Positions 1 to 51,000 of a DNA stretch of 51,000 nt are shown piece by piece. The position numbers and the translations under genes are program-made. Source of the stretch: Perkinsela sp. CCAP 1560/9 (Eukaryota; Protista; Euglenozoa: Kinetoplastea); assembly GCA_965644495.1 (NCBI GenBank), contig CBFFSA010000057.1, positions 1 through 51,000 on the forward strand, written 5' to 3'. A model generated the notes under the pieces. That model was not told where the DNA came from and did no database searches. It was given only the letters and a program-made list of their open reading frames with translations. Positions within the stretch are counted from its first letter, which is position 1. Each line of letters opens with the position of its first letter.

Positions 1-2
1 GG

Positions 3-1400
3 AATTCCCGAGAGATCGAATGTGCCGAGAAGGTGGCAGTCGCGTGTCATCGCGCGCTCACCCTCGAACACCTGGATATGCACCCCCGGTTGGTTGTCGC
101 TGTACGTGGAGAAGGTCTGGCTCTTCTTGGTCGGGATCGTCGTGTTGCGCTTGATCAGGGACGTCATGACACCCCCGGCGGTTTCGATACCCAACGTCAG
201 CGGGGCGACATCCAGGAGAAGAAGTCCCTCCGTCTGCTTACTCTTCCCGCCGGTGAGGATGTAGGCTTGCACCGCGGCACCGTACGCCACAGCCTCGTCC
301 GGGTTAATACTCTTGTTGAGTTCCTTTCCGCCAAAGAAGTCGGAGACGAGCTGCTGCACCTTGGGAATACGAGTCGAACCACCGACCAGAACCACGTCGT
401 GCACCGTGCGCTTGTCGATCTTCGCATCCGTCAGGACTTGTTCCACCGGCTTGAGTGTGGAGCGGAAGAGGTCCGCGCAAAGCTCCTCGAATCGCGCACG
501 GGTGATGCTCGTGTAGAAGTCAATCCCCTCAAAAAGAGAGTCAATCTCCACGGAACTCTGAGCCGCGGAAGACAGAGTACGCTTGGCTCGCTCGCACGCG
601 GTGCGAAGACGGCGTAGTGCTCGCTGGTTCTGCGACAGATCCTTCTTGTGCTTTCGCTTAAATTCCTCGACAAAGTGGTTCACGAGACGGTTGTCAAAGT
701 CCTCACCACCGAGATGGGTGTCTCCCGCCGTGGCCTTGACCTCGAAGATTCCACCATCGATGGTGAGCAGAGTGACGTCAAAGGTGCCGCCTCCGAGATC
801 AAAGATGAGTACGTTCCGTTCTTGTTGGTCCGAGATCTTATCCAGGCCGTACGCAATCGCCGCCGCCGTGGGCTCGTTGATGATTCGAAGCACTTCCAGT
901 CCGGCAATCGAGCCCGCGTCCTTCGTGGCCTGTCGTTGGGAGTCGTTGAAGTACGCCGGGACGGTGACCACCGCCTTCTTGACCTCCTTACCGAGATATG
1001 CCTCCGCAATCTCCTTCATCTTAATCAACACCATGGAGCTAATCTCCTCCGGCGTGAAGGTCTTTGCCTCGCCCTTGTACTGGACCTCCATCACGGGCTT
1101 CTCGTCCCCCTGGGAACGTACCTTAAAGGGCCAGTGCTTCATGTCGCTCTGAACAACGGAGTCGGAGACCTTACGCCCGATTAACCGCTTCGCATCAAAC
1201 ACACTGTTGGTCGGATTCATCGCTACCTGGTTCTTCGCGGCATCCCCAATCAGACGTTCAGTGTCCGTGAAGGCCACGTAGGACGGAGTCGTGTAGTTCC
1301 CCTGGTCATTCGCAATGATTACCACACGCTCGTTCTGCCACACCCCAACACAGGAGTAGGTGGTCCCGAGATCGATACCAATAGCTCCTTCGTACGTCAT
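3..1400 (-). CDS. HSP70: Cytosolic HSP70, 3' end runs off the window
   Basis: Read manually; it is absent from the ORF track because there is no stop in the window. ATG at 1400 gives [26 protein letters not shown]...[17 protein letters not shown]...[11 protein letters not shown]...[11 protein letters not shown]...GTFDLSGI. Confidence 0.97.
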
Positions 1401-1559
1401 CAAGTTAATAATAAAGTGGAGAGATATGCAAAAGCAATGAAGCTATAGAATTAACTACATTTGAATTCATGTTCCAACTAACAGACGTAATCATGCGTGA
1501 TATCGGGCGCGTAGTGGTCTTTTTTAAAATATGGATAATAAACTGAATTTCGGAGCGAT

Positions 1560-2549
1560 TCAGTACGATGATTGTCTGGAAGGTCTCTCCGAATCTAGTT
1601 TGTAGTTTGTAAAGCTTTCTGAATCAGAGCACCCTTCAGAGTCACCTGCGCTGCTGGAAAGGCCTTCAGAGGCGTACGAACGGGAAGAACCGCTTTTTGA
1701 ATCATAACTACGAAGGGAAGAACTTTCGGACTCGTACTTACGACGTGAAGGACTTTGAGAATCATATCTGCGATGACATAGAGGACACCTCGATCGCTTG
1801 CGATGTTGTCTCGGAAGACTGACAGAATCGTATCGAGGAAGATGCCTTGAGGAACTTTCAGAATCATACCGACGACGACGTTTCTGAGGACTTTCAGAAT
1901 CATACCGACGACGACGTTTCTGAGGACTTTCAGAATCATAACGACGACGACGTTTCTGAGGACTTTCAGAACGTTTGCGAGGACGACGTGAGAAAGGCTC
2001 AGAATCACTACGGCTATGTAACGCACGTTCACGTAAACCGAGTGGAGCACCTCCTTTTTGTTCCACCCGAATTCGACTTCTACCAATCTCTCGATTCCTC
2101 ATATCGAAGGCGAGTGCCTGCTCACGAGCAGAAGCAAACCCCACAAAGGCATAGGCGCTTCCACCTTCCTTGCGACTGAAATAAGTAACGGGCCCAACAT
2201 TGCTCTCAAAAAAGCTAATAAGCTCCTTGTTTGTAGTTTGGGGCCGAATGCTACCCACGAATACTTGATGAGATTTCTGACCTGTGCCTCGTCGATTACT
2301 GCTCTCTGGATCACTCTTGATTTCTACTCGAATAGGTAAATCATTAAAATTACGTCCCGTATACTTGAGTGCTTGATCGCGAGAAGAGACTTTGTCGAAA
2401 CCGATAATACCAAAAGTGTCCACTCCATTGTCTTTCAAGTAGAGATGATCAACGTTTCCACACTCACCAAAAAAATTACGTACCTCATTCTTTGTTACAC
2501 CCGAGGGCATTCCCCACACGCAAATCTTCTGCTCATCGGGGGTTCCCAT
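1560..2549 (-). CDS. RNA-binding protein with two RRM domains and an RS/SR-rich tail
   Basis: RNP2/RNP1-like motifs ICVWGM...FGIIGF and VFVGSI...YAFVGF; C-terminal repeats RRRRYDSESPQK. Confidence 0.85.
   Translation of the reverse strand: MGTPDEQKICVWGMPSGVTKNEVRNFFGECGNVDHLYLKDNGVDTFGIIGFDKVSSRDQALKYTGRNFNDLPIRVEIKSDPESSNRRGTGQKSHQVFVGSIRPQTTNKELISFFESNVGPVTYFSRKEGGSAYAFVGFASAREQALAFDMRNREIGRSRIRVEQKGGAPLGLRERALHSRSDSEPFSRRPRKRSESPQKRRRRYDSESPQKRRRRYDSESPQKRRRRYDSESSSRHLPRYDSVSLPRQHRKRSRCPLCHRRYDSQSPSRRKYESESSSLRSYDSKSGSSRSYASEGLSSSAGDSEGCSDSESFTNYKLDSERPSRQSSY
1857..1975. repeat. Coding tandem repeat, ~39 bp x3
   Basis: ttcagaatcataccgacgacgacgtttctgaggact repeated; encodes SESPQKRRRRYD. 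Confidence 0.85.
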
Positions 2550-2693
2550 AGAAAGAGTAATAATTCAAAAGTTCATATTGATGTGAAAAATAGTGCAACC
2601 AGATTTTTGCTGTAGAGAATCGTACAGAAAAGATTTGCTTCCTTTTTTTTTGCCTCCATAGCCTATAAAGAAACCTATAACGTCTACTGACCA

Positions 2694-3305
2694 CTACCTA
2701 TTCACTATTTGAGTTCCGAACCACCTTTTGTCTTTTAAAGATTGGGGTAGTTTCTTGATAATCACTTCTCCATAAAGCTTCCGATTGCCGTTAAGAGAAA
2801 TTCCTATTAAACCTTCATGTAAATAAGAAAAATCGACCAGTCCTTCGAAATGATTCTCACGCAGAAAAAGCTCTTTCAAACTGACGGGCAATTGACATAA
2901 GTTTACCTCACCTACAAATAAATTGGATGACAAGGCCACTATTTCGATGCGGGAAGGCAACATTTCCAACTCTACTGTTCCGCTTAGGTAATTGTGAGAC
3001 ATCAGTAGTTCAGTTACCGAATCGGGCAGGAATGCCATGCGAATATTACCTTTAAGATCCTTTGTCACTTGTATAAGCTTCACTACATTGCCAGCTTCGT
3101 CAACCCTTACTCCACGCCACTCATTCAATGCAACATCAGTTTTCCAAGAATGATGCGGATTACTTATCCCAGCAAAAAACCGAAGCAGTTGGTTTTCTTG
3201 GGGTAAATTCGCGCCGCGTACTCTAGCAAGACGGGAGCAACGATTGCTTGCTTCAGAAAAAAGAAAAGAGTTCACAAAAATTGTCAATGTGCGCAACACC
3301 AGCAT
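2694..3305 (-). CDS. Leucine-rich repeat protein
   Basis: WRGV cap followed by LP.S...L.L..N.L.G.V.L repeats; probable ATG at 3305, downstream of an AG acceptor. Confidence 0.8.
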   Translation of the reverse strand: MLVLRTLTIFVNSFLFSEASNRCSRLARVRGANLPQENQLLRFFAGISNPHHSWKTDVALNEWRGVRVDEAGNVVKLIQVTKDLKGNIRMAFLPDSVTELLMSHNYLSGTVELEMLPSRIEIVALSSNLFVGEVNLCQLPVSLKELFLRENHFEGLVDFSYLHEGLIGISLNGNRKLYGEVIIKKLPQSLKDKRWFGTQIVNR

Positions 3306-3693
3306 TCTAAAAATCTGTAAAAAAAGTAGATAAAAAGTTTTATTAAAGTACTTTTCTGACCTTTTTGTATGAAATTTCATTAAGATCACTCTACTAATAC
3401 TGTTTTCATAAACGACTAACAAAACATTAGCTTCACAAAGTATAGGAAAGCTGTAAAATAAAAAGAACAAACTTCCTTACAAAAACAAAACAAGTGCAGG
3501 CACTCAACCCACGTGACCCGTAGTATACAAACTGATCTCAAATTTACAATCAACGTCAATCATATTGTTACATCCATTCGTTAAAAACAAAAATAAAACC
3601 AACCAAAAAAAGCAGGGCACGAGCACACCCCTTTCCACCCTGTCGTCCCCCCCCCTCCTAGCTCGTTGCGTGGCCGTGTACCCCCCGGGGCTA

Positions 3694-5667
3694 CTAGCGG
3701 TACTCCGGCAGGTAGTGCGGGGGGGCTGCGGGGTGACTGCTGTCGTAGGCCTCCGTCCCCGGGCTGGGGCCGAGCCCCGGGTTCGTCCCCGGCCCGGACC
3801 CGTAGGCCATCACGCGGGGGGGGTGCGCCCCGGCCTCCCGCACGCCGTGGGGAGGGGGGTGGGGGTAGCCCCCCCCGGGGTAGCGCGAGCCCTCGAGGGC
3901 TCCGTAGGGTACGACGTGGAGGGGTTGGCCGGTGTGGGGGTCGTACAGCACCCGCGGGGGGGCAGGCCGTGGGTGGGGCGCCCCCTCGGGGGTCTTCGAG
4001 CCCATGAAGTCTTTGGGGCCAAGCCCCCAGAGGGAGGGACTCCCGGGGAGCGCACGGTGTCGGGTCTCCCAGGAGGGGTGTGGGGGGAAGGGGTCGATGG
4101 GGGAGGCGATGGGGGGGAGGTGCGAGGCCCCCGGGGGGTTGCGCTCACTGTGGGGGGCGGTGGGGTGGGGAGTCCCGTAGTGCGTAGTGGGGTGCGGTGG
4201 GGTGGGGTAGTGTTGTTGTCGCTCGGGATGGGACTCACGTAGGCTCCAGAGGGTGGGGGTCTCGGCGGGGGCGTCGCGGTACATGGGGGGAGGAGGGCGA
4301 TGGGGTGGCCGATGGGTGCTGGGATAAGAAGCCGAGCGTGTCGGAGAGGTTTCCAAGGAATCCTGTCGCTGGTCGAGCTCACTGGGGCGTCGCTGCGTGC
4401 GGGAGGCGTCACGTTGGATCGAGGTCTCATTAAGGGTGCCATGGCGAATGCGCTCCATTGAAGAGGAATTGTCGCTTAACGTGGAAGGCTGAAGGGGATC
4501 CAGCACATCACGGGAGGACGCGGATATACGATCGTTTAAATTCAATGCGTGAACGAGATCACTTACAATAGAGTGGGTGGGGTTGGGGCGATCCGTATTT
4601 TCCGGTTCCTCCAGTGGAACTTCGGTTTCGTCGCATCCAAACACCACTTGGGGATAGCCTTCCTTCCGCTGCATCCAGGTTGCAACATACGCTGGGTAGG
4701 ATAATGTAACTTTGTGTGGAGGATTGCGCTCAGGCAAACGAGTAGCTTGCTCATCTAATTGAACAGGTTTGACCTTTTCAACAGTAGTGTCCTCATGACC
4801 GAAAATCCAAGATGTCTCTCCTTGTTTGTCGGATTCAAATACGGATTTCGCGGTGACGTAAAGCTTATTACTGATATTCTCGAGCTCAACATTCTCTTTT
4901 ACTCCCACAGCCTCATCTATTTCCTCAACCCATTGCTCCTTTGATGATTCGTTTATTATTGGATCGTTCACTTGCACCTCCACTGTCTGTGATAATAGTT
5001 CATTCGAGAAGTTCAAGGTTCTGGTTTCATCAGTTTCAGCATCTGCGCTTGTCCCATCGATTTCTCTTTCTGTAAGTGTTTTTGCGACAGATCTTTGTAA
5101 GGCCTCTAAATACGATAGTTTTGCTAGTTCACGTTGCACAGGTGCTATTGGGTCATGTGTAGTCTCAGGTTCAGCGCTGGTGTGCACAGACACCGATCCG
5201 CCTTCATTAGCTTTCTTCTTGTCTCCAAGAGTATGCTCCGTGTGACCGAAACGTAATTTTTGATGTCTATCAGCAAAGCGATTTACTTTGCCATTCCAAT
5301 CTATTTGCCGCGCCTCTCCGTAAGCCCTATGTCTACTATTATTCGTATGATGTCGTCCAGTACGCAATGTTTTTGTTTTTTCTTGGTCCGACATTTGCGT
5401 CTCCTTAGGTGTTTTCTGAGACTTCGTGGCAGACTGTGCCTCACGTGAAAGCGCATTAGGGACAGAAGAGTCTACGCTTTCTCTACCACCTCTACGAGAA
5501 ACGAATGGCCTTGCGCGATCAGAAATCTGTGTAATTCGAGAAGCGGTCCGGGCTGAAGACACTTCACATACCTCACCGTGATCCCTTCCTTCATATTTTT
5601 GAGATTGTGCAGAGCCTCTAGTGCGCCCTCGCGAACTATACCGGTACCCGCGTTCTTGATATGACAT
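3694..5667 (-). CDS. Hypothetical disordered protein with a Pro/His/Tyr-rich C-terminus
   Basis: Long ORF; probable start MSYQERGY at 5667 (the upstream T-rich part looks like a pyrimidine tract). Confidence 0.7.
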   Translation of the reverse strand: MSYQERGYRYSSRGRTRGSAQSQKYEGRDHGEVCEVSSARTASRITQISDRARPFVSRRGGRESVDSSVPNALSREAQSATKSQKTPKETQMSDQEKTKTLRTGRHHTNNSRHRAYGEARQIDWNGKVNRFADRHQKLRFGHTEHTLGDKKKANEGGSVSVHTSAEPETTHDPIAPVQRELAKLSYLEALQRSVAKTLTEREIDGTSADAETDETRTLNFSNELLSQTVEVQVNDPIINESSKEQWVEEIDEAVGVKENVELENISNKLYVTAKSVFESDKQGETSWIFGHEDTTVEKVKPVQLDEQATRLPERNPPHKVTLSYPAYVATWMQRKEGYPQVVFGCDETEVPLEEPENTDRPNPTHSIVSDLVHALNLNDRISASSRDVLDPLQPSTLSDNSSSMERIRHGTLNETSIQRDASRTQRRPSELDQRQDSLETSPTRSASYPSTHRPPHRPPPPMYRDAPAETPTLWSLRESHPERQQHYPTPPHPTTHYGTPHPTAPHSERNPPGASHLPPIASPIDPFPPHPSWETRHRALPGSPSLWGLGPKDFMGSKTPEGAPHPRPAPPRVLYDPHTGQPLHVVPYGALEGSRYPGGGYPHPPPHGVREAGAHPPRVMAYGSGPGTNPGLGPSPGTEAYDSSHPAAPPHYLPEYR

Positions 5668-6036
5668 GGAGGCTGGAGGGGGCAATAAAAAATAAATTAA
5701 AAGATATAAATAAAAAAGATAAATAAAATAAATTTTTATAAATAAAAAGGATGGTAACACTTGCATAAAGTTGTGCAGGGGGAAGCTAATACGGGATTCT
5801 TCATCTCAGATGAAAGGCAGAAACTCCTTCAAGGGCGAACTAGCTCGGTCCAGCTAGAAGAACAATTTGTCCGTCGCCATCACACACGAGGATTTTGGAG
5901 AATACATTACGTGTAGACACACCGAAACACTGCCTTCAGTGTCTCTTCAAGAGCTTTTTCTTTATGTATAAAGTTGCTAGTCTTGCCCCCCCCCCAATGG
6001 ACATACATGATTCGCGTACTGGGTAATATGCACCTA

Positions 6037-6354
6037 CCGTATACCCCCCCCCCAGTAAGATACCCCCCCAGTAAGAGAGATTTGGCCCTTTTTGGGCTGA
6101 CCCCCAGTAAGAGAGATTTGGCTCGGGAGCCCCAGAGGGGGCGTATAGGGGGTAGGGGGTGGGTGACTGCATGTTGGGGGCCTCGGGGGTAACCCAAAAA
6201 AGCGTTTTAACACGTTTTCAGAAGAAAAAATAGAAAAAATAGTCAAAAAAGTTGGGAGAAAAGAGGAAACTGGCCAAAAAAGCATACCCCCCCAGTAAGA
6301 GAGATTTGGCCATTTCGACCCAAAACCCATTCTCTTACTGGGGGGGGTATACGG
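6037..6354. mobile_element. MITE, CCGTATAC family, TA TSD
   Basis: TA|CCGTATACCCCCCCCCCAGTAAGA...TCTTACTGGGGGGGGTATACGG|TA; internal CCCCCAGTAAGAGAGATTTGGC repeats. Confidence 0.9.
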
Positions 6355-6915
6355 TAGTATAGAGGCGATGCCGCGTTTCATACACACTCCCCATTATTCA
6401 CGAAAAAAAGAGATGAGAAGCATGCCTTCATGAGAAGCACACCTCCCCAATCCCTGGTTCACCTTTGCTCCCGCCTGGATGATTTCCTTATGACCGCAAT
6501 AGAAGCAACTATCTGCCCCCTCGACGAGTCAGCGCGATCCCAAGTGCAACGTATGAAGAGGGGGGCCCGGCCTCAGATCCGCAGCCCAACGCGCCACAGC
6601 GGCTTACGTTACATCCGTCGCCTTTGCCGCTGAAAAAGATTCTTGTTTTTTTCTTTGTTGGGACCCCACCGACGCTGAAGGATTCGTCGAGTCCGTTCAA
6701 AACATCAACTTGAAGGCTGTAACTTCTCTACTCGATCCCCCAACTCTCCATGCGAGAAAGCTATCAACGCACCGTACTTCTATAGGAAGAGAAAACGCCC
6801 CTCGCCAGGAAATGATCCCCCCTCGGACGAGTCTCCCGGACAAGCTCTTCGAACGACGTTCCGCACTGCGAATACGCCCGCGGACGCTTATCGACGCACT
6901 CTCCACCCCACTCTA

Positions 6916-7550
6916 CAGGGGGGGCCACGAAAACTGACAAGGTCCGCATTTTAGCGTCCTGAGGCCGTTTGAGCTGATTTTTGTTGCAAACGAGAGATCT
7001 CGTTCTGAATATCGTGTCTACGCTATTTGGAGCCCGTTTCTGCTAATCAAAAAAAAAATACTTACAAAATATTGAAATTTTGGGCAAAATATTTTGCAAA
7101 AAGTATCGAAAAACGTAAAAAAGGCTATTTTTTCTTCTTTTTACCTTGCTATGGGCAAACGGAATAGACTAAACCGTCGCCAGCTATCACCAGAACAGTG
7201 TTCATATCCTGTGCGCATTGTCTGCGCACACGAAAGACACCGTGGGACATCTATTCCGGATACGGCACGTATGATGAACTGTTCAGAGAGCTCTGTCTCT
7301 CGGTACAAAGCGCGTTTTGATGAGTCAGGTGACGTGGCACGTGCACCCTACTCGCGCGATAACGGCGTTGATACGGAGGAGTTCCGAGCCATGCTCTGTG
7401 CTATTGTTGATGCTGAGCGAGGCACACAATTCGGGTGTCCGGGGTTTAAATGGGTACATAAGAGAGTGGATAAAGTACTTTATCCATGTAGTCTAAACAC
7501 CGTGAAACGGAGAGAAATGCGGACCTTGTCAGTTTTCGTGGCCCCCCCTG
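6916..7550 (+). mobile_element. Internally deleted Tc1-like element (same family as T2)
   Basis: 36-bp TIR CAGGGGGGGCCACGAAAACTGACAAGGTCCGCATTT, TA TSD; the HTH-only ORF is closely similar to the N-terminus of 22639..23511. Confidence 0.9.
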
Positions 7551-7931
7551 TATGGTTCGAAAGAATGTAGAGACATGTTATTCCCCAAAAGGAAAGATCC
7601 CGTGTCAACGAGAAATCAGCTGTGCAATAGCTGCCCACACCTTCTCCCAGGGGTATGAAGCAAAGGACGCACGCACCCAGGCAAAGTGGATTTCTAAGTG
7701 TGGATCACTAGAAATGGAAATCTTAAAAAAATTATCATTCTATGTGGCGAAAACTCTTAAAAAATTATCAACTTATTTTCATGTTTTAGACCGTACTTTC
7801 GTATTCATTTTTCAATGACTTCTCGATCACTAAAAAAGAAGCGCCCATTAGATGAATCGGGCTCTATAACTGTTGTTTACAAGCTTTGGAGGACGACCTT
7901 CTTCCAAGTGAACTGCGGTAGACAGAAGCTA

Positions 7932-8023
7932 CACTAGGTCATTAATAATGATAATAACCTCAAAAAAGTATCATTCTTGAGGATAATAATTATCATTATT
8001 AACGGTATTAATGACAGGTGGAG
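7932..8023. mobile_element. Small degenerate MITE related to 48178..48473
   Basis: TA-flanked imperfect IR sharing TCATTAATAATGATAAT. Confidence 0.45.
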
Positions 8024-8473
8024 TAGTCTTATCGGGAAAGCTATCGGAAAATTCCAGTATCTCTTGAAACTGCTTCATTGGGACACGTTTTAAGCACCTA
8101 AAATGCTTTTCCTAGAGAGACTCTACCGCTCCCGTTATTCGTAATTTTTATGAATAAAAAATAAAAAAAGTATCCGCCTCGTACGATTGAGTCAGTACTT
8201 TTACCTCATTGAATCATCACAACTTCCCCAACGAGGACGCGTCATCGCTTCCTACATTTCGCTTTAGAAAACAGCTTACTTTTTTATTTGTAATGGATTT
8301 TTCCTGTATTATGACCCCCCCCCCTTTAATACGGACAGATTTTTGGACTTTGTGCGTATTAAAGGGGGGGGGGTACTAAAGATGAGAAAATGATTTCTTT
8401 TGATGAAATAGGTGAAAGTGATGAAATATTTCATCCAATTTCGTTCCACAAAAATATTAAAATTTTCTTTTTT

Positions 8474-8560
8474 CATACCCTAACTAGTAAACTAGTAATT
8501 ACTAATTTACTACTAATGGGCTAGTAATTACTATAGTAATTACTATGACTTACTACTTTT
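8474..8560. mobile_element. Orphan left end of the CATA family
   Basis: CATACCCT followed by TAGTAATTAC subterminal repeats like those of element C. Confidence 0.55.
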
Positions 8561-8939
8561 TTTGATATGTACAAAAGTTTAAATCGTTACAGAGTATGGG
8601 CTGACCGATGTGTATAAAGTGGTTACGATCGTTACTTTACCTTTTAACGAATGTTGCTAGGCCTTGGAAAACCACGAGGGGGTCCCAACCTCAGTTCTCC
8701 TCTTTAAGTTGTGTCCAACTTTCGGAGACGGTATCTTCTCTTATAGAAACAGTATCTTCGTCTATGGAGTAGATTTACTATTCATACCCCTTGTATATTC
8801 GGTAACGATAGGTACGATAGAACATGCACCTACCTACAAGTGGATTGAGGTTAAACATTGTTCACATGGGAAAAACAAGATAAACCGAATGAACGTACCT
8901 AAAAAAACCCAAGTAAACAAAGACACGGATTTATAACTA

Positions 8940-9090
8940 CTGTCCCCCCCCGTTTAAGCGCACCTCGTTTTTCGTGAAAAGTGCGCTTAAACGGGGGGGT
9001 CTGAATCAGTACATAAAAAGTCTGCACCTCAACTCTATGTGCGCTTAAACGGGGGGTCTGATCGGGTGCGCTTAAGGGGAGGGGGGACAG
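8940..9090. mobile_element. 151-bp MITE, TA TSD
   Basis: TA|CTGTCCCCCCCCGTTTAAGCGCACC...GGTGCGCTTAAGGGGAGGGGGGACAG|TA. Confidence 0.85.
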
Positions 9091-9961
9091 TATATCATAA
9101 AGCATGTAACAAGAGTTCAACGATATATTTTCGCTCACTTACGGATTAGAGCTACTTAGATTAGAGCCAAACAAATACATTTTAAGTTCCTATTATTTTA
9201 AGTTTCCTATCTATATTGCTGCAAACGCGACCTTACATTTACAACAGGTGAAAACACGGAGACGACGGCACATGGAGAACGAACTCTAATCAAAGAATCC
9301 CCGAGCATACGAAAACCAGAGCTACCACCATCCCTCATGCTTGATCCTGTAATACCCGACGGGCAACCGACAGAATCAGGCAACATAACAGGTCGGGCGA
9401 GAACGGAGACGCGACTCGTACGAACAGGCAACCATGCCACGAGTCGAACGGGACTTACCCCCTATACAGAAGACCACTTCACACCTACATAAATCAGCCG
9501 CTGTAGCCTCAACTGCATGCTCACTTGCGAAATTTCTTCAACGGCGTCCCTCACCAAGCCACAGCCCCTCCACCAGCAGTACGCAGCCCACCACACCTCC
9601 ACGAACCTCAACGCCAGTGAAGAGCAAGAACAGCCCTCCACCACTCCACCAACTCCCGCCTCTACTCCGGGCTCACCCGACGATACAGAGTACCTTTTCC
9701 GCACAGCGCGATACATACAGGCCATGCAATGCGTTCACCCTGGCCTGCATGTCCTCGGCTTTATGCTCGAAGGAGATGGTCCCCAGGAAATCCGCCGTGA
9801 AAAAGTTGTTTGAAAACGACTTGTTCCCTAAGGAGCCCATCCCCCCGAAGGTGCCCATCCCACCATAGGTGCAGCACCCTACTTACAGACCCCAACGACC
9901 CGCTCTCCGCCGTCCACAATGCCGAATTACTGAGTGCCATATTAGCTGTCTGCATATGAGG

Positions 9962-10170
9962 TTGTCGGACCCCTCCCGCGCGTACCAGGGGGGGTACCCC
10001 CAGGTGGGGGGGTGGAAAGTCATCCTATTCTACCATTTCCCTGCGCTCGATTTCGAAAATCAAAATTTTAAAAATTTCAAAAAACGACGTATGCCCCCCC
10101 TGGAGCCCACCCCATGGACCCCCCATTTTTTTGATTTTTTTTTCGATTTTGGACCACCGGAGCCCTTTTA
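9962..10170. repeat. Dispersed repeat, second copy at 41469..41672; probable transposon end
   Basis: Both copies share ttgtcggacccctcccgcgcgtaccagggggg...ggaccaccggagccc. Confidence 0.8.
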
Positions 10171-10388
10171 TATTTTTTTCTTCTATTATATCACTGTGTT
10201 TATATTTTCACTGTTTTTGTTTACTTTTTTTTCAATAATCGAGGGTAGAGCTGTAGTTATACAACCACCACAATAATCTGTATTAAAGGGGGGAGGTCAG
10301 GGGGGTCCGTATTAAAGGGGGGGTCACAGTATACTTTCGTTATAAACATTTTTAGTAGCTTGCTTGATAGGGCATGTGTACATGTATG

Positions 10389-11252
10389 CTAGACTTCCAG
10401 ACAGTCGCGATGAAACTTCGTCTTTTTATACAAATATGTAATTTCTGTGAAATTGTTGTAGCTTAAAAGAATACCAGTCACACCAGCTCTACAATAAGGG
10501 ACTAACAAACGACCAGTGAATTGATTTCGCGTAAGTCTTAAGCATTTTAGCGTTCGAGGGAGTGCCGTAATGTTCAACGAGCCAGTGAGAGCATTGTTAG
10601 CCGCAAGGAGCACTCGCATGCCGTGCGGAAGCTGAGTAAGATCAACATGCCCACTGAATTTGTTCCATGTCACATCGATTTTTGATATCTTCAACGGGAG
10701 ATGAGTGAGAACCAGCGGTCCGTGAAAACGATTGCGGTCCAAAAACAGGAAGCGGAGTGTTGGTGGAAGATGACAAAGATCTGCGTCAGAATCGAACTGA
10801 TTTTGGCTGAGTACCAGACGTTCCATAGAGGAGGGAAGCATGTCGAGCGCAAGTTCCCCTGAAAGTTGGTTTTCATCTGCCACAAGTCGACTCACGCGTG
10901 ACGGCAAGAGATTCAACGACAATTCACCTGTAATGCAATTTACCACCTCTAACCTTCGTCCGAGATGAAGCCACAACAAGGTGTGGGGAAGATGACTCCA
11001 AAGTAGGTTACCGTCGATGAATTTTCCGGCCCATTGCAGCTTTGTTACTTGCTTGTGACGATCACATTGTACCCCTTCCCAATGGCAGGCAGATAAATTT
11101 GTGTTCCACGATTGGGGACGACGTTTCATGCTCGTGTTCTGTAAAAAAGCCTCCAGGATATGCTCTGCCGGAAGCAAAGATCTGGAAACCTTGTGAGCCC
11201 TTCGTGGTGGCTGGCTGTCCGCTGAATTTAGTCCTGAAAGCAGTTGAAACAT
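10389..11252 (-). CDS. Leucine-rich repeat protein (paralog of 2694..3305)
   Basis: ACHWEGVQC cap, then about 8 LP..(L/M)..L.L..N.F.G.L.L repeats. Confidence 0.85.
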   Translation of the reverse strand: MFQLLSGLNSADSQPPRRAHKVSRSLLPAEHILEAFLQNTSMKRRPQSWNTNLSACHWEGVQCDRHKQVTKLQWAGKFIDGNLLWSHLPHTLLWLHLGRRLEVVNCITGELSLNLLPSRVSRLVADENQLSGELALDMLPSSMERLVLSQNQFDSDADLCHLPPTLRFLFLDRNRFHGPLVLTHLPLKISKIDVTWNKFSGHVDLTQLPHGMRVLLAANNALTGSLNITALPRTLKCLRLTRNQFTGRLLVPYCRAGVTGILLSYNNFTEITYLYKKTKFHRDCLEV

Positions 11253-11399
11253 AATGTAGAAGGAGACCAAGTTACCGGTGACACACTTTTTAACGTAATT
11301 AAAATGTATTGAGTCCAACCTTTTAGACTTTCAAAATGTACTTTTTTTAAATTAACGTAGCATAAATTAATATACCGTCCCCCCCCTATTTACTATTTA

Positions 11400-14300
11400 C
11401 ATACCCCTGCCGGGTAAATTGGTAATTACCCGGGTCTGCGACCCAGTTACCCGCACCGACCCGCACCGACCCGCATTGACAGGTCGTCTTAGAAAGCTAC
11501 ATATACATGTATACATCTGTTTGTTGTATCTTGTCATCGAGAAATAAACGTGCATCTTTGTTTCGGACCTTATGGTAAAGTGTTTTAAGGCTAAGTAAGA
11601 AGTCAATAATCATATTACTCTTGTGTTTGATCGCACTAACTAATCTCTGCTTACTTAAACTTATCTGTACTCATGGCTCGTCAACGACGATTAGAGCAGA
11701 CACCTAGCACGCCTGAATTATTTTCTTCATCTGATACTGAAGATGGTAATACCCGAGTCAAAAAAGATGAAGCATCGCGATACTATACGGCACAAAATGA
11801 CAGTAGAATCCTTATCTGGGCAATTCGTGCTCGTGCGCTGTCCTCCCGGATGCACCCACACACACACAGATATTCTCACCGATCCTTTGGGCCAAAAGCT
11901 TCATTTCATATGTACCAAGGAAGGATGCGCTTTTGAATCTCACTCTCGTTATAAAAATGTGTACCACAAGCATCGCCGCGAGTGCTCAAGATCTCTTGAA
12001 AATTCCCGATTGGCACAGGTGGAGAGTGCAAATAATCGGGGAGTAATTGTACAGCGCTTCGTAGGAAAAGTACTGCCATGCTTACAGACCCTAACGAATC
12101 TTTCTTCTAGTCGGTTTGTCTGGCTCGTGCATAAGTACGAGGATTTACGCCCTGATGTACCTGGAACAATGATAAAAAGAGCCCTTCCGGAATCAAATTT
12201 AAAGAAGTGGCACCACTATTGTGAAGTGCTGTCGCATGACATATGGGGAAAACTTTCTGCCGACGTAGACTCGCGTAAGCTCTATGGAATTGCCGTAGAC
12301 GCGGGCATTGACAAGGTAAAGGCTGAACATATCTTGTTGTCTGTGCTGTACGTTGGGTCAGAAGAGTATGTCTTACCACCGATATATTCTCCAAGGCATC
12401 GTGCCTTTGACGGAAAGACGGCAGCTGAGCAGTTGATTTCTACTCTTCTGGCGAACCTTGGTGAAGTTCGTTTGCTCAAAATGAGATACATTATTGCGGA
12501 CGACAGTGCTATAAATCACGTGGCCAGAAACCACTGTGAAGGCGAGCTCAAGCGAATATACGATCGGATTACACCCATTGGTGAGTCTGATACGGCTGCG
12601 CTGTTGCAAGGTATTTCTTCTCTAGTGCCGCGCATTACTCTCCTATCTTGCATCGGACATATGCTAAACAATGTTTGCCAAACAGCCTTGAAACCATACG
12701 AAGAGCTCCCGTGCTTCGCCTTTAAAAAAGCTTTCAGTCAAGCTTTTTACTCCGGAGGACGTGCAAGCGCCATGAAAGGTAAATATCGGGGCGTTGCCCC
12801 GGATTTGGCGCTCGCCCATTTCGATCGAAGTGTCCTAAAAGCAGAAGAAACGTTTCGACAATCATATCATGGACTTGGCGAAGATGTTCCTACCTTCTGT
12901 CGAAAAAAGCTACAGAACACCCTGCTTGAATGTGTGTCGAAATTAAAGGACGTTTCACCGTGCGAGTCGGAACCAATAATTGAGGCACTGTCAACAGATC
13001 AAAAAACGTGGAAAGAGAAGCATTGTCTCCTACTCTCTGAGGGAGTAAAGTTGCTGAAGTCCTTACAAGCGGCACGGGAAACTCGGGGAATTCAAACACC
13101 GAAGCTAGGAGGTGTAACACGATGGTGTACCGACAAATTCACCTGCATGCAGTTCTTGGCCGAGAACATGGCCACTGTCTCGGCATTAGTTCACAATGAA
13201 AGTGAGAAGCCCAAGGCTTCACCCTCCATACTGAAATGTAAACGTTTGCTGGATCAGTTTGGTTTCAGGGCGATCGGTGCCAGTTGCGAAGATTTTCTAC
13301 AGCAATGCAAGATCCTACACAGCGCCTTGCGTAAATTTTCGGACAATGCTGGTAAGCCAATGGCCACGCACGTTGGAACAACGCTGCAACTTTTATTCGA
13401 GCACAGCGAGAGTGAATCTGCACCGGAACTTCTGAAAGAATCTTTGATTTATCACAAAAAGCGCTTGCAGAAAAACCATAACATGCGATTTTGGAGCGAT
13501 ATTCTATGGTTTCGCCCAGCGTGGATCGTGAAATTCGCTCGTCCATGCGCATTACAACCCATTTCAGTGGGTCGAGCGAACAACATATTTGATAAGAATG
13601 CGGATGGAACATCTGCTGAAACTCCGATCTTTGAAATCTCGGCTGACGAGTGGTCGAAGTATGTCTCCTGCTCCGATTATGGTTGGGATCCGACGGTATT
13701 TCTGAACGAGTACGAGTGGTGGTGTGGTCCCGGAAGTGAGATGTTTCCCTCTGTTTGCGAAGCGGCTACGCACTACGTATGGACGCCTCCCTTAGTTAAC
13801 AGATGTGATTCGTGGCTGTCTATAATCGGGTACATGCACAGTTCCAGACAGGCTTCCCTGGCTCCTGATGTCGTTTCTCACCAGATCTTCGTACGTGGAA
13901 ATTGCGACAAATTGGGTTATATTCTTCCGAACGAAGGTGTTTCTCAGGATGGTAGCGATGTTGAAGTATCTGATGTCGAAGAAGATGAATTTGTTATGCA
14001 GTAATGATTAATGTATAATATTTTATTGTTAATATTAATGCTATGCATAGTATCACAGTATCATACACTGCCGTATAAATGTTTTCTATGTGGTGATTCT
14101 TTATAGTTTCACCTTAGTTTGCTAGGACTCGAGGGTAAACTCGACTGGCCAAAAAAAATAAAAAAAAATTGGTACCATTGCGGTGTTAGGGGGTAGGCTT
14201 CCGGTGGGCCTAGGGGGTTCACACCAAAAAAAATAATAAAATAGATGGGCGACACAAGCAAATCAGTAGAGGGAATTCTTCTTATGGAAGGAATTCCTCA

Positions 14301-14507
14301 TCGCTAAAGATACCGTTTCTGTACATAGAGCATTCTGTGCCAATCCTACGAATCAGCACACTTGAGAGGAAATCATTTTGTATTTAATGGCTAGTGCGCC
14401 GATGCGGGTCTGTGTGGGTCGGTGCGGGTAACTGGGTCACAGACCCGGGTAATTTACCCGCACAGACCCGCTAATGGGTAATTACCCATCGACCCGGCAG
14501 GGGTATG
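11400..14507 (+). mobile_element. CATA-family hAT-like transposon 1 (3.1 kb, uninterrupted)
   Basis: TATTTA|CATACCCCTGCCGGGT...ACCCGGCAGGGGTATG|TATTTA; ACCCGCACCG subterminal repeats inverted at the two ends. Confidence 0.92.
11743..14004 (+). CDS. hAT-like transposase with a D-D-D triad (true start possibly 11673, with a 1-nt frameshift)
   Basis: BED-like finger CTKEGC...H...C; IAVDAGID; IIADDSAIN; CIGH; TRW; WW...FP; CDSWLS in the position of ERxFS. Confidence 0.82.
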   Translation: MVIPESKKMKHRDTIRHKMTVESLSGQFVLVRCPPGCTHTHTDILTDPLGQKLHFICTKEGCAFESHSRYKNVYHKHRRECSRSLENSRLAQVESANNRGVIVQRFVGKVLPCLQTLTNLSSSRFVWLVHKYEDLRPDVPGTMIKRALPESNLKKWHHYCEVLSHDIWGKLSADVDSRKLYGIAVDAGIDKVKAEHILLSVLYVGSEEYVLPPIYSPRHRAFDGKTAAEQLISTLLANLGEVRLLKMRYIIADDSAINHVARNHCEGELKRIYDRITPIGESDTAALLQGISSLVPRITLLSCIGHMLNNVCQTALKPYEELPCFAFKKAFSQAFYSGGRASAMKGKYRGVAPDLALAHFDRSVLKAEETFRQSYHGLGEDVPTFCRKKLQNTLLECVSKLKDVSPCESEPIIEALSTDQKTWKEKHCLLLSEGVKLLKSLQAARETRGIQTPKLGGVTRWCTDKFTCMQFLAENMATVSALVHNESEKPKASPSILKCKRLLDQFGFRAIGASCEDFLQQCKILHSALRKFSDNAGKPMATHVGTTLQLLFEHSESESAPELLKESLIYHKKRLQKNHNMRFWSDILWFRPAWIVKFARPCALQPISVGRANNIFDKNADGTSAETPIFEISADEWSKYVSCSDYGWDPTVFLNEYEWWCGPGSEMFPSVCEAATHYVWTPPLVNRCDSWLSIIGYMHSSRQASLAPDVVSHQIFVRGNCDKLGYILPNEGVSQDGSDVEVSDVEEDEFVMQ

Positions 14508-14543
14508 TATTTAGTACTTCGCCCCCTACTTAGTGCTTAATTT

Positions 14544-14947
14544 GGTTAAAGTAAAGCAAAATTCGCCTTTTTTGAAAAAAATTGCTTTACACCCTATCTA
14601 GAAATCTACCTTTGCACTTCTTAGTACAGTGCCACACACTATCCTCTAATTCCATTTCTTTTGTTGATGAGTGTGTCCTTTTTCCACAGAAAACCCTTCT
14701 CGTGACAAGCCCGTGGCTTTGAAGCCACTGCTCGCACTATGCTTCCGTCCGGCGTGATATACGGCTGAGGGTGAACTTTCTTCGACAAGCGAACCCCCGA
14801 CACCCCTGGCATACCATAGAAAATAACGGAAAAAGGGTATACAATAGTCATATACAATATTATGTACGTAGATAATGTCCTTTTGTCGAAAGGAAAAATG
14901 TCAAGCTAAAAAGTTATAAGAAAAGCGAATTTTCTTTTACTTTCACC
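14544..14947. mobile_element. Non-autonomous Merlin element, 8-bp TSD
   Basis: CTTAATTT|GGTTAAAGTAAAGCAAAATTCGC...GCGAATTTTCTTTTACTTTCACC|CTTAATTT. Confidence 0.88.
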
Positions 14948-15121
14948 CTTAATTTCAACGCTTAGTAGAGATTGGCGCGGCAAAGCGGCGCCGATTTTTG
15001 GGTGAAACTGAAGCAAACTTAGCTTTTTTCTTGATTAATTTTTTTTCCTATTTTTTGCCCCCCCAAAAAAAAAATCTTTTTATTCTACTAGGCTTATTTT
15101 TTGATTTTTCGTGATTTTGTT

Positions 15122-17218
15122 ATGCTTTGTCAAGGGTGTGCTGGGTTTTCTTGTCGGGGTGACCTCACATTAAGCAAAGTTGCACTTTGGACCGAGCAGT
15201 AATGTGCCGAATGGATGAAAAGCCACAAGCTGGTAGCCCAGAAAGTTGTGTGCTACAGGAATGTACACAAGTCACCCCAACACATGAAACTCACTGGCGC
15301 AAAGTGGTGGTGTACCAAAAATTGCAACGGAAGGTATGGTGCTTTGGGGCCGCTTGTTCCCGGCAGAGCTCATAGAACCACCAAACAAATGCTGAAATAT
15401 GTCATTCTCTATGTACGGGGCGGGCGTCATGCCGATGCAGAAGCGGAAGCGGAGGTGAGCAACCGAACCGTAGTATCTTTAAGACAGTGGATGGACTCTT
15501 TAATGCCCACTGCTCACTTACGTCGACGCATTCGGAATCGATCATCCATTACTAGAATGCAATGCGATAAAACTTTCTATTCCATCAGAAAGCGCCATCG
15601 TGGACGTCATGGGGCCAGACGTGTACAGTCAGCAAAAAAACCGTTCGAATGTTTCGGTTCTTTTTTTCTTTTGTATAGAGCTATTGATTAAATATCACCG
15701 TTGCGCTGGTAATGTGTGCTAGTAGTGTAGGCATGAGTGTCACCTAATAGTACCCGTGGATAGTTCACCTCAGCTCGTTCTACCAAAGAAATAAGAATGA
15801 ATATAAAAAAGTTTAGAATTCGAAAGGTTTTTTTGCTACCTATTATAGAGAAAATCTTGTCCCAAAAAATAGATGAAACGTAATCGCCCAAGAGAGATTA
15901 TGCCCGTAAAATTAGTATTTAGTATTCCCCCCACGAGCCTTCAGCACTGCCTTCGTACGGGCAGGCATACTGTCCACCTGGGCACGACATACTGAGGGTG
16001 GTATGTTCGCCCATTCCATTTTTACCCTCTCCCACAACTCTCGGACCCCGCTTGGTGGATCATCGTGCGCTGCAAGGCGCCGCTTGAGTTCCCCCCAAAC
16101 GTTTTCGATTGGATTTAAGTCAGGGACTGCGGGGGCCACCGCATGACTTCAAACCCGGTACCGCGGAGGTGCCGTTGCGCACAATGGTTTGTGTGCTTGG
16201 GGTCATTATCTTGTTGGAAGATGACCATTGGGGGGTCTAGACGCATAGTTTCAATGGAGGGGGCAAGATGTTGTGGGAGAGGGTAAAAATGGAGAGAGTT
16301 GTTGGGAGAGAGTTGTTGGGTTCGAGAGTTGTGGGAGAGGGTAAAAATGGAATGGGCGAACATACCACCCTCAGTATGTCGTGCCCAGGTGGACAGTATG
16401 CCTGCCCGTACGAAGGCAGTGCTGAAGGCTCGTGGGGGGAATACTAAATACTAATTTTACGTGCATAATCTCGCTTGGGCGATTACGTTTCATCTATTTT
16501 TTGGGACAAGATTTTCTCTATAATAGGTAGCAAAAAAACCTTTCGAATGCTAAACTTTTTTATATTCATTCTTATTTCTTTGGTAGAACGAACTGAGGTG
16601 AACTATCTACGGGTACTATTAGGTGACACTCATGCCTACACTACTAGCACACATTACCAGCGCAACGGTGATATTTAATCAATAGCTCTATACAAAAGAA
16701 AAAAAAACCGAAACATTCGAACGGTTATTTTGCTGACTGTACGTAGCGATGGAACGCAAGTAGCACAGACTATCGCTGTTACTACCAGATCTAACAAATT
16801 ATCCGAAATTTTCATGGAAATAGTCTCTGATCGCACTGCCGCAACGCTCGTTCCAAAAATTGATGAACTTGCTTCTGGGGGTCGCACTCGAATTTGGACT
16901 GATGGCGCCCGTCATAATCTAAAACTTCGGTCCAAGTACGAGTGACGAAGTGTAAATCATCGTCAGCAATGGGTCACCCCAGACGGGGTACATACAAACA
17001 CTGTCGAATGTGCTAACTCTATGGCTAAGAAGCGTTTGAAGCGTGAAGGAAATGTTTTGGGGAGCAAGCCAGGGAAAAGATCAGACCGAGTTCAAGCAAT
17101 TGCATCAGTTCAAGCAATTGCTGAAAAGTGTAACGGAAGTTTGAAGAGGAACGGCGGGGATGTCATGCTGAGAATCCTCGAGAACTTGCAGACTCATTGC
17201 ACTTGTATTCATCTTTAA
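15122..17218 (+). pseudogene. Merlin transposase with stops, split by T1
   Basis: Zn-ribbon N-terminus, MQCDKT, IWTDG, VNH, HTNTVE; removing T1 rejoins GARRV-RSDGTQ in frame. Confidence 0.85.
15626..16739. mobile_element. Foldback Tc1 derivative T1 made of two 3' halves head to head
   Basis: TA|CAGTCAGCAAAA...TTTTGCTGACTG|TA; ~418-bp inverted arms each encoding ...KARGGNTKY*; QQDNDPKH...PDLNPIE (D34E spacing after correcting one frameshift). Confidence 0.9.
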
Positions 17219-17927
17219 GTTCACAGAGTTATGTAAGAAAGTCTTAAGATATTGAAGTAAGAAAGAAATCAATTTAAATTCATTGTACTGGAAGAGAGTA
17301 GCTTCGAAGTAGAGCCAGGATTCATCGGAAATATCAAAAAATATGAAAAATGCTAAATTTGCTTCAGTTTAACCGATTTTTGATAATATTACATTTCGTC
17401 TGATCTACCCATTTGAAATAAAAGTGGAAACAGTTTCGTTTTCTTGACACGCCCCTCTCTGTTGTATGTCGATTGGACCCCTTTCTGGCTGGTGCAGATC
17501 AAGCCAACCACTCCCTCGAGTTGGTTCACTGACTAAACAGATTGACAGAGCCATCAAAATCTTTTTGATCCCTCTTTCTCATTTGGTGTTCAGTGCCAAC
17601 TATGTTCGCCAACGATTTTTACCACCGGAACCTGTCATCGTGATTCCGTCACCTGAAGAGGTCAGCACTTCATTGGTTCAGGTTGATACCCTGCAGCGAG
17701 AGAAAGAAGCTGTACCCGCGAAAAAACGACGCATTGATTACCCCCCTCTAATAAGTAATTACTATCCCCCCCTATTTACATACCCTGGAGTAATCGATGT
17801 AGTAAATTACTACCGGTTACTACCGATTACTACATTGTTCAGTGTAATTATCTGCTAGTCCCAAAATTTAGTGTGAGTATCACCAATTCTATATCCCGCC
17901 TTGTGGTTGTACATACAGTTGTATATA

Positions 17928-18647
17928 CTGTCCCCCCTACTTAAGAGTCCGCGGGATACCCCCCCCTACTTAAGAGTCCTTTTTGACGGAGCCTCGGGCT
18001 GCCTGCGGCGCGAAGCGCCGCCAGATTTTTTTTTGATTGTTTTCTATTTTCTATGATTTTTTTATGTTGTCTGCCCATTGCGTTTAGTTGCGTTTTTAAT
18101 ATTTCAAAGCTATTTATACTTGATAGTACTCCGAGGAAGGAGTAGACATGGGACACAACCATCCTCCTCAACCCCCTTCAACTCTCTCGCGAACTGATCG
18201 AAGTTCTCCTCCCCTCCGATCACCCTTCTCACACGAGAACGGCAAATCTGCCGACCAACCCCCTTCATCTATCTCCCCATCTAACCAAGGTAACCTTCCG
18301 TTACCCCATTCCGGTAGCCAACCTCGTTCTCTTCTATCCCAAGTGTGCGCGGTATTGCATTACGAATATCATTATATTCTCCTGCATATCAAGGGTCACA
18401 TTTTGAATATTTATGACAGTTTTTTTGAACGTACCTCTGTAGCACGTGGGGTACAGACGCCGATCTTCATTAGACCAAAATAGAGAAAAAAAAATAGAGT
18501 AAAAAAATATAGACAAAAAAGGAACCGGCCATATTGAAATTTTATGAAAAAATGCTGACCCCCTACTTAAGAGTCCGAAAAATTGTGACCCCCCACTTAA
18601 GAGTCCAAATGCCCAAAATCGGCGGACTCTTAAGTAGGGGGGGGCAG
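17928..18647. mobile_element. 720-bp non-autonomous TA element D
   Basis: TA|CTGTCCCCCCTACTTAAGAGTCCGC...GCGGACTCTTAAGTAGGGGGGGGCAG|TA, with internal copies of the TIR motif. Confidence 0.88.
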
Positions 18648-19342
18648 TATGTATTTCATGGTCGAAATGACAATAGTCTTGTAATTTCTACTCTCTCCAT
18701 TGTTCAGTCATGATGCGGCGGGGCACGGGGAAGCGCGTGCGGAAAAGTAGAGAATCTGAATCGGTGGCTGGAGGAGGCGAATCTGTTGATGTGGGTGGAG
18801 AACCTGAATCCCCAAGAGTCACCCGAGAGCAGCGTTCTAATCCTTCAGCGCGTGTGCGCAGGGAATTGTCGAGGGCACTGGGGCAGCGTTTGAATGAATC
18901 TCCAACACAGGCAACAGTAACTACTTCAGGATTGTTAACTCCGAATTCACGACAATTAACACGAGCACGTACGGGAAATGTGGATGATCCTTTGAGATAC
19001 GGAGAGCTATCCTTGTTTTTTAAGTACGAGCTTTGCAATTTCTCTAATTCTGAAAACGAAAATGATTCTACCAGCGCATGCCAGAAAGAACTTGAAACAC
19101 GCACCGACATTGGGACATACCTGCAAGACGCAGCAAACCAACGACGTCATGCAATCTGCCTGTACTGTGGCGCTGTTTTTCACAGCCGTTGCACACAGAC
19201 TTAGAGGGCTGAAACCTGGAGGACCCTGTCACTTATCAGGTGGGATCGGGTGGAATCGGTCGGGATCGGCGCTTGAGTAGCTTCTTAAGATACTGTATTT
19301 TTTACTACTTTGACCTTTTTTCTATCACTTTTTATTCTTTAT

Positions 19343-19441
19343 TAGGCTCTTCGTTAAACGTAGTGGTTGTTTTCAACTTAGATGACACCACTGCTGCACG
19401 CTTCGCCTTGAAAACTACTGCCGCGTTTAACGAAGAGACTA
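19343..19441. repeat. 99-bp hairpin element, copy 1
   Basis: TAGGCTCTTCGTTAAACG...CGTTTAACGAAGAGACTA; homolog at 41069..41167. Confidence 0.8.
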
Positions 19442-19941
19442 AAAAAATGGAGAACGATACTAAAACAACAACGATCGTATCTACAACTTTGCTTGTTAAG
19501 TAGTACTTTACTTGTTAAGCAGAACAGTACTTGCTTTTAGAGGGGGGAAAGTCCTTCAACAAAGTACTTTCAGCAATTCAACCCTGAATGTATTGCATCA
19601 CGCAATTCCCCCCTATTTTTGGGACATTTAGACTAAATACTAAATTAGTATTTTTGTGTGATTCAATTTGTTCCCAAATAATTTCGATGGGGTTGAGATC
19701 AGGAGACTTAGGCATAGTCTAACTAGTATTTTAGTATATACTATAGTATATACTATGAGATACTACTTTTCGAAGGTGTCTATAATCTTATTAAGTGTCT
19801 ATAGAAATGTAGTTTTTCCCTGTATATGAATGGAAAGATTTGTCTTTATTGCGACATTTAGGACTGGTACACAAGTATTGCTCAGCCTTTTTGTTTACAC
19901 CTTATCACTTCCTTTAATCACCTTGTCACTCACTGTTTTAA

Positions 19942-21906
19942 ATGACGCAACGTTCAAAGAACTCGGAAAGCGCACCTTCAACCCCCACCCCTGAAAACAC
20001 AAGAAAGCGACCGTCAGCACGGGAGCTTCGCGAGAGAGTAGCCGCAATTACGTCACAGTTAGAGGAGACACCTTCCCAAGTAGCGTTAAGTGCGTCCCTC
20101 TCTCCCCTTGAAGAGGAGAATGCTCTCCAGAGAAAGAGAAAAAGCAACTGCGGGAACGATCCACTCGCTTGTGGAAGCCTCCGTCGACAGCAGCAATTAA
20201 CGTACGAGCGATGCGATCTCGGCGTTGAGTCCTCTGCAAAATTGTGCCTCGAGTGGGCTCGGAAAAACGTCTCAGGCATCCGGAATGATGCTATGGGCCA
20301 CTCACAGCATGTTCGATGTAAAGTATATGGGTGGGTGACCCATAGCAAGGGGGAGAATTTTTGTTATAAACATTTGAAAGAGTGCTGCTCGAAGGCGCAG
20401 CAGGGGATGGAAGACTCCAGTGAAGTTGCAAATCCCAAGTCGCTAGAGGAGTACATCTCCGAAGCTCTCCCATGTTTCGCAGCTCAGAGCAATCTTTCTA
20501 CCGAAGGATTCCTCGAGTGCGTAAAGAACTTATTTCAAGAATTTCCCCCCGACATACATCCTTCAGAAGCTGCATCGATCCTTCCTTCTCCTCGCGAATT
20601 TCATTCACTTGTTTCCATTCACTTGTTTCATAATATGGCCAAAGATGCAATGCAGCACTACGCAAATCTGCCAATTATGAAAGTAAGAACATACTTCTCC
20701 AGGATTTTCTATGCAGGGGACCGTGTGGGGGCAAAGAAGGGGAAGTATTTCGGAAAAGCTCTTGAAGATAAATTAAGCGCCTTTGACGAAGAGACTCAAA
20801 AAGCTGAATCGTACTTTAAATCTTTTTATCGTTCTGTGAACAGCGAAAAACTTGACAAGAGGGGTCGCAGGGACACCATAGCTCATCTCAAGGAAGCATT
20901 GCAAACTCTCTCGAAAGTATCTTTAAAGGCACGCGATGTGTTTGCCGAACTGAATCAAACTCTGGAAATAGAAGACCAATGTGAGATTCTAATTGCGAAA
21001 GGTGCTAGTGTGGTGAAATCCATTGCACATTCTCATGAAATTCGAGCCGTCACTTCTCCCAAATTTGGCGGGGTCACGCGATGGCTCGCGGATAAATTCG
21101 AAAGCATGAGGTTTTTGGCTGATCAGTTGCCTACTGTCGCATCCTTCATAAAAAGTGAACTGGAAACTCTGCGAGCCCCTCAATCTGTCCACCATTTGGC
21201 TGATTTGTTCGAAAACAACTCTTTGAACGACTTGATGCAGTCTACGAAGGATTTCCTGAAAGACTGTATGCCTTTACGCATCGCACAAGAAAAATTCTCT
21301 GACATGCAGGATCGTCCTATGGCAACTCTTGTTCATCCAACTTTGCGACAGCTTGTCGAGTCCGCTGAGAATGCATCCAGGCATTTCTTAGAGTCGATAC
21401 ATCGGCACGTCAATAGAGTATGCTCAAACCACGAGATGAAGGTATGGGCAGCTGTGATGTGGTTTTCGCCTGAGTGGATCGTCTTATCAGCTCGACCTCG
21501 CAAGAAGGAATCCCTTTCAGTGGAACGGGTAAATGATTTGTTGGGAACTGGCGACCCGATTTTCGACATTACTATTGAGGAATGGAGTACGTACATAAAC
21601 TGCGACGATTACCAGTGGACACCCGGCATGAGCGATCTTGAGTGGTGGCAAACACTTGGGTTGAAACATTTTCCGACAATTTTTGAAGCTGCATTGCATT
21701 ACCTATGGCTTCCTCCTCTAGTGACGGCATGTGACTCTATCCTTTCGGTACTTTCCTGGAAATATTGTGCCCGTCAAGCTCGCATTGGAACAGATGTTGT
21801 AGCGACACAAATGTTTCTTCGCGGAAACGAGAACTCGCTACCATATCGTGCAAGTCGTGCAAAAAAGGCGGCAAAGCGTGGATCTGACACGGAACACTCC
21901 ATATAA
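19942..21906 (+). CDS. CATA-family transposase with an in-frame deletion of the D1-D2 region
   Basis: Homologous to 11743..14004 (PKFGGVTRW, ACDSILS, QMFLRGN) but jumps from LPSPREFH directly to HLFHNMA. Confidence 0.75.
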   Translation: MTQRSKNSESAPSTPTPENTRKRPSARELRERVAAITSQLEETPSQVALSASLSPLEEENALQRKRKSNCGNDPLACGSLRRQQQLTYERCDLGVESSAKLCLEWARKNVSGIRNDAMGHSQHVRCKVYGWVTHSKGENFCYKHLKECCSKAQQGMEDSSEVANPKSLEEYISEALPCFAAQSNLSTEGFLECVKNLFQEFPPDIHPSEAASILPSPREFHSLVSIHLFHNMAKDAMQHYANLPIMKVRTYFSRIFYAGDRVGAKKGKYFGKALEDKLSAFDEETQKAESYFKSFYRSVNSEKLDKRGRRDTIAHLKEALQTLSKVSLKARDVFAELNQTLEIEDQCEILIAKGASVVKSIAHSHEIRAVTSPKFGGVTRWLADKFESMRFLADQLPTVASFIKSELETLRAPQSVHHLADLFENNSLNDLMQSTKDFLKDCMPLRIAQEKFSDMQDRPMATLVHPTLRQLVESAENASRHFLESIHRHVNRVCSNHEMKVWAAVMWFSPEWIVLSARPRKKESLSVERVNDLLGTGDPIFDITIEEWSTYINCDDYQWTPGMSDLEWWQTLGLKHFPTIFEAALHYLWLPPLVTACDSILSVLSWKYCARQARIGTDVVATQMFLRGNENSLPYRASRAKKAAKRGSDTEHSI

Positions 21907-22645
21907 AATAATATCGAACTACATGGCGCACAGAGTATCATACATATAGAGTATCGTAGCATACAGGGTATACATTGCGGTAAATATCAATTGAATTGCG
22001 GTAAATAGAATATATGGTAATATTGCGATAATATTCGTACGTCCAGAGCTCCGTTTTGTGGTATTTCTTCTCCGTATCTGAGATATTTTTCTCTGGTTTT
22101 TTTCTCAGTGTTCAACAAGCGAAATACTTTTTTCGTCCACAGCAACGGTTTATTGTACTATTATGCACTATGTATTGACGTCGGAACTGGGTTCTGTGGT
22201 TTAACTCAGTGTCGTGTAAGTCCTTGAAGTATTCCTTCAGGTATCTTTATCAATTCAGAATAACATATAAAGATATATTTATGCATTGATGAAAATAGCC
22301 ACGTTTAGTATTTTTTATTACACTACAATATATTAATTTTATTCGTATATTCGTGCTACACGCTCTTGATCTGTTTCTTTTCTTACATCATATACCAATG
22401 AAAAATATGTGAGGAAGCGTTTATGCGCGGAATGCGAGATCTGAACTCCTTTCACCCCTCAACTCACTTTTTCACGCACTCGACTCAACTTTCGCTCAGG
22501 ATAAGCATCCTTTCACCTCTCTGTGCGCATCTGCGCTGTGGTAAACCAAATCAATTCCTGATTTTTAAGGAAGTTTATTGGTTGATTTGTTAAGTAACTG
22601 TTGGAGAATGAAGCATTCAGAATATTCTCCTGCTTCCTTTGTCTA

Positions 22646-25600
22646 CAAGTATTGAAGACACGGCACGAATGATGAACTGTTCTGAGAGCTCTGTCTATCG
22701 GTACAAGGCACGTTTTGATGAGTCAGGTGACGTGGCACGTGCGAGCTACTCGCGCGATAATGCCGTTGATACGGAGGAATTCCGTGCTATGCTTTGTACC
22801 CTTGTTGATGATGAGAAAGACACCCCATTCGGGTGTCCGGGGTTTAAATGGGTACACAAGAGAGTGGACAAGACACTTTATCCTTGTAGTCTGAACACCG
22901 TAAAACGGAGTTTGAAAAGGATGGGATACGTCATTAAGACTATGTCACACAAACCTTTCTTAACTGCTGAGCACAAGGCTGCCCGATTACAACTTGCTGA
23001 TTACTTCGATGGATGGAGTCCAGATCAGCTGTCCCGTGTGGTATGGTGTGACGAGAAGATTTTCCGATGTGGTTCACATGGGAAAAAAATCACATATCTT
23101 GCAAAAATCAATGACCCCCCCAAGGAAACACCAGTAGAAATGGATAGGTGGTACGGGGGGAAGGGAGTGCATGTATTCATGGCAACCAGTCTGCGTTGGG
23201 AAGTACCCGATGCGTGTTTCCACGAGTTTTCCCAGAATGAAACCGTAACAAACGAAGTTTTTCTGAGAACAATGAAGAAGCGAAATGGGTTTTTTAACTG
23301 GATGCATCGGCGGCCGGGGGCTGCTGTTGTCCTTGACAATGCGCCAGGGCACGGGGCAGCCCGGAGAATAGGTAAGCTGGAAGGAATTAAAATTATTGAC
23401 TGGCCTTCGAAATCTCCTGATCTCAATTTGATTGAGAATTTGTGGAGTACCGTCACCCCCCCCCCCCACTTGTCCCGACGAAAAGGCCAAAAAAGCGGAA
23501 AAGGAGGATAAGTCGCGTGGTAGGACAAGTCACGTAGCATCAAGAGGAATTGTATGGCACATTTTTGTATGCATCCGTGTACATGGAAAAACTCTTTTTC
23601 GAACTTATTAGGTCGGCTTCAGTACCATCAGCGAGATGGCAGTGCCAGGGAAGACCACGAGGAGGTCCCGACCTTACTTCCCCATTTCCGTTTTGTGCCC
23701 AACTTTCAGAGGAAGTTGTTTTTTTTTACAGAAACGGTAACTTTATCGTTTGAACAGCTTTCCGAATATAACGTGAACGATATATATAACGTGAGACCAC
23801 GTACCAATAGAGTAAATACATTGTATATGAATACAAATGGTGTTTACAAGGGAAAAACAATATCAACTGAATTAAAGCATGTAAAAAAACCCAAGTAAAT
23901 AAAAAGTGCGCGAATATAAATTTTATGAAATATAGGAAAACGTATAACGCTAAAACAGAAAATGCACTTTAAATTTATTCTGCTTTATTATAATACAGCT
24001 ATCATTTTTAATAAAACAGTTTCTGATCTTTAATGAAGTATACAACGGTCATCATTTTCCTCCCCCTTGACTTCAATCGCGCACATATGATGGAAGGTTC
24101 GTTTACAACCATACTCGCTACATTCACGTCTGACGAGATTCACAAGTGTACAATAGCAACACTCTTGTACAACTGCCACGTCGCTTGATTTTGGAAATGG
24201 TGCATCAAAAAAACTATTATTCTCTACCCTTAACTGTGACAACTCACTCGAACAGAACATCGATATGCCTTTCCTTCAAGTACAGAAGCAGTTCCTTAGT
24301 GCGATGTGCCGCGTAAAGATCTAGGACAAACAAAGTCTTGTAAGGTGGGAACTTTGATCGGTCGCAAAACTCAAATTTGGCCCACTGTAAAAATGTTACA
24401 CCAGTCGTCCAACCAGATTTCGACGTAGTGCTGGTACATTTATATTTCACGCTGGCTCGCTTGGTTTCTTGTGCAATGGGTCCAACCTCTGATTGCGCGC
24501 TCCAAATCAGGTGAGGTGGGTTCATTAGGTGCGACCAGGTGTCATCATAATTTTTCGAAGAACGACATCACATCCAACAAGTTGTAATGTTACGCTCTTT
24601 TCCAGTTGTACATATCTTGACGCGCTTGGTTCCACGAAATTCATACGTTAGATTTGCCACAGGCTCCCAGGCAACAGGTGTTTCGTCTCCATGAACAATT
24701 ACTTTGTAACCGCCGCAGTCGGCATTCATGAGAGAAAGTATATCTTTCCAGTTTCGGACTTTTTCTTCTGCATCCACAGGAAGTAACTGGGTGCAACCGT
24801 TCACCCGGCGAACAGAAATGTTTGCCCACTTACAAAAGCGCAACCAGAATGCCTGTTGGCCTCGGTCAGTAAGGTTCCGGAAGTGATCAGAAACTTCGTT
24901 GAAGTATTTGACCATCATGCTCTTGGTCACTGAAACTAGCGACTCTCTCAACACCTGCACAGTTTCCAATCCACCCTGATACACCTCACGATTTCGGAGT
25001 GGAGGGTGATATTGGAATTTGTTTCCGTACCCGAGATGCACAAGTTGCTGCCATTCTTTTTTCTTTGAATAAATTTTGCGTACAGTGCTACAGTCAACCT
25101 TGTATTTTTGTGCCACTTTCGCTTGACTTTTTCCGTTGTCAAGCGCAGCACAAATATTGCGCTTTTGCTGGATTGTGATGTCAACGCGTATTTTTCGCTC
25201 AGATGCACTCTGTGATACGGAAACCTGTTGAGCATTTATTACACTTCCAGACGTGTCTCCCACATAGGGTATCACCGCTGTGTTTTCAGTTTTCGAAGTG
25301 ATGGGTACTAGTACTTGACTAGCGTTGAATGGTTCACAGTTTCGCTTCTTTCTAGACATCATGATTCAAATAGTTTTTAAAGAGATAATATCTGTAGACT
25401 GAGTGTCGTACTTTGTAGAGATAGTCGTAACTGGTTTCTATTAAATACAACTGTATCGGCAACTAAAAAATACGAAAAATATAATTTTTCAAAAATGACC
25501 AAGGGCAGGGGACTACCACGTGACATATCCGCCCTCAAATTCTCAAGAGCGGATATGTCACGTGGTAGGACAAGTGAGGGGGGGGGGACGGTATGATGGA

Positions 25601-26016
25601 TAAGTACATCGACACCCATCTTCGTCCGAAAAATCGAACGGAATTGCAAGCTGCTATTCCTAAGGCGAAGGACTACTTGTTGGCAGAGTGTCACGAGGCG
25701 TATGTGAACACGTTACAGAGTCTTCCCACACGCCTCGCTACTCTACGTGAGCGTGGAGGTGGGAATACTGGATATTAAGACTTAGTTTCTACCGCGAAAG
25801 GCCAAAAATTACTATTTTGCGCTCTTTTTTCAATTTGCAAAATCTCAAAAATTTCAGTTTTTCGACCCATGGGAAAGGCTTGCTTTCATCAGTTTTTGTA
25901 TTCTAAATAGCGTAGACACGATATTCAGAACGAGATCTCTCGTTTGCACAAAAATTAGCTCAAACGGCCTCACGAGGCTAAAATGCGAAGCTAGTCAGTT
26001 TTCGTGGCCCCCTCTG
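22646..26016 (+). mobile_element. 5'-truncated Tc1-like element T2 (DD32E), split by F
   Basis: VWCDEK, VLDNAPGH, SPDLNLIENLWS + MMDKY...GGGNTGY* (25593..25778) in frame after removing F; the right end is the reverse complement of ~6916-7030 and is followed by TA. Confidence 0.88.
23450..25591 (-). mobile_element. pogo-like element F with a broken transposase (25362..24030)
   Basis: TA|CCGTCACCCCCCCCCCCCACTTGTCC...GGACAAGTGAGGGGGGGGGGACGG|TA; CENP-B-type HTH, HGDETP, VLDLYAAH, C-terminal PHD-like Cys/His finger. Confidence 0.88.
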
Positions 26017-26556
26017 TATACTAGCCGAATACTAGTGTTTTAGTATATACTAGTATACTGGTTAGACTATGCTTAGGGGGCCAAGCTAGCATGGTGACAC
26101 TATTTTCATCAAAATGGTGAGGGGTCAAAATCATGAGGGGTCCACTCCGACAGCTCGCGGCACAGCTCTATTCATTTCTGCTTGTGGGCAGCCGTAAGAG
26201 CTGGATGACGGGGGACAGCGCGCAAAATGATGCCTTCACGCTTTAAAGTGCGCGTGATAGAGCGCCGGGAACAATAAAACCCTTCGGACTGAAGGGTTGA
26301 CACGAGGTTCGACCATGAACGGAATTCCATAAGGCAAATCTCGCGTACCTTCACCAATGAGGGTTATAGCTCGGCTGATTATCCACGTCTCCTGTCTCCT
26401 CGTATCGCTGAATCCAACGCTTCGCAGTGTTCTCGTGACAACCTGCTTCGCGTGCGTCAGAGGTTTTACCAATTGGACGAACTTCTTCAACCCCTCAAAA
26501 GGCGTTAGTCGGATAGGAAAATGTTCTGAGCAGGGGTCAAAGTCACAGAGGACGTA

Positions 26557-27635
26557 CTGTGACCCGCCCCTTTAATACGGACAGATTTTTGGACATTGTC
26601 CGTATTAAAGGGGGGGGGTACTAAAGATAAGAAAATGACCCTGTTTTTAAGCTAAAAAATGCGACAAAAAAAGTTTCGCGCCGCTTTGCGGCGCCTGTTT
26701 TTTTTGATGAAATTGGTGAAGGGGGGTGATCTGTAGGGGAAATAAATTTTACGAGCACAACCCAGACTAAAGTGGACGAGGGAGATACTAAACCACAACC
26801 CGGTTTAACATTCCGGGGAGAATGTTAAGTAGCTACAGGAACGTTAACTTTTTTTTTGAGTTTGGTAATCGTATTCTTCAAAACAATGATGGCATAAAAG
26901 TTAACATACCTGTAGCAAGATATCTGTAACAAGATAACATACCGGGGGGTATGTTATCCTGTAACACCATTTACAGGATAATGAGACGTTTCCTTCAGGA
27001 AGTAAAAAGTTCGATTATTTTGAGTCGCCTTTTTCCGATATACCGTAGACCCACCAGTAATAGACCCCCCAGTAACAAGGATTTGGCTCGGGAGGGTGGC
27101 TCAAGGGGGGAGGGGGATTTGGGCGGGGTGAGGGGGGTTGCGCGGGAGCGAGTGTTCTTCTTTTACCCTAAATGGGTTGCCCGGGCTGCTCCGATTTTTC
27201 ATGCGCTGATGAGTGGTCCAATACTTTGCTTTATATGCAACGGAAGAGAGCATCATATTCCGGATAAAAATCATGCTCTTATGTATGAGGCCGTTACTTG
27301 TTCGAAAGGTCATGAGCCACTGGTACGTACTCTTAAGGAAGATCATTGGTTATGCTTCGATATAAAGTGCCGCGGTAAAACTTATTTTTGGGAACCTCTT
27401 CTGACGGCCGCACATGGGCGCACCGCAAACCAGGTTTTTAAAGTCTTATACGGTATCACTTCTGTAGCCGGCTACTGATCTCAACGAAGAGTGGACTTGG
27501 GGCAAAAGCGATCACTCGGCTGACAAACATCCCTTTGAGTCGTGCTCTCGAACAATGAAAATCGAAAAAATAGAAATCGAAAATTTTCCTTCCAAAAAAC
27601 TTCAAAAAATTCCGTATTAAAGGGGGGGGTCACAG
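26557..27635. mobile_element. Element H, CTGTGACCC family, TA TSD
   Basis: TA|CTGTGACCCGCCCCTTTAATACGGA...TCCGTATTAAAGGGGGGGGTCACAG|TA. Confidence 0.85.
27209..27478 (+). pseudogene. Merlin-like N-terminal Zn-ribbon fragment
   Basis: LCFICNG...CSKGH...WLCFDIKCRG...EPLL...RTANQVFK aligns with the M1 N-terminus. Confidence 0.6.
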
Positions 27636-30600
27636 TACTTTAATTCAAAGAACGCTCAGCTAAAGCAAAAGAATCAGACGACAAAGGATACACGCAGCAG
27701 AGATTTGCACTCAAGTCCAAAAGAGCGAAAGAGGAGAAACAAAAATGTATAGGGGCTTTCTATTTAATAGTAAATGTTTGTTTAGCTTCTCCTACCTTCA
27801 TATGAACATTGTTTTTGATTTTTAACAATTGAATGAGTTTCTGTAAAAAAATGGTCGCTATTTCTTTCGCCGAATTTCTTGAACTCGCGTTTTCACCAAG
27901 TCTTTTCTTCCACGTAAATTCAACCAGGACCGGTGGGATCGGCCGGGATCGTAAATCCCTAGTTTCAGCCCTCTTATTATGTGCACAAGAACGAACGCTG
28001 TAAAGTGCTTCATAACCGAGAACAGCAGGATACCCAGTCGAATGTTGTCAAGTGCGTTGATTTCATAAATGAAGGCCTCTCATGCTTGGCCGCTAAGAGC
28101 AGCATGTCAACGGAAGCCTTCCTTTCGTTCGTACGATCATATGAAGAAATACGTCCAAACAGTCCACCAGCAGAAATACTGTCTCATTTGCCTTGCCCGA
28201 AGACTTTTCATGTGAAGGAAAAAATTGTTGCTAGTAAACTTTGGGAAACGATTCGTGCAACCGTGAAGCAGCACTCATTTTTTGGACTAGCTGTAGACGG
28301 GGGAATAGATAATGTCAAACATCAACACATAGTTGTAAGCGTAATATATCGGAGAAAGTTCGTTTGTGTTGCCACTTGTATATCATAAGCGAAAAAAGGC
28401 CTTTAGTGGAGCCGAAATGTCCGCACACCTTATGACTATGTTAAGAAGAGGTTTGGGAGACGATGTCTTAAAGCTGCGGTACTTGATGGTGGACGGATGC
28501 GCAGTTGATCATGTTGCACGTGCCGCCACAGAAGAAGCACTTAAACAATTTTATGAGCGGTACGAAGAAGTAGGTACTCTTGACAAAGAGCATTTGTGTA
28601 ACGGGGTGCGTTCTGTTGTTCCATGCGTTCGTGAGCTTTCTTGCTTCGGTCACCTAGTAAATTTAGTTGCTCGTGAAGCGCTTGCTCACTATCGTCAACG
28701 TCCTTTTATGCAACTCCGCGACTCTTTCGCGCGCCTGTTTTATTCGGGAGGAAAACCTAGCGCCAAGAAAGGAAAGTACTTGGGGAAAGCTCTCGAGGAC
28801 CTTGTATGCCCGTACGACACGACTACGAGCGAGTGCGTAGAATTTTTTTCGCAGTGGTGTTCCTTGCCTGAAGAAACTCCTCTCACTGAAGCTATTTTAC
28901 AGAACCATTTCAGTAAACTATTGAAAGCACTAGAAGGACTCCAAAGAGTATGTGGGCTAGATCTAAGTGATATCAAATGAGTACTTTCGTCAGACACCAG
29001 CTCAGAAAGTAAGCAGGAAGCATTGAAGCAACAAGGACCAAAAATTGTTGATGCGTTGCAGAAGGCTCGGCAAGTTTCCACTACCCGCTCCAAAGCTTGG
29101 AGGCGCTACGCGATGGTGCACAGATTATTTTGACAGTGTTCAGTACCTAGCTACTCAGATGCCAGCGATTATATCGTACGTGCAATCTGAAATTGAATCT
29201 GGACGGCCATCCAAATCTGTTGAACGGTGCGCAAGCATCGCGGTTGCGAACAGCATGGAAGATATGATGAAGGAGGCGAATATGTTCTTACAGGAATTGA
29301 AGCCTGTTCACGACATACTGAAGGAACTTTCTGACGTACGGGACAGTCCTATGGCGCTGATTCCCTACCGCGCTACTAAACTTTTACTCAGAGAGGCTGA
29401 TCGTGAAGGTTGCCCCGCAGAGTTAGGTGCGGCTCTTCGAAAACACCTAGACGGACTGCAGCAAAAGTCGTTCATGTTCTTCTGGGAGGGAGTGATGAGT
29501 TTTTCACCAATGTACGTACTCATGGTTCGAGAGCATAGGGAAGAGGCCGGCACGATCATTGGAGTTGACGGGGCTAACGATCTCTTCAAAAGTGGGACAC
29601 CAGTGTTTGGAATTATTGCCGAGGTTTGGTCTGAATACTCGTCCGGCAAAGGTTTTGACCGCGATCCAGCCGAGCATAAGACGGCCTGGAGTTGGTGGCA
29701 GTCAAGAGGGCGGGAATTGTTTCCCACTATTTATGAAGCTGCTCGTCACTACCTCTTTGTTGTCCCTGTTGTCACCGAATGCGACTCTCTGCTTTCCATC
29801 ATGGGATGGAAGTATGATGCACGGCAGGCTTTTCTAGAATCTGACGTTATTGCGACACAGATGTTCCTCCGCGGTAATTTGGAGAATATTGGATTTTCGT
29901 GAAGCTGGTTTGACAAGAAAGCGACGTTTATAGACTTTTGCTATACCTGTAGTACATTTTTTTAAGTTTACTTAGGGTTTTTTTTCCGTGAGTTCTTGGT
30001 TATGATCATACGCTCGTGGCGCAGAGATACGTCTCTCTGTGTGACGGCCGATACCATCGGCGCATGACCCGCATACGACGGGTGTCACACAGAGAGTGGA
30101 GTGCGAGGTAGGAGACGAGACGCCCATCGGTCATGCTACAGCACGTATAGCCATGGTTCATGCTGCAACACGGTCAAGCCGTGGGTTCATGCTGTCAGAT
30201 GGTCTATCGTGGATCATGATGCATCATGGGGAGGTCCGTTACCGCCGCACTCGCTACAGCATGTAGGGAGAGAGGGGTGCAAGTTCGCATCCCCTATACA
30301 CGCATACAACGTGTCCTCCCGCTGTAGCACGCCCAGTGGTCCTCAAGGGAGGCCACCATGGCGCATAGCTCCCGGGAGAAGAAAGCACGAGAAGGAGAGA
30401 GCCGGGGAGGGAAGAAAGCTCACTCGAAGAGAGCGAGCCGGGGAGGGGTGAAGAGTGCGAAGTGCGTCCCCTACTTCCGCGACAAAGAGGGACAGTTTCA
30501 GCTAGCCGTCAGCCGGAAACGGGCATTTAAAAGTAAGAATACGCCCGTTTCCGGGAAAAGAAAGGAAGGGCTAGCAAAATGTACCAACAAGGTACAGAAA

Positions 30601-32202
30601 CTGGTCTTGTTTTTCCCTTTGTAAACATACAAGTTTGAAGTTTCTTCCGTTCTATATTCTATAATATTATATTCGTTCATGGAAAATTTTTATAATTGTT
30701 GTTTGAATAGTAGTATTTCGTGTGATGTCATGAAAGAAGATAAAGCATTTTTGGTCTAATTTTTAATGTTAAGATATACATCTCAAATGGAGGGTTTAAA
30801 TGAGGTGTGTCATTCAATCGAAATGCAACGTAATAACTCCATGCAAAAGACAGTTGTAGACAATGTAGAGTTGCAATCTATTTGCTTCATACACAGTGAT
30901 AATCATAATAACGTCCTCTGGTGTGATCATCATACACACATGTATCTTTAGAAGTTTTTGCCAAATCTCAACAACCTACATAGTTTATGACACCGCGAGG
31001 AGTGTCTTTATGTCGCATCGGTTCTTTTGTCTGCCTCAACCATGTCCGAAACTGCTGCTCCACACTCTCAAAAGTCGCATGAAGTAATCGACGTAGTAAT
31101 CAGTATTCGGTGTAGTAATCAGTAACCAAAATGTAGTAATTTACTACCGATTAAACATCATGTAGTAATTTACTACATGATTAATCCAGGGTATGTATTT
31201 AATATGACTCCGATTTTGGGCAAAATGCCCTTTTAAAGGGGGGTACATGGAAAATAATGTGAAAGAAAAAAAATCGGCGGATTCGATTTTTTTTATCTTC
31301 CCTGAAATCTATTTTGGCCTTCCAGACAAAATGGCCGTATTAAAGGGGGGGTCGTACGTAGCCCTATTAAATAGGGAGGGGATAGTATAAATACAAATTA
31401 TAAACGTTTTGGATTTATCTTTATAATTATAAATATATTTATAATTATAAATGGCTTTTAGGTGCTGTAAACCCAATTCCGAGAAAAATGGACCCCTTTT
31501 AGACCAAAAAAGCTGTTCTGCGTATCCGGATTTTCGTATTTTTCACTGCCTTGCCGCTCCGAGCCGCTCAGATGACGCTTCACCCCTCTTGCTTTGCTTT
31601 AAATTTCGAGCAGACTCATTTTTGTTTATAAATAAGAAGTATTTATAAATCTTGAGAACAGGGTAATTTATAATTAGTTGTTAGAGGGGGGTATACTATC
31701 CTGGAGAATATCCTGGAGAATATTTACTCCTGGACGATATCGACGAGATATAATTTATGATATCTCGATATTCTGGATTGGATTCCCCGATATTCTAGTT
31801 CGATATCGACGAGTGTCCTGAAGTTCGATATCAGACGTTGCAAAAACAAAAAATATCAACGGGAGCACAGCCAAAAACGCGAATACGTCTAGGTTGCGGT
31901 CGCGCTAATCAACACCACCCTCCTCTGAAAAATCGCGAGCTCTATGAAGAAGGTACTTCGATGCTCCACATACTAAGGGAGGCAATGGTCGGAGTCACAA
32001 AGCCTATGATGTTCAAGTATTTTGCAGAAGTTTCCCAGCATTTTAGTACCCTCACTGAGAAAGGACAGAATAAGTTTGGGCTGCGATTATGTAAGTATGC
32101 AAACATTATTCGTCGCCGAGTCAATGGCTGTACACAAATGGTTCCTGTGGCTCCGTGTTACAAAGCTACATGCATCAGTACTGAAAACCAATGGGAACAT
32201 GT

Positions 32203-32260
32203 GAGGGGCTGCGGGTGTGATCTCGCGTGATCTCGTCTTGGTCCTCACCCGCAGCCCCTC
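32203..32260. mobile_element. 58-bp MITE, GAG...CTC ends, 4-bp TSD (Sola2-like signature)
   Basis: ATGT|GAGGGGCTGCGGGTG...CACCCGCAGCCCCTC|ATGT; solo ends at 44914 and 47052. Confidence 0.8.
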
Positions 32261-32714
32261 ATGTTATGCTACCTCCTCATTTGATCTGAGGAGCGTCATC
32301 ATTTTCCGGCCCCATTTCGCGTGATGGCGCCCGTGCCGCAAAAAAATATGGGTGCACGTCGACTACAAAGAAAACACTGGGGATGACTTTTATGAAAGGA
32401 TTAAATACGAAATCTATTTATAAAGAAAAATACGTCGCATCAGCCGCCCTATGTGCACTAGTACGTTACTTATCTTAGTGTGCTACTACTTTATCCTAGT
32501 ACGCTACTTATCCTCAAACTGCCTGTTTTGAAGACGAAATGCGGAACATCTAATGGGGATAACGATAGATGTGTATACGCTTTACTACACTGACATGATA
32601 CTGTACAGATGATGCACATCAGCTAGTCACTGACGGTTCAAGGTCCATTTTTATAGGGAGCTGTTTTCTTGGGCAGTCACCCGTAGACCTTCCTGTTTGG
32701 AAGTTCTGTCAACC

Positions 32715-33920
32715 TTATTTGAGTGTATACACGAATCCGTGTCGTCTAGAATCTATGGAAATAAAATCGACTTTTTGAAGAGAAAAGGTTTGGCTTTCAA
32801 AAGGAAATGCGCTATCAGGGACATCAAAATCATGAATTTGACCACGAACGCCCTCGCCATGAGCATCATAAAAACATTGTATAGACTTAGCTAATCGAGC
32901 AATTCGCGATGTGTTGCCTTTAAATGTGAAACTGTTCGGAAAATCAGTGATCTTCTTGTTCTCTTGCATGCGAAAATAACATGCATCCATATCGATTGAC
33001 TGTCCCTGCTTCACTGGTAGCATACTTGATTGATTCAAAGATTTTGTAGAAATTCGTGTATCGTCGTCATCAATGATCCATGTGTGACCCCGAGTCCAGG
33101 ATACCACACTATCCGCATCTTCTTCCTCTATGTCGCATTCGGACAAACCCAATTCAGTATTAGATAGAGTTGAAAAGGCTGAGCTCATTGAGCTAGCTGT
33201 ATCCCCCAACGAGCTCTCAGATTTCTTTCTTTCGAGCGGTACTATTTCTTCAAAGAGGGTTTCAAGAGGAGCTTCACAACATTCATTATCCGAAAACGTC
33301 ATTTCACCTAATTTAGGATGAGACCAAAAACAATTCACCTGACTATTCTCCCCTACCTGACAGCTACCTGACTCTTCTCCAAGAACGATGGTAGTTCCTT
33401 TGGAGGTGTTTCGAAGGAATGTGGGTTTCGCGGTTTCGCTTTTTGCCATCTGGAAATTAGCAAAAACTCCATTCTCCTGCGAATCGCTGCGGACGTTAAC
33501 ACGTTCAGTATCCGATTTACTAGTTTCATCTCCCATACCGCCGCTGTGTTTATTGATCGAGACCTTGTACACGTACCTCCGGCGTGCACGGAGACGCACC
33601 CACCATGGCATCCAGTGTTGATGCTGTGGGAAATTTCTTAGCATAGGACGATCAAAATATCCAAGAGGATCTTCCGTGAACATCTTATTTCGTTGCAAGG
33701 TATATCGGTTTTCTTTAATTTTCCTTCGTTTGCGTGGTTTTCTGTGTTCAAAACTCTCCGCCGTCTCCGCCTTTGAGCTCTCATCTAAAGTTGCTGAGAA
33801 TTCTTTATCGTTTTTCCCAGAATCCCCCCCACCAGAAAGTGCAACTAGTAAAGCGGTCGTTTTGGCATCTCCCCGCATTTCAACCGCTTCCCTCTGGTTC
33901 GCATTGGTGAGCCAAGGCAT
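32715..33920 (-). CDS. Hypothetical protein
   Basis: 401-aa ORF on the gene-array strand; no motif recognised. Confidence 0.65.
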   Translation of the reverse strand: MPWLTNANQREAVEMRGDAKTTALLVALSGGGDSGKNDKEFSATLDESSKAETAESFEHRKPRKRRKIKENRYTLQRNKMFTEDPLGYFDRPMLRNFPQHQHWMPWWVRLRARRRYVYKVSINKHSGGMGDETSKSDTERVNVRSDSQENGVFANFQMAKSETAKPTFLRNTSKGTTIVLGEESGSCQVGENSQVNCFWSHPKLGEMTFSDNECCEAPLETLFEEIVPLERKKSESSLGDTASSMSSAFSTLSNTELGLSECDIEEEDADSVVSWTRGHTWIIDDDDTRISTKSLNQSSMLPVKQGQSIDMDACYFRMQENKKITDFPNSFTFKGNTSRIARLAKSIQCFYDAHGEGVRGQIHDFDVPDSAFPFESQTFSLQKVDFISIDSRRHGFVYTLK

Positions 33921-34124
33921 GTAAGCAACAAAATCTCACTGCATAGGGATAATAACTAGTTAGACATACTGGATGAGAGCACTACAAAATTAAGTTTTTT
34001 TTAATTAAGAGGTTTCAGTGTACAGAGATAACATACATACGTGTTGTAGATACTACAACAGTTGTATCTTCGGAGCAATCGTGGATAGTACTATTGACCT
34101 ATTCAAGGTAATTTAAAGCAGACA

Positions 34125-34814
34125 TCATACATTGGTTGAAATATTTCGGGAATATATCCGACTGACCCAAAGAGCGTCAGCAGGTTCCACTGAGGTGTAA
34201 TAGTTGGAGACGATTTCTCCTATTTGAAAACCATGATTGCGATAAAAAGACAACGCTTCATCATTCCCTACTTGAACATGCAAAGCAATTTCGGCTACGT
34301 GATGTTCCTCTGATGAAATTTTATCTATCGCGCCCATGAGTCTGTAAAATAACTTGGTTGCTACACCCAGGCGACGATAGGCCCGTAGTACGGCAAGTGT
34401 CATGATATAGCAGCGAAGAGGTCCATTCTTCTGACTAGTGCCTGAAGAAATCTCCTTTGATTCCGACTTCAGTGCGTACTCTTTTTCTCCAAAAGTCGTC
34501 AATGATTCCTGTTTTTTTATGTATTCCAATCTACAGCATATAACGCCTACTGGTATGTCGTTACAATATGCCATGTAGTTGAGCTCCAAGGAACTGTCAA
34601 AAATTCTTTCGTAAAATGTGTCTGAGTATTTCACAGGTAACACGCTTTCTTGTATCAGCCGGACGCGAAACGCCATTCGATTATCCTTCAAGGGTTGTAT
34701 ACGTATTTTTAGCTTTTCGGAAGACTTAGAATCGTGCCCTGGAATGTATTCAGTTTTCACATTGTCTTTTGTTTCGCAAGGACCAGACACTCCAGAGACT
34801 ATTTGTTCATGCAT
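34125..34814 (-). CDS. NAA50: N-alpha-acetyltransferase 50 (NatE)-like GNAT
   Basis: LPVKYSDTFY, YIMTLAVLRAYRRLGVAT, LHVQVGNDEALSFY, NYY...EPADA. Confidence 0.85.
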   Translation of the reverse strand: MHEQIVSGVSGPCETKDNVKTEYIPGHDSKSSEKLKIRIQPLKDNRMAFRVRLIQESVLPVKYSDTFYERIFDSSLELNYMAYCNDIPVGVICCRLEYIKKQESLTTFGEKEYALKSESKEISSGTSQKNGPLRCYIMTLAVLRAYRRLGVATKLFYRLMGAIDKISSEEHHVAEIALHVQVGNDEALSFYRNHGFQIGEIVSNYYTSVEPADALWVSRIYSRNISTNV

Positions 34815-35429
34815 TTTTCAACGAGAAAAGAAGAGGTACAATTCATTTTATTTAATAAACGCTCAAAATAGGCATAGAAGAGAAGATTTTGACCGAAAGA
34901 AATGTCTGTACCAAAGCTGAAATGATATTGTACCTCCCGACTTAATTGTCACCCCTTTTTAGAGAAAAGCGACAAATAACTAGGAGGTAGCTGTAGCTAG
35001 GCACATTCCATCTGAAGACCTTCGACCAAAACTGAAATATAAGTAAGGGGGTGGGCAGTGACCATTATGTAGAGGGGGTATAGTAATATGGAGACTTATA
35101 CATATACTTATACATATACTTTGACGAATGAGATCGAAAGATCCCCTAGACGCTCCACTCCGTAGCTACGACTCGCTAGGTCGGAAAACGGTTCCCTTTT
35201 CTTGACCGACATATCTAAGCGACGAGGATAAAAATGCTGCAAATTGTAAATAAACATTCTGTTCTCCTCATGATGCCATTGTGATTGAGGCGAGTATCCT
35301 GCTGAAGTTGATGCGAGTGATCCCACTTTCTTCAAAATATGAAGCCCAAAAAAGTTAACGTTCAGCATTCAGGATAGATCACTTGCCAAGACTTCTCCCG
35401 ATTCTCCTTTCTCCTGGCTCGACCATTTT

Positions 35430-38400
35430 TCATTCTTCTTCTTTTTCCTCTTCTTTCGTCCACTGTTGCCTTTGAGATGACAAAACGTTATACTCTGTTG
35501 TACTGGGAACTAGTTCGCCTTCGCTTTCGCTTTCCTGATTTAGTAACCTCCGTAGCGTGCCTTCACGATACGTAGAAAGTCGGGCAAAAAGAGCCTTACC
35601 AAACATCATGTGCTTCGAACGCTCTTCTCGACAAGTTCGTATTACTTGATGAAAGGCTGCATTCACTGCTTCAGAAAGCGTTCGGGTGTGAGCCTGACTG
35701 CCAGATAATAAAAGTATCGAACGCGTGCTTGAAGGAGTCAACAACCTTTTGACCATAGGATCAGGAGCAAGGAGAAGTGCCTGGGATAAACCCTGTGCTA
35801 CATATCTTGCCATAACGGGGTACGTTTCGGAGTCGTTGTCCCAGTCTAACGGAACTGATCGTTGTAAATTGTTCCGTATCACGTGCTTCAGAAGTCCGTG
35901 AGTCAGCAATTCAAGAGGAATACGAAGAACATGGCACGAGCTGAGCTCAAACGCGCTCAACAAGTCAAAAAAGAGGTGCGCCAGAGTTTCTGTTAATTGG
36001 GCCTCAGTAGCGTACACATAATTGCGGTATTTTGGGACGAGCACGCGAATAGACTGACCTTTTTCTGATAGTACGTGTTGCACCTTATATTGCGAATCCT
36101 TAGAGCTTCGCAGAGACGCAACGCTTATGTGACATACGTCGGGAACATACGAATCGCGTTCACCTTCAATTTCTTTTGAAAGACGTTTGAGATGAAAAAC
36201 GTTATCTCGAGCGTCATTATCGGTTGCCAAAAAAAGAGTCTGCATTTCCGCGAGGTGCTGTTCCGTTGGCGCAAAAAGTTCAAGCTCTCGAACAAGTTGA
36301 CTTCGAATCCGACAAAGGGAAAGGCTGAAACGAAGATTTTGAAAAAGCGTCCCGGAGGTGACGTGAAGCCGTAGTTGGCGACCACGGAGAGACCCCACTG
36401 GTGTGTTTTCTGCGGTGTTCCCAGAAGAATCTGTGGAGGGGACTTTGACAGATGATTCATCATCGCTTGTGTCCTCCGACTGAAAATGGTTCCACTCTTC
36501 ACCCTCTTTGCGAAAGGCATCCTCTAGTGCCCCAATCAGGACTTCGGGGGTAAGTGAAATAATAATCTCTCTTGCTGGAGATGGGAGACTGGACATCTCA
36601 GCAGATAAAAAAGGGGTCACACGAAGTTCCCTGTACTCGTGTGGTGCCCAGCGAAGTCGATTAAACAAATGTGCGTACGCGCGTTGAAGTTTAACTCGCA
36701 GCCTCTGTATCACCTCTTGCATGGCATCAGAAAATTGCGCTCCCATAGAACGCAAGTGGTGCAATTCGTCTTCAGCCTCTGTCCGTAAAATGCGTTCCAA
36801 TGCATCGATGTCCAGCATGTGACCGGTGGAGCGTGGATGTGTTGAGGAATCAGGACCGACATTTACGTCGCGAAAAATATAGGACGTGTACCGCGCAATT
36901 CGAGCAGCCGTATTAAACAGAATGCCACTTGTAGTTTCGTCATCTGCGGGTGTTGACACATTTTCTCGGTCGCTATCCGCATTTCGCGTTCCCCCTACGA
37001 TCTCTTTTACTGGAGAACCACTAGTTCTGTCAGTGGAGGATCCAGTCCCTTCATGAGACACGAAAGAAACATCAAGAAGAAACCTTGTGTTTTCAAAAAC
37101 AACCTCGTTAACAAGCTCGTCCATTTGGTCGGTAGACACATACAGGTCCGCGATTTCGCTAGACACCGGAGGGGTTAAGCCTTGTTCAACTTGCGATGTG
37201 ATGAGAGAGATATTGAGACAGGGATTCCTACCGCTGCTGTACAACATTAGTCTCTGCGGTGGGCACGACCGATATAAATCGTGAGCCGTATGAAGAGCGG
37301 CTTCAAGCAATTCGCTATTTTGACCCGCAGCGTATAGCTCATTGACTTCATCTGTGCCATAGAGGTGAGGAACTGCAAGTATTGTTTGGTACATGTGAAA
37401 CATCTCCGGATCTTCCAGCCCAAGTTGGTTTGACTGCCGCAAAATAGTGTCGTAGGTGCGATCGAGTTCCAAGCGCGCATGTAGCATCATGGAAGCAGAC
37501 AGATAGACGGGCATGAAAAGAGGGTCAGTCGCAAAGAAAAAGTCAAAGAACCGACCGACGACGTGTACGGGGCCCTTATCGTAGGCTGTAGCAAACAGAG
37601 TCGCGATCCAAGCCATGGCGTAGTTCCCCTCCATGTGCCCGGAGGCCTCGATGTGCCTGGCTACTATGGGATTACGATATTCCACCAGAGGATGAACAAG
37701 GCGATATAAAGCCTGGGTAAATTTCATTCCATGAGTAAGATGCGGCCGAATCCAGTATTTTTTTAGCAGATGCATCAGAGGAATCGCGTCATCTTTGCTG
37801 CAAAGAAGATAGGGCACTAAAGCCACTTCATTCAGCCCTTGATAGTAGGACGCTTCGTGATCGTTAGAGAACACTTGTTTCATTATGAACCAAAGATCAT
37901 CCTGCTGCTTGAGATCTGTTGTGTTTCCATAGCGGCATCGGGACAAATCCTTTTTTATTTGTACAGACGTAGTGGCTTCCATCAATGATTCCGTATAACC
38001 TATGGGCCACGTAACCGTATTCTCGTACTTCAGTAGTCTACGCCATGCACAACAGCGATCCATGATGTCCGTTCTCAAACCGGACTGAATCGCCCGATGG
38101 CGCAGACGAGCCAAAGCGGAATGAAACTGATTCTCCGAATCCAGGTTTTGCTTTAACCAGCTTCGTGCGTCCGAATTTCTCAAAATTAAAAATGGCGTCG
38201 AGTATACGAAATAGCTGCGAGGAGCATATCGAAAAGAGAATCTACCTCCAGAACGTTCTGTACAGTTCATATAAAAATGAAAAACGTTTTCCGTTTTTTT
38301 GGCGGCTAAAGCTAATGTCTGAATAGCACTTGAGGAGATGGATGTAGAAGTTTCTTTCGAAACAGTTACGGCGGAAGCCAGCCATGAGATCGCGGCCCTG

Positions 38401-39860
38401 CTTTCGTCATTTGTAGGCAGCCCCGCTTCAATTGCAAGTCCACACTTAGTCAAGCGTTCTCCTTTTGTCCAAGTTACATTTATCATCTCTTCCTCAAAAT
38501 ATATAGGCAATTGTTTCTCTGCAGAAAGAAAAGCTGTGCTTGATAAGAGCAGGGGAACGGGTTGAGGTTCTGGACTTAGAAATACAACTTCTTCTAATTT
38601 CTCAGCCTGATTCCGGATAAAGAAGTCTTCGCTATACGTCTTTGGCACCGCTGGTGGCAAGAAACCGTTGTCTTCGATGGGAGCTTCAAGAAGGTCTACA
38701 CCATGGAAGACAACTCGGTACCACCCTGATCGAAGCTCTTTGGAGGGAAGTAAAAGCTCCCATTGATGTTCAGGAAAATCTTCATATTGTGTTGATTTCG
38801 CGAGACCTTTTTCGGCATACGTTGAAAATCGGGACATAATCTGTTTGAGTGGAATTTTATGGTTCGAAGGAAAGGAACGAATTACTCTATGTCTTCGCGA
38901 AAGTGAGGCGTGCGAGAATCTAAGAGCAATGTTCGGAATAGGAGAATATGTTGTGGAAGCAGAGCGGTACTCTACGCTTATCATTGCTCGGCTTCCTACC
39001 CAATTGCGATACGCTCTGTACAGAAAATTTAGTTGAACCGATAAAGTAAGCTCAGCTTCGGACACTACGATGGTATTATAAAGAGGCTCCTTCTTGGGAT
39101 ACTGTATCAGCAGTTTCCCTCGTGGCAATAAATGAAAAGGTTCAGTGTAGCGCAAGCCCACACGGAACACGTAGCACGCTTTTAACGGTTGGGATGAAGT
39201 GTGTAATGTTCCTCCTTCTCTTTCCGGTACGCGTAAGAGAATTCTTTTTCGTGTGTCACTCCACACGACTTTTTCGCACGGAATACACCCCCCTTCCTTT
39301 GGATTTTGCAGAATCGGATGAAACTCTAACAGATCGATTTCACAGAGATCTACAGTATCGGCACTTGAGCGCAAGACCTGAGAAGCAAAGACGTCATACC
39401 AAGAATGATCTTCCGTATCTGTGCGACGTAGACAAATTCTGTCCCCGGCAAATAAAACAGGACCAAGGTGCTTGTCACGGCACACTGGTGTTCTGTCCTC
39501 CACAAGAGAAGTCTGAGACGTGTCCGAACGTGACTTAGGGAATGGATAAAATTCCCAGCCTGCATACCTGGCCCATTCGGGTGTCGCATATGCAGGAGGT
39601 CCCAAAACATTTGATAGCTGAATCGCCGGATCGGCAATAATCGCCGCTCGAAGGCTTTTCCTCTCCTTTTCAAGTTCGGGGTCGCCATCTACACAAGAAG
39701 TTGTGATAAATGCTCTTACGCATCGAATCCACGGAAGCGTGGCAGATGACGATTTTTCTTTTTGTGACACACATACGTCCGTACTGCACAATCGATTTGA
39801 GGTCTTGTCAATCCCGTTAAAAAGAGATAAAAACAAGAAGCAGAAGAATAGAAGTTTCAT
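35430..39860 (-). CDS. Large TBC-domain RabGAP (TBC1D20/Gyp8-like) with a C-terminal domain shared with 49330..51000
   Basis: QIKKDLSR (IxxDxxR) and YYQGLNEV (YxQ) fingers; RFFDFF...DPL. Confidence 0.8.
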   Translation of the reverse strand: MKLLFFCFLFLSLFNGIDKTSNRLCSTDVCVSQKEKSSSATLPWIRCVRAFITTSCVDGDPELEKERKSLRAAIIADPAIQLSNVLGPPAYATPEWARYAGWEFYPFPKSRSDTSQTSLVEDRTPVCRDKHLGPVLFAGDRICLRRTDTEDHSWYDVFASQVLRSSADTVDLCEIDLLEFHPILQNPKEGGCIPCEKVVWSDTRKRILLRVPEREGGTLHTSSQPLKACYVFRVGLRYTEPFHLLPRGKLLIQYPKKEPLYNTIVVSEAELTLSVQLNFLYRAYRNWVGSRAMISVEYRSASTTYSPIPNIALRFSHASLSRRHRVIRSFPSNHKIPLKQIMSRFSTYAEKGLAKSTQYEDFPEHQWELLLPSKELRSGWYRVVFHGVDLLEAPIEDNGFLPPAVPKTYSEDFFIRNQAEKLEEVVFLSPEPQPVPLLLSSTAFLSAEKQLPIYFEEEMINVTWTKGERLTKCGLAIEAGLPTNDESRAAISWLASAVTVSKETSTSISSSAIQTLALAAKKTENVFHFYMNCTERSGGRFSFRYAPRSYFVYSTPFLILRNSDARSWLKQNLDSENQFHSALARLRHRAIQSGLRTDIMDRCCAWRRLLKYENTVTWPIGYTESLMEATTSVQIKKDLSRCRYGNTTDLKQQDDLWFIMKQVFSNDHEASYYQGLNEVALVPYLLCSKDDAIPLMHLLKKYWIRPHLTHGMKFTQALYRLVHPLVEYRNPIVARHIEASGHMEGNYAMAWIATLFATAYDKGPVHVVGRFFDFFFATDPLFMPVYLSASMMLHARLELDRTYDTILRQSNQLGLEDPEMFHMYQTILAVPHLYGTDEVNELYAAGQNSELLEAALHTAHDLYRSCPPQRLMLYSSGRNPCLNISLITSQVEQGLTPPVSSEIADLYVSTDQMDELVNEVVFENTRFLLDVSFVSHEGTGSSTDRTSGSPVKEIVGGTRNADSDRENVSTPADDETTSGILFNTAARIARYTSYIFRDVNVGPDSSTHPRSTGHMLDIDALERILRTEAEDELHHLRSMGAQFSDAMQEVIQRLRVKLQRAYAHLFNRLRWAPHEYRELRVTPFLSAEMSSLPSPAREIIISLTPEVLIGALEDAFRKEGEEWNHFQSEDTSDDESSVKVPSTDSSGNTAENTPVGSLRGRQLRLHVTSGTLFQNLRFSLSLCRIRSQLVRELELFAPTEQHLAEMQTLFLATDNDARDNVFHLKRLSKEIEGERDSYVPDVCHISVASLRSSKDSQYKVQHVLSEKGQSIRVLVPKYRNYVYATEAQLTETLAHLFFDLLSAFELSSCHVLRIPLELLTHGLLKHVIRNNLQRSVPLDWDNDSETYPVMARYVAQGLSQALLLAPDPMVKRLLTPSSTRSILLLSGSQAHTRTLSEAVNAAFHQVIRTCREERSKHMMFGKALFARLSTYREGTLRRLLNQESESEGELVPSTTEYNVLSSQRQQWTKEEEKEEE

Positions 39861-40184
39861 CTCATGTTGGTATGACAAGGTTCTCGCATTAGATTGCTGC
39901 GCATTGCTGTTCCATTATTATAAAAATAAATTGTTCGCTTTAAGAAACATTTGCACTTCTAGTTTGTATTTCTATTCTGAACTCAAAGCTATGGTTCTCC
40001 TGACTCAACACGCGAATCATACCATATTCGACATGCTGTGAATGACACATGCGGATCTTGAATTGAACTGCGAATCAACTGTGAAATTTCTCTTGCTCTT
40101 GTATATAGAAGTATAAAAAGTAAAATACGTTTAAAAAGCCCCAAAAAACAAGCTAGCGAAATATTTTTGAACGGTGTAACTATG

Positions 40185-40805
40185 TTAATTTGGCGCCCCA
40201 AAAGCTTCGGGAAGTCTTTCAATTGTATATCGATGACGACTAATGTACATGATGGGAACACCCGGGATCTTTCTAATTCTTCTTTTCAGATCTTTATCAC
40301 AGGTTGCTACAATATAAATTCGATGTTGCGTGATGCGGTCAACAATGCAATCATCCGCGTAAGTGCTACCGCAGTGCAAACGCTGAAAACGAGGATCTCG
40401 TGCTAATCGAAGTGCGATACGAAATTTTTTCCCCAGTTTTTCCATTTCAGCCAGCACGCAATCACAAACACATGGTACACATTTCGCCATCAGGCAGTCC
40501 ATCATTGAAGGAATGATTTCCAACTTATTTTGCATGGAAAAATTTATAAAATTTGTGTCTAGAAGAATATGAAAGGGAGGCCCAAGGGCATGATTATACG
40601 TGAGAAACATTGAGCTTGGCATTTGTTCGGTGCGACGAACTTCTTTAGCGTCAAAATGTTGAGCATCTGCGTCGGTAAGACCTTTCCTGTTGTATGTAAC
40701 TTGATACTGGTGATGCTCTTCTTCCTTTTCTCGTTCTCTTTGTAGTCGGTCTTTATGGAGAATGCGCTTTATAGCTACCCTGCGTGTTTGTCGTGATTTC
40801 GTCAT
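40185..40805 (-). CDS. FCF1: rRNA-processing PIN nuclease FCF1/UTP24
   Basis: [53 protein letters not shown]. Confidence 0.95.
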
Positions 40806-41030
40806 GTTAGAATATTTTTTATCGGAAAGTAAACTTGTACGATGTCAAAAGAGACAAACGAACCACAGACGTAGAAAAAATAGGAAAACTGTAGAGTTGA
40901 GAAAAGCAGAACGCCAAAAGTCTAACTTACAACGGTGCGCTAAACGTAGCGCATCTTTTCATAATAGAATTTTGAAGGTGCGTGAGACGTACACTTAAAA
41001 GTAGAACGGTGTGACAAAATTTTTACAAAA

Positions 41031-41060
41031 CATACCCTGGATGGGGTAATGAGGTAATTC
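41031..41060. mobile_element. Orphan CATA-family left end
   Basis: CATACCCTGGA, identical to the start of C, followed by GGTAAT repeats. Confidence 0.5.
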
Positions 41061-41068
41061 CCTCCCAT

Positions 41069-41167
41069 CAGTGACTTCGTTAAACGCGGTGGTTGTTTTC
41101 AACTTAGAAGTCACTCATGCTGCGCGCTTCGCGTTGAAAACTAGCTCCGCGTTTAACGAAGCCACTG
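41069..41167. repeat. 99-bp hairpin element, copy 2
   Basis: CAGTGACTTCGTTAAACGCGG...CCGCGTTTAACGAAGCCACTG. Confidence 0.8.
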
Positions 41168-41468
41168 AAAAAGAAAAATTGCCAAAACAGCATGAAAGAA
41201 CAATTTTTTGGGGGGTGAAAAAGCCCGATTTTTAGGCGAAAATTGCGAAATTTTACCCCAAATTTGGGCCGTTTTTGATGCCTTACCAATAGGGGTAAGG
41301 AGGCGAATCTAACGAAAAAAACGTCGTAGAATGGTAGCTGAGGTCCCAAAATCTTAAAATACGTTTTAGGAGCCGATTTTGGATAAATAAGATTTTTACT
41401 TTTTTTTTGGTCAATTTTTTTTGGTCAATTTTTTTTCGGCATTACCAAAAATTTCGGAAATTTTGACC

Positions 41469-41672
41469 TTGTCGGACCCCTCCCGCGCGTACCAGGGGGG
41501 GTTACCCCCATGTGGGAGGGGGTGGAAAATCATCGCCGCGGCCTACTCTACCACTTCCCTGCGTTCGATTTCGAAAATCATGATTTTGAAAGTTTCAAAA
41601 AAAGACGTATCCCCCCCCCTGGACCCCCCATTTTTCAAATTTTCAATTTTGGACCACCGGAGCCCCCTTTAA
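41469..41672. repeat. Dispersed repeat, copy of 9962..10170
   Basis: Ends ...GGAGCCCCCT|TTAA. Confidence 0.8.
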
Positions 41673-41982
41673 TATTTTTGTCTTCTATTATAAACCCCTC
41701 CGCACCAATAAGGCACTCACCCTTAACTTTTCAGCCAAATGTCCGTTTGGGCTGATTTTTGTTGCATTTTGCAGATCTCAACATATAGACTGCGCGTGAA
41801 GAAATGAGATAAAAAGAAGCGAATACGTGTACTTTAGAGAGAGATTACCGTTTTGTCACCTTTCCTCCGTTACTCGCCACACAAGCTTTGAGAGGAGCAT
41901 CGAAGCTCAAAACCGAATCATAAATATAATCTTGAGTTTTTTTTGTCATCCCCCGAGCCCATTAGCGCACGCCCCTGCGGTA

Positions 41983-42351
41983 TCAGTTTTGTACCGCGGC
42001 ATGCGCTATCTGGGCGTTCCCCTTTTGGATGGCTACCCCGATTGCCATGATAAAATGGCTGAGGCAATCTTGAGACAATTTACGCCAAGCTTTACGTACG
42101 CTTTTTATGAGATCTTCTTTATTTGCAGGATTGCATTCATCTACAAGATTTTGTACCATGCTCCACACGTTTTCTATTGTTGAGAGATCGGGGGAGTTGG
42201 GCGGCCACTTTTTCAATAATTTCATTTTGCTGCCCTCAGGGTACGCTTTTATTTCCTTCGCAGTGTGAGGTGTTACCCCATCTTGCTGAAAAATACAGTT
42301 TGGGGTGAATGGTACTTTTTTTAATGTTTTAATGTACGAAACACATCTCAT
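41983..42351 (-). pseudogene. Tc1/IS630 transposase C-terminal fragment (D35E spacing)
   Basis: FQQDGVTPH...WPPNSPDLSTIENVW. Confidence 0.85.
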
Positions 42352-42769
42352 TGAGTTGGATGGGCGAATAACAAGGTGTCTTTGGATTCTTTTTTTACTT
42401 CAGGCCTCAGAGTATAAATATTTTCAGGCGAATTGGTTTTCAAATATTTTCAAATATGTTTCATATTGACATTAAACTCGCGGGCTAGTTGCCTTATCGC
42501 AACCCCTTGGCCAAGCCTCATGAGCAATAACACTTTTCCACTTTCTGTAAGACCACCCCTGGGGAATCGATACGTATTTCTTGGCATGAAAAATGATTTT
42601 TTTTAAAAATACATTCAATTTTTATTTATTTTTCGAAATGACCTAAAGACAACGGGAACGTACAGATCTCAAAATTTTGCACGATAAAGTGGTGCGATAA
42701 CCCCCCTAGCCCCCCTCGTGCGAAAAATAAGGGTGGGTGCCTTTTTGAAGCGGAGGGGTTTATAACCTC

Positions 42770-43573
42770 GTGTGCCCAATGTACGCTCGCCTTCGGAAAT
42801 GGATTGTGCACTCTAATAAACGGGCACTAAAACGTCCAGTGACGCTAAGTTTTCCATGCTTAGCCACAGACCCAACTTTTTCATCCTTTTCCCCACACGA
42901 TGTACTAGAAAAGTTGGAGTTGGCTACCATGTCCCTCTGCGTAAATTGGTTAAATAGACGATTCTCCCAGTTAACTAGTTCCACGGTGACAGGTGTATGC
43001 CGATCGCTATGCGAGGTCACTATCGATCTCAACATCCTCATTGAGGCTCTCGTTCTGATCTCAAAGCACCGAGAAAATGGTCTGCTGTTCTTTGCGGACG
43101 CCGAGCGGACAAACATTCATGGTGTTTCGGAAGAAGAAGTGCCGGAATACTGGAAATGGAAAAAGCCTAACGCCCGATGGACCCTGAAACCAAGTGAACT
43201 TCCCGCCGAGCTCCTTTCGTCCGAATTATGCCAGTATCTTGAGAAAGAGCACATCAATCACTATGAGCCTTCTCTTAAAGGTCGCGAGATCGTTGCCGAG
43301 TGGTTTCGGTCTCTGTGGAAAAGCATCAGTGGAGCCACTGTTGAAGTGGCCGAAAGGACTTGTGACCGCCACAAGGCATTGCGCCAAACCATAGAGAGTA
43401 GCCGCTCTGAAACGGAACTGCTTTCAAATAAAGTTTCAAAGCAGGAAGCGGAAATTTGCATCCTTCGCCAGGAGTTGAGTACCTTGAAAAATGCAGTTGA
43501 AGATCTTTGCGAACGTTTCGCGAAAAGTAAGCCGACTCACGACGAACCTGTGCGATCTCCCGCCTTTTTCTGA
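42770..43573 (+). CDS. Orphan-family protein with a C-terminal coiled coil
   Basis: 267-aa ORF antisense to the host genes; homologous to 47320..47903. Confidence 0.55.
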   Translation: MCPMYARLRKWIVHSNKRALKRPVTLSFPCLATDPTFSSFSPHDVLEKLELATMSLCVNWLNRRFSQLTSSTVTGVCRSLCEVTIDLNILIEALVLISKHRENGLLFFADAERTNIHGVSEEEVPEYWKWKKPNARWTLKPSELPAELLSSELCQYLEKEHINHYEPSLKGREIVAEWFRSLWKSISGATVEVAERTCDRHKALRQTIESSRSETELLSNKVSKQEAEICILRQELSTLKNAVEDLCERFAKSKPTHDEPVRSPAFF

Positions 43574-43934
43574 GCCCGGTCCATTTCTGAGCCGCATTCC
43601 GAGTCGCATTTTTGGTAAAAGGGTTCTAAAAACTGCTAACCATACTCGATGTTTTTTTCATTTTTGGAGCATTACAGAGATTGATTGATGAATAATAGCT
43701 CTTCTTTTAAAATTTTGAAAAACCCGTTTTAATGCTCGTTTTATGCCCATTTTGGGCTTGCGGAATTAACCTTAGTAAGCGAGTTAGACACTCACCGTAT
43801 CTCCCTCAATAAGTTATTTTAAGTAATGGGATCCCAACTTTGTTTCCCAAGAAAAAAGACGAGCTTTCTTTGATTGAAATTCATAGTCAAGGTCCCACTT
43901 TGTCACAAAACATTTTTCAAAATGTATGAAGTAC

Positions 43935-44001
43935 GGACTTTCGTACTTAGTACGGATAGTACGGTACTTAGTACGTACTATCCGTACTAAGTAGATGTAT
44001 G
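43935..44001. mobile_element. Orphan CATA-family right end
   Basis: TAGTACG/CGTACTA subterminal repeats ending in ...GATGTATG. Confidence 0.5.
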
Positions 44002-44919
44002 ATAAGTAGTCTGTAGCCAAAAATTGTCCAATTTGCTGAGCTCCCGCTATTCGGGGCGAAGTGGGTGTTACACCAGTTCATCCCGAACGCCCCACGTCTC
44101 CAATAGGAGATGCCAAAGACCTAGGTATTGCATTATCGCGGTGCGAGCGTAGTTGGCAGACGGTGGGCCTTCCAACCTGCAGGTTGGGGGTTGGATTCCC
44201 GCTATCGACAAAACTCGCAACCTGGCGGCCTCACTACAAAGGGAAAGCGATCAGGAGTGCCTTCAAGTCCCACACCCAACCCCGCTCCCCTGGAGGACCG
44301 ACCCGGAACCGCCGAGCTGAACCAGGCTCCAGCGCAGCCGCTAAATTGCAAGCTGCTTACGCAAAGGAGGCTTGAGACACAGCCTACACGATGCAACGGG
44401 GTGGACGCCCGTCCTGGTAGCTACGGTTGGGTAGCCATTCTCGGGCCGCAAGGCGTCGAGTGCCGTCTGGGAAGGGGGTAGCAAGACGATGAAGGTCGGT
44501 GACCTGAGACTCTACCTTAACGGTTGGCGCTGCAGAGCCCTCCGTGTCTTCTTCTTCTTCTTCTATTGCATTATCGCCTGCTTGCTGGCATAGTTCGGAA
44601 ATGTCGAGTCTCAGCTTCAATGGTTTGGACTCCTCAGCTTCGACGGACCAACTCTTCTAGGGTGTTATACACCCTAGTGTTGTACCCTCGAGCGGACTTG
44701 GTTCCTCAGCTTCAAAGGACCAAATCTCAGCTTCAACTAGCTCTGAAGCTCCGAATTATGACCCTAGTCCGGTTATCATGGGCTAGCTGCAAGCCGCAGA
44801 TGAGCGGTACCCGAAGGGGGCGGCGAAGGGGGCGGCGAGGAGGGGAGGGTGAAGAGGGGTGGGGACGGTGGAGATCTCACATGATCTCGTCTTGGGCCTC
44901 ACCCGCAGCCCCTCACTTG

Positions 44920-45779
44920 TTGAAGGGAAATGGAGGTGCAGCAAGAAATGCAACGGAAGGTACGACGCATTAGGGCCCATGGTGCCCGGCCGGGCGTGTA
45001 GGAACGCGAAGCAAATAATTAAGTACCTACCGTATTAAGTACCTGCCCCCAGTAATAGAATGGATGGTGTAATGCACCTTAATCTGCGTCCCTGTAATAC
45101 TGTAACTAAAAAAACCCTAACAAGGATATAAATGGATCAAAATGGCCGAATCTCTCTTTCAGGGGGATATGCTTTTTTGGCTAGTTTTCTCTTTTCTCCC
45201 ATCCTTTTTGACAATTCTTTTATATTTTTGTTCTGAAAACGTGTTAAAACGCTAATTACCCCAGAGGCCCCCGACATGCGGTCACTCACCTCCCACGCCC
45301 TATACGCCTCCTGTGGGGCACCCGAGCCAAACCTCTCTTACTGGGGGTCAGCCCAAAAAGGACCAAATCTTTCTTATTGGGGGGTATACGGTAATTGCTT
45401 ATATTCGAGGTGGGCGTCGTGAAGACTCGGCGGCAGAGGTGTAACTAAGTAAGCGAACGCTGATATCTCCACGCCAGTGGGTTGATTCCATTATGGCAAC
45501 AGCTCATGTACGTCGGCGTGTTTTGCACCATTCGTCTCTATTATTTTATGCAATGCGATGAAATCTTTTCGTTTCGGTTCGAAAGCGCCATCGTGGACAA
45601 CATGGTGCGAGGCGTGTTCGGAGTGAAGGGACAGAAATCGCAGACAATTGCATCCACTACAAGAACTAACAAGCTCTACTAAGTTAATAGACATAAATTC
45701 TGCATATTGTATGTTTGCGCCATAAAAATAGAAAAAAAGTCAAAAGTATGAAAAAGACCAAATTTGCTTCACTTTAACC
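44920..45779 (+). mobile_element. Truncated Merlin element M3
   Basis: KWRCSKKCNGRYDALGP...MQCDE...SQTIASTTRTNKL, homologous to M1; right TIR AAATTTGCTTCACTTTAACC. Confidence 0.82.
45030..45391. mobile_element. CCGTATAC-family MITE inserted in M3
   Basis: TA|CCGTAT...GGGGGGTATACGG|TA; reverse-complement homolog of 6037..6354. Confidence 0.82.
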
Positions 45780-46134
45780 AATGATCCGTAGGGTATTTCA
45801 AAGAGTGCTCATCGAAATTGCCCTCCAGCCGAGAGCTTCTTTTAGGAGAAATACTCTTAATTGTACTCTTAATTGGACTTTGTCGTTCAAAATGACAATG
45901 TTTGTGGCTTAACGTGTCTGAAATGCCATTAGAGTGGGTAAAATATGCTGTATAAGTTTATCTTGGCAAAGCCCTTGGCTTGACCCATTTCTTGAGAGCG
46001 AAAATTTCAGGGTATCTTCAACTTTTATGATAAGACACTAAAACCAAGGATGAAAATCATCGATGAATTGACGCATTGCTGGCTACTCATACTGATTCTA
46101 GGAAGTTGAGCACTCATATCCTGAAGAATCTTCC

Positions 46135-46731
46135 CTAAGTATCTTCCTTAAAGTGTCTTAGTTCACAATTTGGTATTTCTTTGAGTGCTCCGGAGTACAA
46201 ATTTAGCATTCGAATTCGATGCTCGAAGTAGTCTATGGCCTGTTTGCTGGGAAGAGTAAGAAAGGCGTGGGCAGATAAAATAATAAATAATATCCAGGAA
46301 AAAAGAATAATTTTTTTGAAACCACATAGCCACATGGCCCAAAGCGCAAGCAAAGTTTGTGATATGTATAATCCTACAGAAAGAAATTCAGATTTTATCC
46401 GTAGATTTCCGTACATAATTCGCATGCGATGCCTCGCGAAAAGCACAAGGAGGGGGAAGAAAAAACGGGGATAAATGCAACTGTACCCCAGCCACATCGC
46501 AAGTGCTATATTAAAGTAATTGCGCATAAAATGTCCCCAGTTGATAACATAATATGCAGCATGGCATCCCGATGGGGGGATGCATGGAGGGTGCAGTAAT
46601 GATTTCCACGATCTTATCTCGCTGCTTTTAAAGTGAAAAACAAAATTTATCGCAATAAAAACAAAATCAAGTGTCGACTGCCCCAGCATACATGAAACTA
46701 AATTAACTAAGTATTCTAATTTGTCTATCAT
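46135..46731 (-). CDS. Hypothetical multi-pass membrane protein
   Basis: Several hydrophobic segments; lies on the gene-array strand; start uncertain. Confidence 0.5.
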   Translation of the reverse strand: MIDKLEYLVNLVSCMLGQSTLDFVFIAINFVFHFKSSEIRSWKSLLHPPCIPPSGCHAAYYVINWGHFMRNYFNIALAMWLGYSCIYPRFFFPLLVLFARHRMRIMYGNLRIKSEFLSVGLYISQTLLALWAMWLCGFKKIILFSWILFIILSAHAFLTLPSKQAIDYFEHRIRMLNLYSGALKEIPNCELRHFKEDT

Positions 46732-47319
46732 TCTTATCACAATATTCCTTAAAGCAGTACTATATTTGCGGCTCGCGAGATGCAAAGGAAGTTTGAAAAA
46801 GAACTTAAAAATCCTACTAAAAAGTCAAACTAAAGAGCATACGATCAGTTAATTTGACTCAAAACAGAAATCATTTTTTTAATCATGCGAAAATTGAAAA
46901 CATCATGTAAGAACAGAATGCCCATTCGAAGACGTTCGCACACGCGATGCTACATAGCATGCTAACCTGTTGTCTTGGCTAAGGAAGAATGAAAGTGAAC
47001 TAAAGATTGAAAGTTAACAGACTTTTCTTAATACACGTTCTTAGTACACGTGAGGGGCTGCGTGTATCATCTCGCGTGATCTTGTTTTGCCATAGCAGTT
47101 TTGACACAGTAAGCGAAAAAAACAATAAAACATAGTGTCAGTTTTCTCTTTCACAACGTTTGTATAAAAGCATACACGTTTTATATAAATTTTATATAAT
47201 ATTTTATAACGTGTGTATACACGTTATATAACGTGCATATACACGTTTTTTGATTATTATTATTATTGGTTTTCATTCGATTATCTATCTTTCATTCGAT
47301 TATCTATTGCATTTCTTCA

Positions 47320-47903
47320 ATGGAGTCGAACGCTGAGGTGAAAGACCGAATCCAAAGTTCCATTGAGTCCTCTTTGTCCTCGGATCATACTCTTCACGAC
47401 CTCGTCGTTCTCACCACGAAGAAAAGCTTTACTACAAGTGTAGAAGGCCCAACGTGTTTACCAAACCACGTTTGGAAATCTTAACTGAGGATCTGGAAGG
47501 AAAGGTTGTAGAGACAATGGAGTGAATTACCCGTACGATGGATACGTTTGTCCACTGCGGGCGTTCCATTTGCGGTGTGACGCTTTCGTGCTCGCTCATG
47601 GAACGAGTAATTTGTTTCCTAATTGAGCATCAAGAGCATCTGCTCTTAGACGTGGGGCCCCGTGGTGTTTACTTCTTGGAGCAAGCCACTCAAGACTTGG
47701 AATCCTTTCTTGAGAAGAACCCTCTGTATGCCCCGCAGCGAAAAGAAGTAAGTGACGTTTTGCTCCGAGTATGGAGATCACTTACTGGAAGTCCCTCACG
47801 GGCCTGCCGTGCGTGGCGTAAACGTGCAAAAGTTACAGTAATCCTACTACAGAGACAGATGCTGATACTTCCCAGGATATCAGTGAAGCTAGTGTCCACC
47901 TAG
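47320..47903 (+). pseudogene. Degenerate homolog of 42770..43573
   Basis: GRSICGVTL...EHQEHLLL and LESFLEK...YAP...RVWRSLTG match CRSLCEVTI...KHRENGLL and LCQYLEK...YEP...SLWKSISG. Confidence 0.55.
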
Positions 47904-48177
47904 TGGAAGCCTAGTGAAAAAATAATCAGATTTCCTGATTTATGAAGTAGCAGAAGGATAGAAGTTGAAAATTAAGATAGAGTTGAAAATTATGAGTAAA
48001 AGTCATTGTGGAGTGTTATCTTTCGTTAATTCTTCCTTTTTATTTTTGTCATCTTCCGTCGTTAATTGACCACTATCATTGTTTGTAGCTCCTTCTTTTC
48101 TTGATCTTGTTTATTGCGCAATGTATGGTGTCACACACGACCAGGTGAATCAGTTTTTCAATGAGCTAAAAAGGGTA

Positions 48178-48473
48178 CACCCCCTCTAATTAATAATGAT
48201 AATGATAATAAGAATATTTTTTCTGAGATTATCATTATCACTATCATTATTTATGAAAGCAATAAGGGGTGATCAGAAACAAACATACATCTGTGTAGTA
48301 TGATTCTTTGTCTACGAAGGGAAAAAACAAGACAAGATTAAAGAGATGACGGAAGAAACCTCGAGGTGACATGGAGTAACGATGGAATGAAATGTTTTTG
48401 ATAATTTTTGAGTAATTTTCACAGTCCGAGGTGAAAATCTTTTTTCAATTATCATTATTAATGAAAGGGGGTG
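48178..48473. mobile_element. 296-bp MITE, TA TSD
   Basis: TA|CACCCCCTCTAATTATAATGATAAT...ATTATCATTATTAATGAAAGGGGGTG|TA. Confidence 0.8.
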
Positions 48474-49329
48474 TACATGGGAATGAAGTTTCGGACACTG
48501 ACCTCAGGAGGCTTGTAAGTCTTCTTTGTATTTGTGTTCTTTAAATTGTACTTGGGAGCAGTTGTTCGAACTACAAGGTCTGTGGACCCTATCGGATACA
48601 CGTGTTTCAATTCGCACTCTGCGAGAGGACTTCACCCGAGTGGCAATGAAGATGTGAAAGTCTGCTGAAACCTTGCAAAGCTCCGTTAAAACTCGCTGAA
48701 CCACTGCATCAGTCTAACGTGACCGAAATCGGTTCTTCACGAAGTCAATATACAGTGTATTCGCGCGCGGTTAGCTCACGTACAGAAACGTGTCCAACAA
48801 AAACCATTTTCGAGATGAGCTCTGTGTGGGGCATGATCAACTAGAGGTACAACAGGGAAAGAATAGCACAGAAGGCGTTGAGATTGTAACACTTAATTTT
48901 GTCAATCTCAAAAGAATTAAACAGGAGATAGGTAATGAATAATGCTGATTTCGAAGCGGCCATTATTTTGTGCACATAAACGTCGGAAATAGGTCGTCGT
49001 TTCCGGGTAATGAGCAATAAATAAATATTAAAGAAATATTTCCTTTCAAGCAAATTACTTTTCTATAAGCAGAACGTACTCGAAATAGTAATACTTATTG
49101 AATTCTAGAAAAACGGTTGTATTTCAAGATTCCAGCATAAACGTGTATACAATATACGTCATATTAACGATCCACATTTGCTTTAATTGGACGCATAAAA
49201 ACGCGCGCATCGCCAAAGAGTCCAAGAACACTTTGGCAAAAGAAGTGTCATAAGATTTACAGGATATATAGAAGTCTACTTCTTATAGACATTGATTCGG
49301 AATTCGCACAAAAACTTCCTCATTATTAT

Positions 49330-51000
49330 TTACTCTTCTTTAGAATGTAACGGAACTCCACTCAATTTCCTACGTGTCACACCTTGAGGTACCGAGAAGT
49401 CTGCCTCAGCGGAATTCGCCGCCGGGTGAACGACTAACCGCTTCGGGGAGGATCCACTTTCCATCTCCTCACTGTTCTTCCCCTCCTCTCCCCACTGCTG
49501 TGTCTCGGCATTCGACTCCACTGGACCAAGAAACGGGTCCTCCTCCTCCTCCTCCTTCCCCCTCAACTGCATCGACGACCCTTCCCCAGGACCTGACGTT
49601 GTCTCCCACCCCTCTTCCCACAGCGAGGTCCCGCCGGACTCCTCCGGCTCCCTGGATGATCCGAGGGCACTGCATGTGCTGGTCTCATCCCACTCACTCC
49701 CGTCTGCTGTTGCTGTGTGATTCTGCTGCTCTCGAAGTATGGGCTCCTCCTCGTACGACCCGACACGGAATCGGGAGGGGGTGAGATGAATCGGCTGGGG
49801 TGGGGGCGCGGGAGGTGCGGAGAGGTGAGAGGACGAGGGCGTCGGGGAGGCATGGGAGAGCGTACGGCCGCGGAGACGAGAGCGCGACCGGGACCGACAC
49901 CCGCCGGTACCGCTGCCAAACATCGACCGTTTCGCCTCCTCCTCACGCCGGGAGAGCACGGCACGGCCAAAGGCTTTGTTAAGTGCCTTAGTGTAGATTT
50001 TTGACCCTTTGCGGGATCCGGCGCAGAAGTAGACCGCGTGGGCCCCGAATGGCTGGTTGAGACGGTGAATCATAAGATCGGGGGCTCGTAAGAGGGTGTC
50101 TATGAGGGCTTTGGTGTTGTACTGTGCTATGGCTTTGGTGCAGTAAGTTTGGTTGTTCCATTGACCCTCTGGGAGTCGTTTCAGATGGTAGTACAGGACG
50201 TGGCGAACAAAGTCGTGCGTGAGTTCATCGACGGGGATGCGTAAGGAGTAACACGGACTGCGCTGAAACTCATCAAAGAGTCGGTAGTACAAATTTGATA
50301 AGGTCTCTGTCAACTGCTCTTCCGTGGAATAGATGTACTGCTTGAAGCGAGGAAGAAGTACCCGAATACGACAACTGCCGTCAGATTCTACGGTAAAAGG
50401 ATCCACTTCGAACTGTGAGGTACCGGAACTCAAAATAAACGCCGCTGGACGAGCTCGAGCACCTTTTATGTACGATCCCTTATTCACGATTTCTTCAACC
50501 TCAGTAGAAATCACGCTTTCAACGCGATTCGCAGTTCGTACTTCCTTGTCTTGAGCGCTATACTTGGCTGAAATAAATAATGATTGCAGCTGCTGCAGAT
50601 CATTCCCGGAAGTAATGTACAAGGATGGACGCTGTAACGCCACTGACATGCGAGTTCGGGACAAAAATTGCCGCAATTGAACGTACAAATCGTGCTGTGG
50701 AATGTAGAGTCGCAGTGCCATTTGTAATAAACTACGTCCTCCATCATACAAAAATTGAGAATGGGTAGATGAACGCTTTATTTGAAACCTGGAATCTGAG
50801 CCCACGGTTTCATTGCTTGGAATTTCCGGGCAGGATGCTGCGCTCTTGGGATCAGAAAATTCTTCCATGGCTTGCTCTTGTTGCAAAACTTCATCAATGG
50901 CTTGTAGAATGGCCGGAGCCGTGAGATGCATAATGGAGGAGGCTAAGGGGTTTTTGGCCCATTCAAGCATCTCTTCGTATAAAAAGGGCTTCATAAGAAA
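49330..51000 (-). CDS. Paralog of the TBC protein C-terminal region (5' end probably outside the window)
   Basis: IRVLLPRFKQYIYSTEEQLTETL...LRIP..ELTH...APD.M..RL...MFG matches 35430..39860. Confidence 0.8.
   Translation of the reverse strand, partial: FLMKPFLYEEMLEWAKNPLASSIMHLTAPAILQAIDEVLQQEQAMEEFSDPKSAASCPEIPSNETVGSDSRFQIKRSSTHSQFLYDGGRSLLQMALRLYIPQHDLYVQLRQFLSRTRMSVALQRPSLYITSGNDLQQLQSLFISAKYSAQDKEVRTANRVESVISTEVEEIVNKGSYIKGARARPAAFILSSGTSQFEVDPFTVESDGSCRIRVLLPRFKQYIYSTEEQLTETLSNLYYRLFDEFQRSPCYSLRIPVDELTHDFVRHVLYYHLKRLPEGQWNNQTYCTKAIAQYNTKALIDTLLRAPDLMIHRLNQPFGAHAVYFCAGSRKGSKIYTKALNKAFGRAVLSRREEEAKRSMFGSGTGGCRSRSRSRLRGRTLSHASPTPSSSHLSAPPAPPPQPIHLTPSRFRVGSYEEEPILREQQNHTATADGSEWDETSTCSALGSSREPEESGGTSLWEEGWETTSGPGEGSSMQLRGKEEEEEDPFLGPVESNAETQQWGEEGKNSEEMESGSSPKRLVVHPAANSAEADFSVPQGVTRRKLSGVPLHSKEE

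Follow-up and report, generated by a model that had tools for sequence, protein, structure and literature searches.

A nest of eight DNA transposons between host genes of a Perkinsela-like kinetoplastid

Introduction

In maize-type transposon nests, elements bounded by target site duplications (TSDs) lie within other such elements, the inner insertion being younger than the outer one, and the nests are found between genes. Transposition within transposition has been described as a method of establishing a chronology (PMC3014933). The first DNA transposon described in kinetoplastids was a Merlin from Perkinsela sp. and Bodo saltans, which had neither recognizable TIRs nor TSDs and was judged to be inactive; the same authors proposed safe havens relative to polycistronic transcription (PMC8101967). 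No class II elements were found in 57 trypanosomatid genomes (PMC12278014), and a literature search with a coverage excluding most subscription journals yielded no publication describing DNA transposons that are active in kinetoplastids, prokinetoplastids included.

The nest described here resembles maize-type nests in its TSD-bounded layers, with inner elements younger than outer ones, and in its concentration between genes, but differs from them in consisting almost entirely of class II elements, in belonging to a 21-Mb intron-poor protist assembly and in having an allelic copy that is partly empty. Like the Merlins reported previously (PMC8101967), its elements are DNA transposons in a basal kinetoplastid; unlike them, the Merlins present here are bounded by TIRs and 8-bp TSDs, have alleles in which the site is empty, and are accompanied by hAT, Tc1 and pogo elements. 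Nests as such are already known, and it is the kinetoplastid setting that counts. DNA transposition has been recent in this basal kinetoplastid, because TSD-bounded hAT, Tc1, pogo and Merlin inserts differ between its haplotypes. The sequences make it fairly probable, with appreciable room for doubt, that four or more class II superfamilies are active at present in a Perkinsela-like kinetoplastid, among them a prokinetoplastid hAT lineage not described before (DDD, 6-bp TSD) and a Tc1 lineage that has switched to TWA duplication, and that its hAT elements may favour MITE ends. If true, this would contradict the current picture, in which the DNA transposons of kinetoplastids are inactive remains of Merlin and nothing else. 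Any account of the loss of these elements from trypanosomatids now has to cover many superfamilies. With two haplotypes, the proposal of safe havens in polycistronic genomes can be examined by direct counting, and the DDD hAT and the TWA Tc1 provide transposase variants open to testing.

The locus and its host

The window analysed is the whole of a 51-kb contig (C57) from an assembly of 21 Mb in 110 contigs. Its host genes have no introns and lie, in nearly all cases, on the minus strand; the interval from 11375 to 32450, which contains the nest, is flanked by an LRR gene on one side and a 401-aa ORF on the other. Fcf1 of the host shows 72% protein identity to a cluster containing Perkinsela sp. 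CCAP 1560/4, its nearest named relative, and about 60% to trypanosomatid proteins; it is placed beside the Perkinsela clade in a tree built from this single short gene, with modest support (86/80). Judging from this one gene, the host groups with the kinetoplastids, on the Perkinsela side. The REH2 domain is present in the sister assembly, and a search of Rfam gave no match.

Architecture of the nest

The nest is genuine and eight elements deep, the verified series running from P0b, the outermost, through A, B, C, E, G and T2 to F (Table 1). The initial annotation had counted nine levels and collapsed 21 kb to one pogo element. The nested series is real, but two of those levels (E and T3) are a single element, and the residue left once all inserts are collapsed (about 1.15 kb) consists of fragments of two pogo families, fused and without a right end. 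TIRs and TSDs were found at both ends of A, B, C, E, G and F, exactly where they had been placed, but not at both ends of T2, the left end of which is deleted, T3, for which no separate ends exist, or P0. The side inserts already recognized (element 1, both Merlins, T1, D, H and the 58-bp MITE) all have ends and target duplications; a 606-bp repeat within C had been overlooked.

Table 1. Elements and repeats of the nest (positions in the 51-kb window; C23, allelic contig)
Feature	Level	Positions	Strand	Type and content	TSD	C23
P0a		11375-17545	+	Left ~260 bp (collapsed) of a pogo-type family; holds element 1, Merlin1, Merlin2		Common
Element 1		11400-14507	+	hAT, CATA ends; 753-aa ORF (11743-14004), D/D/D triad	TATTTA	Absent
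Merlin1		14544-14947		Non-autonomous	8 bp, CTTAATTT	Absent
Merlin2		15001-17374	+	Merlin-type ORF interrupted by T1	8 bp, GATTTTTG	Absent
T1		15626-16739		Foldback element in Merlin2, 426-bp arms; 98% free copy in L081	TA	
P0b	1	17563-32390	+	Second pogo family, internal fragment (17563-17740 plus 31694-32390); no TIR at either end		Common
A	2	17741-31691		MITE, 325 bp collapsed	TA	Common
B	3	17762-31385		MITE, 201 bp collapsed; family of >20 copies	TA	Common
C	4	17779-31195	+	hAT, CATA ends, within the TIR of B; transposase frameshifted	TATTTA	Common
D		17928-18647		720-bp TA element in left part of C		Common
E (includes T3)	5	19204-27973	-	Tc1-like, 1,324 bp collapsed; 12-bp TIR starting GAG	TTA	Common
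G	6	19713-26071	+	hAT, CATA ends; 654-aa ORF	CTTAGG	Absent
T2	7	22644-26016	+	DD32E Tc1, inserted at TA in right end of G		Absent
F	8	23450-25591	-	pogo, CENP-B N-terminal domain	TA	Absent
H		26557-27635		1,079-bp TA element in E		Common
606-bp repeat		29998-30603		In C; >30 copies, most 95-100%	None	Absent
58-bp MITE		32203-32260		GAG ends; family TSDs ANNT	4 bp, ATGT	Common

Uninterrupted family copies exist for B, C, D, E, G, H and T2. The host sequence restored by removal of the inserts agrees with free copies for B, C, E and T2 and with the allelic contig for P0a; for A and P0b, the agreement is confined to the TIRs and to protein homology. The E and D sites are uninterrupted in two C copies at other loci, and the predicted CTQT-YYVH join is found in them in its natural uninterrupted form. 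Many T2 copies similarly read through the F site and carry the NLWS-MM join, the WP-P join occurs naturally in E copies and in the allelic contig, and the TIR of B that is interrupted by C, restored on excision, is intact in a free B MITE. These joins are not due to chance, since C copies span the E and D sites, T2 copies span the F site and the free B MITE keeps its TIR. The ID-YTILE join fared less well: homologous halves of a pogo ORF do meet there, but the frame is broken again about 12 codons further on.

The inner nest might have been an assembly chimera of near-identical repeats, given that other copies of T2 and G match them at 98-99% identity and that the junctions are supported by contigs, not raw reads. 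However, TSDs match and joins are frame-exact at each level, the outer layers are present on both haplotypes, and the junction of G with E, at the right end of G, is spanned by one contig from an independent run (X3). A second assembly (ENA ERZ24900291, contig ctg3917l), probably from the same sample, is 100% identical across the nest (9942-31906), differing further to the right. The T2 joint without F is present in four public runs, and none of the public contigs listed bridges the F junctions or the deletion junction at 22644. A chimera is highly improbable, and the nest is taken as a true sequence in what follows.

The outer pogo layers

The single pogo element P0 with which the series had been thought to begin does not extend from a left to a right TIR of one family; the family changes at 17545-17563, where P0a is joined to P0b, and the right TIR of either family is absent, with none near 32450. 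P0a is not the parent of the deep nest. Two copies elsewhere (L043 and L045) match it up to 17545 and then run into their own ORF, and the second of these also reaches its right TIR. P0b is recognized as pogo by its homology to F (58% at the amino-acid level), and also matches an unbroken pogo ORF in L028; its two halves flanking A belong together, as one unbroken pogo ORF matches both. The pogo homology of P0b ends near 32390, and the window contains neither of the ends that characterize its family in L048 and L049. The ends of A appear to be of the pogo type, and only the right part of A has been seen at other loci. The repeat TATTTA-C-TATTTA next to element 1 could be taken for an excision footprint, but this was ruled out by the presence of the same repeat in an uninterrupted P0a copy (L043).

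The Tc1 and inner pogo layers

Collapsed E is 94% identical to an uninterrupted copy of 1,310 bp. Longer E copies hold a Tc1-like ORF between the 12-bp ends of E, with no inner pair of TIRs, and the Tc1 previously given a level of its own (T3) is therefore part of E. The E transposase is 49% identical to that of a TA-type Tc1 from the same genome. Its TSD is the 3-bp TTA, as shown by empty sites in two C copies, instead of the TA of Tc1 elements, and a TAA, TTA, TGA or TCA triplet is found at 18 of 20 E family ends, indicating a TWA-type duplication. Among ITm elements, Zator and Tc4 have 3-bp TSDs. Fot-type pogo elements have a 3-bp TAA TSD (PMC7386202). The E family differs from these ITm elements in combining GAG ends and TWA duplication with a Tc1-like transposase. 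The identity of the E ORF to the local Tc1 argues against E being a Zator, the transposase of which would be TP36-derived, and an assignment to hAT/Ac-like or PIF elements was ruled out by the Tc1-like ORF in the interior of the copies examined.

T2 has the HTH_Tnp_Tc3_2 and DDE_3 domains, the WP..SPDLN.IE motif and the TA duplication of Tc1 elements, but the spacing of its catalytic residues, like that of an intact Tc1 in the allelic contig, is DD32E, whereas Tc1 is DD34E; the spacing in E, counted by hand across broken copies, is not DD34E either. T2 is not a clean insertion, as only its right junction remains: about 330 bp at its left end were lost, together with about 100 bp of G, through a deletion at 22644. 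F, within T2, is a pogo element on the basis of its CENP-B_N match (E 2.8e-7) and its TA TSD.

The hAT (CATA) elements

Element 1, C and G, named from their CATA ends, belong to the hAT superfamily, as shown by the Hermes-like sequence and predicted fold of their transposases. Pfam alone gave no class for these proteins, and a first profile search was blank, but a deeper alignment of relatives gave a profile matching Hermes in the PDB (E 3.5e-11). The best Foldseek matches of a structure model (pLDDT 88) were all Hermes, and hAT clusters in the Atlas were also matched. Hermes is, thus, the best match in both sequence and structure, and CxxH, RW and C-terminal motifs are present in the CATA transposases. 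The two differ at the position of the Hermes catalytic Glu (SER motif), which is Asp in 48 of 49 relatives, giving DDD instead of DDE. The TSD is 6 bp long in 10 of the 10 CATA elements with both ends, and not 8 bp as in hAT elements. A 6-bp TSD is a described exception within the superfamily, in the animal hAT6 elements (cited in PMC12730594), which the CATA elements resemble in TSD length.

The element 1 family has 41 ends in the genome, and the hAT copies recorded include three of 864 aa; the ORF of G lacks the first two catalytic Asp residues, owing to an internal deletion. A relative with 30% identity and the same motifs is present in the transcriptome of Papus ankaliazontas, which suggests that this hAT lineage is native to prokinetoplastids.

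Relative timing

The allelic contig (C23) aligns to the window at 95-99%, with a divergence of 2.2% in the nest and 1.3% in the genes. Both have P0a, P0b, A, B, C, D, E, H and the 58-bp MITE, but element 1, both Merlins and the entire G block (G, T2 and F) are missing from the allelic contig, with a single target copy at each empty site. Its own inserts are a Merlin within E, a Tc1 that is intact (397 aa) and a non-LTR-like ORF of 1,489 aa. As the five outer layers (P0b, A, B, C and E) are shared and the G site is empty, these five are older than the haplotype split and G arrived later. Successive nested insertion is supported, with the allelic contig independently placing the outer layers before the inner ones.

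G, T2 and F are all missing together from the allelic contig, so the haplotypes give no order among them, and G has kept both termini and a perfect TSD, as would be expected if G already carrying T2 and F had moved into E as a single unit, making the inner order at the locus different from the nesting order. This is quite improbable: other G copies lack T2 at this position, other T2 copies lack F, the G-T2-F composite was not seen elsewhere, and the right subterminal region of G is partly deleted. Stepwise insertion of G, T2 and F remains the preferred reading.

The nest had also been read as a chronology in which families alternate. Such a succession is ruled out, since inserts present on one haplotype and not the other are known here for hAT, Tc1, pogo and Merlin alike: the four superfamilies were active in the same period, and the nest dates events, not families.

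Why the elements accumulate

The nest is unusually deep yet mechanistically ordinary. Two causes had been suggested for it, selection against insertions in genes and targeting of other elements. Eleven differences between the haplotypes, a small sample from a window picked for its nest and with an incomplete repeat mask, were read as inserts, although some of them (the 606-bp repeat and two larger blocks) lack a TSD and may instead be losses from the allelic contig; none of the 11 lies in a host gene, whereas coding DNA accounts for 41% of shared TA sites (P 0.003), in support of the first cause. Seven of the 11 lie in transposons, where 58-61% would be expected from the non-coding sites (P 0.5-0.6). 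As the transposon share matches the non-coding expectation, gene avoidance is sufficient, and targeting is not needed. The absence of inserts from genes could instead reflect avoidance linked to chromatin.

The best explanation, which we consider likely, is that, in a Perkinsela-like kinetoplastid, an intergenic gap within a cluster of genes on the same strand has become a sink for several co-active cut-and-paste families. Each family would enter at its usual short AT-rich target (TA, TWA, a loose 6-mer or an 8-mer), with broken copies presumably mobilized in trans. Insertions in genes would be cleared by selection, the probable cause of the pile-up, whereas insertions in earlier elements would be harmless, and each tolerated insertion would widen the neutral target, such that the pile grows by feedback.

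Some families may, alternatively, target other elements, with hAT elements, for example, preferring the C-run and TATTTA of pogo-type MITE ends. C and element 1 are both inserted at TATTTA in pogo-type ends, and two further CATA insertions (C4:50931 and L087) have a C-run context. Four CATA insertions thus adjoin a C-run of a MITE end or are 7 bp away from one, and the exact C-run/TATTTA context has a background of about 0.1% of AT-rich sites. However, the motif was derived from the window itself, CATA ends preceded by a C-run at 5-8 bp are no more frequent genome-wide than in a control (36 versus 38 matches), no other end of the element 1 family follows a C6 run at a distance of 5-8 bp, and G is inserted into a Tc1 ORF at CTTAGG. 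The target 6-mers of hAT elements are diverse. Strict targeting of TIRs by CATA elements is ruled out by the lack of a genome-wide excess, and targeting as the origin of the nest seems unlikely; it is at most a weak bias, and a weak sequence bias of CATA insertion is possible but insufficient to build the nest, for which accumulation in a gene-free sink is preferred.

Merlins and the 58-bp MITE

Merlin1 and Merlin2 have GG termini as well as their 8-bp TSDs, and IS1595-type motifs were read by eye in the Merlin ORF; from these motifs and termini, we take both to be Merlin elements. The 58-bp MITE near the right edge of the nest looks Sola-like, judging by its termini and 4-bp TSD.

Candidate active elements and haplotype-specific insertions

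Two insertions lie near host genes in the allelic contig C23. One, close downstream of an LRR gene, is an apparently intact Tc1 element with a 397-aa ORF (DD32E), a candidate active copy. The other lies upstream of a host gene, 24 bp from the start codon; this insert contains a 1,489-aa ORF resembling that of a non-LTR retroelement and also a nested Tc1 fragment. The best candidate for an autonomous element is the L081 member of a fourth CATA family (hAT elements with CATA ends), for which three full-length members are on record. G, the hAT element inside E, has lost about 480 bp, with a short duplication now in their place; the first two catalytic Asp residues went with this deletion, yet the frame stays open. 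Another G copy (G000:C4:208802-218608, on another contig of the same genome) has two nested inserts, of about 1.4 and 4.8 kb, as read from match coordinates only.

Features in the window and in compared stretches (L0xx)
Feature	Coordinates	Remarks
Tc1	L022:2160-3760 (C23 12178-13740)	haplotype-specific; empty site at window 10384
5.8-kb insert	L021:4218-10000	C23 only; empty site at window 5790
G ORF	window 19942-21906	654 aa, open throughout
Two further transposon clusters	window 5970-10330; 41030-45800	C57 (window contig), C23 and ctg3917l differ
CATA hAT, fourth family	L081:7789-11277	864-aa ORF; TSD TATATC
606-bp repeat	window 29998-30603	>30 near-identical copies; no TSD
Sola-like MITE family	window 32203-32260, 44851-44914, 47046-47089	GAG ends; 4-bp ANNT duplications

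Termini, short repeats and orientation

The GAG terminus and TWA flanks of the Tc1-like element E (window 19204-27973) surround several unrelated interiors (L014, L017, L036, L055), suggesting a TWA-duplicating group that is wider than E, with MITEs of its own. The Sola-like MITEs are present in dozens of copies, and the 606-bp repeat often has incomplete copies of its right half next to it.

Transposase ORFs of the nest (window 11375-32450) are mostly antisense to the minus-strand host genes, E and the pogo element F being the only exceptions, in numbers too small for significance; this orientation is in line with the safe-haven idea (PMC8101967). Within the second of the further clusters, ctg3917l, from a second assembly, takes the C23 form at 41213-45541.

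Follow-up and report, generated by a model that had tools for sequence, protein, structure and literature searches.

Within 51,000 nucleotides of DNA from Perkinsela sp. CCAP 1560/9 (GCA_965644495.1 CBFFSA010000057.1:1-51000; hereafter the window), three elements, E1, E2 and E3, raise the question of what kind of transposon carries CATA...TATG ends and 6-bp target-site duplications (TSDs) in a kinetoplastid, and which residue completes the catalytic triad of its transposase. To our knowledge, hAT transposases have been treated as uniformly DDE enzymes, and kinetoplastids are regarded as having almost no DNA transposons, with none at all in the trypanosomatids. The original prediction, made from the sequence alone, was that of a new, hAT-like family with three catalytic aspartates.

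Three elements in the window and their copies in the genome

The three elements (Table 1) each start with CATA, end with TATG and are flanked by exact 6-bp TSDs, as had been predicted. Each also carries its own subterminal repeat array, clustered within ~100 bp of both ends, and codes for a homologous transposase, which lies in frameshifted pieces in E2 and is core-deleted in E3. The window contains 194 pairs of CAT/CAC...ATG/GTG ends with no more than one mismatch in 11 positions, and a 6-bp TSD surrounds E1, E2 and E3 only, three cases against a chance expectation of ~0.05. Upstream of E1, another member of the lineage is represented by a solitary left end, whose mate was not found within the window.

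Table 1. Coordinates of the elements, their ends and their transposase genes in the window (TIR, terminal inverted repeat)
Feature	Position	Strand	Details
Solo left end, further element of the DDD hAT lineage	8474..8560	+	CATACCCTAACTAGTA with TAGTAATTACTA-type subterminal repeats
E1	11400..14507	+	3108 bp; TSD TATTTA at 11394-11399 and 14508-14513
E1 left TIR	11400..11415	+	CATACCCCTGCCGGGT, 16 bp; subterminal ACCCGC/ACCCGG repeats to ~11475
E1 right TIR	14492..14507	-	perfect inverted copy; subterminal repeats begin ~14404
E1 transposase (Tnp1) ORF	11743..14004	+	753 aa; D186, D253, C303/H306, R460/W461, D689
E2	17779..31195	+	13417 bp; TSD TATTTA at 17773-17778 and 31196-31201
E2 TIR	ends of 17779..31195		CATACCCTGGA, 11 bp; subterminal GTAGTAA/TACTAC repeats, both ends
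E2 transposase, N-terminal piece	18710..19204	+	zinc-finger region
E2 transposase, remainder	27972..29902	+	three frames; frameshifts near 28349 and 29079
E3	19713..26071	+	6359 bp; TSD CTTAGG at 19707-19712 and 26072-26077
E3 TIR	ends of 19713..26071		CATAGTCTAAC, 11 bp; subterminal TAGTATA repeats
E3 transposase ORF	19942..21906	+	654 aa, open; 477-bp stretch deleted

The terminal word of E1 recurs at 40 termini genome-wide, compared to one for the reversed control. Within its 95-99% subfamily, no full-length copy was found besides E1 itself. An empty site is seen in a contig of run X2, which connects 11393 to 14508 and so leaves out 3114 bp, its two sides having 6 letters in common and its right side comprising just 29 letters before a second polymorphic indel. 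The element is thus missing, with a single TATTTA present, in one public sample, while the filled left junction is spanned by a contig of run X1. To the left of E1 stands TATTTA-C-TATTTA; uninserted copies of this flank motif were sought as a test for an excision footprint and yielded one near match only, and TATTTACTATTTA is already the sequence of the empty allele in run X2. E1 was not found in runs recorded as RNA. The element had been considered possibly near-functional. Its reading frame is indeed open, yet the gene is less intact than supposed: a 2-bp deletion at ~11754 places the conserved upstream ATG at 11673 out of frame and cuts off the native start, and a substitution private to E1 (G254D, at 12503) replaces a glycine that is otherwise near-invariant in the family alignment and adjoins the catalytic D253. 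E1 is best read as a recent insertion whose gene is damaged but open.

The other two elements are nested, E3 residing inside a Tc1-like element which itself lies inside E2. An 8.77-kb foreign insertion cuts the N-terminal piece of the E2 transposase at 19201-19204. The remainder still exhibits AVDGGID, MVDGCAVD, CFGH, GGATRW and ECDSLLS, and positions 29045-29902 match the Pfam domain Dimer_Tnp_hAT (E 0.0028, 17.9 bits). With one insertion and two frameshifts, E2 is a dead copy; a second copy (G000:C23:15220-22345) is 96-98% identical to it and shares its flanks. The latter lacks E3 exactly and retains one CTTAGG, thereby providing an empty site for E3. The E3 transposase keeps TRW and CDSILS but has lost both the first and second aspartates and the cysteine of CxGH owing to its internal deletion. 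Indels apart, E3 is 98-100% identical to an element at C3:364751-367907, and it is a non-autonomous deletion derivative.

Across 21 Mb of the genome there are at least 62 protein matches. In the genome-wide tally of duplications, the 6-bp TSD is perfect in 20 independent complete copies and has one mismatch in three more, with no copies showing another length. Termini are CATA(C/G) in nearly all subfamilies, CACA starting a few copies, and every transposase subfamily comes with a matching TIR and subterminal repeats of its own. Sister copies of 95-99% identity are internally deleted, in the manner of Ac/Ds derivatives, and one copy (G000:C15:198573-201521) combines the TIR of E1 with an open ORF of 809 amino acids. 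Together with the empty sites of E1 and E3, these close sister copies point to recent movement of the elements in this genome.

A transposase with a predicted Hermes-like fold

Tnp1 displays the series AVDAGID (D186), IIADDSAIN (D253), CIGH (C303, H306), GGVTRW (R460, W461), EWW..MFP and CDSWLS (D689), in agreement with the predicted motifs AVDxGID, D2, CxGH, GGxTRW and WW..FP, which recur in the frameshifted pieces of E2. The predicted spacings were likewise recovered: 50 residues separate D253 from C303, and the 155 residues between H306 and W461 are all helical in the AlphaFold2 (AF2) model. In the family alignment C303 is conserved in 23 of 24 sequences, H306 in 25 of 25, and R460 and W461 in all 26. 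A CX2-4C..H..H motif is conserved at the N-terminus, where the model has strands followed by a helix, a putative BED-like finger; Pfam zf-BED gave no match to Tnp1 at E <=0.1 in a whole-protein scan.

A Pfam scan of Tnp1 returned no family at E <=0.1, and phmmer found no match for it in the PDB; assignment to hAT thus rests on profiles, paralogs and predicted structure. The AF2 model (mean pLDDT 81.6) matches Hermes at Z 25.6, with an rmsd of 3.3 Å over 394 residues (VIA-align), the next folds being ISCth4 (Z 10.8) and the P element (Z 9.7). The best 11 Foldseek matches of the model are all Hermes, with probability 1.0 each. The transposase family profile has Hermes as its sole PDB match (E 6e-9), the family TRW being aligned to that of Hermes. 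Two paralogs (L021, 30.5 bits; L022, 29.1 bits) match the 84-position model of Dimer_Tnp_hAT from position 2 to its end, and several environmental relatives reach or exceed the gathering cut-off of 21.4 bits (21.4-25.2). The proposed hAT affinity is thereby borne out by fold, profile and paralogs. Tnp1 is predicted to fold into an RNase H catalytic core like that of Hermes, in which a large insertion domain, helical throughout, divides the core. Hermes has five essential residues, E572 among them, its RW pair being R318 and W319; four of the five are retained as D186, D253, R460 and W461.

Could the family instead belong to, or bridge to, Dada, P, Kolobok or MULE/IS256? Dada elements have 6-7-bp TSDs and are distant in sequence from, yet similar to, those of the hAT, P, Kolobok and MuDR superfamilies (PMC3706591). 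They have a DxxH motif and a DDE triad and target snRNA and tRNA genes. They share with the present family the length of the TSD and a C/DxxH-type DDE-family core, and CATA termini are not the usual CAG/TAG of hAT. The fold scores, however, place Hermes far above both the P element and the IS256-family ISCth4, the paralogs match the hAT dimerisation domain across the whole Pfam model, and the family shows the TRW and WW..FP..S-acid-x-x-F/L-S motifs typical of hAT. The family has CxxH in place of DxxH and lacks target specificity, its TSDs being diverse and AT-rich and not in small-RNA genes; an Rfam scan of the window found no match. Kolobok and Dada, whose structures are unsolved, are set against the family by described features only, and a position outside hAT seems extremely improbable.

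The same genome harbors a canonical hAT lineage, which serves as an internal control. One example (G000:C37:12515-14912) has the TIR CAGGGTTCGCAGAAAC, CAGGG ends and CERxFS (DDE); 15 of 17 pairs in this lineage have 8-bp TSDs, and its proteins match Dimer_Tnp_hAT at 22.7-28.7 bits. It shares with the DDD elements the host, the superfamily and the presence of short non-autonomous copies, which are numerous in the canonical lineage. The two lineages differ in the D2-to-CxxH spacer (23 vs 50 residues) and the CxxH-to-RW distance (~36 vs 155), can be aligned over the last ~78 residues only, and contrast as 8-bp/CAG/CERxFS versus 6-bp/CATA/CDSxxS.

Aspartate at the position of the catalytic glutamate

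The original prediction placed CDSxLS where hAT enzymes have their glutamate, and all three elements comply (CDSWLS, CDSLLS and CDSILS in E1, E2 and E3, respectively). D689 is aligned to Hermes E572 (SERTFS) in the family profile against the PDB, and hhalign against the canonical hAT of the same genome aligns CDS to CER. D186 and D253 are invariant in the family alignment, and D689 is found in 21 of the 22 sequences that cover its position, the exception being a frameshifted fragment. CDS (CDQ once) extends to all genome paralogs and to the Papus and environmental relatives, down to ~19% identity. A different glutamate in the active site was sought, and there is no conserved Glu column anywhere in the family. 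An invariant aspartate at the position of E572 therefore indicates a DDD enzyme. A count of Glu versus Asp in ordinary hATs was attempted by a homologue search with the canonical C-terminal region, which gave no match.

The third carboxylate might nevertheless be another acidic residue, or the proteins might be dead or domesticated and the elements moved by a different enzyme. Two further acidic columns, D283 (D/E) and D534 (D/N), are fairly conserved, which would suit the former possibility, yet D534 is sometimes Asn, whereas D689 is invariant over very deep divergence, coincides with E572 in two independent profile alignments and, in the model, begins the helix after the insertion domain. 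As for a foreign enzyme, the canonical lineage generates 8-bp TSDs at CAG ends and hence cannot account for 6-bp insertions. The matching of TIRs and subterminal repeats to each transposase subfamily, in copies that are polymorphic and young, fits an active cognate enzyme. We thus regard a role for D689 other than that of third catalytic residue as very unlikely, and retain the DDD reading.

Taken together, E1, E2 and E3 are very probably DNA transposons of the cut-and-paste type and members of a distinct branch of hAT, one that is old and has diversified. The distinct and diversified DDD lineage that had been proposed is upheld by the invariance of the aspartate across a deep clade and by the 6-bp TSD genome-wide.

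Relatives, mechanism and known systems

An exhaustive HMMER search of 1.84 billion representatives retrieved 117 proteins, mostly fragments; ten that are full-length or nearly so were scanned and carry at most a marginal hAT domain. The relatives of Tnp1 include transcripts of Papus ankaliazontas (Prokinetoplastina) and environmental sequences, and those that are named are prokinetoplastid. The Papus sequences stem from a transcriptome, and these relatives make it likely that the host is a kinetoplastid. A homologous-protein search with Tnp1 gave three matches only, from ENA assemblies, and among JGI metagenome contigs alignment A3 gave 36 pattern matches and no relatives. Two environmental contigs preserve ends: L032 has a left end CATAG or CATGGCCC, and L073 has clear CATACCTTAGG..CCTAAGGTATG ends (CATACC..GGTATG) with CCGGTACCGT repeats. 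The flanks of both are unmatched at every TSD length, and assembly across the repeat may be the source of these unlike flanks.

Minor hAT groups with other TSD lengths do exist, as had been anticipated: hAT5, hAT6 and hAT7 are recognised groups, with 5-, 6- and 7-bp TSDs respectively, and are reported to fall inside an animal lineage containing Blackjack (PMC12730594, citing Kapitonov and Jurka 2007). A 6-bp TSD alone is therefore not new, and the elements might be ordinary members of hAT6 as held in Repbase, sharing with it both hAT affinity and TSD length. Such membership is improbable, given a transposase so divergent that Pfam gives no match, the at best marginal hAT domains of the ten relatives scanned, the prokinetoplastid identity of the named relatives, and a literature search in which a description of a DDD hAT was not found. 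The clade is made up of prokinetoplastid and environmental members and is much the more divergent, being set apart from the animal hAT6 by descriptions of hAT6 only. Judged on these descriptions, the DDD/6-bp elements probably form a previously undescribed deep branch of hAT, present here and in Papus.

On balance we favor a wider reading, in which this deep, prokinetoplastid-centered branch exchanged Glu for Asp before splitting into two ancient groups, the enlarged insertion domain, CATA termini and 6-bp stagger accompanying the change, and is still transposing. If so, the Kinetoplastea would have in these elements their first cut-and-paste DNA transposons of demonstrable mobility, and the genome would hold a natural DDD/DDE pair of hATs, useful for asking what sets TSD length. 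A clade with Asp at the position of E572 implies that the hAT fold tolerates a shorter third carboxylate, and comparison of the 6-bp/DDD/CATA lineage with its 8-bp/DDE/CAG neighbor could reveal what determines the stagger at the target and the recognition of the ends. For the basal Prokinetoplastina, young, polymorphic elements whose ends are defined alter the picture of DNA transposons, and a transposon tool for these organisms could be developed from them.

By analogy with Hermes, the transposase would act as a multimer, recognising both the short inverted ends (CATA..TATG) and the subterminal repeats particular to each family. It would make a two-metal catalytic cut with a hairpin formed on flanking DNA, aided by the conserved Trp, before linking the 3' ends to the target at positions staggered by 6 bp. 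Intact copies in other places, such as that at G000:C15:198573-201521, would mobilise copies like E1-E3 in trans. The traces apparent in the DNA itself are the 6-bp duplication, the conserved termini, the Ac/Ds-like internally deleted derivatives and the insertion polymorphism.

Hermes of Musca domestica is structurally solved, and canonical hAT elements have an 8-bp TSD and the Glu of SERxFS; outside plants, too, hAT termini are generally known as CAGNG/TAGNG. In plant hATs these termini favor G at positions 3 and 5 (PMC6027215). The DDD family has in common with Hermes, Ac, hobo and Tol2 the RNase H core with its inserted all-helical domain, the two aspartates, CxxH, the RW pair and the C-terminal WW..FP..S-x-x-x-F/L-S region, as well as short TIRs, subterminal repeats and internally deleted non-autonomous derivatives. 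It departs from the usual hAT features in triad, TSD and termini, with Asp for E572, 6 bp for 8 bp and CATA(C/G) for CAGNG/TAGNG, and its transposase is only ~11% identical to that of Hermes. The expectation that hAT elements had not been described from kinetoplastids agrees with the literature consulted, in which the reported DNA transposons are TIR-less Merlin relics only (PMC8101967, PMC12278014). Those of Bodo saltans and Perkinsela lack TIRs and TSDs and were judged immobile (PMC8101967). They are likewise DNA transposons of non-trypanosomatid kinetoplastids, yet Merlin is another superfamily (IS1595-like) and its relics are TIR-less, whereas the DDD elements possess perfect ends and TSDs and are polymorphic.

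Termini, target site duplications and empty sites

The window harbors three hAT-like elements (E1, E2 and E3), which are present exactly as originally predicted: each starts with CATA, ends with TATG, is flanked by an exact 6-bp target site duplication (TSD) and has a subterminal repeat array of its own, clustered at both ends. The short repeats differ among the elements, being ACCCGC/ACCCGG in E1, GTAGTAA/TACTAC in E2 and TAGTATA in E3, in each case packed ~100 bp or less from either end. A chance-control scan of the entire window for CAT/CAC..ATG/GTG pairs, matching at no fewer than 10 of 11 positions, yielded 194 pairs; a 6-bp duplication occurs in the E1, E2 and E3 pairs only, and none of the 194 has a longer one.

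Coordinates of the elements, the E1 gene, the associated insertions and the canonical hAT lineage
Feature	Position	Ends or size	Remarks
E1	11400-14507	perfect 16-bp inverted repeat CATACCCCTGCCGGGT	TATTTA on both flanks
E1 transposase ORF	11743-14004	753 aa	open
MITE-like insert	14537-14948	412 bp; ~23-bp inverted ends GGTTAAAGTAAAGCAAAATTCGC / GCGAATTTTCTTTTACTTTCACC	
E2	17779-31195	CATACCCTGGA	flanks TATTTA
TIR element	19204-27973	8.77 kb; AGGGCTGAAAC..GTTTCAGCCCT	GGGATCGG-type subterminal repeats; interrupts E2 transposase gene
E3	19713-26071	CATAGTCTAAC	flanks CTTAGG
Foreign pieces in E3	22639-23511, 24568-25362 (minus strand)	~3.4 kb	in place of ~90 bp of the reference element
1.08-kb element	26554-27638	28-nt inverted ends, 96% complementary, GTACTGTGACCCGCCCC..	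encloses ORF 26951-27478
Canonical hAT	G000:C37:12515-14912 and ~40 other loci (L041, L045-L061)	mostly ~1 kb	abundant; mostly non-autonomous copies

Both the 6-bp duplication and the limits of the elements are borne out by two empty sites. A contig of public sequencing run X2 covers 10900-11393 and resumes at 14508, thereby lacking 3114 bp, i.e. E1 plus one TATTTA, with 6 letters that fit either side; the right side of this joint comprises just 29 letters, since a second polymorphic insert (the 412-bp MITE-like one) follows. The filled left junction of E1 is spanned by a contig of another run, X1. The MITE-like insert is missing from the contigs of both runs, where 7 letters (CTTAATT) match both sides of the joint. 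For E3, a copy of E2 on contig C23 of the same assembly aligns to 19712 and restarts at 26072 with a 6-base overlap, and thus carries a single CTTAGG and no E3. The insertions of E1 and E3 are therefore younger than the strain divergence and the paralog divergence, respectively.

A C-run followed by TATTTA directly precedes both E1 and E2 (11387-11399 and 17766-17778), and the left flank of E1 reads TATTTA-C-TATTTA, a sequence shared by the X2 allele that lacks E1. This arrangement may be the footprint of an old excision or else a preferred target motif; only one near match emerged when uninserted copies of the flanking motif were sought.

Across the assembly (21 Mb in 110 contigs), the E1 transposase (Tnp1) has at least 62 matches, ranging from 33 to 100% identity, many without stop codons. 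Copies sharing 95-99% identity with E1 are mostly internally deleted, a relationship like that of Ds to Ac. The terminal inverted repeat (TIR) word of E1 occurs at 40 termini, versus one for the reversed control. Nearly all subfamilies share the start CATA(C/G), after which the TIR differs from one to another (CATACCCCTGC, CATACATCTCC, CATAGCTGTCA, CATACCCTGG, CATACCTTCCG and CATAGTCTAA). A genome-wide tally of TSD lengths was limited to complete elements with both ends found. Nine elements of the first set of loci have a perfect 6-bp TSD; two additional elements have a 6-bp TSD with a single mismatch; and the further pairs gave a perfect 6-bp TSD in 10 of 11 and a single mismatch in the remaining one. 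The C23 copy of E2, 96-98% identical with its flanks included, was left out of the independent count, which amounts to 20 perfect 6-bp TSDs, those of E2 and E3 included; no other length was seen among the complete elements examined. The duplicated sequences are AT-rich, without a clear consensus.

A predicted hAT transposase fold with an aspartate at the position of the third catalytic residue

Tnp1 alone has neither a Pfam match nor a phmmer match in the PDB. Searched exhaustively with HMMER, 1.84 billion representatives yielded 117 relatives, mostly fragments, several of which pass the cut-off of Dimer_Tnp_hAT. Two paralogs in the genome also pass it, with 30.5 bits for L021 and 29.1 bits for L022 across the full model length. 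A profile of 30 family members has Hermes as its only significant match in the PDB (E 6e-9). The AlphaFold model built on the 30-member alignment (mean pLDDT 81.6, pTM 0.69) retrieves Hermes chains at the top in Foldseek, with probability 1.0, and its VIA-align superposition on Hermes gives Z 25.6 and an rmsd of 3.3 Å over 394 residues (model 152-726, Hermes 143-609); the runners-up are the transposase of ISCth4 (IS256 family, 10.8), retroviral integrase cores (~10) and the P element transposase (9.7). In the ESM Atlas, most language-model look-alikes are hAT, BED and FAM200 clusters. Its fold, its dimerisation domain and the retention of four key residues out of five place the family in the hAT superfamily.

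Hermes depends on D180, D248, R318, W319 and E572 (PMC6027215, quoting Hickman et al.). In the family, D186 (D1), D253 (D2), R460 and W461 are invariant in all sequences that cover them, as is H306, and C303 is kept in 23 of 24. The fifth position is occupied by an aspartate: as had been proposed, the elements have CDSxLS where hAT enzymes have ERxFS. In the profile alignment the Asp of CDSxxS (D689) falls on Hermes E572, counted as 536 + 36 on full-length chain 8edg_A, and hhalign against the canonical hAT of this genome pairs CDS with CER. Of 22 sequences, 21 have Asp at 689, the exception being a frameshifted fragment, and CDS (once CDQ) appears in every genome paralog and every distant relative. 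Acidic residues make up at least 85% of just six columns (186, 253, 283, 354, 534 and 689), none of which holds a conserved Glu. In the model, D186 lies on core strand 1, D253 directly after strand 4, C303 and H306 at the start of the helix following strand 5, and D689 at the beginning of the helix after the insertion domain, which is the layout expected of an RNase H core. By analogy, the mechanism would be like that of Hermes.

The canonical hAT lineage, a second family with CERxFS, serves as an internal control. Its TIR is CAGGGTTCGCAGAAAC, with 85 termini in total, and its TSDs are 8 bp long in 15 of 17 pairs; within one genome, therefore, Glu is paired with CAG ends and TSDs of 8 bp, whereas Asp accompanies CATA ends and TSDs of 6 bp. 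The two lineages also differ in the spacing of their motifs, in agreement with the long spacer and helical insert of the original prediction: D2 to CxxH spans 50 aa in the DDD lineage versus 23 aa in the canonical one, and the helical stretch from CxxH to RW spans 155 aa versus ~36 aa.

Condition of the copies and nested insertions

E1 is more damaged than the suggestion that it may be near-functional implies. Its ORF is open, yet E1 reads ACCC--GAGTC where sister copies read ACCCCTGAGTC (one sister ACCCCCGAGTC), a 2-bp loss also seen as 'CT' inserted at 11754 in the comparison with public-run contigs, which leaves the conserved start codon upstream (ATG, 11673) out of frame and thus removes ~24 N-terminal residues. 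Moreover, residue 254, adjoining the catalytic D253, is Asp in Tnp1 and Gly in 19 of 21 relatives, and position 12503 is G in all other copies covering it, unlike E1. The insertion of E1 is recent and its gene is damaged; candidate autonomous copies, such as the intact one at G000:C15:198573-201521, are located elsewhere in the genome. In E1-type transposases, the zinc-finger region contains a (CA)n microsatellite (11800-11830, codons CTHTHTD) whose length differs among sister copies.

The E2 transposase is split at 19201/27972 by the 8.77-kb element and carries frameshifts near 28349 and 29079. This foreign element, with TTA as a possible duplication, contains a minus-strand Tc1/mariner-like gene (..SPDLNPIE..) into which E3 is inserted; the 1.08-kb element belongs to the same stack of nested transposons. 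The 654-aa ORF of E3 is open, but the 477 bp that encode D1, D2 and the CxGH cysteine are missing. Indels aside, E3 is 98-100% identical to an element at G000:C3:364751-367907. One ORF in its foreign pieces is of the Tc1 type, DDE_3/HTH (Pfam E 1.4e-8), and another has a pogo-like CENP-B_N domain. The two 96-98% identical E2 copies, on the contig of the window (C57) and on C23, show further ~0.6-kb indels at window 29998-30600 and L065 1688-2319; each copy probably acquired these as small insertions at a later time.

Distribution and relation to known hAT groups

Papus ankaliazontas (Kinetoplastea, Prokinetoplastina) contributes two clusters of relatives through its EukProt transcriptome, one of them a 795-aa protein with all motifs present, including DCDSMIS; the remaining relatives come from environmental assemblies. 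In a maximum-likelihood tree of 19 ingroup proteins, which has long branches and is midpoint-rooted for drawing only, two deep groups are resolved with full support, each with a Papus member, and Asp is present in all. In the distant group, one environmental relative has the ends CATACCTTAGG..CCTAAGGTATG and ten-base subterminal repeats, which indicates that the CATA..TATG termini are old too.

The observation is confirmed, and its reading as a diversified and probably distinct DDD hAT lineage is supported by the fold, the dimerisation domain and the Asp, which is invariant across a deep clade. No description of a DDD hAT was found in the open-access literature, which excludes Repbase Reports, and nothing on Papus transposons was found in the open-access literature. 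The only DNA transposons reported from kinetoplastids are Merlin relics without TIRs or TSDs (PMC8101967), and a survey of 57 genomes recorded none in trypanosomatids (PMC12278014). Three features set the family apart from the hAT definition: the residue at the third catalytic position, the length of the TSD and the terminal sequences. Groups of hAT with 5-, 6- and 7-bp TSDs are already recognised in PMC12730594, which places hAT5 and hAT6 inside the Blackjack-containing animal lineage. Dada elements have 6-7-bp TSDs, yet they target small-RNA genes (PMC3706591).
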